Assembly (NCBI GenBank): GCA_000004985.1
Contig: GG738866.1
Direction: 5' to 3' (one strand)
Length of the DNA stretch: 64,000 nucleotides
Source: Naegleria gruberi
Lineage: Eukaryota
A program made the translations under genes and the position numbers. This document shows, piece by piece, positions 1-64,000 of this stretch. A model generated the notes under the pieces. That model had not been told where the DNA came from. It was given only the letters and a program-made list of their open reading frames with translations, and made no database searches. Positions within the stretch are counted from its first letter, which is position 1, and each line of letters opens with the position of its first letter.

Positions 1-1
1 T

Positions 2-183
2 GAATGTACTGGTGCCTACTCTCAACAACTCTACAAGAGTTATGGCTTTAATGAAAAGGCTAGAATCTACTACAATGAATATGAAGTGGAGGTACTCGCC
101 GAGGATAAGAAGGTAAAGGTCAAACCATTTATTACCATTCCAAAGCCTCACGAGTTTATCAACTTGTCCATTTTGGACTTGTA
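2..183 (+). CDS. 3'-terminal fragment (about 60 aa) of an upstream gene running off the left edge; product not recognised
   Basis: Frame 2 is open from the window edge to TAG at 181-183 (…YKSYGFNEKARIYYNEYEVEVLAEDKKVKVKPFITIPKPHEFINLSILDL*). Coding-like composition is followed by AT-rich 3' flank. No family recognised by eye. Confidence 0.3.
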
Positions 184-427
184 GATTAAGGAATTATTGG
201 GATGAGTTTTATTTTATGGTGGCAGTGGTTCATTTATATATTATGCATATTTACTTGTAGTAGTGTTGCTCACTTTACTTGTCAAGCTCCAAAACTTTAT
301 ATTGGCAAATAGTGGTGATACTGCTTCAACTGTACTATATTTACAAGTTTGGTTTGTTTTGGGAGTGGAACATTTAATAGTTCTTCCTCTTCCTTGACAA
401 ACCTATATGCTAACATCCATCAAATCT

Positions 428-637
428 CTAACCAAAAACCAGAGGCACATTGTTTAATCTCATCTCAAGCGGCGTTGACACAATACTTGTTTTGAGATTG
501 ATTCTGGTTTCTCCACGCCCACCAACCAATTTACTTAACACATTTGTATAACACCCTTTGCAAGTTTGTATGTGATTGTTGTCTGACAACGTTTTGCCAG
601 CATACTCACTTGTACGGAATATTGGTCTCATCACCAC
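428..637 (-). CDS. hypothetical small Cys-containing ORF (69 aa), divergent from the TPR gene
   Basis: ORF-track entry. It shares the AT-rich 638-840 intergenic region with the 841 gene. A possible second coding segment in the same orientation lies downstream at about 240-400. No homology recognised. Confidence 0.2.
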   Translation of the reverse strand: MVMRPIFRTSEYAGKTLSDNNHIQTCKGCYTNVLSKLVGGRGETRINLKTSIVSTPLEMRLNNVPLVFG

Positions 638-840
638 CCTTAAACCTTCACTGCAGATATTAGTTATAACTAATCTCTGAAATTTATATACATTTATATA
701 CCCCTTAATAAATTTATTTTATATTAAATCTTTCTCAATTTATGACATTTGGCAGATCACTTGTGATTATCATTGACATTATCTTTTGATATCGGAATTG
801 TTGTAACAGTATCAATTCCGATAACCAAGCTTTCAAAAAA

Positions 841-3780
841 ATGTCTCAACCAGAGCAAGCACAAAAATTTAAAGAAGAAGGAAATCAATTTTTCAAATTG
901 AAAAAGTATGATCGAGCCATTGAATTATATTCAAAATGTATAGAATTAGATCCGAACAATTCCATCTATTATTCCAACAGAAGTGCCTGCTATCAGAATA
1001 TTGCCGATTATCGATCCATGATTCGTGATGCAGAACAAACCATAAAATTGGATCCGAAATTCAGTAAAGGTTATTTCAGACTTTCGAAAGGTTTGATGGA
1101 ATTGAATCGTTTCGGAAAAGCCTATCAAGTATTAGCAGATGCTCTCAATAATCAACAATTAAATCAATCAAAGGAAGAGAGATCAACTTTTGAATCGGAA
1201 TTGAACAAGTGCATTCAGAAATTACAGGATGAACAGGCACTGTTGGAAAAAACTCAGGAATTGATTAATCCCTTCTCGAATATGAATTCATCATCATCAG
1301 TGATGAGGAGAATTGAAATGGAAATGAGAAGGGAATTTTATTTAAATCATTTCGTAAGGAAGGAACACAAGATTGTCATTATTGAAAAATTGGATGATTT
1401 ATTGAAGGCAATGAAGAGTGTTGTGAAAAGAGTTGGAAATTTGGATCAATTGAAACAAGCAAATGATAGCACTGTAACTGAAAAGGATGGAAAGATCATG
1501 TTGGGTGAAAAGGAGCAAGATTTAATCAATGAGGAATATAAGAATAGAGCCCTTCCAACAAGTTGCTTAAATTGGAGATATCAAGTGCAACACATTGAAC
1601 CAATCATGAAGGAATTGGAAGAGATGGGAATTGGATTCTTGGAAATTTGTGCTGTCATTTTGGTTTTCTTTGCGAGACCAGAAATTTCCTACACCTTGCT
1701 GAAGAGAATGTTAAAGAGTGATACTTCCCTTCAATCGAATGAGAGTAAGGTTCATGCCTATGTACTTCTCGCTCAGTCTCATCTCTTCTGGAAGGGAGTC
1801 CCAAGAAGGGATATTGGCCTCTCATCAAATGATAACAGGCCATTGCAATATTTGAGAAGTGCACTCTCCTTGTTGGAAAAGGTTGACAAGAAGAATTACA
1901 ACTCCACTGTGAATCATATCCTCGTTTGGACCTATATCAACTTGATTCAACAATGCTGTCTACCTGGTGATGAGACAAGAATCTCTGTGGAGGATTTAGA
2001 ACATTTGATGAATGATTTTTATCAGATTCTTTTCATTTTGGACAGCTCAGAATTGTCAGAGTTTTCTCACATGAATGCTCTCTGTCAGGATGGAATTAGA
2101 TTTTGGTTTGCTCATTTACAAAGTCAACTAGGAGCTTTTGATCAGTTCCAAAGAGTTTCTCTTCTTCCTGATCATGAGGTTGTTTCATTGGTAGAGAAAA
2201 TGTTCAATGAATTCCACTCTGCCAACTTGCCCCTCCCAAAGCAATGCCTGAACAAGTTCTTTTTGCATGCCTTGTCAGAGAGTTTACTCATGAGAAACAA
2301 TTTGGAAGGATTTTTGAGGAATATTCGATTAGGTTTATTGTCAATTGCAGAGATGAATCGAACAAGAGAAAAGAAGAATTCATCATTCCTCGAGCCAAGT
2401 ATGCACTCTTTACACTATGCACTTGCTCTTCAATGTTTCCACAATAGATATGCTTTTAGAAAGACTGATAATGAGAGGAATTTATTGAAGAATTGCATTG
2501 AAAGATTTGATGAAATTGTTCATGCCTATGATTTCTCCAACTCTAAAAAGTTGAATTTGTTGGAAAATTTGGAGTTGCACGATTTATTGGTAGTGATTAG
2601 CATGTATGGATCTGATTATTTGTGTGAATCATTCACTCATTTCTGCACCATTACTCATTTACATCATCGTGATTATCCATATTTATTGACAAGATTATTG
2701 ATTCAAACTGTAAGAATACCAAAAAAGATCAAATCCATTCATCAATTGAATGAAGGAGGAATTTTATCTGATTATTATGAAAAGTCTTTATCAATTATTT
2801 CTAATGAAGATTCTCTGGTAAAGAGCAATAATATTATAACATCTACTCTAAAGATTAATAAGGAAATTGAGTGGATAAATAACAATGAGTATTGGTCCCA
2901 AGGATTCGATCAGGAGAATGTAAAAGTATTATTAATTAAGGATGCAATTGATTTGGGAGATTTAAAGAAATATACTCACAAATATCAATCATGTTTATTG
3001 ACAGCTATGGAAACGAGTTCTGATTTTCATTTTGCATTCTTGAAGGAGGTGCTAAAAAGTGAAGTTAACTTGCTGAGAGCAAACACTGATTCATCAACAA
3101 TTTTGGAAAAATTGACAGGAAGCGTCTTTGATGTTTTGGAAACAAATACTCACCTATTCAAGCAAGAAAAGACACTCCAAGATTTGATACAACACAACGT
3201 GAGAGAAGGTGCCATTGTAAAGCTTTCACTTCCATCTCAATATTTGGCCAAGTTTCTAAAGTCGGTGAGAAACTTTTTGATTCAATCTTTAGCAATAGAT
3301 ATCTTTGAAAGGGATGAATTTGATAATATTCCAAAATTGAAGAGAGCTCCAACTAAGGATGAACTAATAAGAGCAAGAGAATTGCTTTCTCTTCATCCTT
3401 CACCGTTTGCTGAGCAATTTTCAAAATTGGCAGAATTTTATAATTTGAATTCATTTGCTGATTTGATATTTTCACCATTGGGGAATGATTTGGATGAGAA
3501 TAATAGGAATGGATTTTCTTTTGAGAAAATGGCTCAATATGTGGAAAAGACTCTTGGATTGAGAATTATTTCACTCTCAACCTCTTTAATGCCATTCCAA
3601 GGCATTCTTCAGGAATACATTGAAGAAACAAAGGATATCAAGTTGAGAGATTGGAAAGCAATGGATTTATTTGCAAAATCAAATAGTGCATATTTCACAT
3701 CTCCACTTTATGTTTTATGTGAAAAGCCAGTCAAGAAGGTTGATATTTCATTGATAAGAAGAAAGATCCACTTGGCTTGA
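841..3780 (+). CDS. TPR-repeat protein (979 aa): N-terminal 3xTPR domain (Hop/Sgt/Tom70-like) plus a long alpha-helical C-terminal region
   Basis: Uninterrupted ATG…TGA ORF. The N-terminus AQKFKEEGNQFFKLKKYDRAIELYSKCIELDPNNSIYYSNRSACYQNIADYRSMIRDAEQTIKLDPKFSKGYFRLSKGL is a textbook TPR1-3 array. An AT-rich promoter lies upstream. Confidence 0.8.
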   Translation: MSQPEQAQKFKEEGNQFFKLKKYDRAIELYSKCIELDPNNSIYYSNRSACYQNIADYRSMIRDAEQTIKLDPKFSKGYFRLSKGLMELNRFGKAYQVLADALNNQQLNQSKEERSTFESELNKCIQKLQDEQALLEKTQELINPFSNMNSSSSVMRRIEMEMRREFYLNHFVRKEHKIVIIEKLDDLLKAMKSVVKRVGNLDQLKQANDSTVTEKDGKIMLGEKEQDLINEEYKNRALPTSCLNWRYQVQHIEPIMKELEEMGIGFLEICAVILVFFARPEISYTLLKRMLKSDTSLQSNESKVHAYVLLAQSHLFWKGVPRRDIGLSSNDNRPLQYLRSALSLLEKVDKKNYNSTVNHILVWTYINLIQQCCLPGDETRISVEDLEHLMNDFYQILFILDSSELSEFSHMNALCQDGIRFWFAHLQSQLGAFDQFQRVSLLPDHEVVSLVEKMFNEFHSANLPLPKQCLNKFFLHALSESLLMRNNLEGFLRNIRLGLLSIAEMNRTREKKNSSFLEPSMHSLHYALALQCFHNRYAFRKTDNERNLLKNCIERFDEIVHAYDFSNSKKLNLLENLELHDLLVVISMYGSDYLCESFTHFCTITHLHHRDYPYLLTRLLIQTVRIPKKIKSIHQLNEGGILSDYYEKSLSIISNEDSLVKSNNIITSTLKINKEIEWINNNEYWSQGFDQENVKVLLIKDAIDLGDLKKYTHKYQSCLLTAMETSSDFHFAFLKEVLKSEVNLLRANTDSSTILEKLTGSVFDVLETNTHLFKQEKTLQDLIQHNVREGAIVKLSLPSQYLAKFLKSVRNFLIQSLAIDIFERDEFDNIPKLKRAPTKDELIRARELLSLHPSPFAEQFSKLAEFYNLNSFADLIFSPLGNDLDENNRNGFSFEKMAQYVEKTLGLRIISLSTSLMPFQGILQEYIEETKDIKLRDWKAMDLFAKSNSAYFTSPLYVLCEKPVKKVDISLIRRKIHLA

Positions 3781-3826
3781 AGAAGTATCTACACAAATTT
3801 TCAAATAAATAAAATTTACAATGAGT

Positions 3827-5309
3827 TTATCTACGAGTACAAATGAGTTGACCTCTTGGATGTAAACCTTCTTCTTCCAAAGTCTTGTTAATATTAGCTG
3901 ATGTGAGGGAGTATGTTTTTGGTGGAACACCTGGGCAATTGAATGAGAAAGTAGAATCCTTAACCAATGTGGCAATGTGAGCATGGACAGCCTTAATGGT
4001 ATCAGTTGGTTTGAATTTGGCAGTTATGGTTGTACCATCCAAAAGACGAACTCTGATGGCACTTTCTTGTGGTTGGGCAGGAGTTTGAGTGGTAGTTGGA
4101 GTGCTAGTGGCTGAGGATGAACCTTCAGAGCTAGTTGGAGTGGTGTCACGAGCGAGGAAGGCCTTCAAACCCATTCTTTGCAAATCAGTGAGATCCTTTT
4201 CGGCTTGACGAAGTTCTTCAGCCTTACCTTCTTGTCTGAATCTGTCCATCTTTCTTCTAATTTTATCTTCTTCGAGCAATTGTTTCATTCTGAGTTTTTC
4301 CTTCTTTTCGTCTTGCTTTTCCTTCTTGAATAATTCCAAATCTCTCTTCTTTTGATCTTCCTTGAGCTTTTCCATAGTTTCCATGGCCAATTTACCTTGT
4401 TCTCTACGTTTTAATTCTCTTTCCCTTTGTGATTTCTTTTCCTCTTCTTCCATCTTTCTCTTATTTTCCATTCTCTTTTGTTTGAGAAGTTCCTTCATTT
4501 CTTCAGCACGTTTCTTCTTATCTTCTTCAGTTTCAACAGTGAATTGAATCATTTCATCAATATCAGGATCTTCTTGATGTTCAAGCAACCATTCAATACA
4601 TCCTTCCTTTGAAGGTGGTTGTGGTGAATTCAAGAGAGCCTTCATTGATCTCAATTTAGAAAATTCCATTTCCATAAGTTCCTTAAGAATGTTAGCATCA
4701 ACAACTTTTTCAATTTCAGCCATAACTTGTTCATCAGAAACAGTTGTATCTACAGCTTTGGTTTCAGAGCTTGATGATTCTGTGGTGGTTGATGATGGTG
4801 TAGTTGTGGAGGATGAAGAATCAGTCTTTTTAGCATCAGTAGATGGCTTTGTTGTGGCCTTCTTTAACTTGTTTTGCAACAAGGACAATTCAATAGCCTT
4901 ACGAGTTTCGTCATCCAATTCATCAATTTCATCTTCCATAGCATCAACCTTTCTTACTGGTCTATGTTCATCAGCCCATGGATTTTTATAGACTTGACCT
5001 GCCAATCCTGATGAAGTTGTTGTATCAGAACTACTACTACTACTGGTTGCTCCCAAACTTCTACCACCTCCTTGGAAGGCTTGGAATGAATCTCCATATT
5101 CGTTAATCAATTTTTCTACTTTTTGAATATCAGCTCCGACTACAGATGTGAGCTTTGTATTATTCTTATAAAAGACAAATGTTGGCATTGCTCTAACTTC
5201 TTCCTTTGAGGAAATTGCATTATGTTTATCAACATCAACTTTGAGGAAGACAACGTTTGAATATTTAGAGGCAAGTGCTTCATAATGTGGTTTAATCATT
5301 TGACATGGT
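3827..5309 (-). CDS. thioredoxin-UIM-UBA-UBX protein, exon 2. Joined to 5559-5662 across a 249-nt intron (5310-5558), product is about 528 aa
   Basis: The acceptor atatag (rc 5310-5315) is followed by A CCA TGT CAA ATG ATT AAA CCA, giving G-P-C-Q-M-I-K-P and completing WCGPCQMIKP…[13 protein letters not shown]…[10 protein letters not shown] (thioredoxin fold). Downstream motifs: UIM-like [14 protein letters not shown]; UBA-like [11 protein letters not shown]…[16 protein letters not shown]; a K/E/R coiled coil; C-terminal UBX-like [28 protein letters not shown]…PRGQLI. Stop TAA is rc(3827-3829). Confidence 0.75.
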
Positions 5310-5558
5310 CTATATTATTATCATCATTAAATCATATGAATGATTTTGTATATTATTATTATTTCAATCAATGAAAATACAAGATATACATTGTGATCAC
5401 AAAATTAAATCATCGTCATTACATAACCAATTATAATTATCATCATCCGAATATTATTATTATTAAACCAATGATTAATATAAATTATTAATTAGTTAAT
5501 ATATTAATGATCACACAACAATCTCTACCCGATCAAAATCCAACATCACACAACTTAC

Positions 5559-5662
5559 CCACACCATTCAGCATAAAAATCAGCAACCACCAACTTTCCA
5601 GTGCTATTACGGAGGTAACCTCTGAATTCCTCTTCAGAATTAATGTGTTTAACCTTGGACAT
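5559..5662 (-). CDS. thioredoxin-UIM-UBA-UBX protein, exon 1 ([35 protein letters not shown], ends in phase 1)
   Basis: ATG is rc(5660-5662). The exon ends in …GAA TGG TGT GG directly before a GTAAGT donor (rc of acttac 5553-5558). It encodes the front half of the thioredoxin WCGPC motif. Confidence 0.7.
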
Positions 5663-6182
5663 TTTTGATCAACAACAAACAAAAAAAAACCTTTTTTTTT
5701 AAATTTACTTTGGAATTGTGAGGTTATTTTTAGATTTAAAGTTTGTTTGAACTTGGAAATTGTAAACTTTGTTTAATATTATTATTTTTATTCATTTAAC
5801 AAGTTGAATAATATGCAAAATTGATTAAGGGAGCGGAATATCACCATTACATTGAACATGATAAAACTATTCTTTTTCCAAGAAAAATTTGAGAAATTTG
5901 TTAAAAGTTGGATGAGTTCAAAAGAGGTTAGGAAAATAGGCGCGCATTTCACTTTACAGTTTTGATTAGAGTAGAGTCAAGACATGATTGTGAACCAATC
6001 TCAGTAATTTGAGGAAGGAACTTCAACACTTTCTGTAGTTTGAAACGTAGCAAGTTTTCACATAAGGTTTCGAATATACAATTGTGGAAGGTAAAACAGA
6101 AATGAGTAAAAAGAAAGAGGTGGAGAAACGGAATCACTCTACAACTAATCAAATGCTAATGTGTCTGTTCTCATTGTTGTAC

Positions 6183-6576
6183 AGCACGTTTACTTCAAGT
6201 TTGACAAGATTTGGGGAAATTAAAATTGTTTTTTTTAAAATTTAAAGTATTTCATCTTTCAATTTTGATTTGGCAAGTAAACTCAACTCCATTTGAAAAG
6301 AATCTGTAACGATAATATTTTATTCAACAAAATGCTAATTTCTCGATGGAATTAAGGTAGTTTTGAAATCTGACTTCAAATTATGAATCCTCGCATTGAC
6401 ATACCCCTTGGGGTGGCAGCATTCTCAAAAATATGTAGAAATGAGTAAGAACGAGTGGTTAGGTGTTGTTCTATTGAAATGCTTATTTTGGATTTGACAG
6501 CAGAAGAACAACAAAATTTTTTCTAAATAATTTATTTTCTTTCAAAAAACGCGTCAAATTTGAAGTAAACGTGCTG
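6183..6576. mobile_element. non-autonomous MITE (394 bp) with 24-bp terminal inverted repeats and flanking TA/TA, Tc1/mariner (Stowaway-like) type
   Basis: Left TIR CAGCACGTTTACTTCAAGTTTGAC (6183-6206); right TIR GTCAAATTTGAAGTAAACGTGCTG (6553-6576), whose reverse complement matches the left TIR at 23/24 positions. Both ends are flanked by TA (6181-6182 and 6577-6578). The interior is AT-rich and non-coding. Confidence 0.6.
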
Positions 6577-6802
6577 TATCATCTGAAAATGATTATTGTA
6601 CGAGAATCGAATAATGTTAAAAATATGTTGAAACGTGATAGATCGAACATTTCAGGGCCAAACTCCATATTTCCAAATGAGTAGCAAATGTGAAACCACA
6701 ACATCAAGTTAATACATTGGAGTTCCTTCCTTAAATTACTGAGATGCGCCAATTCTGTCAAAGTTGTACAATTAATAAGTCACAAATCAAAACCAATTTT
6801 GG

Positions 6803-7432
6803 ATGCCATTTAAGGAAACTTTAAAAACCAAAGAAATGTGTCAGCTCATGGCGTCAAGGCTTGTGAAATGGTTCATGCCTACCGCCAACTATCATGTTCG
6901 AAAAACAATCAAAAAAAACACAATGATGAACAACTCTAACATCAAGGAATTACATTTTAATAATCAAGAAACAAGCCTTGTTTCGAATGAAAAGATGATC
7001 AGCTCACCATTATCAGAAGAAACATGCTGTACTAACGAACCAGAGAGGGTTTGGATTCATTTCGGTCACATTCCACATGTTTCGAATAGTTTACAACCAA
7101 CAAGCCTTGAGCAAATGAAATCAACTCTTCACCAACCTAAAGTGATGATTGAGAAACAGAGAAAAACAGAAAGACTCCTTCAGGATAGAATCACAGGTAA
7201 ATTATTCTATCAATCAACCGAATCTCATTCGAAATCTCTCAAACAACCTCTGTTTATCCCATCTCAATTCAACGATTCTGAAAGAAAGCCTCCTTCGATC
7301 AAGGAAGAACGTAGAAGAGCCAAAGAGAGGTCTCAAAAAGCCTTGTTAGAAAGCATTCGAAACCAGCCTATTTCACTTCCAACATCCTATTCCATCGTGA
7401 GAAGAGTACTTAACTTCGATGATGAGGAATAA
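6803..7432 (+). CDS. hypothetical basic/Ser-rich protein (209 aa). It is the intact founder copy of the local ~1-kb tandem repeat family
   Basis: ATG…TAA ORF. The whole ORF region reappears in decayed form (frameshifts and deletions) in downstream repeat copies B and C. The product has no recognisable domain and ends …KERSQKALLESIRNQPISLPTSYSIVRRVLNFDDEE. Confidence 0.4.
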   Translation: MPFKETLKTKEMCQLMASRLVKWFMPTANYHVRKTIKKNTMMNNSNIKELHFNNQETSLVSNEKMISSPLSEETCCTNEPERVWIHFGHIPHVSNSLQPTSLEQMKSTLHQPKVMIEKQRKTERLLQDRITGKLFYQSTESHSKSLKQPLFIPSQFNDSERKPPSIKEERRRAKERSQKALLESIRNQPISLPTSYSIVRRVLNFDDEE

Positions 7433-8088
7433 TCAAAATGTCCACCCAAATATCACCAAACGTTCTACGTTCCCTCCAAATAATGGCCTTATATAATAAA
7501 CTTCAATTGTAATCTCAAAAATTTCAGATCTCCTTCCTGTTTCAAGAAAATCTTTTAAAGGAATTTTTGAAGGAGATTTATTTGGTACAAAACTTCCATT
7601 ACTCCAAGCAATTATTAATTGTTGCAAAAAATTGACCTTATTTATCAGAAATGCCCGAGATCATTTTCTCCATTCTGTCACCTTGAAAAAATTGCATATG
7701 AACAAAAGTTCATTCTCGAATTACCAATTCTAAACTTTGAAACTTTAATGGTTTCGAATAATACAACGACTCCAACCACGATTGTATTTGCTCATTTCCT
7801 TATTCTATTTGATCTTTGATGAAAATCGTTTAGGCGAATCATATTATTAAAATGTCATTTTCATGCATGCTTAATATTTTCGAAATGGTCAATAAACTAC
7901 GATATTCGAAATGTAAAGTGACTAGGATAACTAACTTAACTATTACCTTTTTACATTTGTGAAAGATTGAAAAATTCTCATAAAAGTTTCGAATAGATGT
8001 TATATATACCAACAACATCTCTGCTACTCATACGACATGTCATGCATCCAAAATAATACACCATTTAGTCCAGAGACACTTTCCACAT
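7066..8088. repeat. tandem repeat copy A (about 1.0 kb unit; overlaps the 3' half of ORF 6803-7432 plus about 650 bp downstream)
   Basis: The unit begins at TTCCACATGTTTCGAATA (7066) and the next unit begins at the same motif at 8072-8089. Internal segments align to copies B, C and D at roughly 75-90% identity. Confidence 0.6.
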
Positions 8089-8560
8089 GTTTCGAATAAT
8101 TTACATCCAAAAAGCCTTGAGCATGAATTAACTCTGCAACACCTAAAATTATGATGATTGAAAAACAGAGAAAAACTGAAAGACTCCTTCAAGATAGAAT
8201 CACACACAGAGTCTTTCAACATCCTATTCCAACACGAGAAGAGTGCTAAACTTTGCTGACGATGAATAATCAAAAATCACACAAATATCATCAAACGTTC
8301 TACGTTCCATGCCAACACCATAATAAATTTCATAAAATCTCAAAAGTCGTTCCAAATAATTCTATAAAAGGATTTATTGAAAGAATGTCCAAGCAATTTG
8401 ACATACTTGGTCCTCTTCAATTACCTTATAAAAATGACCTTATTTATCACAAATGCCGATCATATTCTCCTTCCATCAACCACAGCTGTCTCCATGAAAA
8501 TTGTTGATTAAAATAATCAAACAGACCCTTAATTGGAAGATCATCATGTTGCATCTCAGT
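8089..8560. repeat. tandem repeat copy B (5' part of the unit, with an approximately 175-bp internal deletion relative to A)
   Basis: 8089-8215 aligns to 7078-7195 and 8216-8560 aligns to 7384-7700, skipping A's 7197-7383. The reading frame of the copy-A ORF is destroyed (an early TGA). Confidence 0.6.
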
Positions 8561-8743
8561 TAGGGTTCTTTTTGAGATGCAATTCTCTGATTGAGACGCT
8601 AACCCTGGTAAGACTGTGTAGTCTGATTGTGTGGGGTACTTATGTAAAATGGAGTTCAATACTTGTTGAAGAAAATTTTTGAAACAATTTTTCACAACAT
8701 TCAAGAGTTAAACAAATAAACAACAAACAAGTTGAGTTATCTG

Positions 8744-9217
8744 ATGGAAAGTTCAAGAAGAATGGGTGGTGGCTCATCTGGAGAGGTTGCAATCATGATG
8801 GAAGAATCAGAAATGTTAAAGGAAAGAGATCAGGAAGGCTTGGAAAGGTATTGTAGAATAGTTTCGAATACATGTGGAGATTATCCTTTGGCATGTTGGA
8901 GTGGAAGGCTTCCCTTTTTTACTTCTATTGATGAGAGTGTGCATAACACGAATCATTGGGATGATCTTTTCAATCAATACTATTCAACTCAACATGTATT
9001 CGAAACATGTCAGGACGAATTGAAACTTTCCACTTTGAAAAGAAAGAGAAGAGTGAAAGAGCCTTCTTTGAGTGCAACACATGAAGAACCTATTGACAAC
9101 GAGGAACAAGATGAATTAGTACAGCTGAATGAAGAGGATTCATTCTCTGGACGAAACATTAAAAAGACGAAACGTTTACATGCATGCTCTTCATTATCAG
9201 AGCAGAAGGAAGAATAA
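8744..9217 (+). CDS. hypothetical 157-aa protein (acidic ends, KRKRR basic patch) embedded between repeat copies
   Basis: ATG at 8744; the track's 8732 start is TTG. It ends TAA at 9215-9217. The composition is richer in G+C than the flanks. It contains two inverted ACATGT/TTCGAA motifs, and no homology is recognised. Confidence 0.3.
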   Translation: MESSRRMGGGSSGEVAIMMEESEMLKERDQEGLERYCRIVSNTCGDYPLACWSGRLPFFTSIDESVHNTNHWDDLFNQYYSTQHVFETCQDELKLSTLKRKRRVKEPSLSATHEEPIDNEEQDELVQLNEEDSFSGRNIKKTKRLHACSSLSEQKEE

Positions 9218-9399
9218 ACATCAAAATTATATTCACCCATAAACATGTTCATTCAATATAAAGAAAGAATTCGTTTTTTTATAGTTTTGTTTTTGTTGAT
9301 CAGAATAATGTGAATGAATTGTTTGAAACTTGGACATGTAGTGATGGTAACGAATGGTATCTGTAAACTCTAGAATAGGTTTCCTGAGAATATCATCCA

Positions 9400-9982
9400 T
9401 TTCGAATAGCATCTCTCCAATATTTCACTTCCCAACAACATCTTTCAATCTCTGAAACGATGCAGTAGTTTCAAATGATATCCCTGCTAAGATTGAAAAA
9501 CTTGATAATCACACTATCTTAGTCACGGTTAATATTTCATATTAATTGCTTGGATGATATTGGGGATTCCAATAACACTGAGCTTACATCGAAAAAGCGT
9601 TGAACAAATGAATTAACTCTGCAATACCTAAAGTGATTATTGAAAAACAGAGAAAAACTGAAAGACTCCTTCAAGATAGATAAAATCACACAAATATCAT
9701 CAAACGTTCTACGTTACATGCCAACACCACAAAAAATTTCATAAAATCTCAAAAATTCAGGTCTCTTTCCTCTTGTTCCAAATAATTCTATAAAAGGATT
9801 TATTGAAAGAATGTCCAAGCAATTTGACATACTTGGTCCTCTTCACTTACCTAATAAAAATGACCTTATTTATCACAAATGCCGATCATATTCTCCTTCC
9901 ATCAACCACAGCCTAAAAAACCCATGAAAATTGTTGATTAAAAAAATCTAACAGACCCTTAATGGAAGAGCATCATGTGCTC
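9400..9982. repeat. tandem repeat copy C (partial unit, further deletion between two AATCACA direct repeats; truncated by the 50-N gap)
   Basis: 9590-9982 aligns to 8100-8560 (for example AAACGTTCTACGTT…GGATTTATTGAAAGAATGTCCAAGCAATTTGACATACTTGGTCCTCTTCA is near-identical). 9400-9560 aligns to 47210-47340 on the far side of the big gap. Confidence 0.6.
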
Positions 9983-10032
9983 NNNNNNNNNNNNNNNNNN
10001 NNNNNNNNNNNNNNNNNNNNNNNNNNNNNNNN
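9983..10032. other. 50-N assembly gap
   Basis: A run of exactly 50 n, directly abutting the 3' end of the U2 gene. Confidence 1.
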
Positions 10033-10040
10033 TAATAATA

Positions 10041-10249
10041 GGAGAAAGGGTGGCTCCAAAACTGACGGATAGTGCAATGTCTGCTTGAAACCTACCAAAG
10101 GGTGCTCTCAACTTGTTTCCAAGGAGGCACACCTCTGGACCCGACAAAAAATTGAGTTAATAGTAAACGCGCCCCGTAGGACGCTTTCAGCTATTAAACT
10201 GAAAAGAACAGATACTACACTCGATCAAAGCCAAAAGGCCGAGAAAGAT
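10041..10249 (-). ncRNA. U2: U2 spliceosomal snRNA
   Basis: The minus-strand sequence is ATCTTTCTCGGCCTTTTGGCTTTGATCGAGTGTAGTATCTGTTCTTTTCAGTTTAATAGCTGA…AATTTTTTGTCGGG…. This matches the canonical U2 5' end (AUCGCUUCUCGGCCUUUUGGCUAAGAUCAAGUGUAGUAUCUGUUCUUAUCAGUUUAAUAUCUGA), including the branch-point-binding GUGUAGUA and an Sm site AAUUUUUUG. The 3' end is approximate. Confidence 0.85.
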
Positions 10250-10379
10250 GTTTTGTAGAAAAGGCTTACCAGTAGTGTATAAATGCCATTTCAAAGTGGC
10301 TTTGTTGGTGGAGAAAATTTGTGGGATTTGAATATTTTTAAACAAGTTTGAAAATAAAATTGTGAGGAATGAAAAAGCC
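10250..10379. promoter_or_regulatory. shared divergent snRNA promoter region between U2 (minus) and the U3-like gene (plus)
   Basis: The region is only about 130 bp. A TATA-like TATTTTTAAA sits about 35-45 bp upstream of the plus gene and TTTATACACTACT about 30 bp upstream of U2. A central GTGGCTTTGTTGGTGGAGAAAATTTGTGGG element could be a shared USE/PSE. Confidence 0.35.
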
Positions 10380-10589
10380 ATCACATACCTTTCATTGATC
10401 CATATGTTCAGTTACAAAGCTTTTAGTTCTTTATTGGCTTCGTCTTTCATGATCACTGGAGCGGAAAGAAGAAAAGCGTTTCGTTTGAACATGTGCTTCG
10501 CTTCACATAGAACAAAGCAAACTTGGTACTACCTAGGTATTGTTCTTGTGATGTCATATTGATGACATCGATTGATGGTGCGAAGATCG
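10380..10589 (+). ncRNA. candidate U3-like box C/D snoRNA (Pol III-type, T-run terminated)
   Basis: The 5' ATCACATACCTTTCATTGATCCATATGTTCAG resembles U3 box A'/A (…ACUAUACUUUCAGGGAUCAUUUCUAUAG). TCATGATCActgGAGCGGAAAGAAG resembles box C'/box B (GAGCGUGAAG). CATATTGATGACATCG resembles box C (CAUUGAUGAUCG). The 3' GTCGGCTG before T10 is an imperfect box D. Boundaries are approximate. Confidence 0.4.
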
Positions 10590-10599
10590 TTGTCGGCTG
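10590..10599 (+). terminator. Pol III-type oligo-T terminator (T10) ending the U3-like transcript
   Basis: GGCTGTTTTTTTTTTA lies immediately after the box-D-like element. Confidence 0.45.
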
Positions 10600-10705
10600 T
10601 TTTTTTTTTATTATTTAAAATAATTTGTTAACGGTAATATTTTTAAAATTACCAAACTTAACACTAGAGGGTATATTAAACCTTTTATTTTACAATTAAT
10701 GTGCT

Positions 10706-10776
10706 CGTCTCGTGGTGTAATGGTAGCATAGTGGACTTTGAATCCATTGACGGAGGTTCGATTCCTCCCGAGACGG
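10706..10776 (+). tRNA. tRNA-Gln(UUG): tRNA-Gln (anticodon UUG), cytoplasmic type, 71 nt, no intron, CCA not encoded
   Basis: Acceptor CGTCTCG pairs with CGAGACG as a perfect 7-bp stem, with discriminator G. D arm GTGT/AATGGTA/GCAT carries an A-box TGGTGTAATGG. Anticodon stem GTGGA/TCCAT; loop CTTTGAA gives anticodon TTG. T arm GGAGG-TTCGATT-CCTCC carries a B-box GGTTCGATTCC. It closely resembles eukaryotic tRNA-Gln (GGTGTAATGGT.AGCA…GGACTTTGAATCC). Confidence 0.9.
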
Positions 10777-10797
10777 TAAACGTGGCGAGCCATGAAA

Positions 10798-10802
10798 TTT
10801 TT
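10798..10802 (+). terminator. Pol III terminator (T5) 22 nt downstream of tRNA-Gln
   Basis: GAAATTTTTATTTT follows the tRNA 3' end. Confidence 0.5.
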
Positions 10803-11058
10803 ATTTTCAAATTGTTCAAATTGATGCATCACTTGTATGTTAATTTTGATGATACTCCAGTTCACTCCATCAATTCCACACAAAATTTCTCCATTAAGCT
10901 GAAATACCGTACTCAACGGTCCAAAATGAACACTTTTACAAAAACTGAAACAGCCCATTCAATGATTCACTTTGCACAATTTGCTATCCACGCAAACGCT
11001 CCCAACACCAAGATTTCAAAGATTTCGCAGCAAACCAAAATCCAAATAAAAAAAATAA

Positions 11059-14000
11059 NNNNNNNNNNNNNNNNNNNNNNNNNNNNNNNNNNNNNNNNNN
11101 NNNNNNNNNNNNNNNNNNNNNNNNNNNNNNNNNNNNNNNNNNNNNNNNNNNNNNNNNNNNNNNNNNNNNNNNNNNNNNNNNNNNNNNNNNNNNNNNNNNN
11201 NNNNNNNNNNNNNNNNNNNNNNNNNNNNNNNNNNNNNNNNNNNNNNNNNNNNNNNNNNNNNNNNNNNNNNNNNNNNNNNNNNNNNNNNNNNNNNNNNNNN
11301 NNNNNNNNNNNNNNNNNNNNNNNNNNNNNNNNNNNNNNNNNNNNNNNNNNNNNNNNNNNNNNNNNNNNNNNNNNNNNNNNNNNNNNNNNNNNNNNNNNNN
11401 NNNNNNNNNNNNNNNNNNNNNNNNNNNNNNNNNNNNNNNNNNNNNNNNNNNNNNNNNNNNNNNNNNNNNNNNNNNNNNNNNNNNNNNNNNNNNNNNNNNN
11501 NNNNNNNNNNNNNNNNNNNNNNNNNNNNNNNNNNNNNNNNNNNNNNNNNNNNNNNNNNNNNNNNNNNNNNNNNNNNNNNNNNNNNNNNNNNNNNNNNNNN
11601 NNNNNNNNNNNNNNNNNNNNNNNNNNNNNNNNNNNNNNNNNNNNNNNNNNNNNNNNNNNNNNNNNNNNNNNNNNNNNNNNNNNNNNNNNNNNNNNNNNNN
11701 NNNNNNNNNNNNNNNNNNNNNNNNNNNNNNNNNNNNNNNNNNNNNNNNNNNNNNNNNNNNNNNNNNNNNNNNNNNNNNNNNNNNNNNNNNNNNNNNNNNN
11801 NNNNNNNNNNNNNNNNNNNNNNNNNNNNNNNNNNNNNNNNNNNNNNNNNNNNNNNNNNNNNNNNNNNNNNNNNNNNNNNNNNNNNNNNNNNNNNNNNNNN
11901 NNNNNNNNNNNNNNNNNNNNNNNNNNNNNNNNNNNNNNNNNNNNNNNNNNNNNNNNNNNNNNNNNNNNNNNNNNNNNNNNNNNNNNNNNNNNNNNNNNNN
12001 NNNNNNNNNNNNNNNNNNNNNNNNNNNNNNNNNNNNNNNNNNNNNNNNNNNNNNNNNNNNNNNNNNNNNNNNNNNNNNNNNNNNNNNNNNNNNNNNNNNN
12101 NNNNNNNNNNNNNNNNNNNNNNNNNNNNNNNNNNNNNNNNNNNNNNNNNNNNNNNNNNNNNNNNNNNNNNNNNNNNNNNNNNNNNNNNNNNNNNNNNNNN
12201 NNNNNNNNNNNNNNNNNNNNNNNNNNNNNNNNNNNNNNNNNNNNNNNNNNNNNNNNNNNNNNNNNNNNNNNNNNNNNNNNNNNNNNNNNNNNNNNNNNNN
12301 NNNNNNNNNNNNNNNNNNNNNNNNNNNNNNNNNNNNNNNNNNNNNNNNNNNNNNNNNNNNNNNNNNNNNNNNNNNNNNNNNNNNNNNNNNNNNNNNNNNN
12401 NNNNNNNNNNNNNNNNNNNNNNNNNNNNNNNNNNNNNNNNNNNNNNNNNNNNNNNNNNNNNNNNNNNNNNNNNNNNNNNNNNNNNNNNNNNNNNNNNNNN
12501 NNNNNNNNNNNNNNNNNNNNNNNNNNNNNNNNNNNNNNNNNNNNNNNNNNNNNNNNNNNNNNNNNNNNNNNNNNNNNNNNNNNNNNNNNNNNNNNNNNNN
12601 NNNNNNNNNNNNNNNNNNNNNNNNNNNNNNNNNNNNNNNNNNNNNNNNNNNNNNNNNNNNNNNNNNNNNNNNNNNNNNNNNNNNNNNNNNNNNNNNNNNN
12701 NNNNNNNNNNNNNNNNNNNNNNNNNNNNNNNNNNNNNNNNNNNNNNNNNNNNNNNNNNNNNNNNNNNNNNNNNNNNNNNNNNNNNNNNNNNNNNNNNNNN
12801 NNNNNNNNNNNNNNNNNNNNNNNNNNNNNNNNNNNNNNNNNNNNNNNNNNNNNNNNNNNNNNNNNNNNNNNNNNNNNNNNNNNNNNNNNNNNNNNNNNNN
12901 NNNNNNNNNNNNNNNNNNNNNNNNNNNNNNNNNNNNNNNNNNNNNNNNNNNNNNNNNNNNNNNNNNNNNNNNNNNNNNNNNNNNNNNNNNNNNNNNNNNN
13001 NNNNNNNNNNNNNNNNNNNNNNNNNNNNNNNNNNNNNNNNNNNNNNNNNNNNNNNNNNNNNNNNNNNNNNNNNNNNNNNNNNNNNNNNNNNNNNNNNNNN
13101 NNNNNNNNNNNNNNNNNNNNNNNNNNNNNNNNNNNNNNNNNNNNNNNNNNNNNNNNNNNNNNNNNNNNNNNNNNNNNNNNNNNNNNNNNNNNNNNNNNNN
13201 NNNNNNNNNNNNNNNNNNNNNNNNNNNNNNNNNNNNNNNNNNNNNNNNNNNNNNNNNNNNNNNNNNNNNNNNNNNNNNNNNNNNNNNNNNNNNNNNNNNN
13301 NNNNNNNNNNNNNNNNNNNNNNNNNNNNNNNNNNNNNNNNNNNNNNNNNNNNNNNNNNNNNNNNNNNNNNNNNNNNNNNNNNNNNNNNNNNNNNNNNNNN
13401 NNNNNNNNNNNNNNNNNNNNNNNNNNNNNNNNNNNNNNNNNNNNNNNNNNNNNNNNNNNNNNNNNNNNNNNNNNNNNNNNNNNNNNNNNNNNNNNNNNNN
13501 NNNNNNNNNNNNNNNNNNNNNNNNNNNNNNNNNNNNNNNNNNNNNNNNNNNNNNNNNNNNNNNNNNNNNNNNNNNNNNNNNNNNNNNNNNNNNNNNNNNN
13601 NNNNNNNNNNNNNNNNNNNNNNNNNNNNNNNNNNNNNNNNNNNNNNNNNNNNNNNNNNNNNNNNNNNNNNNNNNNNNNNNNNNNNNNNNNNNNNNNNNNN
13701 NNNNNNNNNNNNNNNNNNNNNNNNNNNNNNNNNNNNNNNNNNNNNNNNNNNNNNNNNNNNNNNNNNNNNNNNNNNNNNNNNNNNNNNNNNNNNNNNNNNN
13801 NNNNNNNNNNNNNNNNNNNNNNNNNNNNNNNNNNNNNNNNNNNNNNNNNNNNNNNNNNNNNNNNNNNNNNNNNNNNNNNNNNNNNNNNNNNNNNNNNNNN
13901 NNNNNNNNNNNNNNNNNNNNNNNNNNNNNNNNNNNNNNNNNNNNNNNNNNNNNNNNNNNNNNNNNNNNNNNNNNNNNNNNNNNNNNNNNNNNNNNNNNNN

Positions 14001-17000
14001 NNNNNNNNNNNNNNNNNNNNNNNNNNNNNNNNNNNNNNNNNNNNNNNNNNNNNNNNNNNNNNNNNNNNNNNNNNNNNNNNNNNNNNNNNNNNNNNNNNNN
14101 NNNNNNNNNNNNNNNNNNNNNNNNNNNNNNNNNNNNNNNNNNNNNNNNNNNNNNNNNNNNNNNNNNNNNNNNNNNNNNNNNNNNNNNNNNNNNNNNNNNN
14201 NNNNNNNNNNNNNNNNNNNNNNNNNNNNNNNNNNNNNNNNNNNNNNNNNNNNNNNNNNNNNNNNNNNNNNNNNNNNNNNNNNNNNNNNNNNNNNNNNNNN
14301 NNNNNNNNNNNNNNNNNNNNNNNNNNNNNNNNNNNNNNNNNNNNNNNNNNNNNNNNNNNNNNNNNNNNNNNNNNNNNNNNNNNNNNNNNNNNNNNNNNNN
14401 NNNNNNNNNNNNNNNNNNNNNNNNNNNNNNNNNNNNNNNNNNNNNNNNNNNNNNNNNNNNNNNNNNNNNNNNNNNNNNNNNNNNNNNNNNNNNNNNNNNN
14501 NNNNNNNNNNNNNNNNNNNNNNNNNNNNNNNNNNNNNNNNNNNNNNNNNNNNNNNNNNNNNNNNNNNNNNNNNNNNNNNNNNNNNNNNNNNNNNNNNNNN
14601 NNNNNNNNNNNNNNNNNNNNNNNNNNNNNNNNNNNNNNNNNNNNNNNNNNNNNNNNNNNNNNNNNNNNNNNNNNNNNNNNNNNNNNNNNNNNNNNNNNNN
14701 NNNNNNNNNNNNNNNNNNNNNNNNNNNNNNNNNNNNNNNNNNNNNNNNNNNNNNNNNNNNNNNNNNNNNNNNNNNNNNNNNNNNNNNNNNNNNNNNNNNN
14801 NNNNNNNNNNNNNNNNNNNNNNNNNNNNNNNNNNNNNNNNNNNNNNNNNNNNNNNNNNNNNNNNNNNNNNNNNNNNNNNNNNNNNNNNNNNNNNNNNNNN
14901 NNNNNNNNNNNNNNNNNNNNNNNNNNNNNNNNNNNNNNNNNNNNNNNNNNNNNNNNNNNNNNNNNNNNNNNNNNNNNNNNNNNNNNNNNNNNNNNNNNNN
15001 NNNNNNNNNNNNNNNNNNNNNNNNNNNNNNNNNNNNNNNNNNNNNNNNNNNNNNNNNNNNNNNNNNNNNNNNNNNNNNNNNNNNNNNNNNNNNNNNNNNN
15101 NNNNNNNNNNNNNNNNNNNNNNNNNNNNNNNNNNNNNNNNNNNNNNNNNNNNNNNNNNNNNNNNNNNNNNNNNNNNNNNNNNNNNNNNNNNNNNNNNNNN
15201 NNNNNNNNNNNNNNNNNNNNNNNNNNNNNNNNNNNNNNNNNNNNNNNNNNNNNNNNNNNNNNNNNNNNNNNNNNNNNNNNNNNNNNNNNNNNNNNNNNNN
15301 NNNNNNNNNNNNNNNNNNNNNNNNNNNNNNNNNNNNNNNNNNNNNNNNNNNNNNNNNNNNNNNNNNNNNNNNNNNNNNNNNNNNNNNNNNNNNNNNNNNN
15401 NNNNNNNNNNNNNNNNNNNNNNNNNNNNNNNNNNNNNNNNNNNNNNNNNNNNNNNNNNNNNNNNNNNNNNNNNNNNNNNNNNNNNNNNNNNNNNNNNNNN
15501 NNNNNNNNNNNNNNNNNNNNNNNNNNNNNNNNNNNNNNNNNNNNNNNNNNNNNNNNNNNNNNNNNNNNNNNNNNNNNNNNNNNNNNNNNNNNNNNNNNNN
15601 NNNNNNNNNNNNNNNNNNNNNNNNNNNNNNNNNNNNNNNNNNNNNNNNNNNNNNNNNNNNNNNNNNNNNNNNNNNNNNNNNNNNNNNNNNNNNNNNNNNN
15701 NNNNNNNNNNNNNNNNNNNNNNNNNNNNNNNNNNNNNNNNNNNNNNNNNNNNNNNNNNNNNNNNNNNNNNNNNNNNNNNNNNNNNNNNNNNNNNNNNNNN
15801 NNNNNNNNNNNNNNNNNNNNNNNNNNNNNNNNNNNNNNNNNNNNNNNNNNNNNNNNNNNNNNNNNNNNNNNNNNNNNNNNNNNNNNNNNNNNNNNNNNNN
15901 NNNNNNNNNNNNNNNNNNNNNNNNNNNNNNNNNNNNNNNNNNNNNNNNNNNNNNNNNNNNNNNNNNNNNNNNNNNNNNNNNNNNNNNNNNNNNNNNNNNN
16001 NNNNNNNNNNNNNNNNNNNNNNNNNNNNNNNNNNNNNNNNNNNNNNNNNNNNNNNNNNNNNNNNNNNNNNNNNNNNNNNNNNNNNNNNNNNNNNNNNNNN
16101 NNNNNNNNNNNNNNNNNNNNNNNNNNNNNNNNNNNNNNNNNNNNNNNNNNNNNNNNNNNNNNNNNNNNNNNNNNNNNNNNNNNNNNNNNNNNNNNNNNNN
16201 NNNNNNNNNNNNNNNNNNNNNNNNNNNNNNNNNNNNNNNNNNNNNNNNNNNNNNNNNNNNNNNNNNNNNNNNNNNNNNNNNNNNNNNNNNNNNNNNNNNN
16301 NNNNNNNNNNNNNNNNNNNNNNNNNNNNNNNNNNNNNNNNNNNNNNNNNNNNNNNNNNNNNNNNNNNNNNNNNNNNNNNNNNNNNNNNNNNNNNNNNNNN
16401 NNNNNNNNNNNNNNNNNNNNNNNNNNNNNNNNNNNNNNNNNNNNNNNNNNNNNNNNNNNNNNNNNNNNNNNNNNNNNNNNNNNNNNNNNNNNNNNNNNNN
16501 NNNNNNNNNNNNNNNNNNNNNNNNNNNNNNNNNNNNNNNNNNNNNNNNNNNNNNNNNNNNNNNNNNNNNNNNNNNNNNNNNNNNNNNNNNNNNNNNNNNN
16601 NNNNNNNNNNNNNNNNNNNNNNNNNNNNNNNNNNNNNNNNNNNNNNNNNNNNNNNNNNNNNNNNNNNNNNNNNNNNNNNNNNNNNNNNNNNNNNNNNNNN
16701 NNNNNNNNNNNNNNNNNNNNNNNNNNNNNNNNNNNNNNNNNNNNNNNNNNNNNNNNNNNNNNNNNNNNNNNNNNNNNNNNNNNNNNNNNNNNNNNNNNNN
16801 NNNNNNNNNNNNNNNNNNNNNNNNNNNNNNNNNNNNNNNNNNNNNNNNNNNNNNNNNNNNNNNNNNNNNNNNNNNNNNNNNNNNNNNNNNNNNNNNNNNN
16901 NNNNNNNNNNNNNNNNNNNNNNNNNNNNNNNNNNNNNNNNNNNNNNNNNNNNNNNNNNNNNNNNNNNNNNNNNNNNNNNNNNNNNNNNNNNNNNNNNNNN

Positions 17001-20000
17001 NNNNNNNNNNNNNNNNNNNNNNNNNNNNNNNNNNNNNNNNNNNNNNNNNNNNNNNNNNNNNNNNNNNNNNNNNNNNNNNNNNNNNNNNNNNNNNNNNNNN
17101 NNNNNNNNNNNNNNNNNNNNNNNNNNNNNNNNNNNNNNNNNNNNNNNNNNNNNNNNNNNNNNNNNNNNNNNNNNNNNNNNNNNNNNNNNNNNNNNNNNNN
17201 NNNNNNNNNNNNNNNNNNNNNNNNNNNNNNNNNNNNNNNNNNNNNNNNNNNNNNNNNNNNNNNNNNNNNNNNNNNNNNNNNNNNNNNNNNNNNNNNNNNN
17301 NNNNNNNNNNNNNNNNNNNNNNNNNNNNNNNNNNNNNNNNNNNNNNNNNNNNNNNNNNNNNNNNNNNNNNNNNNNNNNNNNNNNNNNNNNNNNNNNNNNN
17401 NNNNNNNNNNNNNNNNNNNNNNNNNNNNNNNNNNNNNNNNNNNNNNNNNNNNNNNNNNNNNNNNNNNNNNNNNNNNNNNNNNNNNNNNNNNNNNNNNNNN
17501 NNNNNNNNNNNNNNNNNNNNNNNNNNNNNNNNNNNNNNNNNNNNNNNNNNNNNNNNNNNNNNNNNNNNNNNNNNNNNNNNNNNNNNNNNNNNNNNNNNNN
17601 NNNNNNNNNNNNNNNNNNNNNNNNNNNNNNNNNNNNNNNNNNNNNNNNNNNNNNNNNNNNNNNNNNNNNNNNNNNNNNNNNNNNNNNNNNNNNNNNNNNN
17701 NNNNNNNNNNNNNNNNNNNNNNNNNNNNNNNNNNNNNNNNNNNNNNNNNNNNNNNNNNNNNNNNNNNNNNNNNNNNNNNNNNNNNNNNNNNNNNNNNNNN
17801 NNNNNNNNNNNNNNNNNNNNNNNNNNNNNNNNNNNNNNNNNNNNNNNNNNNNNNNNNNNNNNNNNNNNNNNNNNNNNNNNNNNNNNNNNNNNNNNNNNNN
17901 NNNNNNNNNNNNNNNNNNNNNNNNNNNNNNNNNNNNNNNNNNNNNNNNNNNNNNNNNNNNNNNNNNNNNNNNNNNNNNNNNNNNNNNNNNNNNNNNNNNN
18001 NNNNNNNNNNNNNNNNNNNNNNNNNNNNNNNNNNNNNNNNNNNNNNNNNNNNNNNNNNNNNNNNNNNNNNNNNNNNNNNNNNNNNNNNNNNNNNNNNNNN
18101 NNNNNNNNNNNNNNNNNNNNNNNNNNNNNNNNNNNNNNNNNNNNNNNNNNNNNNNNNNNNNNNNNNNNNNNNNNNNNNNNNNNNNNNNNNNNNNNNNNNN
18201 NNNNNNNNNNNNNNNNNNNNNNNNNNNNNNNNNNNNNNNNNNNNNNNNNNNNNNNNNNNNNNNNNNNNNNNNNNNNNNNNNNNNNNNNNNNNNNNNNNNN
18301 NNNNNNNNNNNNNNNNNNNNNNNNNNNNNNNNNNNNNNNNNNNNNNNNNNNNNNNNNNNNNNNNNNNNNNNNNNNNNNNNNNNNNNNNNNNNNNNNNNNN
18401 NNNNNNNNNNNNNNNNNNNNNNNNNNNNNNNNNNNNNNNNNNNNNNNNNNNNNNNNNNNNNNNNNNNNNNNNNNNNNNNNNNNNNNNNNNNNNNNNNNNN
18501 NNNNNNNNNNNNNNNNNNNNNNNNNNNNNNNNNNNNNNNNNNNNNNNNNNNNNNNNNNNNNNNNNNNNNNNNNNNNNNNNNNNNNNNNNNNNNNNNNNNN
18601 NNNNNNNNNNNNNNNNNNNNNNNNNNNNNNNNNNNNNNNNNNNNNNNNNNNNNNNNNNNNNNNNNNNNNNNNNNNNNNNNNNNNNNNNNNNNNNNNNNNN
18701 NNNNNNNNNNNNNNNNNNNNNNNNNNNNNNNNNNNNNNNNNNNNNNNNNNNNNNNNNNNNNNNNNNNNNNNNNNNNNNNNNNNNNNNNNNNNNNNNNNNN
18801 NNNNNNNNNNNNNNNNNNNNNNNNNNNNNNNNNNNNNNNNNNNNNNNNNNNNNNNNNNNNNNNNNNNNNNNNNNNNNNNNNNNNNNNNNNNNNNNNNNNN
18901 NNNNNNNNNNNNNNNNNNNNNNNNNNNNNNNNNNNNNNNNNNNNNNNNNNNNNNNNNNNNNNNNNNNNNNNNNNNNNNNNNNNNNNNNNNNNNNNNNNNN
19001 NNNNNNNNNNNNNNNNNNNNNNNNNNNNNNNNNNNNNNNNNNNNNNNNNNNNNNNNNNNNNNNNNNNNNNNNNNNNNNNNNNNNNNNNNNNNNNNNNNNN
19101 NNNNNNNNNNNNNNNNNNNNNNNNNNNNNNNNNNNNNNNNNNNNNNNNNNNNNNNNNNNNNNNNNNNNNNNNNNNNNNNNNNNNNNNNNNNNNNNNNNNN
19201 NNNNNNNNNNNNNNNNNNNNNNNNNNNNNNNNNNNNNNNNNNNNNNNNNNNNNNNNNNNNNNNNNNNNNNNNNNNNNNNNNNNNNNNNNNNNNNNNNNNN
19301 NNNNNNNNNNNNNNNNNNNNNNNNNNNNNNNNNNNNNNNNNNNNNNNNNNNNNNNNNNNNNNNNNNNNNNNNNNNNNNNNNNNNNNNNNNNNNNNNNNNN
19401 NNNNNNNNNNNNNNNNNNNNNNNNNNNNNNNNNNNNNNNNNNNNNNNNNNNNNNNNNNNNNNNNNNNNNNNNNNNNNNNNNNNNNNNNNNNNNNNNNNNN
19501 NNNNNNNNNNNNNNNNNNNNNNNNNNNNNNNNNNNNNNNNNNNNNNNNNNNNNNNNNNNNNNNNNNNNNNNNNNNNNNNNNNNNNNNNNNNNNNNNNNNN
19601 NNNNNNNNNNNNNNNNNNNNNNNNNNNNNNNNNNNNNNNNNNNNNNNNNNNNNNNNNNNNNNNNNNNNNNNNNNNNNNNNNNNNNNNNNNNNNNNNNNNN
19701 NNNNNNNNNNNNNNNNNNNNNNNNNNNNNNNNNNNNNNNNNNNNNNNNNNNNNNNNNNNNNNNNNNNNNNNNNNNNNNNNNNNNNNNNNNNNNNNNNNNN
19801 NNNNNNNNNNNNNNNNNNNNNNNNNNNNNNNNNNNNNNNNNNNNNNNNNNNNNNNNNNNNNNNNNNNNNNNNNNNNNNNNNNNNNNNNNNNNNNNNNNNN
19901 NNNNNNNNNNNNNNNNNNNNNNNNNNNNNNNNNNNNNNNNNNNNNNNNNNNNNNNNNNNNNNNNNNNNNNNNNNNNNNNNNNNNNNNNNNNNNNNNNNNN

Positions 20001-23000
20001 NNNNNNNNNNNNNNNNNNNNNNNNNNNNNNNNNNNNNNNNNNNNNNNNNNNNNNNNNNNNNNNNNNNNNNNNNNNNNNNNNNNNNNNNNNNNNNNNNNNN
20101 NNNNNNNNNNNNNNNNNNNNNNNNNNNNNNNNNNNNNNNNNNNNNNNNNNNNNNNNNNNNNNNNNNNNNNNNNNNNNNNNNNNNNNNNNNNNNNNNNNNN
20201 NNNNNNNNNNNNNNNNNNNNNNNNNNNNNNNNNNNNNNNNNNNNNNNNNNNNNNNNNNNNNNNNNNNNNNNNNNNNNNNNNNNNNNNNNNNNNNNNNNNN
20301 NNNNNNNNNNNNNNNNNNNNNNNNNNNNNNNNNNNNNNNNNNNNNNNNNNNNNNNNNNNNNNNNNNNNNNNNNNNNNNNNNNNNNNNNNNNNNNNNNNNN
20401 NNNNNNNNNNNNNNNNNNNNNNNNNNNNNNNNNNNNNNNNNNNNNNNNNNNNNNNNNNNNNNNNNNNNNNNNNNNNNNNNNNNNNNNNNNNNNNNNNNNN
20501 NNNNNNNNNNNNNNNNNNNNNNNNNNNNNNNNNNNNNNNNNNNNNNNNNNNNNNNNNNNNNNNNNNNNNNNNNNNNNNNNNNNNNNNNNNNNNNNNNNNN
20601 NNNNNNNNNNNNNNNNNNNNNNNNNNNNNNNNNNNNNNNNNNNNNNNNNNNNNNNNNNNNNNNNNNNNNNNNNNNNNNNNNNNNNNNNNNNNNNNNNNNN
20701 NNNNNNNNNNNNNNNNNNNNNNNNNNNNNNNNNNNNNNNNNNNNNNNNNNNNNNNNNNNNNNNNNNNNNNNNNNNNNNNNNNNNNNNNNNNNNNNNNNNN
20801 NNNNNNNNNNNNNNNNNNNNNNNNNNNNNNNNNNNNNNNNNNNNNNNNNNNNNNNNNNNNNNNNNNNNNNNNNNNNNNNNNNNNNNNNNNNNNNNNNNNN
20901 NNNNNNNNNNNNNNNNNNNNNNNNNNNNNNNNNNNNNNNNNNNNNNNNNNNNNNNNNNNNNNNNNNNNNNNNNNNNNNNNNNNNNNNNNNNNNNNNNNNN
21001 NNNNNNNNNNNNNNNNNNNNNNNNNNNNNNNNNNNNNNNNNNNNNNNNNNNNNNNNNNNNNNNNNNNNNNNNNNNNNNNNNNNNNNNNNNNNNNNNNNNN
21101 NNNNNNNNNNNNNNNNNNNNNNNNNNNNNNNNNNNNNNNNNNNNNNNNNNNNNNNNNNNNNNNNNNNNNNNNNNNNNNNNNNNNNNNNNNNNNNNNNNNN
21201 NNNNNNNNNNNNNNNNNNNNNNNNNNNNNNNNNNNNNNNNNNNNNNNNNNNNNNNNNNNNNNNNNNNNNNNNNNNNNNNNNNNNNNNNNNNNNNNNNNNN
21301 NNNNNNNNNNNNNNNNNNNNNNNNNNNNNNNNNNNNNNNNNNNNNNNNNNNNNNNNNNNNNNNNNNNNNNNNNNNNNNNNNNNNNNNNNNNNNNNNNNNN
21401 NNNNNNNNNNNNNNNNNNNNNNNNNNNNNNNNNNNNNNNNNNNNNNNNNNNNNNNNNNNNNNNNNNNNNNNNNNNNNNNNNNNNNNNNNNNNNNNNNNNN
21501 NNNNNNNNNNNNNNNNNNNNNNNNNNNNNNNNNNNNNNNNNNNNNNNNNNNNNNNNNNNNNNNNNNNNNNNNNNNNNNNNNNNNNNNNNNNNNNNNNNNN
21601 NNNNNNNNNNNNNNNNNNNNNNNNNNNNNNNNNNNNNNNNNNNNNNNNNNNNNNNNNNNNNNNNNNNNNNNNNNNNNNNNNNNNNNNNNNNNNNNNNNNN
21701 NNNNNNNNNNNNNNNNNNNNNNNNNNNNNNNNNNNNNNNNNNNNNNNNNNNNNNNNNNNNNNNNNNNNNNNNNNNNNNNNNNNNNNNNNNNNNNNNNNNN
21801 NNNNNNNNNNNNNNNNNNNNNNNNNNNNNNNNNNNNNNNNNNNNNNNNNNNNNNNNNNNNNNNNNNNNNNNNNNNNNNNNNNNNNNNNNNNNNNNNNNNN
21901 NNNNNNNNNNNNNNNNNNNNNNNNNNNNNNNNNNNNNNNNNNNNNNNNNNNNNNNNNNNNNNNNNNNNNNNNNNNNNNNNNNNNNNNNNNNNNNNNNNNN
22001 NNNNNNNNNNNNNNNNNNNNNNNNNNNNNNNNNNNNNNNNNNNNNNNNNNNNNNNNNNNNNNNNNNNNNNNNNNNNNNNNNNNNNNNNNNNNNNNNNNNN
22101 NNNNNNNNNNNNNNNNNNNNNNNNNNNNNNNNNNNNNNNNNNNNNNNNNNNNNNNNNNNNNNNNNNNNNNNNNNNNNNNNNNNNNNNNNNNNNNNNNNNN
22201 NNNNNNNNNNNNNNNNNNNNNNNNNNNNNNNNNNNNNNNNNNNNNNNNNNNNNNNNNNNNNNNNNNNNNNNNNNNNNNNNNNNNNNNNNNNNNNNNNNNN
22301 NNNNNNNNNNNNNNNNNNNNNNNNNNNNNNNNNNNNNNNNNNNNNNNNNNNNNNNNNNNNNNNNNNNNNNNNNNNNNNNNNNNNNNNNNNNNNNNNNNNN
22401 NNNNNNNNNNNNNNNNNNNNNNNNNNNNNNNNNNNNNNNNNNNNNNNNNNNNNNNNNNNNNNNNNNNNNNNNNNNNNNNNNNNNNNNNNNNNNNNNNNNN
22501 NNNNNNNNNNNNNNNNNNNNNNNNNNNNNNNNNNNNNNNNNNNNNNNNNNNNNNNNNNNNNNNNNNNNNNNNNNNNNNNNNNNNNNNNNNNNNNNNNNNN
22601 NNNNNNNNNNNNNNNNNNNNNNNNNNNNNNNNNNNNNNNNNNNNNNNNNNNNNNNNNNNNNNNNNNNNNNNNNNNNNNNNNNNNNNNNNNNNNNNNNNNN
22701 NNNNNNNNNNNNNNNNNNNNNNNNNNNNNNNNNNNNNNNNNNNNNNNNNNNNNNNNNNNNNNNNNNNNNNNNNNNNNNNNNNNNNNNNNNNNNNNNNNNN
22801 NNNNNNNNNNNNNNNNNNNNNNNNNNNNNNNNNNNNNNNNNNNNNNNNNNNNNNNNNNNNNNNNNNNNNNNNNNNNNNNNNNNNNNNNNNNNNNNNNNNN
22901 NNNNNNNNNNNNNNNNNNNNNNNNNNNNNNNNNNNNNNNNNNNNNNNNNNNNNNNNNNNNNNNNNNNNNNNNNNNNNNNNNNNNNNNNNNNNNNNNNNNN

Positions 23001-26000
23001 NNNNNNNNNNNNNNNNNNNNNNNNNNNNNNNNNNNNNNNNNNNNNNNNNNNNNNNNNNNNNNNNNNNNNNNNNNNNNNNNNNNNNNNNNNNNNNNNNNNN
23101 NNNNNNNNNNNNNNNNNNNNNNNNNNNNNNNNNNNNNNNNNNNNNNNNNNNNNNNNNNNNNNNNNNNNNNNNNNNNNNNNNNNNNNNNNNNNNNNNNNNN
23201 NNNNNNNNNNNNNNNNNNNNNNNNNNNNNNNNNNNNNNNNNNNNNNNNNNNNNNNNNNNNNNNNNNNNNNNNNNNNNNNNNNNNNNNNNNNNNNNNNNNN
23301 NNNNNNNNNNNNNNNNNNNNNNNNNNNNNNNNNNNNNNNNNNNNNNNNNNNNNNNNNNNNNNNNNNNNNNNNNNNNNNNNNNNNNNNNNNNNNNNNNNNN
23401 NNNNNNNNNNNNNNNNNNNNNNNNNNNNNNNNNNNNNNNNNNNNNNNNNNNNNNNNNNNNNNNNNNNNNNNNNNNNNNNNNNNNNNNNNNNNNNNNNNNN
23501 NNNNNNNNNNNNNNNNNNNNNNNNNNNNNNNNNNNNNNNNNNNNNNNNNNNNNNNNNNNNNNNNNNNNNNNNNNNNNNNNNNNNNNNNNNNNNNNNNNNN
23601 NNNNNNNNNNNNNNNNNNNNNNNNNNNNNNNNNNNNNNNNNNNNNNNNNNNNNNNNNNNNNNNNNNNNNNNNNNNNNNNNNNNNNNNNNNNNNNNNNNNN
23701 NNNNNNNNNNNNNNNNNNNNNNNNNNNNNNNNNNNNNNNNNNNNNNNNNNNNNNNNNNNNNNNNNNNNNNNNNNNNNNNNNNNNNNNNNNNNNNNNNNNN
23801 NNNNNNNNNNNNNNNNNNNNNNNNNNNNNNNNNNNNNNNNNNNNNNNNNNNNNNNNNNNNNNNNNNNNNNNNNNNNNNNNNNNNNNNNNNNNNNNNNNNN
23901 NNNNNNNNNNNNNNNNNNNNNNNNNNNNNNNNNNNNNNNNNNNNNNNNNNNNNNNNNNNNNNNNNNNNNNNNNNNNNNNNNNNNNNNNNNNNNNNNNNNN
24001 NNNNNNNNNNNNNNNNNNNNNNNNNNNNNNNNNNNNNNNNNNNNNNNNNNNNNNNNNNNNNNNNNNNNNNNNNNNNNNNNNNNNNNNNNNNNNNNNNNNN
24101 NNNNNNNNNNNNNNNNNNNNNNNNNNNNNNNNNNNNNNNNNNNNNNNNNNNNNNNNNNNNNNNNNNNNNNNNNNNNNNNNNNNNNNNNNNNNNNNNNNNN
24201 NNNNNNNNNNNNNNNNNNNNNNNNNNNNNNNNNNNNNNNNNNNNNNNNNNNNNNNNNNNNNNNNNNNNNNNNNNNNNNNNNNNNNNNNNNNNNNNNNNNN
24301 NNNNNNNNNNNNNNNNNNNNNNNNNNNNNNNNNNNNNNNNNNNNNNNNNNNNNNNNNNNNNNNNNNNNNNNNNNNNNNNNNNNNNNNNNNNNNNNNNNNN
24401 NNNNNNNNNNNNNNNNNNNNNNNNNNNNNNNNNNNNNNNNNNNNNNNNNNNNNNNNNNNNNNNNNNNNNNNNNNNNNNNNNNNNNNNNNNNNNNNNNNNN
24501 NNNNNNNNNNNNNNNNNNNNNNNNNNNNNNNNNNNNNNNNNNNNNNNNNNNNNNNNNNNNNNNNNNNNNNNNNNNNNNNNNNNNNNNNNNNNNNNNNNNN
24601 NNNNNNNNNNNNNNNNNNNNNNNNNNNNNNNNNNNNNNNNNNNNNNNNNNNNNNNNNNNNNNNNNNNNNNNNNNNNNNNNNNNNNNNNNNNNNNNNNNNN
24701 NNNNNNNNNNNNNNNNNNNNNNNNNNNNNNNNNNNNNNNNNNNNNNNNNNNNNNNNNNNNNNNNNNNNNNNNNNNNNNNNNNNNNNNNNNNNNNNNNNNN
24801 NNNNNNNNNNNNNNNNNNNNNNNNNNNNNNNNNNNNNNNNNNNNNNNNNNNNNNNNNNNNNNNNNNNNNNNNNNNNNNNNNNNNNNNNNNNNNNNNNNNN
24901 NNNNNNNNNNNNNNNNNNNNNNNNNNNNNNNNNNNNNNNNNNNNNNNNNNNNNNNNNNNNNNNNNNNNNNNNNNNNNNNNNNNNNNNNNNNNNNNNNNNN
25001 NNNNNNNNNNNNNNNNNNNNNNNNNNNNNNNNNNNNNNNNNNNNNNNNNNNNNNNNNNNNNNNNNNNNNNNNNNNNNNNNNNNNNNNNNNNNNNNNNNNN
25101 NNNNNNNNNNNNNNNNNNNNNNNNNNNNNNNNNNNNNNNNNNNNNNNNNNNNNNNNNNNNNNNNNNNNNNNNNNNNNNNNNNNNNNNNNNNNNNNNNNNN
25201 NNNNNNNNNNNNNNNNNNNNNNNNNNNNNNNNNNNNNNNNNNNNNNNNNNNNNNNNNNNNNNNNNNNNNNNNNNNNNNNNNNNNNNNNNNNNNNNNNNNN
25301 NNNNNNNNNNNNNNNNNNNNNNNNNNNNNNNNNNNNNNNNNNNNNNNNNNNNNNNNNNNNNNNNNNNNNNNNNNNNNNNNNNNNNNNNNNNNNNNNNNNN
25401 NNNNNNNNNNNNNNNNNNNNNNNNNNNNNNNNNNNNNNNNNNNNNNNNNNNNNNNNNNNNNNNNNNNNNNNNNNNNNNNNNNNNNNNNNNNNNNNNNNNN
25501 NNNNNNNNNNNNNNNNNNNNNNNNNNNNNNNNNNNNNNNNNNNNNNNNNNNNNNNNNNNNNNNNNNNNNNNNNNNNNNNNNNNNNNNNNNNNNNNNNNNN
25601 NNNNNNNNNNNNNNNNNNNNNNNNNNNNNNNNNNNNNNNNNNNNNNNNNNNNNNNNNNNNNNNNNNNNNNNNNNNNNNNNNNNNNNNNNNNNNNNNNNNN
25701 NNNNNNNNNNNNNNNNNNNNNNNNNNNNNNNNNNNNNNNNNNNNNNNNNNNNNNNNNNNNNNNNNNNNNNNNNNNNNNNNNNNNNNNNNNNNNNNNNNNN
25801 NNNNNNNNNNNNNNNNNNNNNNNNNNNNNNNNNNNNNNNNNNNNNNNNNNNNNNNNNNNNNNNNNNNNNNNNNNNNNNNNNNNNNNNNNNNNNNNNNNNN
25901 NNNNNNNNNNNNNNNNNNNNNNNNNNNNNNNNNNNNNNNNNNNNNNNNNNNNNNNNNNNNNNNNNNNNNNNNNNNNNNNNNNNNNNNNNNNNNNNNNNNN

Positions 26001-29000
26001 NNNNNNNNNNNNNNNNNNNNNNNNNNNNNNNNNNNNNNNNNNNNNNNNNNNNNNNNNNNNNNNNNNNNNNNNNNNNNNNNNNNNNNNNNNNNNNNNNNNN
26101 NNNNNNNNNNNNNNNNNNNNNNNNNNNNNNNNNNNNNNNNNNNNNNNNNNNNNNNNNNNNNNNNNNNNNNNNNNNNNNNNNNNNNNNNNNNNNNNNNNNN
26201 NNNNNNNNNNNNNNNNNNNNNNNNNNNNNNNNNNNNNNNNNNNNNNNNNNNNNNNNNNNNNNNNNNNNNNNNNNNNNNNNNNNNNNNNNNNNNNNNNNNN
26301 NNNNNNNNNNNNNNNNNNNNNNNNNNNNNNNNNNNNNNNNNNNNNNNNNNNNNNNNNNNNNNNNNNNNNNNNNNNNNNNNNNNNNNNNNNNNNNNNNNNN
26401 NNNNNNNNNNNNNNNNNNNNNNNNNNNNNNNNNNNNNNNNNNNNNNNNNNNNNNNNNNNNNNNNNNNNNNNNNNNNNNNNNNNNNNNNNNNNNNNNNNNN
26501 NNNNNNNNNNNNNNNNNNNNNNNNNNNNNNNNNNNNNNNNNNNNNNNNNNNNNNNNNNNNNNNNNNNNNNNNNNNNNNNNNNNNNNNNNNNNNNNNNNNN
26601 NNNNNNNNNNNNNNNNNNNNNNNNNNNNNNNNNNNNNNNNNNNNNNNNNNNNNNNNNNNNNNNNNNNNNNNNNNNNNNNNNNNNNNNNNNNNNNNNNNNN
26701 NNNNNNNNNNNNNNNNNNNNNNNNNNNNNNNNNNNNNNNNNNNNNNNNNNNNNNNNNNNNNNNNNNNNNNNNNNNNNNNNNNNNNNNNNNNNNNNNNNNN
26801 NNNNNNNNNNNNNNNNNNNNNNNNNNNNNNNNNNNNNNNNNNNNNNNNNNNNNNNNNNNNNNNNNNNNNNNNNNNNNNNNNNNNNNNNNNNNNNNNNNNN
26901 NNNNNNNNNNNNNNNNNNNNNNNNNNNNNNNNNNNNNNNNNNNNNNNNNNNNNNNNNNNNNNNNNNNNNNNNNNNNNNNNNNNNNNNNNNNNNNNNNNNN
27001 NNNNNNNNNNNNNNNNNNNNNNNNNNNNNNNNNNNNNNNNNNNNNNNNNNNNNNNNNNNNNNNNNNNNNNNNNNNNNNNNNNNNNNNNNNNNNNNNNNNN
27101 NNNNNNNNNNNNNNNNNNNNNNNNNNNNNNNNNNNNNNNNNNNNNNNNNNNNNNNNNNNNNNNNNNNNNNNNNNNNNNNNNNNNNNNNNNNNNNNNNNNN
27201 NNNNNNNNNNNNNNNNNNNNNNNNNNNNNNNNNNNNNNNNNNNNNNNNNNNNNNNNNNNNNNNNNNNNNNNNNNNNNNNNNNNNNNNNNNNNNNNNNNNN
27301 NNNNNNNNNNNNNNNNNNNNNNNNNNNNNNNNNNNNNNNNNNNNNNNNNNNNNNNNNNNNNNNNNNNNNNNNNNNNNNNNNNNNNNNNNNNNNNNNNNNN
27401 NNNNNNNNNNNNNNNNNNNNNNNNNNNNNNNNNNNNNNNNNNNNNNNNNNNNNNNNNNNNNNNNNNNNNNNNNNNNNNNNNNNNNNNNNNNNNNNNNNNN
27501 NNNNNNNNNNNNNNNNNNNNNNNNNNNNNNNNNNNNNNNNNNNNNNNNNNNNNNNNNNNNNNNNNNNNNNNNNNNNNNNNNNNNNNNNNNNNNNNNNNNN
27601 NNNNNNNNNNNNNNNNNNNNNNNNNNNNNNNNNNNNNNNNNNNNNNNNNNNNNNNNNNNNNNNNNNNNNNNNNNNNNNNNNNNNNNNNNNNNNNNNNNNN
27701 NNNNNNNNNNNNNNNNNNNNNNNNNNNNNNNNNNNNNNNNNNNNNNNNNNNNNNNNNNNNNNNNNNNNNNNNNNNNNNNNNNNNNNNNNNNNNNNNNNNN
27801 NNNNNNNNNNNNNNNNNNNNNNNNNNNNNNNNNNNNNNNNNNNNNNNNNNNNNNNNNNNNNNNNNNNNNNNNNNNNNNNNNNNNNNNNNNNNNNNNNNNN
27901 NNNNNNNNNNNNNNNNNNNNNNNNNNNNNNNNNNNNNNNNNNNNNNNNNNNNNNNNNNNNNNNNNNNNNNNNNNNNNNNNNNNNNNNNNNNNNNNNNNNN
28001 NNNNNNNNNNNNNNNNNNNNNNNNNNNNNNNNNNNNNNNNNNNNNNNNNNNNNNNNNNNNNNNNNNNNNNNNNNNNNNNNNNNNNNNNNNNNNNNNNNNN
28101 NNNNNNNNNNNNNNNNNNNNNNNNNNNNNNNNNNNNNNNNNNNNNNNNNNNNNNNNNNNNNNNNNNNNNNNNNNNNNNNNNNNNNNNNNNNNNNNNNNNN
28201 NNNNNNNNNNNNNNNNNNNNNNNNNNNNNNNNNNNNNNNNNNNNNNNNNNNNNNNNNNNNNNNNNNNNNNNNNNNNNNNNNNNNNNNNNNNNNNNNNNNN
28301 NNNNNNNNNNNNNNNNNNNNNNNNNNNNNNNNNNNNNNNNNNNNNNNNNNNNNNNNNNNNNNNNNNNNNNNNNNNNNNNNNNNNNNNNNNNNNNNNNNNN
28401 NNNNNNNNNNNNNNNNNNNNNNNNNNNNNNNNNNNNNNNNNNNNNNNNNNNNNNNNNNNNNNNNNNNNNNNNNNNNNNNNNNNNNNNNNNNNNNNNNNNN
28501 NNNNNNNNNNNNNNNNNNNNNNNNNNNNNNNNNNNNNNNNNNNNNNNNNNNNNNNNNNNNNNNNNNNNNNNNNNNNNNNNNNNNNNNNNNNNNNNNNNNN
28601 NNNNNNNNNNNNNNNNNNNNNNNNNNNNNNNNNNNNNNNNNNNNNNNNNNNNNNNNNNNNNNNNNNNNNNNNNNNNNNNNNNNNNNNNNNNNNNNNNNNN
28701 NNNNNNNNNNNNNNNNNNNNNNNNNNNNNNNNNNNNNNNNNNNNNNNNNNNNNNNNNNNNNNNNNNNNNNNNNNNNNNNNNNNNNNNNNNNNNNNNNNNN
28801 NNNNNNNNNNNNNNNNNNNNNNNNNNNNNNNNNNNNNNNNNNNNNNNNNNNNNNNNNNNNNNNNNNNNNNNNNNNNNNNNNNNNNNNNNNNNNNNNNNNN
28901 NNNNNNNNNNNNNNNNNNNNNNNNNNNNNNNNNNNNNNNNNNNNNNNNNNNNNNNNNNNNNNNNNNNNNNNNNNNNNNNNNNNNNNNNNNNNNNNNNNNN

Positions 29001-32000
29001 NNNNNNNNNNNNNNNNNNNNNNNNNNNNNNNNNNNNNNNNNNNNNNNNNNNNNNNNNNNNNNNNNNNNNNNNNNNNNNNNNNNNNNNNNNNNNNNNNNNN
29101 NNNNNNNNNNNNNNNNNNNNNNNNNNNNNNNNNNNNNNNNNNNNNNNNNNNNNNNNNNNNNNNNNNNNNNNNNNNNNNNNNNNNNNNNNNNNNNNNNNNN
29201 NNNNNNNNNNNNNNNNNNNNNNNNNNNNNNNNNNNNNNNNNNNNNNNNNNNNNNNNNNNNNNNNNNNNNNNNNNNNNNNNNNNNNNNNNNNNNNNNNNNN
29301 NNNNNNNNNNNNNNNNNNNNNNNNNNNNNNNNNNNNNNNNNNNNNNNNNNNNNNNNNNNNNNNNNNNNNNNNNNNNNNNNNNNNNNNNNNNNNNNNNNNN
29401 NNNNNNNNNNNNNNNNNNNNNNNNNNNNNNNNNNNNNNNNNNNNNNNNNNNNNNNNNNNNNNNNNNNNNNNNNNNNNNNNNNNNNNNNNNNNNNNNNNNN
29501 NNNNNNNNNNNNNNNNNNNNNNNNNNNNNNNNNNNNNNNNNNNNNNNNNNNNNNNNNNNNNNNNNNNNNNNNNNNNNNNNNNNNNNNNNNNNNNNNNNNN
29601 NNNNNNNNNNNNNNNNNNNNNNNNNNNNNNNNNNNNNNNNNNNNNNNNNNNNNNNNNNNNNNNNNNNNNNNNNNNNNNNNNNNNNNNNNNNNNNNNNNNN
29701 NNNNNNNNNNNNNNNNNNNNNNNNNNNNNNNNNNNNNNNNNNNNNNNNNNNNNNNNNNNNNNNNNNNNNNNNNNNNNNNNNNNNNNNNNNNNNNNNNNNN
29801 NNNNNNNNNNNNNNNNNNNNNNNNNNNNNNNNNNNNNNNNNNNNNNNNNNNNNNNNNNNNNNNNNNNNNNNNNNNNNNNNNNNNNNNNNNNNNNNNNNNN
29901 NNNNNNNNNNNNNNNNNNNNNNNNNNNNNNNNNNNNNNNNNNNNNNNNNNNNNNNNNNNNNNNNNNNNNNNNNNNNNNNNNNNNNNNNNNNNNNNNNNNN
30001 NNNNNNNNNNNNNNNNNNNNNNNNNNNNNNNNNNNNNNNNNNNNNNNNNNNNNNNNNNNNNNNNNNNNNNNNNNNNNNNNNNNNNNNNNNNNNNNNNNNN
30101 NNNNNNNNNNNNNNNNNNNNNNNNNNNNNNNNNNNNNNNNNNNNNNNNNNNNNNNNNNNNNNNNNNNNNNNNNNNNNNNNNNNNNNNNNNNNNNNNNNNN
30201 NNNNNNNNNNNNNNNNNNNNNNNNNNNNNNNNNNNNNNNNNNNNNNNNNNNNNNNNNNNNNNNNNNNNNNNNNNNNNNNNNNNNNNNNNNNNNNNNNNNN
30301 NNNNNNNNNNNNNNNNNNNNNNNNNNNNNNNNNNNNNNNNNNNNNNNNNNNNNNNNNNNNNNNNNNNNNNNNNNNNNNNNNNNNNNNNNNNNNNNNNNNN
30401 NNNNNNNNNNNNNNNNNNNNNNNNNNNNNNNNNNNNNNNNNNNNNNNNNNNNNNNNNNNNNNNNNNNNNNNNNNNNNNNNNNNNNNNNNNNNNNNNNNNN
30501 NNNNNNNNNNNNNNNNNNNNNNNNNNNNNNNNNNNNNNNNNNNNNNNNNNNNNNNNNNNNNNNNNNNNNNNNNNNNNNNNNNNNNNNNNNNNNNNNNNNN
30601 NNNNNNNNNNNNNNNNNNNNNNNNNNNNNNNNNNNNNNNNNNNNNNNNNNNNNNNNNNNNNNNNNNNNNNNNNNNNNNNNNNNNNNNNNNNNNNNNNNNN
30701 NNNNNNNNNNNNNNNNNNNNNNNNNNNNNNNNNNNNNNNNNNNNNNNNNNNNNNNNNNNNNNNNNNNNNNNNNNNNNNNNNNNNNNNNNNNNNNNNNNNN
30801 NNNNNNNNNNNNNNNNNNNNNNNNNNNNNNNNNNNNNNNNNNNNNNNNNNNNNNNNNNNNNNNNNNNNNNNNNNNNNNNNNNNNNNNNNNNNNNNNNNNN
30901 NNNNNNNNNNNNNNNNNNNNNNNNNNNNNNNNNNNNNNNNNNNNNNNNNNNNNNNNNNNNNNNNNNNNNNNNNNNNNNNNNNNNNNNNNNNNNNNNNNNN
31001 NNNNNNNNNNNNNNNNNNNNNNNNNNNNNNNNNNNNNNNNNNNNNNNNNNNNNNNNNNNNNNNNNNNNNNNNNNNNNNNNNNNNNNNNNNNNNNNNNNNN
31101 NNNNNNNNNNNNNNNNNNNNNNNNNNNNNNNNNNNNNNNNNNNNNNNNNNNNNNNNNNNNNNNNNNNNNNNNNNNNNNNNNNNNNNNNNNNNNNNNNNNN
31201 NNNNNNNNNNNNNNNNNNNNNNNNNNNNNNNNNNNNNNNNNNNNNNNNNNNNNNNNNNNNNNNNNNNNNNNNNNNNNNNNNNNNNNNNNNNNNNNNNNNN
31301 NNNNNNNNNNNNNNNNNNNNNNNNNNNNNNNNNNNNNNNNNNNNNNNNNNNNNNNNNNNNNNNNNNNNNNNNNNNNNNNNNNNNNNNNNNNNNNNNNNNN
31401 NNNNNNNNNNNNNNNNNNNNNNNNNNNNNNNNNNNNNNNNNNNNNNNNNNNNNNNNNNNNNNNNNNNNNNNNNNNNNNNNNNNNNNNNNNNNNNNNNNNN
31501 NNNNNNNNNNNNNNNNNNNNNNNNNNNNNNNNNNNNNNNNNNNNNNNNNNNNNNNNNNNNNNNNNNNNNNNNNNNNNNNNNNNNNNNNNNNNNNNNNNNN
31601 NNNNNNNNNNNNNNNNNNNNNNNNNNNNNNNNNNNNNNNNNNNNNNNNNNNNNNNNNNNNNNNNNNNNNNNNNNNNNNNNNNNNNNNNNNNNNNNNNNNN
31701 NNNNNNNNNNNNNNNNNNNNNNNNNNNNNNNNNNNNNNNNNNNNNNNNNNNNNNNNNNNNNNNNNNNNNNNNNNNNNNNNNNNNNNNNNNNNNNNNNNNN
31801 NNNNNNNNNNNNNNNNNNNNNNNNNNNNNNNNNNNNNNNNNNNNNNNNNNNNNNNNNNNNNNNNNNNNNNNNNNNNNNNNNNNNNNNNNNNNNNNNNNNN
31901 NNNNNNNNNNNNNNNNNNNNNNNNNNNNNNNNNNNNNNNNNNNNNNNNNNNNNNNNNNNNNNNNNNNNNNNNNNNNNNNNNNNNNNNNNNNNNNNNNNNN

Positions 32001-35000
32001 NNNNNNNNNNNNNNNNNNNNNNNNNNNNNNNNNNNNNNNNNNNNNNNNNNNNNNNNNNNNNNNNNNNNNNNNNNNNNNNNNNNNNNNNNNNNNNNNNNNN
32101 NNNNNNNNNNNNNNNNNNNNNNNNNNNNNNNNNNNNNNNNNNNNNNNNNNNNNNNNNNNNNNNNNNNNNNNNNNNNNNNNNNNNNNNNNNNNNNNNNNNN
32201 NNNNNNNNNNNNNNNNNNNNNNNNNNNNNNNNNNNNNNNNNNNNNNNNNNNNNNNNNNNNNNNNNNNNNNNNNNNNNNNNNNNNNNNNNNNNNNNNNNNN
32301 NNNNNNNNNNNNNNNNNNNNNNNNNNNNNNNNNNNNNNNNNNNNNNNNNNNNNNNNNNNNNNNNNNNNNNNNNNNNNNNNNNNNNNNNNNNNNNNNNNNN
32401 NNNNNNNNNNNNNNNNNNNNNNNNNNNNNNNNNNNNNNNNNNNNNNNNNNNNNNNNNNNNNNNNNNNNNNNNNNNNNNNNNNNNNNNNNNNNNNNNNNNN
32501 NNNNNNNNNNNNNNNNNNNNNNNNNNNNNNNNNNNNNNNNNNNNNNNNNNNNNNNNNNNNNNNNNNNNNNNNNNNNNNNNNNNNNNNNNNNNNNNNNNNN
32601 NNNNNNNNNNNNNNNNNNNNNNNNNNNNNNNNNNNNNNNNNNNNNNNNNNNNNNNNNNNNNNNNNNNNNNNNNNNNNNNNNNNNNNNNNNNNNNNNNNNN
32701 NNNNNNNNNNNNNNNNNNNNNNNNNNNNNNNNNNNNNNNNNNNNNNNNNNNNNNNNNNNNNNNNNNNNNNNNNNNNNNNNNNNNNNNNNNNNNNNNNNNN
32801 NNNNNNNNNNNNNNNNNNNNNNNNNNNNNNNNNNNNNNNNNNNNNNNNNNNNNNNNNNNNNNNNNNNNNNNNNNNNNNNNNNNNNNNNNNNNNNNNNNNN
32901 NNNNNNNNNNNNNNNNNNNNNNNNNNNNNNNNNNNNNNNNNNNNNNNNNNNNNNNNNNNNNNNNNNNNNNNNNNNNNNNNNNNNNNNNNNNNNNNNNNNN
33001 NNNNNNNNNNNNNNNNNNNNNNNNNNNNNNNNNNNNNNNNNNNNNNNNNNNNNNNNNNNNNNNNNNNNNNNNNNNNNNNNNNNNNNNNNNNNNNNNNNNN
33101 NNNNNNNNNNNNNNNNNNNNNNNNNNNNNNNNNNNNNNNNNNNNNNNNNNNNNNNNNNNNNNNNNNNNNNNNNNNNNNNNNNNNNNNNNNNNNNNNNNNN
33201 NNNNNNNNNNNNNNNNNNNNNNNNNNNNNNNNNNNNNNNNNNNNNNNNNNNNNNNNNNNNNNNNNNNNNNNNNNNNNNNNNNNNNNNNNNNNNNNNNNNN
33301 NNNNNNNNNNNNNNNNNNNNNNNNNNNNNNNNNNNNNNNNNNNNNNNNNNNNNNNNNNNNNNNNNNNNNNNNNNNNNNNNNNNNNNNNNNNNNNNNNNNN
33401 NNNNNNNNNNNNNNNNNNNNNNNNNNNNNNNNNNNNNNNNNNNNNNNNNNNNNNNNNNNNNNNNNNNNNNNNNNNNNNNNNNNNNNNNNNNNNNNNNNNN
33501 NNNNNNNNNNNNNNNNNNNNNNNNNNNNNNNNNNNNNNNNNNNNNNNNNNNNNNNNNNNNNNNNNNNNNNNNNNNNNNNNNNNNNNNNNNNNNNNNNNNN
33601 NNNNNNNNNNNNNNNNNNNNNNNNNNNNNNNNNNNNNNNNNNNNNNNNNNNNNNNNNNNNNNNNNNNNNNNNNNNNNNNNNNNNNNNNNNNNNNNNNNNN
33701 NNNNNNNNNNNNNNNNNNNNNNNNNNNNNNNNNNNNNNNNNNNNNNNNNNNNNNNNNNNNNNNNNNNNNNNNNNNNNNNNNNNNNNNNNNNNNNNNNNNN
33801 NNNNNNNNNNNNNNNNNNNNNNNNNNNNNNNNNNNNNNNNNNNNNNNNNNNNNNNNNNNNNNNNNNNNNNNNNNNNNNNNNNNNNNNNNNNNNNNNNNNN
33901 NNNNNNNNNNNNNNNNNNNNNNNNNNNNNNNNNNNNNNNNNNNNNNNNNNNNNNNNNNNNNNNNNNNNNNNNNNNNNNNNNNNNNNNNNNNNNNNNNNNN
34001 NNNNNNNNNNNNNNNNNNNNNNNNNNNNNNNNNNNNNNNNNNNNNNNNNNNNNNNNNNNNNNNNNNNNNNNNNNNNNNNNNNNNNNNNNNNNNNNNNNNN
34101 NNNNNNNNNNNNNNNNNNNNNNNNNNNNNNNNNNNNNNNNNNNNNNNNNNNNNNNNNNNNNNNNNNNNNNNNNNNNNNNNNNNNNNNNNNNNNNNNNNNN
34201 NNNNNNNNNNNNNNNNNNNNNNNNNNNNNNNNNNNNNNNNNNNNNNNNNNNNNNNNNNNNNNNNNNNNNNNNNNNNNNNNNNNNNNNNNNNNNNNNNNNN
34301 NNNNNNNNNNNNNNNNNNNNNNNNNNNNNNNNNNNNNNNNNNNNNNNNNNNNNNNNNNNNNNNNNNNNNNNNNNNNNNNNNNNNNNNNNNNNNNNNNNNN
34401 NNNNNNNNNNNNNNNNNNNNNNNNNNNNNNNNNNNNNNNNNNNNNNNNNNNNNNNNNNNNNNNNNNNNNNNNNNNNNNNNNNNNNNNNNNNNNNNNNNNN
34501 NNNNNNNNNNNNNNNNNNNNNNNNNNNNNNNNNNNNNNNNNNNNNNNNNNNNNNNNNNNNNNNNNNNNNNNNNNNNNNNNNNNNNNNNNNNNNNNNNNNN
34601 NNNNNNNNNNNNNNNNNNNNNNNNNNNNNNNNNNNNNNNNNNNNNNNNNNNNNNNNNNNNNNNNNNNNNNNNNNNNNNNNNNNNNNNNNNNNNNNNNNNN
34701 NNNNNNNNNNNNNNNNNNNNNNNNNNNNNNNNNNNNNNNNNNNNNNNNNNNNNNNNNNNNNNNNNNNNNNNNNNNNNNNNNNNNNNNNNNNNNNNNNNNN
34801 NNNNNNNNNNNNNNNNNNNNNNNNNNNNNNNNNNNNNNNNNNNNNNNNNNNNNNNNNNNNNNNNNNNNNNNNNNNNNNNNNNNNNNNNNNNNNNNNNNNN
34901 NNNNNNNNNNNNNNNNNNNNNNNNNNNNNNNNNNNNNNNNNNNNNNNNNNNNNNNNNNNNNNNNNNNNNNNNNNNNNNNNNNNNNNNNNNNNNNNNNNNN

Positions 35001-38000
35001 NNNNNNNNNNNNNNNNNNNNNNNNNNNNNNNNNNNNNNNNNNNNNNNNNNNNNNNNNNNNNNNNNNNNNNNNNNNNNNNNNNNNNNNNNNNNNNNNNNNN
35101 NNNNNNNNNNNNNNNNNNNNNNNNNNNNNNNNNNNNNNNNNNNNNNNNNNNNNNNNNNNNNNNNNNNNNNNNNNNNNNNNNNNNNNNNNNNNNNNNNNNN
35201 NNNNNNNNNNNNNNNNNNNNNNNNNNNNNNNNNNNNNNNNNNNNNNNNNNNNNNNNNNNNNNNNNNNNNNNNNNNNNNNNNNNNNNNNNNNNNNNNNNNN
35301 NNNNNNNNNNNNNNNNNNNNNNNNNNNNNNNNNNNNNNNNNNNNNNNNNNNNNNNNNNNNNNNNNNNNNNNNNNNNNNNNNNNNNNNNNNNNNNNNNNNN
35401 NNNNNNNNNNNNNNNNNNNNNNNNNNNNNNNNNNNNNNNNNNNNNNNNNNNNNNNNNNNNNNNNNNNNNNNNNNNNNNNNNNNNNNNNNNNNNNNNNNNN
35501 NNNNNNNNNNNNNNNNNNNNNNNNNNNNNNNNNNNNNNNNNNNNNNNNNNNNNNNNNNNNNNNNNNNNNNNNNNNNNNNNNNNNNNNNNNNNNNNNNNNN
35601 NNNNNNNNNNNNNNNNNNNNNNNNNNNNNNNNNNNNNNNNNNNNNNNNNNNNNNNNNNNNNNNNNNNNNNNNNNNNNNNNNNNNNNNNNNNNNNNNNNNN
35701 NNNNNNNNNNNNNNNNNNNNNNNNNNNNNNNNNNNNNNNNNNNNNNNNNNNNNNNNNNNNNNNNNNNNNNNNNNNNNNNNNNNNNNNNNNNNNNNNNNNN
35801 NNNNNNNNNNNNNNNNNNNNNNNNNNNNNNNNNNNNNNNNNNNNNNNNNNNNNNNNNNNNNNNNNNNNNNNNNNNNNNNNNNNNNNNNNNNNNNNNNNNN
35901 NNNNNNNNNNNNNNNNNNNNNNNNNNNNNNNNNNNNNNNNNNNNNNNNNNNNNNNNNNNNNNNNNNNNNNNNNNNNNNNNNNNNNNNNNNNNNNNNNNNN
36001 NNNNNNNNNNNNNNNNNNNNNNNNNNNNNNNNNNNNNNNNNNNNNNNNNNNNNNNNNNNNNNNNNNNNNNNNNNNNNNNNNNNNNNNNNNNNNNNNNNNN
36101 NNNNNNNNNNNNNNNNNNNNNNNNNNNNNNNNNNNNNNNNNNNNNNNNNNNNNNNNNNNNNNNNNNNNNNNNNNNNNNNNNNNNNNNNNNNNNNNNNNNN
36201 NNNNNNNNNNNNNNNNNNNNNNNNNNNNNNNNNNNNNNNNNNNNNNNNNNNNNNNNNNNNNNNNNNNNNNNNNNNNNNNNNNNNNNNNNNNNNNNNNNNN
36301 NNNNNNNNNNNNNNNNNNNNNNNNNNNNNNNNNNNNNNNNNNNNNNNNNNNNNNNNNNNNNNNNNNNNNNNNNNNNNNNNNNNNNNNNNNNNNNNNNNNN
36401 NNNNNNNNNNNNNNNNNNNNNNNNNNNNNNNNNNNNNNNNNNNNNNNNNNNNNNNNNNNNNNNNNNNNNNNNNNNNNNNNNNNNNNNNNNNNNNNNNNNN
36501 NNNNNNNNNNNNNNNNNNNNNNNNNNNNNNNNNNNNNNNNNNNNNNNNNNNNNNNNNNNNNNNNNNNNNNNNNNNNNNNNNNNNNNNNNNNNNNNNNNNN
36601 NNNNNNNNNNNNNNNNNNNNNNNNNNNNNNNNNNNNNNNNNNNNNNNNNNNNNNNNNNNNNNNNNNNNNNNNNNNNNNNNNNNNNNNNNNNNNNNNNNNN
36701 NNNNNNNNNNNNNNNNNNNNNNNNNNNNNNNNNNNNNNNNNNNNNNNNNNNNNNNNNNNNNNNNNNNNNNNNNNNNNNNNNNNNNNNNNNNNNNNNNNNN
36801 NNNNNNNNNNNNNNNNNNNNNNNNNNNNNNNNNNNNNNNNNNNNNNNNNNNNNNNNNNNNNNNNNNNNNNNNNNNNNNNNNNNNNNNNNNNNNNNNNNNN
36901 NNNNNNNNNNNNNNNNNNNNNNNNNNNNNNNNNNNNNNNNNNNNNNNNNNNNNNNNNNNNNNNNNNNNNNNNNNNNNNNNNNNNNNNNNNNNNNNNNNNN
37001 NNNNNNNNNNNNNNNNNNNNNNNNNNNNNNNNNNNNNNNNNNNNNNNNNNNNNNNNNNNNNNNNNNNNNNNNNNNNNNNNNNNNNNNNNNNNNNNNNNNN
37101 NNNNNNNNNNNNNNNNNNNNNNNNNNNNNNNNNNNNNNNNNNNNNNNNNNNNNNNNNNNNNNNNNNNNNNNNNNNNNNNNNNNNNNNNNNNNNNNNNNNN
37201 NNNNNNNNNNNNNNNNNNNNNNNNNNNNNNNNNNNNNNNNNNNNNNNNNNNNNNNNNNNNNNNNNNNNNNNNNNNNNNNNNNNNNNNNNNNNNNNNNNNN
37301 NNNNNNNNNNNNNNNNNNNNNNNNNNNNNNNNNNNNNNNNNNNNNNNNNNNNNNNNNNNNNNNNNNNNNNNNNNNNNNNNNNNNNNNNNNNNNNNNNNNN
37401 NNNNNNNNNNNNNNNNNNNNNNNNNNNNNNNNNNNNNNNNNNNNNNNNNNNNNNNNNNNNNNNNNNNNNNNNNNNNNNNNNNNNNNNNNNNNNNNNNNNN
37501 NNNNNNNNNNNNNNNNNNNNNNNNNNNNNNNNNNNNNNNNNNNNNNNNNNNNNNNNNNNNNNNNNNNNNNNNNNNNNNNNNNNNNNNNNNNNNNNNNNNN
37601 NNNNNNNNNNNNNNNNNNNNNNNNNNNNNNNNNNNNNNNNNNNNNNNNNNNNNNNNNNNNNNNNNNNNNNNNNNNNNNNNNNNNNNNNNNNNNNNNNNNN
37701 NNNNNNNNNNNNNNNNNNNNNNNNNNNNNNNNNNNNNNNNNNNNNNNNNNNNNNNNNNNNNNNNNNNNNNNNNNNNNNNNNNNNNNNNNNNNNNNNNNNN
37801 NNNNNNNNNNNNNNNNNNNNNNNNNNNNNNNNNNNNNNNNNNNNNNNNNNNNNNNNNNNNNNNNNNNNNNNNNNNNNNNNNNNNNNNNNNNNNNNNNNNN
37901 NNNNNNNNNNNNNNNNNNNNNNNNNNNNNNNNNNNNNNNNNNNNNNNNNNNNNNNNNNNNNNNNNNNNNNNNNNNNNNNNNNNNNNNNNNNNNNNNNNNN

Positions 38001-41000
38001 NNNNNNNNNNNNNNNNNNNNNNNNNNNNNNNNNNNNNNNNNNNNNNNNNNNNNNNNNNNNNNNNNNNNNNNNNNNNNNNNNNNNNNNNNNNNNNNNNNNN
38101 NNNNNNNNNNNNNNNNNNNNNNNNNNNNNNNNNNNNNNNNNNNNNNNNNNNNNNNNNNNNNNNNNNNNNNNNNNNNNNNNNNNNNNNNNNNNNNNNNNNN
38201 NNNNNNNNNNNNNNNNNNNNNNNNNNNNNNNNNNNNNNNNNNNNNNNNNNNNNNNNNNNNNNNNNNNNNNNNNNNNNNNNNNNNNNNNNNNNNNNNNNNN
38301 NNNNNNNNNNNNNNNNNNNNNNNNNNNNNNNNNNNNNNNNNNNNNNNNNNNNNNNNNNNNNNNNNNNNNNNNNNNNNNNNNNNNNNNNNNNNNNNNNNNN
38401 NNNNNNNNNNNNNNNNNNNNNNNNNNNNNNNNNNNNNNNNNNNNNNNNNNNNNNNNNNNNNNNNNNNNNNNNNNNNNNNNNNNNNNNNNNNNNNNNNNNN
38501 NNNNNNNNNNNNNNNNNNNNNNNNNNNNNNNNNNNNNNNNNNNNNNNNNNNNNNNNNNNNNNNNNNNNNNNNNNNNNNNNNNNNNNNNNNNNNNNNNNNN
38601 NNNNNNNNNNNNNNNNNNNNNNNNNNNNNNNNNNNNNNNNNNNNNNNNNNNNNNNNNNNNNNNNNNNNNNNNNNNNNNNNNNNNNNNNNNNNNNNNNNNN
38701 NNNNNNNNNNNNNNNNNNNNNNNNNNNNNNNNNNNNNNNNNNNNNNNNNNNNNNNNNNNNNNNNNNNNNNNNNNNNNNNNNNNNNNNNNNNNNNNNNNNN
38801 NNNNNNNNNNNNNNNNNNNNNNNNNNNNNNNNNNNNNNNNNNNNNNNNNNNNNNNNNNNNNNNNNNNNNNNNNNNNNNNNNNNNNNNNNNNNNNNNNNNN
38901 NNNNNNNNNNNNNNNNNNNNNNNNNNNNNNNNNNNNNNNNNNNNNNNNNNNNNNNNNNNNNNNNNNNNNNNNNNNNNNNNNNNNNNNNNNNNNNNNNNNN
39001 NNNNNNNNNNNNNNNNNNNNNNNNNNNNNNNNNNNNNNNNNNNNNNNNNNNNNNNNNNNNNNNNNNNNNNNNNNNNNNNNNNNNNNNNNNNNNNNNNNNN
39101 NNNNNNNNNNNNNNNNNNNNNNNNNNNNNNNNNNNNNNNNNNNNNNNNNNNNNNNNNNNNNNNNNNNNNNNNNNNNNNNNNNNNNNNNNNNNNNNNNNNN
39201 NNNNNNNNNNNNNNNNNNNNNNNNNNNNNNNNNNNNNNNNNNNNNNNNNNNNNNNNNNNNNNNNNNNNNNNNNNNNNNNNNNNNNNNNNNNNNNNNNNNN
39301 NNNNNNNNNNNNNNNNNNNNNNNNNNNNNNNNNNNNNNNNNNNNNNNNNNNNNNNNNNNNNNNNNNNNNNNNNNNNNNNNNNNNNNNNNNNNNNNNNNNN
39401 NNNNNNNNNNNNNNNNNNNNNNNNNNNNNNNNNNNNNNNNNNNNNNNNNNNNNNNNNNNNNNNNNNNNNNNNNNNNNNNNNNNNNNNNNNNNNNNNNNNN
39501 NNNNNNNNNNNNNNNNNNNNNNNNNNNNNNNNNNNNNNNNNNNNNNNNNNNNNNNNNNNNNNNNNNNNNNNNNNNNNNNNNNNNNNNNNNNNNNNNNNNN
39601 NNNNNNNNNNNNNNNNNNNNNNNNNNNNNNNNNNNNNNNNNNNNNNNNNNNNNNNNNNNNNNNNNNNNNNNNNNNNNNNNNNNNNNNNNNNNNNNNNNNN
39701 NNNNNNNNNNNNNNNNNNNNNNNNNNNNNNNNNNNNNNNNNNNNNNNNNNNNNNNNNNNNNNNNNNNNNNNNNNNNNNNNNNNNNNNNNNNNNNNNNNNN
39801 NNNNNNNNNNNNNNNNNNNNNNNNNNNNNNNNNNNNNNNNNNNNNNNNNNNNNNNNNNNNNNNNNNNNNNNNNNNNNNNNNNNNNNNNNNNNNNNNNNNN
39901 NNNNNNNNNNNNNNNNNNNNNNNNNNNNNNNNNNNNNNNNNNNNNNNNNNNNNNNNNNNNNNNNNNNNNNNNNNNNNNNNNNNNNNNNNNNNNNNNNNNN
40001 NNNNNNNNNNNNNNNNNNNNNNNNNNNNNNNNNNNNNNNNNNNNNNNNNNNNNNNNNNNNNNNNNNNNNNNNNNNNNNNNNNNNNNNNNNNNNNNNNNNN
40101 NNNNNNNNNNNNNNNNNNNNNNNNNNNNNNNNNNNNNNNNNNNNNNNNNNNNNNNNNNNNNNNNNNNNNNNNNNNNNNNNNNNNNNNNNNNNNNNNNNNN
40201 NNNNNNNNNNNNNNNNNNNNNNNNNNNNNNNNNNNNNNNNNNNNNNNNNNNNNNNNNNNNNNNNNNNNNNNNNNNNNNNNNNNNNNNNNNNNNNNNNNNN
40301 NNNNNNNNNNNNNNNNNNNNNNNNNNNNNNNNNNNNNNNNNNNNNNNNNNNNNNNNNNNNNNNNNNNNNNNNNNNNNNNNNNNNNNNNNNNNNNNNNNNN
40401 NNNNNNNNNNNNNNNNNNNNNNNNNNNNNNNNNNNNNNNNNNNNNNNNNNNNNNNNNNNNNNNNNNNNNNNNNNNNNNNNNNNNNNNNNNNNNNNNNNNN
40501 NNNNNNNNNNNNNNNNNNNNNNNNNNNNNNNNNNNNNNNNNNNNNNNNNNNNNNNNNNNNNNNNNNNNNNNNNNNNNNNNNNNNNNNNNNNNNNNNNNNN
40601 NNNNNNNNNNNNNNNNNNNNNNNNNNNNNNNNNNNNNNNNNNNNNNNNNNNNNNNNNNNNNNNNNNNNNNNNNNNNNNNNNNNNNNNNNNNNNNNNNNNN
40701 NNNNNNNNNNNNNNNNNNNNNNNNNNNNNNNNNNNNNNNNNNNNNNNNNNNNNNNNNNNNNNNNNNNNNNNNNNNNNNNNNNNNNNNNNNNNNNNNNNNN
40801 NNNNNNNNNNNNNNNNNNNNNNNNNNNNNNNNNNNNNNNNNNNNNNNNNNNNNNNNNNNNNNNNNNNNNNNNNNNNNNNNNNNNNNNNNNNNNNNNNNNN
40901 NNNNNNNNNNNNNNNNNNNNNNNNNNNNNNNNNNNNNNNNNNNNNNNNNNNNNNNNNNNNNNNNNNNNNNNNNNNNNNNNNNNNNNNNNNNNNNNNNNNN

Positions 41001-44000
41001 NNNNNNNNNNNNNNNNNNNNNNNNNNNNNNNNNNNNNNNNNNNNNNNNNNNNNNNNNNNNNNNNNNNNNNNNNNNNNNNNNNNNNNNNNNNNNNNNNNNN
41101 NNNNNNNNNNNNNNNNNNNNNNNNNNNNNNNNNNNNNNNNNNNNNNNNNNNNNNNNNNNNNNNNNNNNNNNNNNNNNNNNNNNNNNNNNNNNNNNNNNNN
41201 NNNNNNNNNNNNNNNNNNNNNNNNNNNNNNNNNNNNNNNNNNNNNNNNNNNNNNNNNNNNNNNNNNNNNNNNNNNNNNNNNNNNNNNNNNNNNNNNNNNN
41301 NNNNNNNNNNNNNNNNNNNNNNNNNNNNNNNNNNNNNNNNNNNNNNNNNNNNNNNNNNNNNNNNNNNNNNNNNNNNNNNNNNNNNNNNNNNNNNNNNNNN
41401 NNNNNNNNNNNNNNNNNNNNNNNNNNNNNNNNNNNNNNNNNNNNNNNNNNNNNNNNNNNNNNNNNNNNNNNNNNNNNNNNNNNNNNNNNNNNNNNNNNNN
41501 NNNNNNNNNNNNNNNNNNNNNNNNNNNNNNNNNNNNNNNNNNNNNNNNNNNNNNNNNNNNNNNNNNNNNNNNNNNNNNNNNNNNNNNNNNNNNNNNNNNN
41601 NNNNNNNNNNNNNNNNNNNNNNNNNNNNNNNNNNNNNNNNNNNNNNNNNNNNNNNNNNNNNNNNNNNNNNNNNNNNNNNNNNNNNNNNNNNNNNNNNNNN
41701 NNNNNNNNNNNNNNNNNNNNNNNNNNNNNNNNNNNNNNNNNNNNNNNNNNNNNNNNNNNNNNNNNNNNNNNNNNNNNNNNNNNNNNNNNNNNNNNNNNNN
41801 NNNNNNNNNNNNNNNNNNNNNNNNNNNNNNNNNNNNNNNNNNNNNNNNNNNNNNNNNNNNNNNNNNNNNNNNNNNNNNNNNNNNNNNNNNNNNNNNNNNN
41901 NNNNNNNNNNNNNNNNNNNNNNNNNNNNNNNNNNNNNNNNNNNNNNNNNNNNNNNNNNNNNNNNNNNNNNNNNNNNNNNNNNNNNNNNNNNNNNNNNNNN
42001 NNNNNNNNNNNNNNNNNNNNNNNNNNNNNNNNNNNNNNNNNNNNNNNNNNNNNNNNNNNNNNNNNNNNNNNNNNNNNNNNNNNNNNNNNNNNNNNNNNNN
42101 NNNNNNNNNNNNNNNNNNNNNNNNNNNNNNNNNNNNNNNNNNNNNNNNNNNNNNNNNNNNNNNNNNNNNNNNNNNNNNNNNNNNNNNNNNNNNNNNNNNN
42201 NNNNNNNNNNNNNNNNNNNNNNNNNNNNNNNNNNNNNNNNNNNNNNNNNNNNNNNNNNNNNNNNNNNNNNNNNNNNNNNNNNNNNNNNNNNNNNNNNNNN
42301 NNNNNNNNNNNNNNNNNNNNNNNNNNNNNNNNNNNNNNNNNNNNNNNNNNNNNNNNNNNNNNNNNNNNNNNNNNNNNNNNNNNNNNNNNNNNNNNNNNNN
42401 NNNNNNNNNNNNNNNNNNNNNNNNNNNNNNNNNNNNNNNNNNNNNNNNNNNNNNNNNNNNNNNNNNNNNNNNNNNNNNNNNNNNNNNNNNNNNNNNNNNN
42501 NNNNNNNNNNNNNNNNNNNNNNNNNNNNNNNNNNNNNNNNNNNNNNNNNNNNNNNNNNNNNNNNNNNNNNNNNNNNNNNNNNNNNNNNNNNNNNNNNNNN
42601 NNNNNNNNNNNNNNNNNNNNNNNNNNNNNNNNNNNNNNNNNNNNNNNNNNNNNNNNNNNNNNNNNNNNNNNNNNNNNNNNNNNNNNNNNNNNNNNNNNNN
42701 NNNNNNNNNNNNNNNNNNNNNNNNNNNNNNNNNNNNNNNNNNNNNNNNNNNNNNNNNNNNNNNNNNNNNNNNNNNNNNNNNNNNNNNNNNNNNNNNNNNN
42801 NNNNNNNNNNNNNNNNNNNNNNNNNNNNNNNNNNNNNNNNNNNNNNNNNNNNNNNNNNNNNNNNNNNNNNNNNNNNNNNNNNNNNNNNNNNNNNNNNNNN
42901 NNNNNNNNNNNNNNNNNNNNNNNNNNNNNNNNNNNNNNNNNNNNNNNNNNNNNNNNNNNNNNNNNNNNNNNNNNNNNNNNNNNNNNNNNNNNNNNNNNNN
43001 NNNNNNNNNNNNNNNNNNNNNNNNNNNNNNNNNNNNNNNNNNNNNNNNNNNNNNNNNNNNNNNNNNNNNNNNNNNNNNNNNNNNNNNNNNNNNNNNNNNN
43101 NNNNNNNNNNNNNNNNNNNNNNNNNNNNNNNNNNNNNNNNNNNNNNNNNNNNNNNNNNNNNNNNNNNNNNNNNNNNNNNNNNNNNNNNNNNNNNNNNNNN
43201 NNNNNNNNNNNNNNNNNNNNNNNNNNNNNNNNNNNNNNNNNNNNNNNNNNNNNNNNNNNNNNNNNNNNNNNNNNNNNNNNNNNNNNNNNNNNNNNNNNNN
43301 NNNNNNNNNNNNNNNNNNNNNNNNNNNNNNNNNNNNNNNNNNNNNNNNNNNNNNNNNNNNNNNNNNNNNNNNNNNNNNNNNNNNNNNNNNNNNNNNNNNN
43401 NNNNNNNNNNNNNNNNNNNNNNNNNNNNNNNNNNNNNNNNNNNNNNNNNNNNNNNNNNNNNNNNNNNNNNNNNNNNNNNNNNNNNNNNNNNNNNNNNNNN
43501 NNNNNNNNNNNNNNNNNNNNNNNNNNNNNNNNNNNNNNNNNNNNNNNNNNNNNNNNNNNNNNNNNNNNNNNNNNNNNNNNNNNNNNNNNNNNNNNNNNNN
43601 NNNNNNNNNNNNNNNNNNNNNNNNNNNNNNNNNNNNNNNNNNNNNNNNNNNNNNNNNNNNNNNNNNNNNNNNNNNNNNNNNNNNNNNNNNNNNNNNNNNN
43701 NNNNNNNNNNNNNNNNNNNNNNNNNNNNNNNNNNNNNNNNNNNNNNNNNNNNNNNNNNNNNNNNNNNNNNNNNNNNNNNNNNNNNNNNNNNNNNNNNNNN
43801 NNNNNNNNNNNNNNNNNNNNNNNNNNNNNNNNNNNNNNNNNNNNNNNNNNNNNNNNNNNNNNNNNNNNNNNNNNNNNNNNNNNNNNNNNNNNNNNNNNNN
43901 NNNNNNNNNNNNNNNNNNNNNNNNNNNNNNNNNNNNNNNNNNNNNNNNNNNNNNNNNNNNNNNNNNNNNNNNNNNNNNNNNNNNNNNNNNNNNNNNNNNN

Positions 44001-46783
44001 NNNNNNNNNNNNNNNNNNNNNNNNNNNNNNNNNNNNNNNNNNNNNNNNNNNNNNNNNNNNNNNNNNNNNNNNNNNNNNNNNNNNNNNNNNNNNNNNNNNN
44101 NNNNNNNNNNNNNNNNNNNNNNNNNNNNNNNNNNNNNNNNNNNNNNNNNNNNNNNNNNNNNNNNNNNNNNNNNNNNNNNNNNNNNNNNNNNNNNNNNNNN
44201 NNNNNNNNNNNNNNNNNNNNNNNNNNNNNNNNNNNNNNNNNNNNNNNNNNNNNNNNNNNNNNNNNNNNNNNNNNNNNNNNNNNNNNNNNNNNNNNNNNNN
44301 NNNNNNNNNNNNNNNNNNNNNNNNNNNNNNNNNNNNNNNNNNNNNNNNNNNNNNNNNNNNNNNNNNNNNNNNNNNNNNNNNNNNNNNNNNNNNNNNNNNN
44401 NNNNNNNNNNNNNNNNNNNNNNNNNNNNNNNNNNNNNNNNNNNNNNNNNNNNNNNNNNNNNNNNNNNNNNNNNNNNNNNNNNNNNNNNNNNNNNNNNNNN
44501 NNNNNNNNNNNNNNNNNNNNNNNNNNNNNNNNNNNNNNNNNNNNNNNNNNNNNNNNNNNNNNNNNNNNNNNNNNNNNNNNNNNNNNNNNNNNNNNNNNNN
44601 NNNNNNNNNNNNNNNNNNNNNNNNNNNNNNNNNNNNNNNNNNNNNNNNNNNNNNNNNNNNNNNNNNNNNNNNNNNNNNNNNNNNNNNNNNNNNNNNNNNN
44701 NNNNNNNNNNNNNNNNNNNNNNNNNNNNNNNNNNNNNNNNNNNNNNNNNNNNNNNNNNNNNNNNNNNNNNNNNNNNNNNNNNNNNNNNNNNNNNNNNNNN
44801 NNNNNNNNNNNNNNNNNNNNNNNNNNNNNNNNNNNNNNNNNNNNNNNNNNNNNNNNNNNNNNNNNNNNNNNNNNNNNNNNNNNNNNNNNNNNNNNNNNNN
44901 NNNNNNNNNNNNNNNNNNNNNNNNNNNNNNNNNNNNNNNNNNNNNNNNNNNNNNNNNNNNNNNNNNNNNNNNNNNNNNNNNNNNNNNNNNNNNNNNNNNN
45001 NNNNNNNNNNNNNNNNNNNNNNNNNNNNNNNNNNNNNNNNNNNNNNNNNNNNNNNNNNNNNNNNNNNNNNNNNNNNNNNNNNNNNNNNNNNNNNNNNNNN
45101 NNNNNNNNNNNNNNNNNNNNNNNNNNNNNNNNNNNNNNNNNNNNNNNNNNNNNNNNNNNNNNNNNNNNNNNNNNNNNNNNNNNNNNNNNNNNNNNNNNNN
45201 NNNNNNNNNNNNNNNNNNNNNNNNNNNNNNNNNNNNNNNNNNNNNNNNNNNNNNNNNNNNNNNNNNNNNNNNNNNNNNNNNNNNNNNNNNNNNNNNNNNN
45301 NNNNNNNNNNNNNNNNNNNNNNNNNNNNNNNNNNNNNNNNNNNNNNNNNNNNNNNNNNNNNNNNNNNNNNNNNNNNNNNNNNNNNNNNNNNNNNNNNNNN
45401 NNNNNNNNNNNNNNNNNNNNNNNNNNNNNNNNNNNNNNNNNNNNNNNNNNNNNNNNNNNNNNNNNNNNNNNNNNNNNNNNNNNNNNNNNNNNNNNNNNNN
45501 NNNNNNNNNNNNNNNNNNNNNNNNNNNNNNNNNNNNNNNNNNNNNNNNNNNNNNNNNNNNNNNNNNNNNNNNNNNNNNNNNNNNNNNNNNNNNNNNNNNN
45601 NNNNNNNNNNNNNNNNNNNNNNNNNNNNNNNNNNNNNNNNNNNNNNNNNNNNNNNNNNNNNNNNNNNNNNNNNNNNNNNNNNNNNNNNNNNNNNNNNNNN
45701 NNNNNNNNNNNNNNNNNNNNNNNNNNNNNNNNNNNNNNNNNNNNNNNNNNNNNNNNNNNNNNNNNNNNNNNNNNNNNNNNNNNNNNNNNNNNNNNNNNNN
45801 NNNNNNNNNNNNNNNNNNNNNNNNNNNNNNNNNNNNNNNNNNNNNNNNNNNNNNNNNNNNNNNNNNNNNNNNNNNNNNNNNNNNNNNNNNNNNNNNNNNN
45901 NNNNNNNNNNNNNNNNNNNNNNNNNNNNNNNNNNNNNNNNNNNNNNNNNNNNNNNNNNNNNNNNNNNNNNNNNNNNNNNNNNNNNNNNNNNNNNNNNNNN
46001 NNNNNNNNNNNNNNNNNNNNNNNNNNNNNNNNNNNNNNNNNNNNNNNNNNNNNNNNNNNNNNNNNNNNNNNNNNNNNNNNNNNNNNNNNNNNNNNNNNNN
46101 NNNNNNNNNNNNNNNNNNNNNNNNNNNNNNNNNNNNNNNNNNNNNNNNNNNNNNNNNNNNNNNNNNNNNNNNNNNNNNNNNNNNNNNNNNNNNNNNNNNN
46201 NNNNNNNNNNNNNNNNNNNNNNNNNNNNNNNNNNNNNNNNNNNNNNNNNNNNNNNNNNNNNNNNNNNNNNNNNNNNNNNNNNNNNNNNNNNNNNNNNNNN
46301 NNNNNNNNNNNNNNNNNNNNNNNNNNNNNNNNNNNNNNNNNNNNNNNNNNNNNNNNNNNNNNNNNNNNNNNNNNNNNNNNNNNNNNNNNNNNNNNNNNNN
46401 NNNNNNNNNNNNNNNNNNNNNNNNNNNNNNNNNNNNNNNNNNNNNNNNNNNNNNNNNNNNNNNNNNNNNNNNNNNNNNNNNNNNNNNNNNNNNNNNNNNN
46501 NNNNNNNNNNNNNNNNNNNNNNNNNNNNNNNNNNNNNNNNNNNNNNNNNNNNNNNNNNNNNNNNNNNNNNNNNNNNNNNNNNNNNNNNNNNNNNNNNNNN
46601 NNNNNNNNNNNNNNNNNNNNNNNNNNNNNNNNNNNNNNNNNNNNNNNNNNNNNNNNNNNNNNNNNNNNNNNNNNNNNNNNNNNNNNNNNNNNNNNNNNNN
46701 NNNNNNNNNNNNNNNNNNNNNNNNNNNNNNNNNNNNNNNNNNNNNNNNNNNNNNNNNNNNNNNNNNNNNNNNNNNNNNNNNNN
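11059..46783. other. assembly gap, 35,725 N
   Basis: Continuous n-run. ORF-track entries spanning it (10701..46808, 10967..46804, 11016..46823) are poly-X artefacts. Confidence 1.
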
Positions 46784-46959
46784 GGATAGAGTCAGCATAC
46801 GCAAGTAGATAGATTATTTCCAAGAATACTTACTTCGGAATAAGTGGAGACGACTCATCACTTCCACCTTAGGTTCTCTAGTCTTTTATGAAATTCATGA
46901 ACCTTAAGACTGATGAACCAGCTAGTTTATAATGAGTGATTGAGACAAAAGATGTCAAT

Positions 46960-47560
46960 GCCATACGGCTTACCAAACCTATACTTTGAGACCTTAATAG
47001 GTTCGAATAAGACAATGACTCCAACCACAATTATATTTACTCATTGCCTTATTCGATTTGATCTTTGATGAAAAATCGTTTAGGCGAATCAGATTTTAAT
47101 TGAATGAAATGTCATTTTCATGCAAGCTCAATATATTCGAAAAGGTCACTAAACTGCGCTATTCGAAATGTATTGACTTTTTACTATTGTGAAAGGTTTG
47201 AAACAGTGTCAAAAAAGTAGTTTCAAATAGATGTTTCTAAAGTCGCCAAAGATTGAAGAACTTGATAACCACTTGGTTAATATTTCAAATTGTTAATTGT
47301 TTAGGATGATATTTGGGATTCCAATGCCAGGTTTTGAGATAATGGTGGGCTTAGAATTTAACGAAAATGGTTTACCTGTTGTTTGCCTTCTTGACGTGTT
47401 TTGAAGCTTGGGAATACACTACAATTTCCTTTTTTATCTCAAAACGCGGCATAAAAATGAGTTTACGTCTGATTCCAATAATTCCAACAATGAACTGCTC
47501 GACGCATGTCATGCATCCAAAATAATACCCCATTTAGTCTAATCAACCCAAGAAACTAAA
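46960..47560. repeat. tandem repeat copy D (3' part of the unit) on the right side of the assembly gap
   Basis: GGTTCGAATAAGACAATGACTCCAACCACAATT…GATCTTTGATGAAAAATCGTTTAGGCGAATC…GACGCATGTCATGCATCCAAAATAATA aligns to 7741-8075 of copy A. An insert at 47210-47340 matches 9400-9560. Confidence 0.6.
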
Positions 47561-47716
47561 CGAAAGGATTTTACTTAATTTCAGATGCGTCATTAGCTGT
47601 TGATGCACATGGAGATAATCTTGGCAAGATGAAAGGTTAGGTCTTTTAAAACGTTGTGTTCTAAACTTTTTACTCTTTTCAAGAAACATGCTTTCTTCTA
47701 TATTATGAACTAAAGG

Positions 47717-50700
47717 CTAATTTATTTTATTACTAAACCATGAATCAAAGTCTTCTTCTTCTTCATTATTAGATTGAGCAGTAGTGGATGATGTATTGAT
47801 AGGCACATTCTTAATGCTTGCATTTGATAGCCTCTTGGTCTTGTTTGATCCAGTATTCTCGGTCTTTCTGAAGAATTGTGAAATTGTTTGCAACTTTTCA
47901 GCCTCTTCCATAATCGATTGTTGTTGTTGAGATTTGGAGGTATGATCTTCGAAATTAGGTTGTGGACTTGTAGCTTCTGATGATTGTGGCGAGTTCAAGT
48001 CTTCCTCTTCCTTGTAGGATTGTTTTAATTGATTGAAAAGATAACTCTGTTGATGTTCTGGAAGTACAACCTTATGAGTTGGTATTTCTTCCTTATTGTG
48101 AGGTTCAGTATTTGGTGACTGTACTGAACTTGTATTACTGACATCTTCGAAAATTCTATTGTTGGATGTCTTTTCAACACTATATTTTGCATCGTCTTCA
48201 TCGTCACTGCTATTATTATTACTTGCAAGGATTTGATTTGATACAGTGCTTCGGAAATCAAACTTTGGCTGGTGAGTATTTACATTGCTTGGTGCAATAT
48301 TTTGAGTGGAGTGAGATTGGCTTTCTGGGAATTCGTCACTATCAGATGATTCTTCCTTTGGAGAGAGTAAATCTTTCAATTCATTTTGTCTTTCCAAAGT
48401 TGAGAAGCTCATTGTTGGTTTTCTTTCCACAAGTGGAGAATCGAGAGGAGACTTTTTGAATGGCAACAAAACGGCTACCTTTGTTATTTGAGAAAGGAAT
48501 GTTTCCTTCTTCCCAACAGTGGATTCTTCTGCTGTGGAATCATCTGAAGGAGTGTTGACTCCGTCCCTTGAGGGCATATTGCCCAGTGGTGTATTGGTTT
48601 TCATGGCCATATCCCTGTACTTTTTCTCGACACCTTCCATACGTCTTCTCAGGGTGCTGAAGGTGCTCTCTTCATTTTCATCATCATCCACTGCATCTTC
48701 TTCATCTGCAGTTGGAGGTCTTCTCAGTTTAATCTTGTTAAAAACATATCCTGTCAATACAAGAATTTGAGAGAAGAAGAAGAGTAAAAAGGCCAACAAG
48801 TAAAATACCCACTCCTTAAGCTTGGTTGATATTCTAGCACTGTGCATTGAGTTGACCTTATTTTCCAATTCCTTGAGTCTACTTTCGTAGAGCTTGATAT
48901 CCTCTTCATGACTGGTTACTTTATCCTTAGTGATGGCTTGGGCTGAGTTCAACTGTAAGACAATAGTCGACAGGTGATTCATTCTTGACTCGATTTTTTC
49001 CACCTTATTCTTTAACTTATCAACAGTGACGTTCTTGTCAGTCATTTGCAGTCTTGATTGTTCGTGAGCATCATTAACTCTCTTCTTGGTATCCAGCAAG
49101 TCCAACTTGAGATTGTGAATTTCATTCATCAAGGTCTTTTCAGTGCATTGTAATTCCTCCTTTACCTTTTGAACAGCACTTGTTTGTTCCTTATGACCTG
49201 AGGAATACAATAAGCCATCATAAAGAGCGTATGATCGTGGAGTTTGTGAGACAAAAGTAGATTGTGAAATATCAGTAGAACTATCTCCTTCTATAGTGGA
49301 TTGGAAAACTCTTCCAGAGAGTAAATCATCTGAAACATCAATATTGAGGGAGTCTAGGAGAGTTTTACGTTCTGGCTTGTCGCGTGGTGTTAATTGAGAT
49401 GGTATACTTGGATTCAGACTCATACGATCCAGCAACTCTAAATCCTTTGCGGAGAAGGCAGGATTCTGGTAAGGAATGTATTGGAAACGAAGATGTACTT
49501 GAGAGAACGTTTTGGTACCTAGTGGCGTAATTAGACAGAACCAATCATCTAGAATTCTATCCTTGGCCAGTTTAACTCGAGAAATTGGAATTGAAACAAA
49601 TCCCAGACACATAATCTCATTCTTAGATTTAGGCTTTGGTGGACTGTGGAAAATTTCAATAGAGATTGAGCTAGATTCATCAGAAACGTAGAATTTAAAT
49701 TCCTCTTGCCACTTGAGTTTCTTGTTTAGATAGGCCCCACCAAGATTCATTGTTGTGTGCTTCTTTCCCTCACATAAAATTTCACAATACGTCACATAGT
49801 CTTCCAGTAGGATATTTTCTGTATTCTCCTCTTCATTTCCCAAAGCGTCCATTGATTGTAAGGATTTGACTCGCTTTTGAAGTGGTTGACCAGAGACTGA
49901 TGTATTCAGTGCTGACTCATTGGTATTATATCCCTCAACGGATTTCAAGTTTCTAGTCTGAACGTCAGTCACATACAGTTCTCCAATAGCCTCTCGCTTC
50001 TGCTCTTCCGGTGGAACATATACATAATCATAACTCTCAATATCTAGTGACATTCTATCGTTCTCTCCTCTCACCTTTGGTTGTGCCAGATAGTTTGGAA
50101 TAATTTTCTTTGGCACTGACTTGATAAAGGATGGAGCATTCTTCACTGTCGAAACGCCCTTCTTCACTTCATCTCTGATATTTTTCTTAAATTCCTTAAA
50201 ACTGTGCTTTATAGCGTGGGCAGGATTGGTGGTATTGGCGTATTCAGGGTTTCCAATTCCTTTAAATTTGTTACTAGTAGAAGAATTATTTGGTGTGATC
50301 CAATTTGTTGGAAAAGGTTTCTTGACACCACTACTAGAAGCTCTAGAAGGAAGACTATGTACATGAAAATGACCTTTTGAGTCCTCACTTGGTTGAGTCG
50401 TGCTTGTGGTTGGTTGAGCATGATCCCCTATTGTTGAATCTTCCGAATTAAGGTACTTTTCTGCATCCTCTGATTGACTTCTTTTCGGAGACGGTTTTCG
50501 GAATAAACTTTCACCACTGAGTTGAAACTTTTCTCTTTGGTGATGTCTAATAGACCCAGCTCGCTTATGTGATTTTTCTTGTTTTCCATGTTCATCCTCA
50601 ATAATAATTTCCGTACATATAGAAACAGCAGCTGAATTTTCATCGAAAGAATTGCTTCTCTTTTTCACCATTGGAGTTAAATCAGTTGGCGAAGGAGGTG

Positions 50701-51346
50701 ACAAGGCATTGAGAGGTTTTGAATTATTTACAAATGAATTGACTGTTGCTGGTCGATGAATTGAATCACTAGTGAGATTATTTCTATTTACATTCCCACT
50801 AATATTATTACTTGATGGAATTTCGAATGATATATTATTTGTATGTAATGCTGCTGTTGCACTAAGTGGGCTTCCACTACTACCTGATCGATTTCTCGGA
50901 GAAGATTGCATATTTATCTTTAAATCAGATTCTAAAGATGATGAAGTTGGAACAGTTGGTTCCTGTTTGTATAGTTTGTATTTCCTCTCCTTGTACGAAT
51001 TTACAATGGCTAAAGGTGATTTTTCCAAAGAGTTTCGTTTTATATCTAGATTGATAGTATTATTATTAGGTATGCTTATATTCATTGGTTTAGTACTGCT
51101 ATTACTTTGTCCAGCATTGGATGACATTGTATTGTTTGTTTCTTGATTGATTCTCGGAGAATTATTCAATGTCGTTGAAGATACAAGTTGTTGTTGATTA
51201 TTTACACCTACAGTAGTTGTTGTCGTTGAAGAATTATTATTAACCACCACTGTCGAACTAGTATTATTATTATTAGATGTTGTTTGTTGTTGATGCGCCG
51301 AACCACCTACCAACAATTCTCTTGGTGGTGTTGATGAGAAAGGCAT
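47717..51346 (-). CDS. large S/T/N-rich protein (1209 aa) with a C2-like domain, coiled coil and a single transmembrane helix
   Basis: Uninterrupted ORF, ATG rc(51344-51346). The C2-like block is TYCEILCEGKKHTT…KWQEEFKFYVSDESSSISIEIFHS…NEIMCLGFVSIPISRVKLAKDRILDDWFCL. A heptad-rich stretch LMNEIHNLKLDLLDTKKRVNDAHEQ…KELENKVNSMH precedes a hydrophobic helix WVFYLLAFLLFFFSQILVLTGYVF, then an acidic/Ser-rich tail. Confidence 0.6.
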   Translation of the reverse strand: MPFSSTPPRELLVGGSAHQQQTTSNNNNTSSTVVVNNNSSTTTTTVGVNNQQQLVSSTTLNNSPRINQETNNTMSSNAGQSNSSTKPMNISIPNNNTINLDIKRNSLEKSPLAIVNSYKERKYKLYKQEPTVPTSSSLESDLKINMQSSPRNRSGSSGSPLSATAALHTNNISFEIPSSNNISGNVNRNNLTSDSIHRPATVNSFVNNSKPLNALSPPSPTDLTPMVKKRSNSFDENSAAVSICTEIIIEDEHGKQEKSHKRAGSIRHHQREKFQLSGESLFRKPSPKRSQSEDAEKYLNSEDSTIGDHAQPTTSTTQPSEDSKGHFHVHSLPSRASSSGVKKPFPTNWITPNNSSTSNKFKGIGNPEYANTTNPAHAIKHSFKEFKKNIRDEVKKGVSTVKNAPSFIKSVPKKIIPNYLAQPKVRGENDRMSLDIESYDYVYVPPEEQKREAIGELYVTDVQTRNLKSVEGYNTNESALNTSVSGQPLQKRVKSLQSMDALGNEEENTENILLEDYVTYCEILCEGKKHTTMNLGGAYLNKKLKWQEEFKFYVSDESSSISIEIFHSPPKPKSKNEIMCLGFVSIPISRVKLAKDRILDDWFCLITPLGTKTFSQVHLRFQYIPYQNPAFSAKDLELLDRMSLNPSIPSQLTPRDKPERKTLLDSLNIDVSDDLLSGRVFQSTIEGDSSTDISQSTFVSQTPRSYALYDGLLYSSGHKEQTSAVQKVKEELQCTEKTLMNEIHNLKLDLLDTKKRVNDAHEQSRLQMTDKNVTVDKLKNKVEKIESRMNHLSTIVLQLNSAQAITKDKVTSHEEDIKLYESRLKELENKVNSMHSARISTKLKEWVFYLLAFLLFFFSQILVLTGYVFNKIKLRRPPTADEEDAVDDDENEESTFSTLRRRMEGVEKKYRDMAMKTNTPLGNMPSRDGVNTPSDDSTAEESTVGKKETFLSQITKVAVLLPFKKSPLDSPLVERKPTMSFSTLERQNELKDLLSPKEESSDSDEFPESQSHSTQNIAPSNVNTHQPKFDFRSTVSNQILASNNNSSDDEDDAKYSVEKTSNNRIFEDVSNTSSVQSPNTEPHNKEEIPTHKVVLPEHQQSYLFNQLKQSYKEEEDLNSPQSSEATSPQPNFEDHTSKSQQQQSIMEEAEKLQTISQFFRKTENTGSNKTKRLSNASIKNVPINTSSTTAQSNNEEEEDFDSWFSNKIN

Positions 51347-51588
51347 TAGAGCTGTTGTTGAGTTATTTTTTTGGTGGGAAGTGAATGAAGCGATTTATCA
51401 CTTGCATTTGGGGATAAGAATTTATTTGGGAAGTTTACAACGAATCTTGGAAAATCTTAATTTCTTATTGTTAAATACTATACTGTGCTCAATTGAATGG
51501 GTGCGTAGGATTACCAACGTTTCTGGTGGTTGTTGTTGATAGACCGATTCGGATACAAGGTTTCGGAAAAAGAGTCGTTGTGAATGAT

Positions 51589-52665
51589 TCAATTTGAATT
51601 CTTGTGAGGAAGAATTTCTATAATGTTGGGTGTCTTAATTCGCGTATCGGAGTGAGTGAGTACTGAAGCTGCATTCGAATAAATGAGAGGCTTTGGAGTG
51701 TCCTTAGTCTGTGGCTCTATTGCAGTTGCATGGAATTCGTGGACATGACCATATAAATGGGCCTGCAGCCTTCCATTGGAATTCAACTCAATGACCTTAT
51801 TTCTCAAATGATTATCACCCCAGTGACCTCTGTATTTATGTTCCTTTTTACAATATTCACAATAGTAAGGATCGTCCCTTGTGGAGGCGAGGTCCATAAT
51901 TCCAAATGGTGGCATGTGAGTGATTAGGACATCAGTATTGAGAGGAATTTTATCCCACTTGGTTTTGATAATCTTCCAAGAGATGGAGAACCCCATTCTT
52001 GAACTAGTTGTCCAAGGACTGCCGTACAATCTCAATAATTCAGTACCTCTATAATTGATCAGTAATGATTGATCTTGCAAATAAATAACATTCTTCAACA
52101 CTCGTTTTTGAATAAACTCAGGACTCAATCCATTAAATCCAATTTCATGATTTCCAGCAATTACAATTTTAATCTTGTGTGGTAATTTTCCAATCCATTC
52201 ATTAAATGAAATAATACTAGGAACTGATTCGTACATTTCCTCTCTATTAACATTTGGATTTGTTTGTACAGCATTCTCAATCCTGTCCTCAAGATCATAC
52301 CATTCACTTTTGTGAGAAATATCACCACTGTGTATGAAAATGTCACCATCAGGAACTGTTTTTAAATACTGATGAGAAATATGACTATCACTCATATGAA
52401 CAATTGTAATTTTTCCCTCGGGATGTTCTTCCATCATTGGTAAACTATCAATGGAAATTTCTCTATCAGCAGTCGATTCACTCGGTTTGTTCTTATTACT
52501 AGAAGATGATGCTGATTGTTTCATTATTTGCTTGTTATCAGTTGTTGATGGATCCACTTTGGAAGGAATTTCGAATTGTTTTGTTTCTTCTTCATCTCCA
52601 CATCTATCGGAAGAAGAACTCATCAATCCACTAAGCCATTTACTAAATGATGATGATGCTGACAT
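51589..52665 (-). CDS. calcineurin-like metallophosphoesterase (MPPED1/2-like), 358 aa
   Basis: Metallophosphatase motifs are in canonical order: HMSDSH (GDxH), HSGDI (GD), IAGNHE (GNHE), ITHMPP (H…P) and YGHVHEFHA (GHxH). The N-terminal leader is Ser-rich. ATG rc(52663-52665). Confidence 0.75.
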   Translation of the reverse strand: MSASSSFSKWLSGLMSSSSDRCGDEEETKQFEIPSKVDPSTTDNKQIMKQSASSSSNKNKPSESTADREISIDSLPMMEEHPEGKITIVHMSDSHISHQYLKTVPDGDIFIHSGDISHKSEWYDLEDRIENAVQTNPNVNREEMYESVPSIISFNEWIGKLPHKIKIVIAGNHEIGFNGLSPEFIQKRVLKNVIYLQDQSLLINYRGTELLRLYGSPWTTSSRMGFSISWKIIKTKWDKIPLNTDVLITHMPPFGIMDLASTRDDPYYCEYCKKEHKYRGHWGDNHLRNKVIELNSNGRLQAHLYGHVHEFHATAIEPQTKDTPKPLIYSNAASVLTHSDTRIKTPNIIEILPHKNSN

Positions 52666-52811
52666 TTTTTAAATATATTTTCTTTCAAATAAAATTCAAT
52701 AAAAGTTACAAACCAGAAGTTTTCTTGTTCAATGTTCATAATACTGTAATTGTTAGCATTAAAAATGGCGCCAAATTCTTTAGATTTTTTTAAAAACATT
52801 AAAAATAAAAA

Positions 52812-53004
52812 ATGGATGATTCGGAAGTGAATAATCAGTCATCATTGCAGAGAATGAATATTATTAATTCATCGTTGGCTGTTCGGGGAGTGTGGATTTT
52901 GGATGAAGAGAGGAAGAATTTGTTATTTTCGAGGAGATTTCCGACAGTGGAAAAGAGAGCACAGACGCTTTATCAATCGGGAGATGATTTAGAATTGAAT
53001 AATT
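52812..53004 (+). CDS. AP5M1: AP-5 adaptor complex mu subunit (AP5M1/MUDENG orthologue), exon 1
   Basis: The exon gives MDDSEV…SLAVRGVWILDEERKNLLFSRRFPTVEKRAQ, matching the AP5M1 N-terminus as recalled from memory (…[31 protein letters not shown]). It ends …AAT AAT T at a GTAGGT donor (53005), phase 1. Confidence 0.65.
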
Positions 53005-53071
53005 GTAGGTGATAATCAATATTTTGTGGAATTAATATTTTATATTGGAATTTATTGGAAATATCAATTAG

Positions 53072-53939
53072 CACCTATTAATCATGAAAAATTCAAAAAA
53101 TCTATTCAACACTTTTCGTCAAGTATTCAAAATTATGATGATGGATTTATTTTGGAATATTTTAGAAATTGTAAGAAACAATATGATATTCTGTCTTGCA
53201 ATTTGTCGAGTCAACAAACACTGTCCTTGACAGATTCTAATAATAATGTGAGACCAAAAAATTCAACTTCATCATTCTTTGATAATGCGGAAATTACTGA
53301 TAATGAAGAAATGGGCAAGATTGCCTTTAAATTACAGGAGGAAAATTTTTCACTCTTTTCCATTCAAACAAAATTCATTCAGAAATACATGGATGATCTA
53401 TTGGCCATGTCAACACCTGATATCATATCTGCAGAGGATGAGGACTTGTCGCTTTTACTTCCTATTGAAGTATCTGCCATCAATACTAGCAATCCAACTC
53501 TGAAAGTAAAAACTTCATCCAATGATAAGCTCAAACCAAATGCTAAAAAGGCTGGACTTAAATCACCAAGCTCCAAGAAACTGACCTCCTTCGCAAGAAA
53601 TAACTCTTCAAAAAGTTTACCAAATTCTCCTTCCCTTAATTCCACCACTGATTCTCTCGTTCCACCTCGTATTTTCCCATTCGTATCGATTGTAATGAGT
53701 GGTGTTACTTTCATTACTTTGCCTCTCATTGTTCCTCCATCCAGTCCTTCCCCAATTGATTTTTCCAAATTGGAAAATTGTGTTGAGTATCCTTGTATTT
53801 CTGGAGCATTTTGCTTACTGCAAGATTTGGCCTCCAACTTTTTCCTTGCAAACCAAAAACATCAAAAATCTGCAGAAGTCACAAATTATCTTCACATGTA
53901 TTTGAGTCAAGCAATGCCTTTTGGAAGACCTATAGACAC
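53072..53939 (+). CDS. AP5M1: AP5M1 orthologue, exon 2 (long S/N-rich low-complexity linker)
   Basis: After acceptor …atatcaattag (ends 53071), the exon reads CA CCT ATT AAT CAT GAA, in frame with ORF 53026-53943 once T+CA gives Ser. It ends …CCT ATA GAC AC at a GTAAGT donor (53940-53945), phase 2. The preceding intron is 67 nt. Confidence 0.6.
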
Positions 53940-53995
53940 GTAAGTTTAATCTTGAAAAGCAATATGAATAATCTTTCATTAATTTAAATATCAAG

Positions 53996-54905
53996 TGCTC
54001 CAAGTAATGTTCATCACCTCTTGACAAAATCCTTTCCAGCTCAAGATCCAGAATTGACTTCCTGTAGAAGACCATCTTGGAAAGCTCACTCCCTCTCATT
54101 TGATCAGCAAAGAATTCACTTTATCATTAGAGAAAATGTCCTGTCAGCTCAATTCGACAAGAAGGATATTAGTGATGAAATTTCATGTTTTGGATCTGTT
54201 TTATGTAGTGCAGAAGTGGATGGATTCTCTGATGTGACTGTTTCCCTCAGTGAACTCAATAATGTCAAGCAAATGTCTGTTCACTACTGTTGCAGAGATC
54301 ATCCAGATGAAATGATCAATCCAGGAGAGTTTGCTAGTCTTTCATTTTCACCACCATCAGGAGCTTTTGTTCTTTGTAAATATAATATTGAAAATTTAAA
54401 GAAACCACCAGTGAGAGGATACTATCAGATGAGAGAGTTGGCCGATAATAAGATTGAATTTTTATTGCAACTTGGAATAGACTCATTGGATTCTCAATTT
54501 GATTACTGTAATGCTCTGTTACCATTCCCCAATAGAAGTGAAATTTCTGACATTTCCTATCAAGCTTCTCAAGGTCAATTGACAAAAGGAAAGGGAAGAA
54601 ATACACTCGTTTGGACTATTGGAAATAAGTGGAAAACAACTGAAATGTCGCTCAGTGCAACACTCACCTTCAATTCGGCTGAATTTGTTAAGGATGTCTC
54701 TGATCCATTCTTTGTCAATAAGAATTCTCTTGTTCGATTGCAGTACAAATTGATTGGAAATACTGTTAGTGGTCTCATTATTGATCCAAAGACTGTCTCT
54801 CTCAACTCATCTCTCAAACTAGAATCCATAACAATCAAGAAAGAAGTAGTCTCTGAGGATTGTGTGATTTACAATTCCCGAGGTGATGTAAGACACGTTC
54901 AATAA
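53996..54905 (+). CDS. AP5M1: AP5M1 orthologue, exon 3 (mu-homology domain)
   Basis: After acceptor …tatcaag (ends 53995), the exon reads T GCT CCA AGT AAT…, in frame with ORF 54021-54905. MHD blocks GYYQMRELADNKIEF, FDYCNALLPFPNRSEISDISYQASQGQL and NTLVWTIGNKWKTTEMSLSATLTFNS parallel AP5M1 [42 protein letters not shown] and [27 protein letters not shown]. The preceding intron is 56 nt; stop TAA is at 54903-54905. Confidence 0.65.
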
Positions 54906-55456
54906 AAATTGTACTGAATCGCTGATGTGACTTGATAATGTTTCACAATAGATGAAACACTCCACTTCTTCTTCCTCTTGTAAGGCTAGCCTTTAGTTTC
55001 GCTTTGTATCGCAACAGGAAAGCCTCCAAGTTCAAAAATCAATTCTGGTGTTAAATAATTACAATACTTTTATCGCTTCCTTATTACAAAACAAATGTCA
55101 CCACTTATATCACTACCACCCAAGTTGTGGTTTTCTCACAATCTACGAATTAAAAAAAAATGTGAAAGACAGTTCCAATATTTCAAATATTGAAACTGAT
55201 TTTGAGAAATGTCTCATCATGTAATTCGTATTTAAAATAAGTAAGTGATCATTGTATTCAGCTATATCGTTTTCAATGCAATTGACTTTTTAATGAGTTG
55301 TTACTGAATGACTAGTGCACCATTTTCCTTCTCAACATACAATCTCAAATTACAAATCAATTTGAAAGATAGTTAGATTTATTCAATATATATATACTCG
55401 TGTTGTTTTTGTAAAGAATTGTGTCTAAAAAACCATAATAAATGGCTACTAGTTAT

Positions 55457-56256
55457 TTAAACAATAATGTCAGAACCGAGAGCCTTAACCAAGTTGGCAA
55501 CAGCAGCCATTTGAGAACCTTGCTTGTTAGCAAAGTTTTGACCACTGTAAGCAAACCAATCCCAACACCCATTAGGATTGGAGAACATTTGACCACTTGA
55601 AACTTGTGGATAGACTACAATGATATTACTTCTTTCAGCAACTTCATTCAAACCAGTGTGTTGAACGAATTGTTCTTGAACATAAGAAGCACCTTGCTCA
55701 CAACCGTGGAAAGAAACGTGAATCTTACATTGAGTATTTTGTTGACAAGCAGTTGGAATGTAAATATAACCCTTGCTGTCCATGTCAGTGCCAGAGAAGG
55801 AATTAGATTGGTCATAAGTGAACAAGTTAGAATCTTGAGCCTTACCAACAGTAACGTTACCATAGATGGCACCCAAAACACGTTGACCACCTGGGAAGTT
55901 ACAATTGTTAATCCATGGGCTTTGAGTAATTGAACAATCATTACCATAGTCATTGGTAATCCAAGCGTGACCAGCTGGAACAGTGAAAGTAGCATTAATG
56001 TTAGCAGCAGGAACACCCAACTTTCTATATTGTTCAAAGAGAGCCTTCATGACAGATGGGTTGACAGTATTGTCAGAGGTACCACTGAACATAAAGACTT
56101 TGTGATTCTTAATGTTGGCAATTGGATCAATGACATTTTGAGAAGCATATTGTTGCAAGGTTTGTTGCAAAGAATCCAAATCAATTGGGAGAGCAGCATA
56201 CATACATTGGTCAAAAGCATAGGCCATTTGTCCTTGAGAACAGAAGAATGGACCAC
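55457..56256 (-). CDS. LpqC/PHB-depolymerase-family esterase, exon 2 (joined to exon 1 across a 460-nt intron 56257-56716)
   Basis: After acceptor …caattcaaag, the exon reads GT GGT CCA TTC TTC TGT TCT CAA GGA CAA ATG GCC…, giving …AG-G-GPFFCSQGQMAYAFDQC…. FMFSGTSDNTV is a conserved acid/His region, and …HGCEQGASYV…NPNGCWDWFAY is the family signature. Stop is rc(55457-55459). Confidence 0.55.
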
Positions 56257-56716
56257 CTTTGAATTGTTAAAAGCCAAAATTAAATTCATCACCACACAGT
56301 AACCATTTTCACACAGCACAGTAAGGACAAACAAGAGAATCAATTGAATTTCCAATACATGGAGTAACATATTCAGTGATGGACAAATACAGAGAAATTC
56401 ACGAATAAAGTTTCAATTACATTTTGAGACAGCAGTGAGCAAAAACGCGAAATTCCAAAATATGGACAATTTTCATACAACCCAGACCACATCAAAAAAA
56501 CAGAATCATTCACCATTAAAAAATTGAATCAACACACATTGTCATTCATGTAATTGAAAAGATGACAAAAAGATGACAGTGAGAGTGAAGGAAATGAGAG
56601 AAGGATGTAGGATAAGGATATGAGAAAACATATCATCATAATAGTGAAATAATACGAAATATATTATAATATTCAATTGAATATTTGTTAATCATCATTA
56701 CTAATAACAAACTTAC

Positions 56717-56969
56717 CAGCAAAAACACCAGCACCAACAATAGCAGCAGAATAAGCCATTTGGAATTGAACAGCCATGAAGCCTCCGCTAGAAATACCAC
56801 TAACAGACAATGAATGTGGTTGAATATTAAGTTTTTTAATAACAACATTTGATCTTCCGGCCATTGGTGAAGAAGTCTTTTGGATGTTCAACTTTAAAGC
56901 ACTTGTCATGGATACCACCATCAACAAGACAAGCACGAGAGCAAAAACAGCGAATGATGAAACTTTCAT
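56717..56969 (-). CDS. secreted alpha/beta-hydrolase esterase (LpqC / PHB-depolymerase family), exon 1: signal peptide plus nucleophile elbow
   Basis: ATG rc(56967-56969). MKVSSFAVFALVLVLLMVVSMTSA is a signal peptide. SLSVSGISSGGFMAVQ is a GxSxG serine-esterase motif. The exon ends GCT G at a GTAAGT donor (rc of acttac 56711-56716), phase 1. Confidence 0.6.
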
Positions 56970-57563
56970 ATTTTTTAAAACGTTTTTTTTATGATTTCGC
57001 GTTTGTATTCGTTTTTCGCCATAAATGATGCTTGAATATTCGCTTTGGAAAGAAGAAACAAAGTTATTGGATTGGAAAGAAGATTGTGGAATAAAGGAAA
57101 GAGAAGGTTATATAATATTGTTGGAGATTGATATTTTAACTAATAATATTTATTTTAAAGATATGTTGAACCGGTAGTTAGGAGTTGAAACTCCTGTTGT
57201 GGTTCCCTAAGGACTTATAATCATCAGAAAAGATCACTTATACAGCCTTAATAAAAATGTTCAAATGTATTCTACAAATAATATTCTACAAAACTCTCTT
57301 GCTATTCTATAAAAACATGATACTTCTCATTATAAATTGTAAATTGTTGGGTGAAACTTTTCAAAAAGCGGATGGATCGGTTAGAGGCGATTTGATTTTG
57401 CTAGAATAAGATCAAATTGTTGTGTCATGAAATTACTAGTATTTAATACTGGAGTCATATAGATAGGAGGAATAGTACACCAGAAGGTGTTGAAATCCTT
57501 CCGATATCCTACCACATTAATATCATCACAATTAAAACAAAGATACCGAAAAAAACGATCATC

Positions 57564-57664
57564 ATGAGCAGTAATAATACTACGCACTCACCAGAATCAT
57601 CATCATCTTCTCCTAACGGCAATATTCATCCGATTGCTTGTATTGCTTGTAGAAAAAGCCATCG
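57564..57664 (+). CDS. Zn(II)2Cys6 (Gal4-type) transcription factor, exon 1
   Basis: ATG at 57564. The exon gives …NGNIHPIACIACRKSH + CG, ending at a GTATGT donor (57665), phase 2. Confidence 0.7.
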
Positions 57665-57793
57665 GTATGTATTATACAGAATTAACAATTAATTTAAATA
57701 ATAATGAATAACACTATTAATATTTAAATTAATCGTTAATAATATTACATTACGTTATATATTAATAATACTATTTAAATAATAATTATATAG

Positions 57794-59435
57794 TAAATGT
57801 GACCGATCACTACCAATATGTAAAGAATGTAAATCACGAGGAAGAGAATGTTGCTATCCACCACCCATGAAGAAAGGTCCTCAGCCTAAAACCTCATCAC
57901 CCGAACAACACTCACCTTCTTCATCAGCCTCTTCTCTTGATAAAACCTCTCATCAAGTTTATAATACTTCTTCTTCATCATCATCAATTAAATCAACAAG
58001 TTTATCATCACATAGACACAATCCCTATCAAACAACAACACCTTCATCATTACCTTCCTCTCATTATGACATTTCTAATAATTCATCAGAACCTGCACCA
58101 TTCAATTATCAAATCATTGATTTATACTTTGATGTTGTGAGTGTTGGTTGTCCTGTTTTACAAAGAGATGCCATGTTGATGATTTGTTCGAAAAGACCTG
58201 AGGAAAATTCAAAGGCTGAGGAAGTGGCAATGCTCTATGCTATTCAAGCATTGTGTTATCAAAGATTGGGAAGAAAACTGGAAGGAAGGGCATCTTTCAA
58301 AATGGCAAGAAAATTCCTGTCGGATGTTTTTGACATTTTGGATAATTTTCAAATTGCTGCTACATTTCTATATCTTGCAAATTTTTGTATTGGAGAAGGA
58401 GAACCAAATCAGGCCAAGTATTATTTGAATAGTGTTCAATTTTTCATTGATCAAAATAAGGAACAATTGGCAAATGATGAATTGTTTGGAAATTTGTGTA
58501 AAATGTTCATGTATATTGGATTGTTAATGAAGGAGGATGCTGTTATCTTCTCCAATGATGAAGGTCTTCAAGAAGGGGTTGGCACAGATTTAAAGAAACA
58601 ACTCATTCTTTCAGAGAAGGCTCTTGTAGTCATTTATCAATTCTTTGTCTTTTTCACACAACATATTTCAGATGGTGAGTGTGGAAAGACAGTTCCACCA
58701 TCTACTTCTGAAAGTATTTTACAGGAATACATTCTAACAATCAATAGTCAGGCAATACAATACAATAGATATCAATTGGAGAGCTCTCCAGCCAAATCAA
58801 GTGTTCACAAACTTTTACACTTGTTTATCATTGATGGATTGAGATTGGGAATATTATTGAAATCACCTAATAATGCTGATGACGCTATCATTGAAATTGC
58901 CAACAGAGTCACCAATTATTCCACCTTAATGTACTTTCCTTATTTACCTTCCCATATTATCTCTGTTGTCGCTAATGCAGCAAGAGTTCACCTGGCAATT
59001 GTAAAACAAATACAAAGAAGGGAGCGATTTGATAATGGCGTGGATTACCATGACATTATTAGGAAAGATCACAGAGCTTTAACCATACTCGCTGACAGAT
59101 ATACCATTGCAGAAAACAAGGCAAGAACTCTTGTTAAACAATTACGTGATGAGTTGGTAGAACGTGAAAATCAATTGGCTAGAATGTACCGACAACCAAC
59201 CCAGCAACAATCTCTGCCTCAATATTCTGCCATTGATTTGCCAAATGTAATTCCAAATGATGAGGAATCTTCACAAAGACTTGAAGAAATGCTTGCCAAT
59301 AATCCTGGTATTGATAAATTGCCACCACTTCCATCATCAAATGAGGAGCAAGCATCTAGTCCATTCCTAGATTTTGACTTTTTCACCCCATCCAATAGTG
59401 AGAATTTCTACACTGACCCACAAATGTTACTGTAA
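57794..59435 (+). CDS. Zn(II)2Cys6 transcription factor, exon 2 (rest of the zinc cluster plus fungal-type TF middle-homology region); 129-nt intron 57665-57793
   Basis: After acceptor …ttatatag, the exon reads T AAA TGT GAC CGA…, giving R-KCDRSLPICKECKSRGRECCYPP. The complete cluster is CIAC-RKSHRK-C-DRSLPI-C-KE-C-KSRGRE-C, which is CX2CX6CX6CX2CX6C. The downstream …IIDLYFDVVSVGCPVLQRDAMLM… region resembles the fungal_trans domain. It is in frame with ORF 57867-59435. Confidence 0.7.
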
Positions 59436-59976
59436 ATATCTTCTTAATTAACATTGCTCTTCTTCCGTTTTAAAACATTCATAAATTTACTGTTTCTTTA
59501 TGCAGAAACCGTTACATATACCCCATTACAAAGTGGCCTCTCATGAGTGGGGAAGGTTCATAAATATTTTAACAATGTCCAATTACAGAAGACATAGTTG
59601 CTATTTGCTTAATTTCACCATATACGGACGCTCTGAAGCAGTCCAGTAAGGAGGGAAACTGAAAACAGATCTAGGAAATACTGGTTTTTTGAACTTTGCA
59701 AAAATAACGTTCCCTTCTTGACATTTCATTTTAACACATTTCACAATTAAGAATTATCATTTATTTTCTTTAATACATCTTCTTTTTAAATACTGGTTCA
59801 TCATTTGCTGGAGAGAGGGTTGTACAAAGAGTTCATCCTGCTTCTCTCAAAAGACCATTAAGGTCCAATTCTGATAACAGGGAAGAACTTTTTAGAGCAG
59901 TAATGGTAATACAGGGAGATAGAGAACCAATTTGAATACTTGTCATGAGAAACAACTGGGTAATGAAATACTTAGT

Positions 59977-60639
59977 TTACTCATCTAATTGTAACATGTG
60001 CGCAAAGTCATTCATCATTTCATTCTCAAAGTCTTCCTCTCTCAATATTACTTTCCTTCGTTCAATCTCTTTTCTCTTCCTAATGTACAAGTACAAGCTA
60101 ATAGCAACAATCATTAAACACAGCACCAGCGATCCAACGATAAGCACCAATCCGAGAAATGAAAAGCCAACAATCTTACCAGTAAGATTTTCATGTATCG
60201 TATGTTGATTCTTTCCTTCTCCCTCTTGATTTCCAATGCTCTGTGATACATTGACATTAATCACCGAGCTATTAGAGGTTGATGGTGAAGGAAGAACCTC
60301 CAGCGTTGATCTAGTATTGGCATTCATCATTCTTCTAAGGAAGGTGTTCTCGCTAGAGTTTGTCTTACTGGGTGTTAGGGCAGAGTTGCTACTTGTTCTG
60401 TACCTCAGTGTTGTATCTCTTGTGGACATGGTAATGTAATTGGAGTGAAACGACGAGTATGATGGGGATGAGGATATGATATTCTTCTTCTTCATTGTTA
60501 TGGTCGAGGACATTGAAGTAAAATATTCGCACCTCACACATGTAGAGTGGAATTGTATAAAGAAAAATATTAAGAGCGACATAATTATGATGGAGTGGTT
60601 AAAGTTCCTCTGAGAGGCTTGTAGGGATCCTATCTTCAT
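59977..60639 (-). CDS. small type-I membrane protein with S/T-rich (mucin-like) ectodomain, 220 aa
   Basis: N-terminal hydrophobic segment IIIMSLLIFFFIQF. An S/T/N-rich middle with N-x-S/T sites. A TM helix IVGFSFLGLVLIVGSLVLCLMIVAISLYLYI is followed by a basic stop-transfer RKRKEIERRK. Confidence 0.5.
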   Translation of the reverse strand: MKIGSLQASQRNFNHSIIIMSLLIFFFIQFHSTCVRCEYFTSMSSTITMKKKNIISSSPSYSSFHSNYITMSTRDTTLRYRTSSNSALTPSKTNSSENTFLRRMMNANTRSTLEVLPSPSTSNSSVINVNVSQSIGNQEGEGKNQHTIHENLTGKIVGFSFLGLVLIVGSLVLCLMIVAISLYLYIRKRKEIERRKVILREEDFENEMMNDFAHMLQLDE

Positions 60640-60849
60640 TCTTAGTGTGGGAGGAGGTTATAAATTATTGTTGTTGTGGTTCAGGAAGTTGTTGGTCGTT
60701 GTAGAACCAAAAAATATTAAGGAGGTGGTCTATTGATGTTCTTTAATTTTTTTTTGACGTTAGAAAAAACCTCAAACCACTGTGGTTTCTCTTCTTCATA
60801 AGCATCCAAAAAAAGAAATGTGAAATATTTATTTGGACGTTTTTAAGGG

Positions 60850-62451
60850 TCATTCTTGTGCTCTGATTGCAGAAATTATTGCCTGATTCAGATCGTCTTT
60901 AGAAATTGGCTTGTTGAGGCACGAATCAATAGAGTCCATATTATTAAACTTGTCCATTAGGGCATCAGCCGTTAAGAGAATAATTTTGACCTTATCACCA
61001 TTTGGCAAGGATCGAATCTCATTTGCTGCGTCAATTCCATTAATGATGGGCATGTGAAGATCCGTTACAATTATAGGGTGATACTCCTTCCTGAAGGCCT
61101 CAATCAACTCGAAACCATTGGCACTTGTTGTGATATTTTTGAATCCACCTTTTTGTAATAGTTTTTTAAGTACAGAAAGATTGATAGGATTGTCCTCAGC
61201 AAGTAATATCTTAGTTTCAAAGATATCAATGCAACCTGTAACGGTGACGGAACTCGTGTTTTCCGTAGTGTTGGTTGTTGTGGTCGTAGTGCTTGTAGTA
61301 ATGGATCCCGTAGAATCTTGTAGAGAATGTTTTGGCGAGGCAGTAGTACTGCTCTTTGATTGTCTCTTCTTCATCATGTACAATTCCTTATGGAGGAGGT
61401 GAGTTTTTTGAATTTCGCTATCAATATTATTTAGAGCATTTGGTATGGTGCCCAAATCATCACTCTTCTTAATGTGAGAGTCGAGCAAAATGGTACTGGC
61501 ACCAGAAGATGAGGTCATACTCTCAGTACTCATCGATTGATTCACAATTGGATTTGTTCTGAGGATTTCTTCAATTTGTTTGAGGGAATTCTTCTTCTTT
61601 TTATCAGGAAGTTGGAATGGAATTGAAATGCAAAATGTAGTACCATGATTTGGTGATGGTTCACAAAGGGTTCTATAGCTAATGCCACCTTTCATGTTGA
61701 TAATAATCTTTCTAAGAATGGTCAATCCAAGGCCTGTGCCAATCACACTACCATCACCATTGTGATTGTGACTGGAGAAGGGTTTGAAGAGTAATTTTTG
61801 AATATCCTTCTGAATACCACATCCATGATCGATAACCTTGAAAACAACAGTCTTGATGGTTGGAGTTTCTTGTTGGAGGAGTGTTTGTGCTGATGATTCA
61901 GTACTGGTGGTACTTGTTGGCTCAATGGATAGATCCTTCCTCTTGACTACTACAATTTCCTTAGCGCTTGATCTTCCATCATCAATGATATCTTCTGGAT
62001 TATCATCCTCGAGTACTTCAACTGCGAGGGTAACAACTTGATTTCTCGAAGAAGCCTTAATTGAGTTGGTTAATAAATTGATAAGAACTTGTTGCAAACG
62101 AACACTCTCTCCCAAAACATAGGACGGAAGGAATTTGCTCGTCACAAAATCAATGGTCACATCAAAGTTAGAAGCATACGAGCTGGCAATGCTTCTCACA
62201 TGTTGTAAACAATCGAAGAGGGAAAAGACAGTCTTGTGGTTTTCAACCTTTTCTTCATTAGTTGTATTTTTACCAAGCATTGAATTGGTGGCAATTTCCA
62301 TGTTTGTCTTTTCAAGTTTTGAATATTGTAAAATATCTTCAATCAGGGTTAACAAGATTGAGGAACAACTTCCAATAGTTTTGATGTAATTAATTTGTTC
62401 AGCATTTAGAGTTGTATCCAATAAGAGTTCAATGCTTCCAGAAATACTCAT
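60850..62451 (-). CDS. hybrid sensor histidine kinase, exon 2 (rest of HisKA + HATPase_c + receiver domain)
   Basis: The HisKA continuation is MSISGSIELLLDTTLNAEQINYIKTIGSCSSILLTLIEDILQYSKLE. The ATP-lid has VIDHGCGI (G1) and GTGLGLTILRKII (G2). The receiver is KILLAEDNPINLSVLKKLL…IIVTDLHMPIINGIDAANEIRS…KIILLTADA. Stop TGA rc(60850-60852). Confidence 0.85.
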   Translation of the reverse strand: MSISGSIELLLDTTLNAEQINYIKTIGSCSSILLTLIEDILQYSKLEKTNMEIATNSMLGKNTTNEEKVENHKTVFSLFDCLQHVRSIASSYASNFDVTIDFVTSKFLPSYVLGESVRLQQVLINLLTNSIKASSRNQVVTLAVEVLEDDNPEDIIDDGRSSAKEIVVVKRKDLSIEPTSTTSTESSAQTLLQQETPTIKTVVFKVIDHGCGIQKDIQKLLFKPFSSHNHNGDGSVIGTGLGLTILRKIIINMKGGISYRTLCEPSPNHGTTFCISIPFQLPDKKKKNSLKQIEEILRTNPIVNQSMSTESMTSSSGASTILLDSHIKKSDDLGTIPNALNNIDSEIQKTHLLHKELYMMKKRQSKSSTTASPKHSLQDSTGSITTSTTTTTTNTTENTSSVTVTGCIDIFETKILLAEDNPINLSVLKKLLQKGGFKNITTSANGFELIEAFRKEYHPIIVTDLHMPIINGIDAANEIRSLPNGDKVKIILLTADALMDKFNNMDSIDSCLNKPISKDDLNQAIISAIRAQE

Positions 62452-62558
62452 CTATATTTTTGCATTCAGCAGTGATATATTTGAAATATATTGTTAAATA
62501 TATGATTAGTTTCAAAGGTAGAAAAATATTTGAATCGGGTTATAAAGTTTAAACATAC

Positions 62559-64000
62559 CAATGGAGATCTAAACTCATGAGAAATGGAACTGACAAGTGC
62601 ATTCTTGGAACGATTAGCTTCCTTCAGTTTGCTTGTCATTAACTTCATAGTATTGAGTCTGTTCATTAACTTGTAACTCACCGAATTGAGCATAAAGTTC
62701 AAAACAGTAAGCAAGCAAAAAGTACCAAATGCTTCAACATATCGATTATGGACCACTGACAAAATGATGGCAATACCCACCGAAACAATGTGTTGTGAGA
62801 GGATAACCCACATGATAGCCTCATATGAGTGTACCCTGCAATCCACAAGTGCATTCTGAAGAATAATGTATGAATAATTGTGCACAGTGCTCGAGAGGAA
62901 TCCAATCATTAGCCATCCAACAGTATAATCCTTTGTGCACAACAAAAGTCTAAGGAAGAACACTGCAATATTCACTACAATCATAACTTTGCAAGTGTAG
63001 ACTTCCAACAACCGTTGTTTCTTTGCTGCCAAATAGGAAGCATCTACAGGTGTTCCACTTGAGGAAGAAGAGGATGCTCTCGTGGTGGTGGAGGATGTCG
63101 ACGATGAGCCAACACTTCCAAATCTCCAAAAATCACTTGATGAATAGAATGGAACAGTGTTTGGTTCCTTTTGTCCTTCAGATGTTGATGATGATGGGGG
63201 TAGGGGTGTTGTGAGTGGAATTACACTCTGATCAGAATTGCCACCAACAATATCTTCATGTTCTACAATTTCTCCTAGTGTGGCTGCATCCCTGGATAGA
63301 TGTTTTATGAGCCAAACAACCAATCGTTGTTGTACCAAATTTCTAACATATTTAAAATTGATAACAATGGCAATAATGCATAAAAAGCTCATGCTAATTG
63401 GATAGTCGGTCGAGTAGACAATCAAATAAGCATAACAAAGGAAAAGACAAATCGGAAGGAAGATTTGGTGCAACTTTTCATTCAAGATCATAGCCGAATC
63501 ACCTTGCATAAAGCTTGTATTATTTGATGATTGATTGAGTTGTGGTGAAGTTGCAGAAGGTGGTTCTGTTGGCGAGCCAAAAATACTATTTCTTCTGTCT
63601 TCAATGTTTGCATTGTTACTAATTGCAGGATTATCAGAAACAGACACTCGAACCTTTTTTGATGAAGTTTCTGTTGTTGGTACATTTGTATTATTTCCAG
63701 AGGATTGATAGGTTGATGTTGTTGTAGTTGAAGGGGTGGTAGAAGTATGTACATTGTTAGTAGAAGAAGAATTGTAGTGAGGTGATGTAAAATTAGAGGC
63801 TGATAAAGAGGAAGCCAGTTCGTCAGCATTGATGGTTGCTCCTGTTGTTGTATCAGGAGAGGATTTTCCAGAACTTGATAAACTCTCATTAGAAGAACAA
63901 GTTGATGAAGTGGAAAGGCTATCATTTCCCGAATCCTTTCTATTGGTATTAATACTTGTTGTTGATGTTTCCACTGTTGGTGAATTTCCTCCAACTAATT
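62559..64000 (-). CDS. hybrid sensor histidine kinase, exon 1 (5'-partial; S/T-rich N-terminus, about 6 TM helices, H-box); 107-nt intron 62452-62558
   Basis: The exon ends …ISHEFRSPL (H-box with the phospho-accepting His) at a GTATGT donor, and the intron ends …aaaaatatag. The splice restores the canonical HEFRSPL-MSISGSIELLLDT motif. Predicted TM helices include IFLPICLFLCYAYLIVYS, FLCIIAIVINF, VMIVVNIAVFFLRLLL, GWLMIGFLSSTV, AIMWVILSQHIVSVGIAIILSVV and TFCLLTVLNFMLNSV. The frame is open to the window edge; the M at 63974 is a GTG codon. Confidence 0.8.

Follow-up and report, generated by a model that had tools for sequence, protein, structure and literature searches.

On the minus strand of the 64,000-nt window analyzed here (Naegleria gruberi, contig GG738866.1 of assembly GCA_000004985.1) lies a two-exon gene whose product joins a thioredoxin domain to a candidate SHP box, a UIM-like helix, a UBA-like domain, a long charged helix, and a C-terminal UBX domain (Table 1). 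The spliced coding sequence of 1,587 nt yields a protein of 528 amino acids that matches NCBI XP_002677569.1 (UniProt D2VE59) end to end at 100% identity, indicating that the public gene model has the same splice. That entry bears the name "thioredoxin domain-containing protein [Naegleria gruberi]." The gene and its domain content are already in public databases, and our additions are its anatomy at the level of motifs and the phylogenetic distribution of the family. An initial annotation of this DNA, made from the sequence, had placed its source among the Amoebozoa; N. gruberi belongs to the Heterolobosea. We saw no functional link to the neighboring genes (a TPR protein, a metallophosphoesterase, a hybrid histidine kinase, and others).

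Table 1. The thioredoxin-UBX gene of N. gruberi and the features of its product (positions are those of the window)
Feature	Residues	Positions	Strand	Remarks
Whole gene, start to stop codon	1-528	3827..5662	-	Encodes a 528-aa Trx-SHP-UIM-UBA-helix-UBX protein
Exon 1, 104 nt		5559..5662	-	Met1 through codon positions 1 and 2 of Gly35 (MSKV...AEWCG)
Intron, 249 nt		5310..5558	-	GTAAGT...TATAG, phase 2, within the Gly codon of CGPC
Exon 2, 1,483 nt		3827..5309	-	Includes the TAA stop (3829-3827)
Thioredoxin domain	8-101	5111..5641 (spans intron)	-	Pfam PF00085, E 2.8e-27
Candidate SHP box (BS1)	113-121, FQGGGRSLG	5051..5077	-	Fits the published consensus
UIM-like helix	~160-180	4874..4936	-	UIM_2 16.3 bits, cut-off 21
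UBA-like domain (UBA_7)	239-287	4553..4699	-	Pfam PF22562, E 1e-16
Long charged helix	296-423	4145..4528	-	62% D/E/K/R
UBX domain	449-524	3842..4069	-	Pfam PF00789, E 1.3e-8
UBX S3/S4 loop	V496-P497-P498	3920..3928	-	Occupies the site of the usual p97-contacting F-P-R (alignment A3)

The single intron divides the Gly codon of the W-C-G-P-C active site in phase 2 (junction GG/A), and the unspliced frame runs into a stop codon directly after WCG. The intron is of the GT..AG type with canonical splice signals, has a GC content of 21% vs. 38% for the exons, and contains 10 to 15 stop codons per frame. In Naegleria lovaniensis and Willaertia magna, exon 1 is likewise 104 nt long and the intron lies at the same position and in the same phase, while its length changes to 229 and 71 nt, respectively. 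Identity between genera is 74-77% for exon 1 and similar for exon 2, but only 62% and 27% for the intron. The long open reading frame has an in-frame ATG just past the splice site, and it could be argued that the splice from exon 1 is an artefact of the gene model and that the true product begins at Met39 and lacks CGPC. We find such an artefact hardly credible: the two exons together rebuild a complete thioredoxin fold, the relatives hold exon 1 length and intron phase constant while the intron itself diverges, the splice signals are canonical, and homologues from many lineages have the same N-terminus. Both the split CGPC codon and the 528-aa translation had been proposed in the initial annotation, and both were borne out by the sequence, the related genomes, and the public model. 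We rejected the intron as a marker of ancestry beyond the Heterolobosea. The Dictyostelium discoideum introns sit at codons 6 and 65, with none in CGPC, and thus the Naegleria intron says nothing on deep ancestry.

The thioredoxin domain scored 95.2 bits in the Pfam scan (cut-off 23.5) and has its active site at W33-C34-G35-P36-C37, a buried Asp at D28 (E. coli D26), and the cis-Pro at P77 (E. coli P76). Residues W33-C37 and P77 were invariant in alignment A1 and in alignment A2, which comprises 32 diverse family members; D28 was invariant in A1. The domain is ~50% identical to human TRX1, and TRX1, followed by TXNL1-type thioredoxins, gave the best sequence matches outside the family. Its AlphaFold2 (AF2) model, with a pLDDT of >90, superposed on human TRX1 with a TM score of 0.94-0.96 and an rmsd of 0.7-0.9 Å. 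In a census of 124 proteins with thioredoxin and UBX domains, 102 had WCGPC, eight had WCxPC, and five had R/T-CGPC; 11 sequences were N-terminally truncated and two more ended within the CxxC motif. WCGPC was likewise present in 52 of 54 proteins with thioredoxin and UBA domains. The CxxC motif is therefore kept in essentially every complete family member, and such near-universal retention argues for selection on redox chemistry. Judged by sequence and model, the domain is a classical thioredoxin whose CGPC is intact and which is predicted to be catalytically competent, rather than a UAS-type pseudo-thioredoxin, as had been claimed; the Pfam scan, fold comparison, and conservation of catalytic residues agree on this point.

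About five residues beyond the thioredoxin domain lies a second candidate Cdc48-binding motif, which the initial annotation missed and which is new in the present analysis. The putative SHP box reads F110-Q-A-F113-Q-G-G-G-R-S-L120-G against the consensus FxGxGxxL or, in fuller form, h(x)1-2[FW](x)0-1GxGx2L (PMC7403338, PMC13078151). It lies within a segment predicted to be disordered (aa 110-164, AF2 pLDDT <50), and G117 and L120 were invariant in the 32 members of A2. A strict SHP motif 2-18 aa after the thioredoxin domain was found in 68/124 of the thioredoxin-UBX and 34/54 of the thioredoxin-UBA proteins, compared with 0/86 other thioredoxin matches at the same place and a chance expectation of 0.5% per protein from shuffled sequences. 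Most members that lack the strict motif have a relaxed form (..G..LG). By these counts the SHP box is specific to the Trx-UBX/UBA family and conserved beyond chance, and it is predicted to bind the Cdc48 N domain, in its Nc subdomain. An SHP box can bind p97 on its own, and the stability of the PUX5-CDC48A complex comes from bivalent SHP-UBX binding (PMC13078151).

Two modules that may bind ubiquitin follow. The N. gruberi UIM-like stretch has an acidic run and an A-x-x-x-S core but a Thr at the phi position, and AF2 places a helix over it (aa 164-186). At the same position, Willaertia and two metagenomic orthologues pass the Pfam UIM model PF02809 with 21.2-23.8 bits; the helix is kept only in the heterolobosean-like clade. 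The UIM proposed earlier is recognized by Pfam in three orthologues, and the sub-threshold N. gruberi copy is a candidate. The UBA-like domain, also noted earlier, is better defined: it scored 61 bits against a cut-off of 27, forms a three-helix bundle in the AF2 model, and has as its closest solved relatives the UBAs of AtUBP14 (1vek), mouse UBXN1/SAKS1 (1whc), and UBAC1 (2dai). Among the Pfam models that the initial annotation had expected, PF00085 and PF00789 were detected and PF00627 was absent, with the related UBA_7 (PF22562) in its place. Beyond the UBA, AF2 predicts a single continuous helix over aa 296-395 and a further one over aa 398-423, with a pLDDT of about 90. We looked for a 3.5-residue hydrophobic (heptad) periodicity across aa 296-423 and found none; its composition and model suggest that this stretch is probably an ER/K single alpha-helix spacer rather than the coiled coil it had been taken for.

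The C-terminal UBX domain was correctly recognized in the initial annotation, and Pfam, PDB fold, and profile comparisons agree on it. PF00789 scored 35.3 bits against a cut-off of 21, compared with 14.7 bits against 25.4 for the ubiquitin model. The domain model (pLDDT 83) has the UBX domains of FAF1, UBXD7, and PUX5 as its best PDB folds, and the family UBX profile matched the UBX domains of UBXN4, UBXD7, p47, and FAF1 with E-values of 2e-18 to 1e-10, that of UBXN4 being the closest solved UBX by sequence (E 2e-18). This resemblance in fold and sequence to bona fide p97-binding UBX domains supports an adaptor function. Polyubiquitin chains top the PDB sequence searches, but their rank is produced by adding up nine weak matches of the repeats to the first beta-hairpin and the helix; we took it as an artefact and rejected an identity of the domain as ubiquitin. 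The UBX domain is clearly conserved between genera, and the beta1 Arg is kept (I-R-V-R-L-L-D-G); 111/124 members, N. gruberi among them, have Arg in this column. The F/Y-P-R loop of UBX domains inserts into the p97 Nn-Nc cleft. In N. gruberi this canonical loop is missing and only its Pro is retained; [FY]P[RK] occurs in 100/124 members and VPP in 5/124, all of the Naegleria/Willaertia clade. Leishmania p47 and FAF2, which have GMPP/GFPP loops, co-purify with LiVCP (PMC7403338), and by analogy the VPP loop may be a Discoba-type variant.

The distribution of the family was obtained from an exhaustive representative search and a search with the dictyostelid member; a profile search of a word-indexed protein database using the 32-sequence alignment added few new proteins. 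The 124 thioredoxin-UBX sequences came from Heterolobosea, Amoebozoa, red algae, glaucophytes, Diphylleia, and some fungi. Most of them keep the UBA, while Actinomortierella has thioredoxin and UBX without it. Phylogenetic profiling in Amoebozoa and fungi had been suggested previously, and the architecture proved to be present in both. The initial annotation had not recognized it from model organisms; it is found in one, D. discoideum (Q75JM6), and in many protist lineages. Stramenopiles (oomycetes, ochrophytes), retrieved with the profile of this family, have Trx-SHP-UBA-PUB instead. PUB is another p97-binding domain, so these proteins represent an independent architecture tying the thioredoxin-SHP-UBA module to p97. 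Two further sets of thioredoxin-plus-UBX matches, from the plant Reevesia (P0014) and the weevil Rhynchophorus (P0227/P0231), have another domain order and a PF23187/UBXN4-like context, and the contig of weevil match P0231 is as long as that of a TXNL1-like gene (P0263); we left them uncounted as unrelated or merged gene models.

The D. discoideum protein Q75JM6 (XP_643331) has the order Trx-UBA_7-ZZ-UBX and very probably corresponds to UBXD18 (DDB_G0276057), an identification made by matching descriptions and percentages. UBXD18 was described as having a UBA domain, human UBXN1 and UBXD2 as nearest relatives, a partly conserved S3/S4 loop, and identity/similarity of 27/51% and 28/51% to UBXN4 and UBXN1 (PMC7519326); for the Q75JM6 UBX domain we obtained 28/53% and 29/51%, respectively. 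Neither that article nor its supplement gives a sequence, length, or primers for UBXD18, and a thioredoxin domain of UBXD18 is mentioned nowhere in its text. UBXD18, probably a direct orthologue of the Naegleria protein, was shown to pull down Ddp97-RFP as a GFP fusion and to modulate p97 ATPase activity (Warren et al. PNAS 2020, PMC7519326). Our literature search found no other papers citing Q75JM6-related accessions, and neither a described thioredoxin-UBX fusion nor a Naegleria study. The design is thus widespread among protists, and hence not unique, but unstudied as a redox enzyme.

The C-terminal ~290 aa of the Naegleria protein share with animal and fungal UBXN1/SAKS1 the order UBA_7, long charged helix, and UBX, as well as the UBA_7-type UBA itself (..W-L-x-E-H-x-D-D-x-D-I-D..), and the dictyostelid query matched animal and fungal UBXN1 with E-values of 1e-32 to 1e-21 at 63-65% coverage. 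UBXN1 lacks the thioredoxin, SHP box, and UIM, which the Naegleria protein carries on 238 extra N-terminal residues, and has FPR or YPR in the S3/S4 loop; an SHP motif occurred anywhere in only 1/15 thioredoxin-less UBA-UBX matches. The dictyostelid UBXD18-type proteins differ from the Naegleria protein in their extra ZZ zinc finger, canonical YPR loop, lack of a UIM, and relaxed SHP-like motif (F-x-T-x-G-x-x-L-G). A thioredoxin-fold module is also present in the UBX cofactors FAF1, FAF2 (UBXD8), and UBXN7, as the UAS domain, and in UBXN4 (UBXD2), but these thioredoxin-like domains have no CGPC and are not PF00085, unlike the Naegleria domain. Two-point Cdc48 binding through SHP (FxGxGxxL) and UBX is known from p47/Shp1, p37, and plant PUX3-5, and through SHP and PUB from PUX2 (PMC13078151). 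In these proteins the SHP box adjoins the SEP/UBX region, whereas that of Naegleria lies ~330 residues upstream of UBX, straight after the catalytic domain.

There are precedents for thioredoxin-family proteins acting with Cdc48 or a comparable machine. The sPUB protein of SELMA in stramenopiles and chromerids combines thioredoxin and PUB, although its thioredoxin is reported to be YbbN-like and targeted to the plastid compartment (PMC12412216). In the Arabidopsis NRX1-CDC48A pair, NRX1 is a separate soluble protein rather than a fused cofactor (PMC13616930). TXNL1/TRP32 likewise tethers a classical CGPC thioredoxin to an ATP-dependent unfolding and degradation machine, being a redox-active Trx+PITH protein that sits on the 26S proteasome (PMC12700817, PMC12700798, PMC10570131). 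Its tether, however, is the PITH domain, contacting Rpn11/Rpn2/Rpn10, and it has no UBX, SHP, or UBA, while the Naegleria protein gave no Pfam match to PITH/DUF1000 (PF06201). TXNL1 is a functional analogue only, not an architectural relative.

The reading that we prefer, with a probability of roughly one in two, is that the gene encodes a cytosolic UBXN1-type Cdc48/p97 cofactor which docks a catalytically competent thioredoxin on Cdc48 and would thereby reduce ubiquitylated clients. That the Naegleria protein is catalytic and binds Cdc48, which thiols it acts on, and how it is arranged are inferences, as follows. UBX and the SHP box would each bind one Cdc48 N domain, giving a bipartite anchor in which the SHP box keeps the thioredoxin only a few residues away from the N domain and the charged helix, ~19 nm long, sets the two attachment sites apart across the hexamer. 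The UIM and UBA would catch ubiquitin chains on clients, whose aberrant intra- or intermolecular disulfides would be reduced by Cys34/Cys37 before the clients are pulled apart, threaded, and passed to the proteasome, with the thioredoxin being recycled by thioredoxin reductase. The Naegleria protein would then play at Cdc48 the part that TXNL1 plays at the 26S proteasome. Cdc48 is able to thread branched chains, and prior disulfide reduction is therefore not established as a need.

We favor ubiquitylated clients over the cysteines of Cdc48 itself as the thiol substrate, but an N-domain-anchored thioredoxin suits the latter equally well. The same cofactor might instead use its SHP-docked thioredoxin to keep Cdc48 reduced and to reactivate the ATPase after oxidative stress, an alternative that we regard as rather unlikely. 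The position of the SHP box, which puts the thioredoxin ~5 residues from the Cdc48 N domain, fits this well, as do the minimal members without UBA, in which thioredoxin and a p97-binding module are what is kept. Oxidation at Cys271 inhibits Arabidopsis CDC48A, which NRX1 returns to the reduced state (PMC13616930); the same article also refers to the oxidation of p97 at Cys522 and to that of yeast Cdc48, and a preprint on a yeast Cdc48 redox switch exists. Neither ubiquitin-binding module is required to service Cdc48, however, and most members keep the UBA, to which the Naegleria clade adds the UIM.

Two other readings were considered. In one, the thioredoxin acts for the most part without turnover, serving as a redox sensor or a holdase-type client receptor that modulates a UBXN1-like, possibly inhibitory, adaptor. 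UBXN1 often restrains p97 reactions rather than promoting them, which would suit such a role. So would the chaperone activity reported for TXNL1, which is independent of ATP and redox state (PMC10570131). We nevertheless think it improbable, as the family keeps the cysteine pair, the buried Asp, and the cis-Pro almost without exception, as expected of a working oxidoreductase. In the other, the protein no longer binds Cdc48 and is a free thioredoxin with affinity for ubiquitin, which might, for instance, shuttle or reduce ubiquitylated proteins elsewhere. The replacement of FPR by VPP, confined to the Naegleria/Willaertia clade, points in this direction, and together with the sub-threshold UIM it also counts against our preferred reading. 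Yet loss of binding seems very unlikely given that the N. gruberi SHP box, a motif sufficient for p97 binding elsewhere, fits its consensus fully, that the UBX domain is conserved between genera with its beta1 Arg and the invariant loop Pro, and that in Discoba, p47 and FAF2 are recovered together with VCP although their loops are xPP (PMC7403338).

Cofactors of Cdc48/p97 have been cataloged almost wholly from animals, yeast, and plants, and to our knowledge none of these contains a catalytic oxidoreductase. The conserved fusion of thioredoxin and SHP box to a UBXN1-type cofactor suggests that in many eukaryotes disulfide reduction is delivered straight to the unfoldase, in parallel to the TXNL1-proteasome complex, whose structure was solved recently, and to the NRX1-CDC48A redox switch of plants. 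Tentatively, the Trx-SHP-(UBA)-UBX/PUB proteins may form one old family of redox-active Cdc48 cofactors, possibly of LECA age, in which a reductase sits on the N domain and thiol-disulfide chemistry would be an integral and unrecognized step of Cdc48 extraction in most lineages; the family would have survived in Discoba, Amoebozoa, red algae, glaucophytes, CRuMs, some early fungi, and stramenopiles, and would have disappeared from animals, yeasts, and land plants. Whether disulfides stand in the way of processing by Cdc48 or the proteasome, or Cdc48 needs a dedicated reductase, could be answered with this family, which offers a genetically tractable test bed in that Dictyostelium ubxd18 mutants already exist.

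The gene on the minus strand encodes a 528-aa protein (1587-nt CDS after joining of both exons) that is identical over its full length to XP_002677569.1 (UniProt D2VE59), titled "thioredoxin domain-containing protein [Naegleria gruberi]". This match identifies the source as N. gruberi (Heterolobosea, Discoba), not the amoebozoan assumed in the initial annotation, and shows that the splice is already in the public gene model. As had been proposed, the single intron lies inside the redox site, cutting the Gly codon of W-C-G-P-C after base 2 (GG/A), and its retention would bring a stop immediately past WCG. GC content is 21% in the intron vs. 38% in the exons, with 10-15 stops per frame inside the intron. 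Exon 1 is likewise 104 nt long in the N. lovaniensis and Willaertia magna orthologues, whose introns (229 and 71 nt, respectively) interrupt the identical codon in the identical phase; between-genera identity is 74-77% in exon 1, similar in exon 2, and 62% and 27% in the intron. At the sequence level, the splice has good comparative support.

Coordinates of features in the window, the 528-aa product, and related loci (L001, N. lovaniensis; L003, D. discoideum)
Feature	Position	Strand	Details
Trx-UBX exon 1	5662..5559	-	104 nt
Trx-UBX intron	5558..5310	-	249 nt, GTAAGT...TATAG
Trx-UBX exon 2	5309..3827	-	
Thioredoxin, PF00085	aa 8-101		Pfam E 2.8e-27
UIM-like helix	aa ~160-180		
UBA_7, PF22562	aa 239-287		Pfam E 1e-16
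Long charged helix	aa 296-423		
UBX, PF00789	aa 449-524		Pfam E 1.3e-8
UBX hairpin 1 and helix	3980-4063	-	aa 451-478
Q75JM6 gene	L003 3001-4855		D. discoideum chromosome 2, two introns
TPR-repeat ORF	841-3780	+	979 aa
TPR-repeat neighbor in N. lovaniensis	L001 5941-9123		1060 aa
N run	9983-10032		50 bases
N run	11059-46783		35,725 bases
ORF, no Pfam match	47717-51346	-	1209 aa
Metallophosphoesterase	51589-52665	-	
PHB-depolymerase-type esterase	55457-56227	-	
ORF, no Pfam match	57867-59435	+	522 aa
Hybrid histidine kinase	60850-62451	-	HisKA, HATPase_c, receiver
Probable kinase extension	62466-63974	-	

A Pfam scan of the product returned three domains above their gathering scores. PF00085 and PF00789 were found as predicted, and the expected UBA-like domain matched as UBA_7; the predicted PF00627 was not reported. 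The thioredoxin domain is ~50% identical to human TRX1, and its AlphaFold model (pLDDT >90 across aa 1-108) superimposes on TRX1 with a TM score of 0.94-0.96 and an rmsd of 0.7-0.9 Å. WCGPC and the cis-Pro P77 do not vary in family alignments of 9 and 32 members, nor does the buried Asp D28 in the 9-member alignment, and our census found CxxC in essentially all complete members. The domain is thus a bona fide thioredoxin with an intact active site rather than a UAS-type pseudo-thioredoxin, as the initial annotation had held.

Five residues past the thioredoxin, in a segment disordered in the AF2 model, lies a candidate SHP box, F110-Q-A-F113-Q-G-G-G-R-S-L120-G121. Its sequence fits the SHP (BS1) consensus, FxGxGxxL or h(x)1-2[F/W](x)0-1GxGx2L, which binds the Nc subdomain of the p97 N domain (PMC7403338, PMC13078151). 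Across 32 diverse members, G117 and L120 never vary, and conservation of G121 reaches at least 90%. When we looked for a strict SHP pattern 2-18 residues past the thioredoxin, 68 of the 124 Trx+UBX proteins had it, as did 34 of the 54 Trx+UBA proteins lacking UBX, but none of 86 other thioredoxin hits did; the rate in shuffled copies of the N. gruberi protein was 0.5%. Most other members carry a relaxed form at the equivalent place, such as the dictyostelid F-x-T-x-G-x-x-L-G.

The predicted C-terminal UBX domain was borne out by fold as well as by Pfam: the domain-only model (pLDDT 83) has its best PDB matches in the UBX domains of FAF1, UBXD7, and PUX5, followed by other ubiquitin-like beta-grasp folds, and the family profile matches the UBX domains of UBXN4, UBXD7, p47, FAF1, PUX, and UBXD1 (E 2e-18 to 4e-6). 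UBX hairpin 1 and its helix are unusually close to ubiquitin residues 3-30, so polyubiquitin chains top PDB sequence searches via summed repeat matches. F/Y-P-R is usual for the UBX S3/S4 loop, which inserts in the Nn-Nc cleft; both Naegleria and Willaertia have V-P-P instead (VPP in 5 and [FY]P[RK] in 100 of 124 members), and the beta1 Arg and loop Pro are kept. Since p47 and FAF2 of Leishmania, from a sister discoban lineage, have GMPP/GFPP loops and both co-purify with LiVCP (PMC7403338), VPP may be a lineage-typical variant rather than lost function. The SHP box would compensate for this loop, because bivalent SHP-UBX binding stabilizes PUX5-CDC48A (PMC13078151).

The nearest likenesses of the UBA are AtUBP14, mouse UBXN1/SAKS1, and UBAC1. 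The UIM-like helix has an acidic run and an A-x-x-x-S core, with Thr at a hydrophobic position, and scores 16.3 bits in N. gruberi, below the cut-off of 21; at the equivalent position, Willaertia and two metagenomic orthologues pass Pfam UIM (21.2-23.8 bits). Within the family alignment, the UIM is confined to a heterolobosean-like clade. The region taken for a coiled coil is a single long helix in the AF2 model (62% D/E/K/R) in which we found no heptad periodicity; we infer from the model a spacer about 19 nm long, formed by an ER/K single alpha-helix.

We consider it very likely that the protein serves Cdc48 as a cofactor and that its thioredoxin is competent. The best-supported full reading, to which we assign a probability of about 0.5, is a Cdc48-anchored thioredoxin that reduces disulfides of ubiquitylated clients. 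The UBX domain and SHP box would attach the protein at two points to Cdc48 N domains, with the thioredoxin parked on one of them by the SHP box, while the UIM and UBA would hold client ubiquitin chains; reduction of aberrant disulfides would then leave clients separable, threadable, and degradable. TXNL1 on the proteasome is a precedent for a thioredoxin tied to a degradation machine.

In the main rival, the target of the docked thioredoxin is Cdc48, whose redox-sensitive cysteines would be serviced much as NRX1 services Cys271 of Arabidopsis CDC48A (PMC13616930). Where the SHP box lies, and the fact that some members have no UBA, speak for this reading, which we regard as possible though distinctly less probable; UBA/UIM modules are generally retained, which favors client reduction. 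A thioredoxin acting as a non-catalytic sensor or holdase seems unlikely, loss of Cdc48 binding in Naegleria somewhat more so, and a gene-model artefact scarcely credible.

The architecture, which the initial annotation did not recognize from model organisms, is widespread among protists. We searched 1.84 billion representatives exhaustively with a profile and obtained 979 hits <1e-30; domain HMMs built from the family, scanned against the collected sequences including the best 150 of these, identified 61 Trx-UBA-UBX, 43 Trx-UBA (no UBX), and 13 Trx-UBX proteins, and Pfam was re-checked for nine named members. The family spans at least five major eukaryotic groups, with named members in Heterolobosea (two Naegleria species, Willaertia), Amoebozoa (several Dictyostelium species, Polysphondylium, Tieghemostelium, Acytostelium, Planoprotostelium, Clastostelium, Ceratiomyxa, Phalansterium, Clydonella), red algae (Galdieria, Cyanidiococcus, Porphyridium, Eucheuma), glaucophytes (Cyanophora, Gloeochaete), CRuMs (Diphylleia), and fungi. 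The fungal members are a chytrid record that carries a possible-contamination flag and Actinomortierella, which lacks the UBA. A minimal Trx-SHP-UBX form of 276-321 aa without UBA is seen in the retrieved proteins P0186-P0188 (Actinomortierella, mortierellomycete) and P0012. Some members have extra fingers (ZZ in dictyostelids, OTU1-type C2H2 in others). Oomycetes and ochrophytes (Aphanomyces, Globisporangium, Chrysoparadoxa, Epipyxis) have Trx-SHP-UBA ending in PUB, another p97-binding domain, with the OTU1-type C2H2 finger as an optional element before PUB among the stramenopile proteins P0229 (Aphanomyces invadans), P0225 (Chrysoparadoxa australica), P0224, and P0271. Their N-terminal module is the one seen in the Naegleria protein, whereas the tie to Cdc48 would be made by the C-tail-binding PUB instead of UBX; a Trx+PUB "sPUB" has been described as restricted to stramenopiles and chromerids (PMC12412216). 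The C-terminal UBA-helix-UBX module picks up UBXN1 from animals and fungi, so the most fitting description of the family is a UBXN1-type adaptor to which Trx and SHP are added N-terminally.

In D. discoideum, Q75JM6/XP_643331 (540 aa) is Trx-UBA_7-ZZ-UBX, its ZZ zinc finger lying between the UBA and the charged helix. Its introns, past codon 5 (phase 1) and codon 64 (phase 0), differ in position from that of Naegleria, neither falling within the CGPC codons. Q75JM6 fits the published UBXD18 (DDB_G0276057) and is probably that protein, a match made on description and percentages: in UBXD18 a REMI insertion struck the UBA domain, UBXN1 and UBXD2 are the closest relatives in human, conservation of the S3/S4 loop is partial, and UBX identity/similarity is 27/51% to UBXN4 and 28/51% to UBXN1 (PMC7519326). 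We obtained 28/53% and 29/51%, respectively, the latter with a manually entered UBXN1 sequence. GFP-UBXD18 pulled down Ddp97-RFP, and decanoic acid requires UBXD18 to inhibit p97; neither text nor supplement of that paper mentions a thioredoxin domain (PMC7519326). Our literature search found no description of a thioredoxin-UBX fusion or of the Naegleria gene. The gene was already annotated, and its architecture is neither unique nor missing from model organisms. The earlier observation is confirmed and its interpretation essentially right; new here are the SHP box and the atypical UBX loop, both previously missed, the reinterpretation of the "coiled coil", the wide occurrence of the family, and the parallel PUB-ended form.

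Because of two N runs, over half of the window is either masked sequence or a gap in the assembly, and we rejected ~12,000-aa ORFs across this stretch as artefacts. The TPR-repeat ORF, with its repeats N-terminal, is convergent with the Trx-UBX gene (stop codons 46 bp apart); N. lovaniensis has an equivalent tail-to-tail neighbor, which is absent at the Willaertia locus. The ORF upstream of the hybrid histidine kinase (502 aa, no Pfam hits) may encode the sensor part of the kinase, split off by an intron or frame change.

Follow-up and report, generated by a model that had tools for sequence, protein, structure and literature searches.

The window analysed here, 64 kb of contig GG738866.1 of Naegleria gruberi, contains ~28.2 kb of real sequence. 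The remainder is N, at positions 9983-10032 (a 50-N gap) and 11059-46783 (a 35.7-kb gap). The sequence island between the two gaps carries a tRNA-Gln gene (anticodon TTG) at 10705-10777 on the plus strand. To the left of the gaps, two divergently transcribed genes are separated by an intergenic region of 1,185 bp, and in this region are found two pairs of inverted repeats, one enclosed by the other. Coordinates of the features are in Table 1.

The gene to the left encodes a thioredoxin-UBA-UBX protein. Its minus-strand open reading frame, 3827-5299, shows 100% identity to an N. gruberi thioredoxin domain-containing protein of 528 aa at NCBI, and the protein displays the Pfam domains Thioredoxin, UBA_7 and UBX. 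The mapping of exon 1 places the start codon of this gene at position 5662. The gene to the right, NAEGRDRAFT_48817, encodes a predicted protein in which no Pfam domain was detected. The inner pair of inverted repeats bounds an element that lies 519 bp from the thioredoxin-UBX ATG and 271 bp from the ATG of NAEGRDRAFT_48817. An earlier note on this DNA had put the element upstream of the thioredoxin-UBX gene, and this is borne out, with the ATG at 5662 on the minus strand.

Table 1. Features of the divergent intergenic region, its two flanking genes and the repeats to the right, in window coordinates
Feature	Coordinates	Strand	Basis or description
Thioredoxin-UBA-UBX protein gene	3827..5662	-	exon 2 3827-5308, intron 5309-5557, exon 1 5558-5662 (tblastn)
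Outer inverted repeat, left arm ATCTCAGTAATTTGAGGAAGGAACTTCAA	5998..6026	+	27/29 complementary to 6717-6745
Left flanking TA, putative target-site duplication	6180..6181	.	direct reading
Left terminal inverted repeat CAGCACGTTTACTTCAAGTTTGAC	6182..6205	+	direct reading, alignment to right arm
Interior, 347 bp, GC 0.29	6206..6552	.	six-frame translation, Rfam, composition
Right terminal inverted repeat GTCAAATTTGAAGTAAACGTGCTG, reverse complement CAGCACGTTTACTTCAAATTTGAC	6553..6576	-	one mismatch vs left arm
Right flanking TA, putative target-site duplication	6577..6578	.	direct reading
Outer inverted repeat, right arm	6717..6745	-	27/29 complementary to 5998-6026
NAEGRDRAFT_48817, predicted protein, 194 aa	6848..7432	+	cluster look-up XP_002677483.1, same 469,335-bp scaffold
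Similar repeat units	7067-7195, 8077-8204, 9581-9692		
Similar repeat units	8273-8549, 9682-9978		
Repeat across the 35.7-kb gap	7721-7915, 46970-47172		the first resembles the second
Candidate 3-bp and 4-bp flanks GTA/TAT; TGTA/TATC			no direct repeat
Candidate 8-bp flanks TTGTTGTA/TATCATCT			no direct repeat
Candidate 9-bp flanks ATTGTTGTA and TATCATCTG			no direct repeat

Direct reading of the sequence from 5900 to 6900 gives a span of 6182-6576 for the inner element, i.e., 395 bp, with a TA dinucleotide outside each end. The start had previously been put at 6183 and is corrected here by one nucleotide. In its local context the element reads ...TTGTTG TA CAGCACGTTTACTTCAAGTTTGAC ... GTCAAATTTGAAGTAAACGTGCTG TA TCATCT..., so that its termini are CAG...CTG, directly inside the flanking TA. 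When the two arms are aligned they prove complementary at 23 of 24 positions; only position 18 differs, with G in one and A in the other. The end sequence available for matching to transposase-bearing elements is CAGCACGTTTACTTCAA. The earlier note had described terminal inverted repeats of 24 bp with a 23/24 match, a CAG start of the repeats and TA on both flanks, and all of these are seen in the sequence. The arms stop abruptly; beyond ~24-26 bp the alignment of the left and right ends passes into gapped AT-rich background.

The inverted-repeat structure is real and lies far outside chance. No chance match to the 24-mer arm was obtained in 100 dinucleotide-preserving shuffles, and the longest inverted repeat that arose within 3 kb in 40 first-order Markov simulations had at most 19 matched bases, versus 25 of 26 here. 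When the whole real sequence of the window was scanned for inverted repeats with arms of 18 nt or more lying within 3 kb of each other, only two pairs were returned, the inner and the outer one. No long inverted repeats were found in other Naegleria species, of which ~42 kb of DNA was scanned. The shuffles, the simulations and the comparison with other species thus together confirm the structure that is observed. Local palindromes unrelated to the element are present elsewhere in the window, at 654-679 (26 bp, 92%) and at 57681-57740 (61 bp, 82%).

The body of the element is AT-rich, and the GC content of the element as a whole is 0.30. Stop codons interrupt all six frames, none of which stays open for more than 48 codons. 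A non-coding interior of 394 bp had been claimed for this element. The non-coding character is upheld by the stops in all six frames, but the size is not, as the whole element measures 395 bp and its interior 347 bp. An Rfam search gave no match in the element at E<=1 and no tRNA was detected in it, and a reading of the element as a non-coding RNA gene was dropped on these two grounds. As single-stranded DNA the element folds via its terminal stem (z=-3.4). Inside the element, at 6373-6382, the arm core ACTTCAAATT recurs over 10 nt without a mismatch and oriented like the left arm. This internal copy may serve as a binding site, or it may have arisen by chance in AT-rich DNA.

A decayed long palindrome was also considered as the origin of the two arms. 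However, the complementarity between the two halves of the interior does not exceed that of shuffled sequences, and the spacers that separate outer from inner arms likewise lack complementarity above shuffles; this candidate was therefore rejected. Abrupt arm ends, taken together with a non-complementary interior, indicate a terminal repeat pair and not the remains of a palindrome. The element thus has discrete-ended terminal inverted repeats (23/24, or 25/26 when TA is included) with no extended palindromy, and it combines these with the short length, under ~800 bp, and the lack of coding capacity by which a MITE (miniature inverted-repeat transposable element) is recognized.

The outer pair of arms, 29 bp each, is the only other long inverted repeat of the window and encloses the inner element. 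Its arms are unrelated in sequence to those of the inner pair. When the inner element and one TA are subtracted, a unit of 351 bp remains. Spacers of 153 and 138 nt separate outer from inner arms, and their mutual complementarity is not above that of shuffles. Unrelated arm pairs and non-complementary spacers point to two discrete pairs of ends, and thus to a small element within another. The outer arms are probably the ends of an older host element that received the inner one. The outer unit shows no clear target-site duplication; at best AT/AT can be read, with ends of CTCAG...CTGAG. No second copy of it was found in the available data.

The centres of the two pairs, at positions 6379 and 6371.5, are within 8 bp of each other, so that the pairs are nearly concentric. 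A random insertion would fall this near the centre of a 351-bp outer unit with a chance of ~6%. This low figure under independent insertion is one of three observations that agree with a different explanation, whereby the structure is a locus-specific inverted repeat that does not move, formed either by sequence-specific sites or a structured part of a bidirectional promoter or by the leftovers of a local inverted duplication. The other two are that both pairs lie between divergently transcribed genes, and that the repeat is single-copy in all sequence searched, i.e., the window and collections that hold no N. gruberi genome. Nevertheless a duplication or a structural element is at odds with arm spacers and an interior devoid of complementarity, and arms of 24-29 bp that stand 350-690 bp apart are atypical for regulatory sites. 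The region is conserved in no other Naegleria locus compared, and a non-mobile origin leaves the exact junction of TA, CAG...CTG and TA unexplained. A non-mobile repeat is for these reasons considered unlikely, and the nested pairs are read here as probably one small element inserted into another.

The question of which type of transposon is represented depends on the flanking sequences. TA dinucleotides have a frequency of 0.064 in the window, from which TA on both of two arbitrary flanks would be expected in ~0.4% of cases. It should be noted that TA is self-complementary, and TA/TA can therefore be read equally well as the outermost 2 bp of an inverted repeat of 26 bp; a BLAST self-comparison reports the repeat in this form, at 26 bp with 25/26 identity and with TA included. 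The orthologous regions of N. lovaniensis and of two Naegleria contigs are non-homologous upstream of the thioredoxin-UBX ATG and offer no empty site. TA/TA may be internal to the repeat. Other superfamilies duplicate target sites of characteristic lengths: 8 bp in hAT, 9-10 bp in Mutator, TWA in PIF/Harbinger, TTAA in piggyBac and 3 bp in CACTA. At the flanks of the element no direct repeats of 3, 4, 8 or 9 bp were detected, whether the ends are taken as 24 bp or as 26 bp (Table 1). As direct repeats of those lengths are missing, the signatures that PIF/Harbinger, piggyBac, hAT and Mutator usually leave are ruled out. CACTA was rejected as well, as the termini read CAGCAC and not CACTA and the 3-bp direct repeat is absent.

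Tc1, pogo and related families target TA sites (e.g. PMC4007536). The putative assignment of the element to this group is based on its TA flanks and its CAG start, and on no other feature. No transposase is encoded by the open reading frames of the window, which has ~28 kb of real sequence.

An alternative assignment is to a non-autonomous transposon with terminal inverted repeats outside Tc1/mariner, in which TA would either end a 26-bp repeat or be there by chance, and a genuine target-site duplication would have decayed or be absent. The self-complementarity of TA/TA and the 26-bp BLAST repeat lend themselves to this reading, and CAG termini are found in hAT and other superfamilies too. The DNA transposons reported for the sister species N. 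lovaniensis are CMC-EnSpm and piggyBac, with no Tc1/mariner class (PMC6125883, Table 3), and TA-targeting families beyond Tc1/mariner exist, e.g. 'Cobalt' in Capsaspora (PMC4007536). On the other side stand the absence of 3-, 4-, 8- and 9-bp direct repeats for both end readings, and termini that are neither CACTA-like nor flanked by TTAA. In addition, near-perfect arms speak against a decay that erased a longer duplication. Such a transposon is thus distinctly improbable here, and a member of the Tc1/mariner group remains the preferred assignment.

Comparison with other Naegleria loci shows the setting in which the nested pair is found. Gene order and sequence agree with N. lovaniensis and two further Naegleria contigs (Logan/ENA) from position 1 of the window to the start codon of the thioredoxin-UBX gene, and this synteny ends exactly there. 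The sequence from 5663 to 9982 is not conserved in these three loci, either as DNA or as protein, and no empty site is found in them. Removal of the 748-bp nested unit would reduce the intergenic region from 1,185 bp to 437 bp; the corresponding interval between gene calls in N. lovaniensis is 630 bp. To the right of the element, between 7067 and 9978 and again at 46970-47539, are diverged repeat units with 68-88% identity to each other and a spacing of ~1-1.5 kb. One of these units overlaps the annotated gene NAEGRDRAFT_48817, and the repeats probably account for the 35.7-kb N gap. The end of synteny, the repeats and the gap thus place the nested elements where a conserved gene block meets a region that is lineage-specific, rich in repeats and poorly assembled.

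The proximity of the 50-N and 35.7-kb gaps, the larger of which is flanked by repeats, raises the question of an artefact of assembly or cloning in this draft scaffold. However, the element lies in continuous sequence with the nearest gap 3.4 kb away, and the neighbouring genes are intact and match annotated proteins. Inverted ends of 24 bp with TA flanks, moreover, are not products of such artefacts, and an origin of this kind is extremely unlikely.

A close relative of N. gruberi is represented by one metagenome contig, k127_245981 of ENA ERZ929261 (1311 bp), which displays 89.5% identity to positions 6740-7672 of the window and then runs into sequence similar to 8214-8813; it is ~0.5-0.8 kb shorter than the window in that part. 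The contig starts ~6-8 nt inside the outer arm, and it is therefore uninformative on the insertion.

The ends and the body of the element were used in a search for further copies with mismatches allowed, and no other copy was found within the 28 kb of real window sequence. Public collections were scanned in addition, none of which includes the N. gruberi genome. Among JGI metagenome contigs, a 20-mer of the terminal inverted repeat had one GC-rich bacterial chance match without a second arm. A 17-mer had ten chance matches to phages in IMG/VR, again without a second arm, and no match to the terminal repeat was present in the GTDB genomes. The outer terminal repeat and a 21-mer of the interior had no genuine match in such scans. 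A six-frame pseudo-protein of 1,126 aa was built from 5669-6810 so that gene calls overlying further copies in public assemblies would be caught. It was compared with 5.8 billion predicted proteins, and no match was obtained at E<=10.

Published accounts put the transposable element content of N. gruberi at 0.28% (bioRxiv 10.64898/2026.06.24.734286), and its repeats are largely unclassified (PMC12344493). In the literature searched, very few transposons of Naegleria are classified and no Tc1/mariner family or MITE of Naegleria is described, nor are the ends reported here. These annotations count against the Tc1/mariner reading, as do the single copy seen, the absence of an empty site from the loci compared, the palindromic nature of TA and the absence of a transposase from the window.

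The element shares a number of traits with Stowaway-like and other Tc1/mariner-derived MITEs, e.g. plant Stowaway and the mariner-derived elements of amoebae and giant viruses. These too are hundreds of bp in length, non-coding and AT-rich with short terminal inverted repeats; they have TA on both sides, lie adjacent to genes and tend to be nested in other small elements. Stowaway-like families, however, have tens to thousands of copies, and their ends are common to a known transposase-bearing element, whereas only one copy of the Naegleria element is seen, with no known partner. Its ends, CAGCACGTTTAC..., are also unlike those of Stowaway, CTCCCTCC. With the ends of Tc1 and of pogo-Tigger (CAGT..., CAGG...) the element has in common a 5′-CAG right after TA and a terminal repeat of 20-30 bp, although the likeness of the end sequences presumably covers the first three bases and goes no further. 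Tc1 and pogo-Tigger have a DD34E or DDD transposase, and none is linked to the Naegleria element. Nested MITEs offer a third comparison. As in these, there are two unrelated pairs of inverted repeats, one enclosing the other, and a unit, here of 351 bp, remains after removal of the inner element. The outer Naegleria unit differs in that it lacks a clear target-site duplication and is single-copy in the data available.

A MITE is by definition a member of a multi-copy mobile family. The earlier reading of the element as a MITE holds with respect to the terminal inverted repeats, the sharp CAG...CTG ends, the TA flanks, the AT-rich non-coding body and the intergenic position, but neither the window, with its 28 kb of real sequence, nor the collections scanned, which do not include the N. 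gruberi genome, contain a second copy to bear it out. A recent insertion had also been claimed, and this does not follow from the 23/24 identity of the arms. Both arms are constrained to one transposase-binding sequence, and their identity is therefore no clock.

From the inverted ends, sharp boundaries, TA flanks, absence of coding capacity, nesting and genomic context, all of which are observed, we infer that the element is or was mobile, that it would belong to the superfamily proposed here and that a transposase source would exist. The element probably represents one copy of a small cut-and-paste transposon (MITE) that is non-autonomous and targets TA, most likely of the IS630-Tc1-mariner/pogo group, and that is nested near the middle of an older inverted-repeat element.

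The mechanism that may be proposed is taken from established knowledge of the Tc1/mariner/pogo superfamily. A DDE/D transposase encoded elsewhere would bind both 24-bp ends, excise the element and integrate it at a TA dinucleotide via staggered cleavage, and repair of the gaps would duplicate the TA on either side. An empty site would then be expected to have a single TA and to read ...TTGTTGTATCATCT... / ...CTCATTGTTGTATCATCTGAAA....

The element is plausibly an ordinary MITE, its family membership putative, and at most a new representative of a known class in a species for which the catalogue of mobile elements is poor. A more far-reaching possibility would be an uncatalogued TA-targeting family of N. 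gruberi, whose genome reportedly has hardly any classified transposons; such a family would be still or recently active and prefer the centres of palindromic elements, with the nested pair marking a lineage-specific breakpoint of synteny beside a large block of unassembled repeats. This is very unlikely.

There is no sign of an effect on the neighbouring genes, and the general view is unchanged, as TA-flanked MITEs are common across eukaryotes. If confirmed, the element would extend the short list of transposons known from this heterolobosean model organism by a small Tc1/mariner-like family and point to a source of transposase, and its nested structure would provide a ready-made empty-site test.

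Follow-up and report, generated by a model that had tools for sequence, protein, structure and literature searches.

The DNA analysed here, a 64,000-nucleotide stretch of the Naegleria gruberi contig GG738866.1 (hereafter the window), carries two small genes, gene A and ORF2, together with partial copies of gene A and of a spacer repeat that we call X. The longest open reading frame at gene A runs on the + strand from 6803 to 7432 and is intact over 209 aa, as an earlier note on this sequence had reported; the N. gruberi annotation (NAEGRDRAFT_48817 / XP_002677483.1, 194 aa) starts at 6848. A close relative is represented by two metagenome contigs, L001 and L002, which we infer to come from one genome. 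On L001 the ortholog of gene A (P0001, 95% identical) keeps only the last 169 codons (6923-7432), and because a 1-bp indel upstream puts the first 40 codons of the 209-aa frame out of register, that frame is probably too long, with the true start at 6923 and a product of 169 aa, not 194 or 209. This would correct the N. gruberi annotation of one gene. Across the 510 bp, gene A and L001 differ by 12 synonymous and 9 non-synonymous substitutions; neutral simulation gives a mean of 5.2 synonymous changes (P=0.001 for the observed 12), the corresponding figure for the other two reading frames is 3:17, and there are 0 indels, with indels present in the flanks. The conservation of the frame, on which the earlier reading of the locus leaned, is borne out for these 169 codons, and the comparisons show that gene A is a real protein-coding gene, an orphan held under purifying selection.

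The gene A protein is short, basic and acidic, and predicted to be mostly disordered (the AlphaFold model has a pLDDT of 54). It has no Pfam, PDB or remote-homologue match, in agreement with the earlier note, which had recognised no domain in it. In protein searches its relatives were confined to the N. gruberi entry and the 95% identical metagenome protein; a HMMER search of 1.84 billion representatives returned one further match, which is a repetitive artefact, and a scan of JGI metagenomes for gene A relatives returned none. Gene A thus appears to be restricted to the N. gruberi-like lineage.

The second gene, ORF2 (NAEGRDRAFT_67165 / XP_002677484.1; 8762-9217, + strand; 151 aa; 100% match to P0002), is unrelated to gene A, and its complete identity with an N. 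gruberi protein disposes of the dictyostelid kinship that had been supposed for this DNA. Protein searches matched no other annotated N. gruberi protein to gene A or ORF2, and both were without homologues beyond N. gruberi-like genomes among the 5.8 and 1.8 billion proteins searched. In this confinement, and in the shortness and predicted disorder of the gene A protein, the two resemble orphan genes elsewhere. They are unlike each other in that gene A is under purifying selection, whereas none is detectable in ORF2, whose coding sequence is 96.4% identical to that of its ortholog on L002 (P0004), the differences being 5 synonymous and 10 non-synonymous (P=0.32). No mention of NAEGRDRAFT_48817 or NAEGRDRAFT_67165 was found in expression tables or the literature.

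The repeated blocks

A segment that we call p1 (7040-7716), consisting of gene A from codon 40 together with 3' flank, recurs downstream in two copies delimited by BLAST, both on the + strand and collinear with A, with ORF2 sitting between them. Copy B (p2 + q2; 8070-8549) is a 5'-truncated, frameshifted piece of gene A plus flank, and copy C (p3 + q3; 9581-9982) is its sister with a larger internal deletion. Homology of B to A begins inside the open reading frame, at A 7040/7067: the heptamer CCAGAGA at 7040-7046 in gene A is found again at B 8070-8076, as read from the sequence, and self-BLAST aligns B 8077-8204 with A 7067-7195 (86.4%, E=3e-36) and B 8213-8345 with A 7376-7520 (77%, E=3e-24). 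B had been described as A minus about 175 bp with an early stop; the stop is indeed present (TGA at 8152-8154, after 25 codons in A's frame), and the missing piece is instead A 7196-7375, of which 180 bp are gone with 8 bp in place. The left edge of this segment in A reads GGTAAAT, but the matching AG is absent, and since its changes against L001 are mostly synonymous the segment is coding sequence and not an intron; B as a retrocopy in which this intron had been removed was therefore rejected.

Homology of C to A begins at A 7088, the first stop in A's frame lies at 9614-9616, after 11 codons, and C is interrupted by a 50-N assembly gap (9983-10032). Self-BLAST matches C 9682-9978 to B 8273-8549 (88% with gaps counted, E=7e-108), a 138-nt block within this match being 99% identical, and the global alignment of B and C scores 83-87 against a maximum of 17-22 in 200 shuffles. 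Similarity of the copies beyond chance, as claimed earlier, is evident from these alignments and from self-BLAST E values of 1e-24 to 1e-108. The deletion in C had been placed between two AATCACA direct repeats; such repeats do flank it (B 8198 and 8275, C 9684), but the junction is not clean, with 4 extra bases in C. Slippage-type deletions at AATCA(CA) repeats are seen in C and also in L002, in keeping with the earlier proposal of deletions at short direct repeats.

B and C are each preceded by pieces of repeat X, whose most complete copy by BLAST, X_D (46970-47539), lies beyond a 35.7-kb gap (11059-46783), ~180 bp 3' of the NAEGRDRAFT_57936 stop codon; the stretch between C and X_D carries genes for U2 snRNA and tRNA-Gln. 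The copy between p1 and B, X_A (7717-8069, blocks 1 and 3), is collinear and on the + strand and lacks the equivalent of 47236-47504. Its left part (7721-8001) is 75% identical to 46970-47235 (E=5e-53) and its right part (8036-8070) 97% identical to 47505-47539; at 75-84% identity to X_D overall, X_A falls in the age class of A versus B. Directly before C lies X_C (9464-9573, block 2), likewise collinear and on the + strand, which matches 47216-47325 at 72% (E=4e-12) and, over 9489-9573, 47249-47325 at 76%. Over A, B, C, X_A and X_C, matches range in E from 1e-12 to 1e-108, and all are collinear and on the + strand. The regular tandem array of ~1-kb copies described earlier is not what we find: TRF reported 0 arrays in 5000-12000, start-to-start spacing is 1010 bp from A to B and ~1500 bp from B to C, the copies differ in what they contain, and ORF2 intervenes.

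Two further features of the DNA may be recorded here. A 45-bp island, found at 7628-7671, 8430-8470 and 9856-9896 and also on L001 and L002, is ~85-95% identical, and around it identity drops to 55-75%. Just upstream of the locus, at 5998-6745, lies a 750-bp foldback, whose 29-nt outer arms are 93% complementary.

Kinship of the copies and the contigs of the relative

B and C share a 1-bp frameshift, flank deletions of 9, 8 and 3 bp, and the absence of A's 7197-7375 segment, which C's larger gap spans. Private to B is a 17-bp deletion; private to C are a 78-bp deletion and the loss of the X/p junction. Flank identity is 97.0% for B-C, 95.8% for L002-C and 94.3% for L002-B, and A is 75-86% identical to B and C. 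Because B and C carry lesions in common and each also carries its own, the pattern points to the tree (A,(B,C)), in which one dead fragment was copied again, and not to serial decay from A to B to C. The progressively decayed whole copies of the earlier note thus give way to a different picture, since both copies lack the 5' end of the open reading frame: they appear to have been 5'-truncated from the start, never having been whole genes, and would have no function of their own.

The layout of the relative's contigs bears on the age of these copies. On L001, gene A is followed by 530 bp and then by the start of a second, paralogous ORF2, and the identity of the intergenic DNA to that preceding ORF2, both in the window and on L002, is only ~70-78%, the level of paralogues. 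On L002, a B-like fragment is followed by ORF2, and the intergenic DNA is 92.8% identical to the window, the level of orthologues. Homology between B and L002 runs on into ORF2, and that between B and C runs to the gap; to judge from the sequence, ORF2 belongs to the duplicated block. L002 shows that both units are present in the relative, and because in this relative an ORF2 copy follows gene A and ORF2 also follows a B-like fragment, the older duplication would predate the split of the lineages, and copy structure differs between them. Gene conversion may blur the dating of the duplications, since the distal 3' flank of L001 is mosaic, A-like at some sites and B-like at others. L001 homology stops at ~7716, the end of p1. 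L001 as a simple p1/p2 recombinant was rejected after comparison site by site, the contig being A-like to ~7530 and mixed beyond, without a clean switch.

The possibility that B and C have been kept for a function, be it as promoter or 5'-UTR DNA of ORF2, as small or antisense RNA directed at gene A, or through a short alternative protein, has to be weighed against the same comparison, and we regard it as quite improbable. B does lie directly upstream of ORF2 in both lineages, and its flank probably still acts as the upstream region of that gene; the 45-bp island is better preserved than its surroundings, and the L002 fragment happens to hold a 38-codon open frame with an A-like C-terminus at its end. 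No coding frame is conserved, however: window B and the L002 fragment are separated by frameshifting indels, A's frame is interrupted early in both B and C, no RNA family match was found, and lesions build up freely, with a different deletion in each of B, C and the L002 fragment.

Two probable nested duplications and the competing readings

We consider it likely that the locus arose by tandem segmental duplication in two nested rounds, with microhomology deletions afterwards, and not from a gene family that amplified and decayed; the order and mechanism of events set out here are what we infer from the arrangement. In a first, old event (14-25% divergence, A versus B/C), a block reaching from codon 40 within gene A (7040) on the left to the end of spacer X on the right would have been duplicated, creating a new junction between X and p at 8069/8070, with a 1-bp overlap, and leaving gene A intact. 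B would be the second copy of the 3' part of gene A, dead on arrival because it had neither promoter nor start codon, and the block would also have taken in the neighbouring ORF2. A second, young event (~3-5% divergence) would then have re-duplicated ~1.5-1.8 kb, from mid-X through B and ORF2, thus putting X_C and C behind ORF2 with a junction at 9463/9464. Later deletions, several at short direct repeats, would have trimmed the copies, and in the window strain the first block would have lost its own ORF2 copy, which would be why p1 now abuts X.

The expected junction is seen in the window: the end of X (the equivalent of 47539) joins gene A codon 40 at 8069/8070, X_D takes a different course after 47539, and A before 7040 is unrelated. 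As in a tandem segmental duplication, the blocks are adjacent, in the same orientation and similar beyond shuffle controls. The earlier suggestion that a gene and its downstream region had been recently amplified holds in part: the block would comprise the 3' 77% of the gene and its 3' flank but also ORF2 and spacer X, and the B/C event is young, but the divergence of A from B and C appears older than the split from the relative.

Partial or chimeric duplicates are a class known from surveys of recently formed duplicates in C. elegans and Drosophila. The locus resembles partial tandem duplicates in that the breakpoint falls inside a gene, the upstream copy is intact and constrained, the downstream copy, without promoter or start codon, decays, and a neighbouring gene is co-duplicated with a new junction between X and p. 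It is unlike them in its two nested rounds with heavy later trimming by deletions, in having an orphan gene as parent, and in that the block ends are hidden beyond assembly gaps. The birth-and-death family that had been proposed for this orphan also describes part of what is seen, namely gain and loss of copies between close lineages (behind gene A the relative retains a copy of ORF2 that is missing from the window strain, which in turn has the extra C) and dead part-copies beside a functional member. In contrast to such families, there are no functional paralogues, gene A and ORF2 each being seen in a single intact version, and the extra gene A copies were apparently never complete genes. With processed pseudogenes and copies of non-LTR retrotransposons B and C share 5' truncation, a common 3' end and disabling mutations, but poly(A) tract, target-site duplication and reverse transcriptase are absent and the copies lie beside their parent. 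A processed pseudogene or retrocopy was rejected, there being no A-run at the ends of homology, which spans hundreds of bp of 3' flank, past the transcript and into the upstream region of the next gene.

An alternative, which we think unlikely, is that p and X belong as fragments to a dispersed or mobile family of repeats not yet classified, so that B and C would be insertions and not local duplications, gene A having taken in a copy as 3' exon sequence or the element having captured part of the gene. X also occurs ~40 kb away (46970-47539), the copies are mosaics with differing internal deletions and adjoin two gaps in the assembly (repeats being a frequent cause of gaps), the foldback lies just upstream, the L001 flank has no clean orthology to any single copy, and most repeats of N. 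gruberi are unclassified (PMC12344493). Against this, the block ends show neither terminal inverted repeats nor LTRs, and neither poly(A) tails nor target-site duplications, and no Pfam domain, be it of a transposase, a reverse transcriptase or anything else, was detected in 12 ORFs of the region; the locus likewise yielded no match to an RNA family, and for the same reasons a transposable element of a known class (DNA transposon, MITE, LTR or LINE) was rejected. Protein searches detected gene A or ORF2 sequence in no other N. gruberi protein, and the p core found no match among viral contigs and JGI metagenomes. The B-like fragment, moreover, occupies the same position upstream of ORF2 in the relative and would therefore be old and stable.

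Inverted GTTTCGAAT motifs enclose two stretches, one in ORF2 (8861-9006) and one in gene A (7079-7366), and these were likewise considered as MITE-like or "introner" elements and rejected. The two stretches have only a 10-bp core in common and no target-site duplications, the one in gene A is under coding constraint, and the fold z-score of -3.3 for the candidate rests on its 19-nt arms alone.

That the copies are an artefact of the draft Sanger assembly, with haplotypes or collapsed reads mis-joined, strikes us as extremely improbable. The window does contain the 50-N gap at the end of C and the 35.7-kb gap, and the assembly has a redundant 1694-bp scaffold that matches the 3' end of the gene beside X_D at 100% identity. 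A, B and C nevertheless all lie within a single contig free of gaps (6803-9982), their divergence of 3-25% together with many indels goes far beyond that of alleles, and both A-type and B-type copies occur in the independent metagenome contigs of the relative.

With two nested duplications as the preferred reading, the locus is what duplication and deletion ordinarily leave behind and no new kind of element, and our understanding of such loci is unchanged. It would provide a clean, datable case, in a protist with mostly unclassified repeats, of a breakpoint inside a gene leaving dead fragments that can be copied again. The model predicts a further ORF2 copy after C, inside the assembly gap and ~97% identical to 8550-9460, and DNA with no relation to p in front of X_D.

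The RTTTCGAATR motif

The sequence RTTTCGAATR occurs 14 times in ~4 kb, against ~2 occurrences expected in the whole window, an enrichment that the tandem model leaves without explanation. Its longer form, ACATGTTTCGAATACATGT, is nearly palindromic; the sites are concentrated in gene A, in ORF2, in spacer X and in the foldback upstream, and they contain CpG in a genome that is CpG-poor. Some block boundaries lie within 15 bp of a site (7067, 7376, 8001, 8077 and 9464), others are far from any, and the motif is not specially conserved in the non-coding X copies. We think it very unlikely that it is the site of a lineage-specific DNA-binding protein that co-regulates the cluster or promotes breakage and template switching, the putative binder perhaps being one of the pair of small basic proteins that the locus encodes. 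If this were true, the locus would be a self-contained, self-rearranging orphan gene cluster, which template switching, if driven by the motif, would keep duplicating and deleting. A tRNA B-box or extra TFIIIC site was rejected as an identity for the motif, because the consensus has T for B-box G53 and A for C61; among the motif sites, the sole B-box fit is the X_D site GGTTCGAAT at 47000.

Gene A and its conserved reading frame

The 209-codon ORF that the earlier note placed at 6803-7432 is present, and the annotated gene A (NAEGRDRAFT_48817, XP_002677483.1, 194 aa) starts at 6848. A metagenome contig of a close relative (L001; ENA, ERZ929261, 1311 bp), which is 89.5% identical overall to 6740-7672 of the window, encodes a 169-aa protein with 95% identity to that of gene A and carries an upstream 1-bp indel that shifts the frame of codons 1-40 of the 209-codon ORF. 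Because of this indel, we place the conserved ORF at 6923-7432 (start MMNNSN), which is shorter than the 209 aa originally given, and from the same alignment the starts at 6848 (annotated) and 6803 (longest ORF) are probably too far upstream. Within the conserved ORF the two sequences differ by 21 substitutions (12 synonymous, 9 non-synonymous) and no indels. Random placement of these substitutions yields a mean of 5.2 synonymous changes as opposed to the 12 observed (P=0.001), the other two frames give 3:17, and the crude dN/dS ratio between the window and L001 is ~0.19. Gene A is a real gene, shorter than the ORF.

The gene A protein has no match in Pfam or PDB, and HMMER, run to completion on 1.84 billion representatives, returned no true remote homologue, its sole extra match being dismissed as a repetitive artefact. 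The AlphaFold model (pLDDT 54) contains helices at residues 73-91 and 126-147, the remainder being unstructured. The description of this protein as an orphan without a recognizable domain therefore holds.

Copies B and C

That sequences of gene A recur downstream, as copies B (8070-8549) and C (9581-9982), is correct in substance, since self-BLAST, a 138-nt block shared by B and C at 99% identity and a shuffle test all agree. A matches B at 7067-7195 versus 8077-8204 (86.4%, E=3e-36) and at 7376-7520 versus 8213-8345 (77%, E=3e-24), A matches C at 7088-7189 versus 9581-9680 (84%, E=3e-24), and B matches C at 8273-8549 versus 9682-9978 (88% with gaps, E=7e-108); global alignments of the copies score well above 200 of 200 shuffles. 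They do not, however, constitute an array of decaying whole genes: TRF finds zero tandem arrays, the copy spacing is uneven (1010 bp and ~1500 bp), an unrelated annotated gene (ORF2) separates B from C, and both copies lack the 5' part of the ORF. Homology of B begins at 8070/8077, which corresponds to 7040/7067 in A, at codon 40 of the conserved ORF, and that of C at A 7088.

The missing stretch and early stop ascribed to B are both there, as A's 7196-7375 is absent, with 8 bp in its place, and the first stop in A's frame falls at 8152-8154; in C it falls at 9614-9616. The deletion in C had been attributed to AATCACA direct repeats. Such repeats do bound, in B (8198 and 8275), the stretch missing from C, where a single one persists (9684), but the four extra bases at C's junction mean that this was not a clean repeat-to-repeat loss.

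Common to B and C, and absent from A and L001, are a 1-bp deletion after an ATG at A ~7121, which is enough by itself to break the reading frame, many substitutions, the absence of the 7197-7375 segment (within C's larger gap) and flank deletions of 9, 8, 3 and 2 bp. Private to B are two deletions (2 and 17 bp) and an insertion of 2-3 bp; private to C are a 78-bp deletion and the deletion of block 3 of X (a second repeat) together with the start of p (the part of gene A from 7040, with its 3' flank, that is repeated in B and C), through A 7087. The shared and private lesions therefore give the tree (A,(B,C)). On this sequence evidence B and C are sister copies, descended from an ancestor that was already dead. 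A serial history from A to B to C is rejected by the same shared lesions, and a dead-on-arrival fragment would instead have been re-copied.

A 45-bp island, AAAATTGACCTTATTTATCAnAAATGCC(CGA)GATCATTTTCTCC, is ~85-95% identical across five of five copies (7628-7671, 8430-8470, 9856-9896, L001 908-951 and, in a second contig of the relative, L002 279-319), in a 3' flank that around it reaches only 55-75% identity. Candidate roles for the island are terminator element (gene A) and promoter element (ORF2).

Spacer X and the origin of the locus

Each of B and C is immediately preceded by pieces of X: 7721-8001 (similar to 46970-47235) and 8036-8070 (47505-47539) before B, and 9464-9573 (47216-47325) before C. 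Past the 35.7-kb gap X is represented by its fullest copy, X_D (46970-47539), which is located downstream of NAEGRDRAFT_57936, ~180 bp from the stop codon, and diverges from X_A, the copy between gene A and B (7717-8069), by 16-25%, comparable to A versus B (14-25%). The final 200 residues of NAEGRDRAFT_57936 (47720-48319, minus strand) are 100% identical to NAEGRDRAFT_54965 (231 aa, N. gruberi), which sits on an unplaced 1694-bp scaffold, a redundant or haplotype contig that may also carry X_D and gap sequence.

We consider it probable that the locus arose by nested segmental duplication, in which a breakpoint fell within a lineage-specific gene and two dead fragments were left behind. Two tandem duplications would suffice for every junction. 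In the first, a block from 7040, inside gene A, to the end of X would have been copied, creating the X|p junction at 8069/8070; the X_D sequence diverges from the X|p arrangement beyond 47539. In the second, mid-X through B, ORF2 and the ORF2 3' flank would have been copied, creating the junction at 9463/9464 and with it X_C (9464-9573) and C. A further ORF2-like copy is expected after C, concealed by the gap at 9983, and would explain the assembly break there. Later deletions, often at short direct repeats, would have trimmed the copies; such repeats are found at deletions in C (AATCACA) and in L002 (AATCA, with 'AATCAAA' missing).

A dispersed-repeat origin appears improbable. The block ends showed none of the transposon hallmarks sought (terminal repeats, target-site duplications, poly(A) tracts), 12 ORFs yielded no protein domains, there was no match to Rfam families, and the p core had no match in viral and JGI metagenome collections. 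According to a published methylome study (PMC12344493), no more than a small share of the repeats of N. gruberi can be classified.

ORF2 (8762-9217, plus strand) shows 100% identity to a protein entered as 'predicted protein [Naegleria gruberi]' (XP_002677484.1, NAEGRDRAFT_67165), whose scaffold measures 469 kb, so that the host is N. gruberi, a heterolobosean, and not the dictyostelid once assumed. Protein searches returned no ORF2 homologues outside N. gruberi-like sequences. Via the ORF2 cluster we reached L002 (1069 bp, same metagenome as L001), which is 88.5% identical, gaps included, to 8169-9221 and carries a B-like gene A fragment with further deletions of its own, then ORF2. Identity of L002 to the window is 92.8% in intergenic DNA and 96.4% in ORF2 coding sequence, where an in-frame 15-bp difference lies near the 5' end and the substitutions across 417 bp, 5 of them synonymous and 10 non-synonymous, do not demonstrate constraint (P=0.32). 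Across the shared flank, identity is 97.0% for B-C, 95.8% for L002-C and 94.3% for L002-B. The order in L001 is gene A, ~530 bp, and the start of an ORF2 copy; its intergenic DNA is only ~70-78% identical to that upstream of ORF2 in the window and L002, and ~40 bp are inverted between the B-ORF2 spacer (8501-8538) and the gene A-ORF2 spacer of L001 (1058-1100; 84%, opposite strand). At L002 1-117, different deletions in the B-like fragment leave a 38-codon open frame with an A-like C-terminus (…RRELNYADDE*), which looks accidental, given that B in the window has lost the frame.

We infer a single genome as the source of both L001 and L002, since the two show equal divergence levels. Read most simply, these contigs would represent two units of the relative, one with gene A, flank and ORF2 copy 1, the other with a B-like fragment, flank and ORF2 copy 2. 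The duplication that separates A from B, ORF2 included, would then be older than the lineage split, and the first ORF2 copy would later have been lost in this strain, joining p1 (p in copy A, 7040-7716) to X at ~7717. The duplication behind B and C would date from around the time of the split or later. The finding is real but ordinary in kind, with a copy structure that differs among close lineages; 'birth-and-death' is partly right, as it suits this variation and the dead fragments, but not as a decay of whole genes.

A recurrent motif and the surroundings

The window contains 16 occurrences of TTTCGAAT versus 2.08 ± 1.44 expected, a count reached in no shuffle, with 12 sites in 6068-9407 and two in X_D (47135-47168). 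The consensus is RTTTCGAATR, and its flanks are without conservation. Exact matches to a longer form, ACATGTTTCGAATA, are at 7075, 8085 and 8997 (minus strand), a longer near-palindrome, ACATGTTTCGAATACATGT, lies at 7075, 8085, 8857 and 8992 (minus strand), and two sites make up a 19-nt inverted repeat within ORF2 (8861-8879/8988-9006). Sites in both orientations, coding and non-coding, are found in gene A, ORF2, X and a foldback-like element, within 15 bp of some block boundaries and not of others. Two of four sites in the non-coding copies of X are altered, so there is no obvious sign that selection maintains the motif. No literature on RTTTCGAATR was found. The motif may mark a cluster of binding sites or a fragile palindrome, or may have been left by small duplications of older date; an example of this last possibility is ACAAGCCTTG, after which comes TTTCGAATGAAA at 6969 but AGCAAATGAAA at 7101.

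The foldback-like element (5998-6745) lies directly upstream of gene A and has outer arms of 29 nt (5998-6026/6717-6745, 93% complementary), inner arms of 64 nt (6180-6243/6515-6578, 70% complementary) and a DNA fold z-score of -2.9. L001 begins within the right arm of this element, which may be a MITE-like insertion. Runs of N occupy 9983-10032 and 11059-46783; genes for U2 snRNA (10046-10251, minus strand) and tRNA-Gln(UUG) (10705-10777, plus strand) lie, within 9983-11058, on a 1-kb island between the 50-N and 35.7-kb gaps; the position of this small contig in the scaffold is taken from the assembly alone. G+C is 35% in the window, and CpG observed/expected is 0.64 at 6000-9982 versus 0.42 in the remaining non-N sequence, an excess due in part to the CpG within the TTCGAA motif.

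Follow-up and report, generated by a model that had tools for sequence, protein, structure and literature searches.

The locus described here raises the question of whether a Naegleria gruberi U2 snRNA gene and a nearby tRNA gene are accompanied by a third small-RNA gene and, if so, which RNA this third gene encodes. The window is the whole stretch of 64,000 nucleotides that was analysed, of which 28,225 are real (non-N) bases. Within it, the small-RNA cluster occupies a 1026-bp island (10033-11058), with N runs of 50 and 35,725 bases on its two sides. Because these N runs border the island, the 3' flank of the U2 gene and all sequence to the right of 11058 are missing. The earlier note on this DNA described a compact cluster composed of a U2 gene on the minus strand, a divergent U3-like snoRNA gene and a tRNA-Gln gene further downstream. 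The U2 and tRNA-Gln genes are both recovered by Rfam or ARAGORN at the positions proposed for them. The element between them, referred to here as the candidate, is assigned to no family. With moderate confidence, the region is read as a small-RNA gene island of N. gruberi that holds two certain genes and one probable gene. The coordinates of all features are given in Table 1.

Table 1. Features of the small-RNA island, in window coordinates.
Feature	Position	Strand	Support or remark
U2 spliceosomal snRNA gene, complete	10046..10251	-	Rfam RF00004, 121.4 bits, E 4.6e-24, model 1-192
TATA-like box of U2, TTTATA (U2 sense)	10278..10283	-	-32 to -27 of U2; putative function
USE-like motif copy 1, TCAAATCCCACAAATTTTCTCCA (U2 sense)	10309..10331	-	-80 to -58 of U2; putative function
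Inner 11-mer of motif copy 1, ATCCCACAAAT	-76 to -66 of U2	-	8/11 to plant USE RTCCCACATCG
A-rich, weakly TATA-like string AAAATAAAA	10351..10359	+	-29 to -21 of candidate; box boundary chosen by the analyst
Candidate structured RNA, ~220 nt	10380..10599	+	Folds, z-score, GC; no Rfam family
Candidate 5' string ACAUACCU	10383-10390 (nt 4-11)	+	Sequence
Candidate 11-bp helix	10401-10411 with 10485-10495	+	Predicted fold; encloses the hairpin below
Candidate enclosed hairpin	stem 10439-10448 with 10464-10473; loop AUGAUCACUGGAGCG 10449-10463	+	Predicted fold
Candidate helix	10496-10501 with 10580-10585	+	Predicted fold
Candidate perfect 8-bp hairpin	10550-10557 with 10562-10569	+	Predicted fold
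T10	10600..10609	+	Putative RNA polymerase III terminator of candidate
tRNA-Gln(UUG) gene	10705..10777	+	ARAGORN (anticodon TTG); Rfam tRNA RF00005 at 10706-10776
tRNA A box	10713-10723	+	Internal promoter box
tRNA B box GGTTCGATTCC	10755-10765	+	Internal promoter box
T5 terminator of tRNA gene	10798..10802	+	21 nt beyond tRNA 3' end
USE-like motif copy 2, TCAATTCCACACAAAATTTCTCCA	10870..10893	+	Oriented toward the 35.7-kb gap; no gene recognised in the remaining 165 bases

In a scan of the whole window against Rfam at curated thresholds, exactly two RNA genes are recovered, the U2 snRNA and the tRNA. The U2 score of 121.4 bits compares with a gathering score of 46 for RF00004, and the match covers the full model. 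The branch-point-binding GUAGUA of U2 lies at 10218-10213. The alignment to RF00004 displays GUGUAGUA and AAUUUUUUG, the GUAGUA and Sm-site elements that were looked for. U2 is transcribed leftwards. The tRNA scores 68.8 bits against a threshold of 29, ARAGORN reads its anticodon as TTG, and the T5 run that had been proposed as its end is in place. With its internal A and B boxes and its T5 terminator, the tRNA-Gln(UUG) gene has the usual make-up of a Pol III gene. Both the U2 and the tRNA-Gln genes of this compact island are themselves ordinary, routine annotations. The distances proposed for the cluster also agree with the sequence. The separation of about 130 bp between U2 and the middle element corresponds to a 128-bp spacer between the U2 start at 10251 and the proposed start at 10380. 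The distance of 116 bp to the tRNA holds when counted from 10589, and is 95 bp when counted from the end of T10.

Elsewhere in the window, the minus-strand ORF at 3827-5299 is 100% identical to the NCBI entry 'thioredoxin domain-containing protein [Naegleria gruberi]'. A second flanking protein has N. fowleri and Willaertia sequences as its best named relatives. A dictyostelid origin, and with it a DUSE, had been suggested by the Ser/Asn-rich ORFs and is rejected on account of these Naegleria-type flanking proteins. In the orthologous Trx-UBX/TPR loci of N. lovaniensis, a Naegleria sp. (Logan, ENA) and Willaertia magna, a counterpart of the island is absent. Since nothing island-like is present in these syntenic heterolobosean loci, the position of the cluster is not conserved. 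Clusters in which snRNA and tRNA genes likewise lie within a few hundred bases of one another are present in Euglenozoa, which also belong to Discoba (PMC2784804). In trypanosomatids, the snRNA and U3 genes have a divergent upstream tRNA gene at a distance of 93-105 bp, and the A and B boxes of this tRNA gene serve as the snRNA promoter; in Euglena, U3-tRNA and U3-U5 linkages occur (PMC2784804). The arrangement in Naegleria differs from that of trypanosomatids. Its tRNA gene follows the candidate and T10 on the plus strand, at a distance of 454 bp from U2, and U2 has a USE/TATA-type promoter of its own.

The candidate differs from the surrounding DNA in several respects. On the plus strand, it folds with an MFE of -60.9 kcal/mol and z = -2.64, and a recalculation gives z = -2.8. 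As background for the recalculated value, the remainder of the window was tiled with 78 segments of 220 nt, which have a mean z of 0.09 and an SD of 1.06. A z of -2.6 or lower is reached in one of the 78, and the candidate falls in the top 1-2% of this background. The structure signal is one of about 2.7 SD from a single sequence. The asymmetry between the strands resembles that of U2: z is -2.8 on the plus strand versus -1.4 on the minus strand of the candidate, and -4.25 in sense versus -0.85 in antisense orientation of U2. Each half of the candidate also folds on the plus strand, with z of -2.6 and -2.2. The GC content is 39.5% in the candidate and 31% and 20% in the flanking spacers. The T-run with which the earlier note had ended the middle gene is present, and besides this T10 no homopolymer run among the 28,225 real bases reaches a length of 10. 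It sits exactly at the 3' boundary of the candidate. T-runs of 8 or more on the strand of the candidate number only five. The 5' end, placed at 10380, is a guess.

The fold signal, the strand asymmetry, the GC step and T10, taken together, argue that the candidate is probably a genuine small-RNA gene, whether or not its product is a U1 snRNA. It would be an independent, structured small RNA of ~220 nt, transcribed rightwards and ending at T10. Such an end would point to RNA polymerase III; transcription, ends and polymerase are all predicted from sequence. Internal A or B boxes are not evident in the candidate. A six-frame concatenated translation of 10034-10615, a stretch that includes the candidate, has no match at E<=10 among 5.8 billion proteins, and because it is without a protein relative the candidate is regarded as non-coding.

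Searches for relatives of the candidate RNA are likewise negative. When stretches of 471 nt (10250-10720) and 241 nt (10372-10612) are compared with Rfam by cmscan at E<=10 with permissive filters, no family is assigned to the candidate. The best matches in these scans are 15-23-bit chance matches to unrelated models. A 23-mer from the 5' end of the candidate has no match in metagenomes. A Naegleria-type U2 23-mer matches three unrelated contigs there, which share the U2 5' end alone. In prokaryotic genome bins, neither a 21-mer from the candidate nor a 30-mer from U2 has a match. No homologue of the candidate is thus found in these collections.

Three further identities for parts of the island are rejected. 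If the candidate is aligned as a decayed inverted duplicate of U2, the alignment is at chance level (395/500 shuffles as good). A relationship between the candidate and the stretch that follows motif copy 2 is not significant (160/500 and 31/500 shuffles). The template of a telomerase RNA comprises at least one telomere repeat plus 1 nt. Neither CCCAAA plus 1 nt, in any permutation, nor a corresponding template for any of nine other common repeats occurs in 10380-10609, and for want of a template a telomerase RNA is excluded. The proposed telomere repeat of N. gruberi is TTTGGG (PMC3622300), and in plants and ciliates telomerase RNA is a Pol III transcript with a type-3 promoter (PMC8287931).

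The candidate is not a U3 snoRNA, nor does it belong to any other family in Rfam. U3 is recognised by a box D CUGA (usually GUCUGA) near the 3' end and by a box C UGAUGA that is free to form the B/C kink-turn. It also has a terminal stem that flanks boxes C' and D, and boxes A'/A that are complementary to the 5' region of 18S. The hinge of a U3 is in addition complementary to the 5' ETS of its own organism; the rDNA of N. gruberi is an extrachromosomal plasmid and lies outside the window. None of the models RF00012, RF01846, RF01847 and RF01848 matches the candidate in three scans, including those at E<=10 with permissive filters. In the 471-nt and 241-nt stretches, no match to any box C/D family is found at E<=10 either. 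The label of U3-like snoRNA is therefore withdrawn, since the element has no U3 match at the gathering score or at E<=10, falls below threshold for every box C/D family and is missing the defining boxes. CUGA is absent from the whole of 10380-10609, and therefore there is no box D. The 3' end of the candidate consists of a D-like string, GUCGGCUG, followed by U10. Because only U residues follow this string, a C'/D terminal stem is impossible; the C'/D kink-turn stem would require sequence 3' of it that is complementary to the flank of the C'-like string, and there is none. The sole UGAUGA (10560-10565) forms one arm of the perfect 8-bp hairpin and is thereby sequestered. When GGAUCAUUUCUAUAG-like boxes A'/A are sought, the best box A match is 9/15 and in the wrong place. 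The 5' region reads UUGAUCC rather than AGGAUC, with UU in place of the 18S-pairing GG of GGAUC.

It is very improbable that the candidate is nevertheless a U3 that has diverged strongly or is in decay, with Pol III transcription like that of plant U3. In its length of ~220 nt, its T-run end and its single-stranded 5' tail, the candidate resembles U3, including the Pol III U3 of plants. It also carries box-like strings in the U3 order (UGAUCA, GAGCGGAAAG, UGAUGA or GAUCGUU, GUCGGCUG). The T10 end is compatible with Pol III, by which plant U3 is transcribed according to references cited in PMC2784804, and a U3-tRNA linkage is known in Euglenozoa (PMC2784804). Alignment to a provisional human U3 sequence places the 5' 45 nt of the candidate marginally above chance (41/1000 shuffles as good, p ~0.04). 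With the same human sequence, the whole candidate is at chance (142/1000 shuffles). Against these likenesses stand the four silent Rfam models, the absence of boxes D and A, the hairpin-trapped box C and the lack of a C'/D stem. Among the relatives that have been studied well, the Euglenozoa are the nearest, and even they have kept the U3 boxes (PMC2784804); divergence is for this reason a poor excuse for the absence of the boxes here.

U1 snRNA carries the 5'-terminal splice-site-pairing motif ACUUACCU, which has the form AACUCACCUGCA in kinetoplastids, an Sm site of the type RAU3-6GR followed by a 3' hairpin, and the U1A loop AUUGCAC. The candidate could be a divergent Naegleria U1, the 5' end of which pairs with 5' splice sites and the first-hairpin apical loop of which binds U1-70K; this identity is unlikely. 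Two traits are U1-like, namely a 5' string that resembles the splice-site-pairing motif and a loop that carries AUCAC. The string ACAUACCU matches the universal ACUUACCU at 7/8 positions, with p ~0.003 for that position, uncorrected and with a guessed 5' end. It could pair with the G|GUAAGU of both mapped introns (n=2), except at +4; the canonical ACUUACC is a better fit to GUAAGU. The 15-nt loop contains AUGAUCAC, and its closing stem is paired at 9/10 positions. Of the conserved 70K motif AUCA[AC]GAA[AG], however, AUCAC alone is present in this loop, which does not contain GAAG, and the ungapped match to the motif there is 5/9. The head-to-head arrangement with U2 would suit a U1 gene. U1 was the one major snRNA missing from N. 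gruberi in a 2008 screen, in which unfiltered Infernal searches rescued only RNAs of G. sulphuraria and A. locustae and N. gruberi U1 was not recovered (PMC2396436). N. gruberi encodes U1-70K (PMC8211703). Some U1 RNAs of Discoba are very reduced, and one is without an Sm site; the related diplonemid U1, on the other hand, is a normal cloverleaf (PMC11613528).

The remaining traits of the candidate are unlike those of a canonical U1. It has no match to RF00003 or RF00488 at E<=10 and no Sm site of the RAU3-6GR type. The U1A loop is absent, its best match being 5/7 and outside any loop. The first hairpin starts late and is oversized at ~95 nt, and the T10 end would imply Pol III. Overall sequence similarity between the candidate and U1 is at chance level. 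With a provisional human U1 sequence, 922/1000 shuffles align as well as the whole candidate and 238/1000 as well as its 5' 45 nt. A separate U1-like string in the window, AAUACUUAC at 46829, beside the big gap, has no Rfam match and was rejected.

It is also possible, though somewhat unlikely, that the candidate is no functional gene at all, and that a spacer, a decayed fragment or a small-RNA pseudogene folds and carries a T-run by chance. This would account for the lack of a family match in Rfam and of a homologue in the metagenomes, prokaryotic bins, protein set and syntenic loci searched. It would also fit the absence of a promoter motif in the candidate's own sense. One background window folds equally well (z = -3.0). 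By-eye likenesses in the U-rich candidate are at chance, as in the comparison with U2 (395/500 shuffles). The region is poorly assembled and the site itself a contig of 1 kb; in such a tiny contig between gaps, a mis-join or a decayed repeat copy is possible. Opposed to this explanation are the four independent signals (fold z, strand asymmetry, two-ended GC step and T10), which share one strand and one interval, and the position of the candidate between two real small-RNA genes. A genuine small-RNA gene is still the preferred reading of the candidate.

The spacer between U2 and the candidate contains a real motif. The earlier note had quoted a 30-mer, GTGGCTTTGTTGGTGGAGAAAATTTGTGGG, as a USE-like element shared by both genes. 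This 30-mer is present at 10296-10325 and overlaps the motif, so the element itself stands; its sharing by the two genes is unproven, and the motif is directional. The two copies of the motif are identical at 21/24 positions with one gap. Their local alignment scores 31, compared with a shuffle maximum of 28, and none of 500 shuffles is as good. Both copies contain the same 15-nt core, which has no further exact occurrence in the window. The consensus over both copies is written TCAAWTCC(A)CACAAAWTTTCTCCA, with the core TCCCACA. Taken by itself, the string TCCCACAA shows no enrichment in the window, where one occurrence is found and 1.4 are expected. Downstream of both copies are TGAAAT and CTTTT..TACAAAA, the latter of which abuts the U2 start site. 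The motif is considered directional because both copies lead into these common strings. The idea that motif copy 2 precedes a fourth gene was rejected, as the sequence after it has no Rfam match and no fold signal (z +0.4 and +1.5).

Upstream of U2, a plant-like USE/TATA promoter is plausible. A type-3 snRNA promoter combines a TATA box at -30 with a conserved upstream element that snRNA genes have in common at a set distance. The plant USE consensus is RTCCCACATCG, and in Arabidopsis the USE-TATA spacing is 32-34 bp for Pol II and 23-24 bp for Pol III (PMC8287931, PMC545797). The Naegleria U2 gene resembles a plant type-3 promoter in its USE-like 11-mer, its TATA-like box at about -30 and the 33 nt between ATCCCACAAAT and TTTATA, a gap inside the Pol II range. 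The region of ATCCCACAAAT also matches the dictyostelid DUSE, [AT]CCCA[AT]AA at about -63 (PMC3188802), at 7/8 positions. Unlike the plant USE, the Naegleria motif is longer, with about 24 nt kept between its copies, and the last three positions diverge. The analogy with plant promoters rests on a single gene, together with a second motif copy that is followed by no identifiable gene.

A promoter shared by U2 and the candidate is an attractive idea that is unproven. A motif copy in the candidate's own sense is absent, and only the U2 copy, reversed, faces the candidate. The reversed copy ends 23 nt from AAAATAAAA, which equals the Arabidopsis Pol III spacing of 23-24 and agrees with the T10 end. 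The case for reverse use is weak, because the boundary of this box was chosen by the analysts themselves, the orientation is wrong and n = 1. In addition, AAAATAAAA would be a poor TATA box, and the surrounding DNA is AT-rich. Under bidirectional use, the single 24-nt motif would serve U2 at Pol II spacing, 33 nt from its TATA box, and the candidate at Pol III spacing, 23 nt from its A-rich box. The head-to-head gene pair would then receive two different polymerases through one element. That the candidate is the long-missing divergent U1 or a lineage-specific Pol III RNA, driven in this way from a bidirectionally used USE, is quite unlikely.

Neither the promoter motif nor the candidate overturns established knowledge, and their value is modest. 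In the 24-nt motif, with its TCCCACA core and its plant-like USE-TATA spacing, a specific sequence can be named as a candidate heterolobosean snRNA promoter element. If it is confirmed on other snRNA genes, elements of the USE/DUSE type would be extended to Discoba. The motif would then also be a search handle for unannotated small RNAs, as has been done for the telomerase RNAs of plants and ciliates. The candidate is a T10-terminated structured element beyond naming by current RNA family libraries, in a genome whose U1 escaped a dedicated covariance-model search. A U1 identity would mean that a free-living excavate rich in introns has a U1 of unusually remodelled form; otherwise the candidate would be one more lineage-specific small RNA.

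The USE-like motif, a 24-nt element lying upstream of the U2 snRNA, is present twice in the small-RNA cluster. The second copy (10870-10893, +) is identical to the first (10309-10331, -) at 21 of 24 positions, with one gap. It is oriented rightward and faces the 35.7-kb gap. If it follows the geometry of U2, a gene would be predicted to start near 10942-10950. The 110 bases remaining before the gap contain neither an RNA family match nor a fold.

Two further stretches resemble parts of U1. Just beyond the T10 run that ends the candidate, the unclassified structured element at 10380-10599 (+), the region 10617-10653 (+) contains AAUAAUUUGU, identical to the initial 7 nt of the Sm site in human U1. 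An AU-rich hairpin of 9 bp (10633-10641 paired with 10645-10653, +) comes after this string. With read-through of T10, the candidate would end in an Sm site and a hairpin. The GC content here is only 14-24%, and such matches are expected at chance level in a region of this composition. Directly right of the large gap, AATACTTAC (46829-46837) is a copy of the canonical U1 5' motif. The adjoining 220 nt (46884-47103) are the strongest folder of the background set, with z = -3.0 on the minus strand and -2.3 on the plus strand. In a sensitive search of 46784-47720 against Rfam nothing matched, and the string and the adjacent fold are therefore treated as chance.

Features of the window and of the metagenome contig L007
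Feature	Position	Strand	Remark
N run	9983-10032		50 bases
N run	11059-46783		35,725 bases
Mechanical ORF, 115 aa	10611-10958	-	antisense over the tRNA-Gln gene and motif copy 2
Two long ORFs, 533 and 502 aa	60850-63974	-	14 bases apart
Spliceosomal intron, Trx-UBX gene	5309-5557	-	annotated protein aligned back to window
Spliceosomal intron, PHB-depolymerase-like gene	56264-56714	-	annotated protein aligned back to window
Full U2, 168 bits	L007 5654-5848	same as partial U2
Partial U2, 47 bits	L007 6690-6799	same as full U2	1 kb past full U2

The 115-aa ORF almost certainly does not represent a gene, and an annotation might wrongly list it as a hypothetical protein. Taken together, the 533- and 502-aa ORFs resemble a single hybrid histidine kinase/response-regulator gene whose interruption would be due to a stop codon, a sequencing error or a very short intron. 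Both mapped introns have the 5' splice site G|GTAAGT. The Trx-UBX intron ends in ATATAG, and in the PHB-depolymerase-like gene the terminal AG immediately precedes the restart of the second exon.

L007 (Ga0209282_1000579) is an unrelated, AT-rich eukaryotic contig with a GC content of 35%. It carries a full and a partial U2 on one strand, so that its U2 copies are tandem or decayed. In the 5' region of U2, this contig and Naegleria have an unusual variant in common, GAUCGAG.

In the window, N runs on both sides isolate the small-RNA cluster on a 1026-bp contig. This isolation suggests that the assembly failed to resolve a repeat-rich or multi-copy region here, possibly in the form of a small-RNA gene array.

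Follow-up and report, generated by a model that had tools for sequence, protein, structure and literature searches.

A 35.7-kb run of N in a Naegleria gruberi scaffold is probably a sized assembly gap in a patch of decayed local duplications

More than half of the window, the whole 64-kb stretch of DNA analyzed here, consists of N, which raises the question of whether the missing stretch marks a genetic element or only a break in the data. A regular-expression search over the whole window confirmed the predicted assembly gap of 35.7 kb as one uninterrupted run of 35,725 bases and recovered a second run of exactly 50 bases about 1 kb away, absent from the original prediction. Between the two runs lies an island contig of 1,026 bp (10033-11058) that holds only a U2 snRNA gene and a tRNA-Gln gene. 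The non-N bases of the window have a GC content of 35.1%, with normal composition on both flanks; the published value for N. gruberi is 35% (PMC6125883 Table 1). We conclude, with a probability of roughly 85%, that the large run is a sized scaffold gap in the 2010 NEG-M draft and represents missing data, not a genetic element. As missing sequence amid local duplications that are old and decayed, it would be an ordinary data gap and no biological system. The original prediction held that the content was beyond assessment from the window, and we agree, as the gap interior is N only; with more than half of the window lacking information, no claim about a hidden "system" is possible.

The identity of the host and of its assembly shapes how the gap is to be read. 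The full length of the open reading frame (ORF) at 3827-5299 matches XP_002677569.1 / EFC44825.1 of Naegleria gruberi NEG-M at 100% identity, and the scaffold carrying that gene is 469,335 bp long. The window is therefore eukaryotic (Naegleria), not dictyostelid, bacterial, or viral, and the dictyostelid frame in which it had been placed has to be abandoned. The gap-sizing rule and library types would follow JGI practice, and we estimate that the 35.7-kb gap is probably among the larger ones of its assembly, which we take to be JGI N. gruberi NEG-M v1.0, a paired-end Sanger shotgun draft (Fritz-Laylin et al. 2010). Collapse in a short-read assembly, as originally invoked, does not apply to this source, a Sanger draft. 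The N. gruberi draft consists of 1977 contigs in 784 scaffolds (PMC6125883 Table 1), so that about 1,190 gaps are expected in it, and it was still the reference assembly in 2025 (PMC12344493). The features of the window that bear on the gap are collected in Table 1.

Table 1. Features on either side of the 35.7-kb run of N, in window coordinates
Feature	Position	Strand	Basis and remarks
ORF A, orphan protein-coding gene, 209 codons	6803-7432	+	ORF list; dN/dS 0.18; Pfam scan without match
Repeat copy A, intact 3' half of ORF A plus downstream tail	7067-7680	+	Self-alignments
X, shortened copy of the noncoding element that is complete at D	7721-8070	+	Self-alignment
Repeat copy B, pseudogene fragment of ORF A	8077-8549	+	~180-bp internal deletion; in-frame stop
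161-codon ORF lying between B and C	8732-9217	+	Predicted only; no significant Pfam match
X', part of the X/D element, immediately 5' of copy C	9464-9573	+	Self-alignment
Repeat copy C, B-type derivative with larger internal deletion	9581-9982	+	Alignment; truncated by the 50-N gap
Second N-run, 50 bases	9983-10032	none	Small or unknown-size gap; cuts repeat copy C
U2 spliceosomal snRNA gene	10046-10251	-	RF00004, 121.4 bits (gathering score 46), model positions 1-192 (full)
tRNA-Gln(TTG) gene	10705-10777	+	ARAGORN; RF00005, 68.8 bits; A and B boxes
Left edge of large gap	10778-11058	none	Unique in window; A-rich run at end
Main N-run	11059-46783	none	Probable sized scaffold gap; no sequence information; regex and composition
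Right edge of large gap	46784-46969	none	Unique in window
D, longest version of the noncoding X element, ~570 bp	46970-47539	+	Self-alignment; just 3' of the 1209-codon gene
Gene nearest the gap on its right side, 1209 codons	47717-51346	-	N. lovaniensis and N. fowleri orthologues are C2 domain-containing proteins (UniRef)

On the left flank, three copies share homology at 67 to 88% identity: A (7067-7680), B (8077-8549), and C (9581-9978). The best pair, 8273-8549 against 9682-9978, aligns at 88% (E = 1e-106), and inside this alignment of B with C is a 138-nt block at 99%. The last base of the left contig, 9982, is still homologous to copy B, so that the contig ends within copy C. The copies have diverged by 12 to 33% and differ in their internal deletions, derived indels are shared between copies, and the stop in copy B was read directly from the sequence. 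The alignments show that the source of the repeat is the 3' half of ORF A, which was copied twice as the decayed fragments B and C. A homogeneous family of ~1-kb repeats prone to assembly collapse, as had been proposed, is not what these diverged, unlike copies of a neighboring gene represent. ORF A itself probably starts at M41 (position 6923). A word-indexed search and an exhaustive HMMER search (1.84 billion representatives) each returned only one relative, P0029 on environmental contig L005, with 89.5% DNA identity. Given a dN/dS of 0.18 over 169 codons in this comparison, ORF A is a genuine gene under purifying selection relative to its environmental counterpart. It is also an unannotated, lineage-specific orphan gene.

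A noncoding element is found on both sides of the gap. The three diverged copies of this X family (X, X', and D) occur in the window only near the gap. Across it, 7721-7915 matches 46970-47172 at 84% (E = 1e-57), 8036-8070 matches 47505-47539 at 97%, and 9464-9573 matches 47216-47325 at 72 to 76% (E = 1e-10 to 1e-13). Repeat relatives had been predicted at 9400-9560 and 47210-47340; these coordinates agree closely with ours, and the similarity is far beyond chance. The accompanying statement that the repeat family borders the gap is right in that copies lie on both flanks and wrong in that none abuts the large gap: D begins 186 bp from its right edge, and in a self-comparison neither edge stretch (10778-11058 and 46784-46969) matched anywhere else in the window. 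The fragments of ORF A alternate with the noncoding element, which also stands alone across the gap, and the repeat unit is thus composite. Unit spacings are irregular, at 1010 and 1409-1485 bp, and TRF found no tandem, satellite, or telomere-like array in the visible flanks; with this irregular period and identities of only 67 to 88%, we rejected a tandem repeat array or satellite there. The suggestion that the region is centromere-proximal or subtelomeric finds nothing in the window that bears on it. The 8-mer TTTCGAAT forms a local cluster in the repeat patch, with 14 of its 16 window sites lying in X and B/C-type repeat units.

The island contig carries U2 and tRNA-Gln in divergent orientation, their 5' ends 453 bp apart, and a T5 terminator follows the tRNA gene at 10798-10802. 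Only 13 nt are visible between the 3' end of U2 and the 50-N run, and they contain no run of at least four T. A permissive Rfam scan of 5300-11058 for other small RNAs yielded U2, the tRNA, and one chance-level match only. The large gap does adjoin the tRNA-Gln gene as predicted, at a distance of 281 bases and not 283. The prediction of a Pol III gene cluster on both sides fared less well, as the whole window has one tRNA gene and one U2 gene, on the left side only, and Pol II makes U2 in nearly all eukaryotes. A stop-free frame on the + strand begins at 10701 (first ATG at 10824) and runs into the large gap; it has no Pfam match. Pfam scans of the sizeable flank ORFs returned no reverse transcriptase, endonuclease, integrase, or transposase domain, and the ORFs near tRNA-Gln are short or spurious, none of them long. 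The visible flanks therefore do not bear out the retroelements that the original prediction envisaged.

Related genomes say little about what is missing. N. lovaniensis and N. fowleri match only window positions 1-5772, the sole N. lovaniensis match on the left side, and the single gene at 47720-51394. The orthologues of this 1209-codon gene lie in a block conserved between N. lovaniensis and N. fowleri, where their neighbors are unlike those in the window, and the fetched loci of both species contain no snRNA or tRNA genes. In N. lovaniensis, the left-flank Trx-UBA-UBX gene has its orthologue on PYSW02000001.1 and the 1209-codon gene has its own on PYSW02000009.1. Synteny is thus too short-range for gap content to be predicted from either species, and we rejected any such prediction. 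Low synteny has been reported (Herman et al. 2013, as cited in PMC6125883). When JGI metagenomes were scanned with the 1209-codon protein, none of the 267 pattern matches was confirmed, and a scan of JGI metagenome contigs with a Naegleria-specific 22-nt segment of U2 gave no match.

These observations are consistent with a model in which two contigs would have been joined through long-insert read pairs and the estimated distance between them written as N. Assembly probably failed because the neighborhood is locally repetitive; it comprises ORF A, fragments B and C, the ~570-bp noncoding element in three copies (one of them across the gap), U2, and tRNA-Gln. The break may have been caused by near-identical further copies or by other unassemblable DNA in the missing stretch. 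The visible copies, 12 to 33% diverged, are too unlike to confuse a Sanger assembler alone, and a repeat-caused break therefore needs unseen, more similar copies. Further copies of the repeat units within the gap are plausible because the left contig stops in copy C, the island contig lies between gaps, and D is so close to the right edge. The unique sequence that touches the large gap on either side argues against a repeat-caused break.

A more specific content was originally predicted, with the ~1-kb unit (X plus a B/C-type fragment) repeated in a long tandem array, possibly mixed with tRNA-targeted retroelements, that may mark centromere-proximal or subtelomeric DNA. Units on both sides of the gap, a left contig that ends inside copy C, the 99% block of B and C, which could reflect sequence exchange between copies, and the concentration of TTTCGAAT in exactly these units all fit an array of this kind. 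However, the visible units number only two or three and are decayed, irregularly spaced, and low in identity; TRF detects no array in either flank; the sequence at both edges of the large gap is not repeat; and no retroelement domain was found in any part of the flanks. In the N. gruberi assembly, moreover, only ~0.28% of the sequence falls to classified transposable elements (bioRxiv 10.64898/2026.06.24.734286), the dictyostelid families that were invoked come from a different supergroup, and the window offers nothing on centromeres or telomeres. We consider such a hidden array unlikely. Very unlikely, in our judgment, is the bolder form, in which the gap would hide a homogenized array of composite units rich in TTTCGAAT, a heterochromatic and possibly centromere-associated domain whose eroded margins would be the copies seen in the flanks. 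The island contig invites a different thought, that it represents a tandem array of U2 and tRNA-Gln genes collapsed to its consensus, with the large gap as the uncollapsed remainder. Both gene types are commonly multicopy, and a short contig between two gaps that carries such genes is a layout typical of collapsed repeats in shotgun assemblies. Nevertheless, the two ends of the island share no similarity, so that no unit junction is visible, the sequence right of the gap has no further U2 or tRNA gene, the Naegleria-specific U2 segment is without a match in the JGI metagenome contigs, and the N. lovaniensis and N. fowleri loci lack both gene types. A U2/tRNA array is therefore quite improbable.

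Other explanations concern the scaffold and not its missing content. If the scaffold were misjoined, the flanks would not be genomic neighbors and the 35.7 kb would be a spurious link through repeated DNA. The location of the N. lovaniensis orthologues of the left- and right-flank genes on separate contigs could be taken in this sense, and members of the same repeat family near both contig ends could draw false mate-pair links. Yet synteny here is short-range and low, and the far-side neighbors differ too, so the separate N. lovaniensis contigs say little; X-family copies confined to the vicinity of the gap, on both sides, fit a single repeat-rich neighborhood. We judge a misjoin to be highly improbable. 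That the Ns are a mask laid over real sequence, and not a gap in the public record, is very unlikely: 1 kb away there is another N-run, of 50 bases, such as assemblers typically write; a contig end falls within a repeat copy; the published assembly has ~1,190 gaps; and 35,725, an odd length, is what an estimated distance would give.

A sized scaffold gap, our preferred reading, carries little biological weight, as it is one of ~1,190 gaps in a draft that, though old, continues to serve as the N. gruberi working reference. NEG-M Nanopore reads have already been published (PMC12344493), so a quick closure of the gap is possible. The purifying selection on ORF A, the TTTCGAAT cluster, and the divergent U2/tRNA-Gln pair are modest leads and not discoveries.

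In trypanosomatids, U2, U6, and 7SL are transcribed by Pol III, and a divergent companion tRNA gene lies ~95-100 bp upstream of the snRNA gene. The U2 and tRNA-Gln genes described here share the divergent orientation, and Naegleria likewise belongs to Discoba, but the 453 bp between their 5' ends, together with the lack of an A or B box nearer to U2, led us to reject a promoter unit of the trypanosomatid type. With the dictyostelid elements TRE5, TRE3, and DGLT-A, the locus has in common only a tRNA gene near the gap; the host is a heterolobosean, from another supergroup, and the visible sequence around the tRNA gene, 450 bp on its upstream and 281 bp on its downstream side, has no retroelement ORF or domain. 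The targeting of tRNA genes by these elements is not transferable because the host is N. gruberi (Heterolobosea), and we rejected tRNA-targeted retrotransposons of the dictyostelid kind. Local tandem or segmental duplication resembles the left flank in several respects: downstream of an intact ORF A come two copies of its 3' half and tail, the second more heavily deleted than the first; a stop is present in one of them, and derived indels are common to copies. It differs in that the fragments alternate with the noncoding X, X', and D, with D alone beyond the gap. From the sized scaffold gaps of paired-end Sanger drafts, in contrast, there is no difference in kind: the N-run has a non-round length between two contigs, a 50-N companion run is nearby, the contig ends lie in or next to repeated DNA, and the host assembly is known to be gapped, with its 1977 contigs in 784 scaffolds.

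The N-run at 11059-46783 (35,725 bases) confirms, at exactly those coordinates, the original prediction of a 35.7-kb assembly gap, and we regard it as an ordinary gap in the 2010 draft of a eukaryotic genome. A second N-run in the window is 50 bases long (9983-10032). The 28,225 non-N bases have a G+C content of 35.1%, close to the published N. gruberi value of 35% (PMC6125883 Table 1). An ORF at 3827-5299 with thioredoxin, UBA and UBX domains (Pfam scan) is 100% identical over its full length to EFC44825.1/XP_002677569.1, a protein of N. gruberi NEG-M encoded on a 469,335-bp scaffold, with the next-ranked matches in N. lovaniensis (72%) and Willaertia magna (55%). This identity, along with the G+C fit, places the window in a heterolobosean and not in a dictyostelid. 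The N. gruberi assembly (40.9 Mb, 5.1% repeats) consists of 1977 contigs in 784 scaffolds (PMC6125883 Table 1) and therefore contains ~1,190 gaps; it was still the reference in 2025 (PMC12344493). The public N. gruberi record likely has the identical Ns. We take the assembly to be a JGI paired-end Sanger shotgun. In such drafts, gaps are written as N at a length estimated from spanning clone pairs, and to our knowledge a gap of the 35.7-kb class can be spanned solely by fosmid-class inserts.

Comparison of the window with itself recovered the repeats that had been described on both flanks, including matches across the gap, and at the sequence level the similarities within A/B/C and within X/X'/D are beyond chance. 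The predicted single ~1-kb family is, however, a composite: the repeats are real and combine, within one neighbourhood, gene-derived sequence (A and the decayed fragments B and C) with a noncoding element (X, X' and D). Two to three eroded composite units lie on the left flank, and a single X-type copy stands alone on the right. This copy, D (46970-47539), is the longest version of the noncoding element; X (7721-8070) lacks the D-internal segment 47236-47504, and X' retains just part of the element (alignment A1). The proposal that these repeats border the gap on both sides holds insofar as related copies occur on each flank, but the stretches that touch the gap (10778-11058 and 46784-46969) have no match elsewhere in the window, and the closest left-side copy, C, runs into the 50-N gap rather than the large one. 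Within the B/C alignment, 88% identical overall, a 138-nt block is 99% identical (B 8349-8486, C 9775-9912); this candidate gene-conversion tract may reflect sequence exchange between the copies.

Repeat matches and RNA genes around the large gap
Feature	Position	Matched position	Strand	Identity or score	Remark
A	7067-7680			67-88%	mutual matches of A, B and C
B	8077-8549			67-88%	mutual matches of A, B and C
C	9581-9978			67-88%	mutual matches of A, B and C
B vs C	8273-8549	9682-9978		88%, E 1e-106	top pair
X vs D	7721-7915	46970-47172		84%, E 1e-57	
X vs D	8036-8070	47505-47539		97%	
X' vs D	9464-9573	47216-47325		72-76%	
U2 snRNA	10046-10251		-	121 bits	full length; Rfam
tRNA-Gln(TTG)	10705-10777		+		ARAGORN and Rfam; sole tRNA in window

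The gene fragments trace back to an ORF at 6803-7432 (+) (ORF A): copy A is its 3' half plus downstream tail and not a free-standing repeat. Among 5.8 billion clustered proteins ORF A has a lone relative, P0029, and P0029 alone was recovered again when 1.84 billion representatives were searched exhaustively with HMMER; the results included no N. gruberi protein model. P0029 is encoded on L005, a 1,311-bp ENA metagenome contig (ERR1078381, PRJEB11402), and is 95% identical to ORF A in protein, while L005 and window 6740-7672 are 89.5% identical in DNA. We counted 12 synonymous and 9 non-synonymous differences in an alignment of 169 codons (dS 0.127, dN 0.023), and the resulting dN/dS of 0.18 indicates a gene under purifying selection. 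ORF A thus appears to be a real gene absent from the annotation. The start of P0029 aligns with M41 of ORF A, which suggests that the true start is at 6923. Copy B has lost ~180 bp of coding sequence and then runs into a stop, and copy C lacks ~255 bp and shares the indels of B (alignment A2), so that C derives from a B-type copy. Beyond the end of A, L005 (642-1311) resembles DNA downstream of B (window 8214-8813, 69%) and contains no X element; both the insertion of X and the duplications are therefore confined to the NEG-M lineage or to close relatives of it. Upstream of ORF A lies an imperfect inverted repeat (6180-6243/6515-6578; 64-nt arms, 70% complementary, 271 nt apart).

The same neighbourhood is rich in the 8-mer TTTCGAAT, which occurs at 16 sites in the window against 2.1 expected (maximum 7 in 100 shuffles). 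Fourteen of these fall at 6068-9407 and 47135-47168, on both strands and in coding and noncoding DNA, often adjoining ACATGT (for example ACATGTATTCGAAACATGT at 8992-9010). L005 conserves all four of the sites that lie in ORF A, and the comparison loci from N. lovaniensis and N. fowleri (L001-L003), ~69 kb in total, contain the 8-mer just 4 times.

Between the two gaps lies an island contig of 1,026 bp that carries the U2 and tRNA-Gln genes. Instead of the proposed Pol III gene cluster flanking the gap, we found one Pol III gene and one U2 snRNA gene, on the left only, and U2 is a Pol II transcript in nearly all eukaryotes. The island has no A or B boxes other than those of tRNA-Gln itself, a T5 run follows this gene at 10798-10802, and its end lies 281 bases from the large N-run, close to the 283 bp first given. 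A TATA-like TTTATACA lies ~30 bp upstream of U2. A stop-free + frame (10701-11058, 119 codons; first ATG after the tRNA at 10824) enters the large gap without a Pfam match; this may mark the 5' end of a gene whose remainder is missing, or an open frame arising by chance in A-rich sequence.

What broke the assembly can be approached from the four contig ends: one lies within copy C, two bound the U2/tRNA island, and the fourth is 186 bp from D. Three of the four are suggestive, and the pattern is consistent with repeated DNA having interrupted the assembly. The copies in view differ too much from one another to have done so themselves, and this reading requires hidden copies of higher similarity. 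We put the chance that the gap holds at least one more unit of the X and gene-fragment elements at about even. That an array of such units makes up most of the gap is unlikely. Still less probable is a collapsed U2/tRNA array. Even permissive Rfam thresholds gave no further small RNAs on the left flank (5300-11058), nor were any found to the right. Alternatively, the scaffold could be misjoined, so that its flanks are not true neighbours. N. lovaniensis matches window 1-5772 and diverges beyond; gene order is conserved for two to three genes left of the gap and one gene to the right (47720-51394), and the orthologues of the two flanks lie on separate N. lovaniensis contigs (PYSW02000001.1 and PYSW02000009.1). 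The right-flank orthologues sit in a block conserved in N. lovaniensis and N. fowleri, which are collinear over 23 kb, and the neighbours of this block are unlike those in the window. That N. gruberi and N. fowleri share little synteny had, however, already been reported in work cited in PMC6125883, so the separate contigs argue only weakly for a misjoin, and comparison with these two species does not decide the content of the gap. Nothing can be claimed about that content without long reads, which are public for NEG-M (Nanopore R9 and R10; PMC12344493).

Retroelements of dictyostelid type had also been envisaged. Every sizeable flank ORF gave ordinary cellular Pfam domains (TPR, thioredoxin/UBA/UBX, metallophosphoesterase, adaptor medium subunit, esterase, hybrid histidine kinase) or nothing, with no transposon domain among them, and TRF gave only trivial microrepeats and no satellites in the flanks. 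Classified transposable elements make up 0.28% of the N. gruberi assembly (bioRxiv 10.64898/2026.06.24.734286). ORF 60850-62451 (-), which has no tie to the gap, probably encodes a hybrid histidine kinase, to judge by its HisKA, HATPase_c and receiver domains. The visible flanks thus bear no mobile-element domains and the host is heterolobosean, a lineage unrelated to that of the dictyostelid families named, and the visible sequence lends this proposal no support. In trypanosomatids, Pol III transcribes U2 under the control of a divergent tRNA gene located ~95-100 bp upstream. The Naegleria U2 and tRNA-Gln genes are divergent like the trypanosomatid snRNA genes and their companion tRNAs, but their 5' ends are 453 bp apart, a spacing that does not match the trypanosomatid arrangement.
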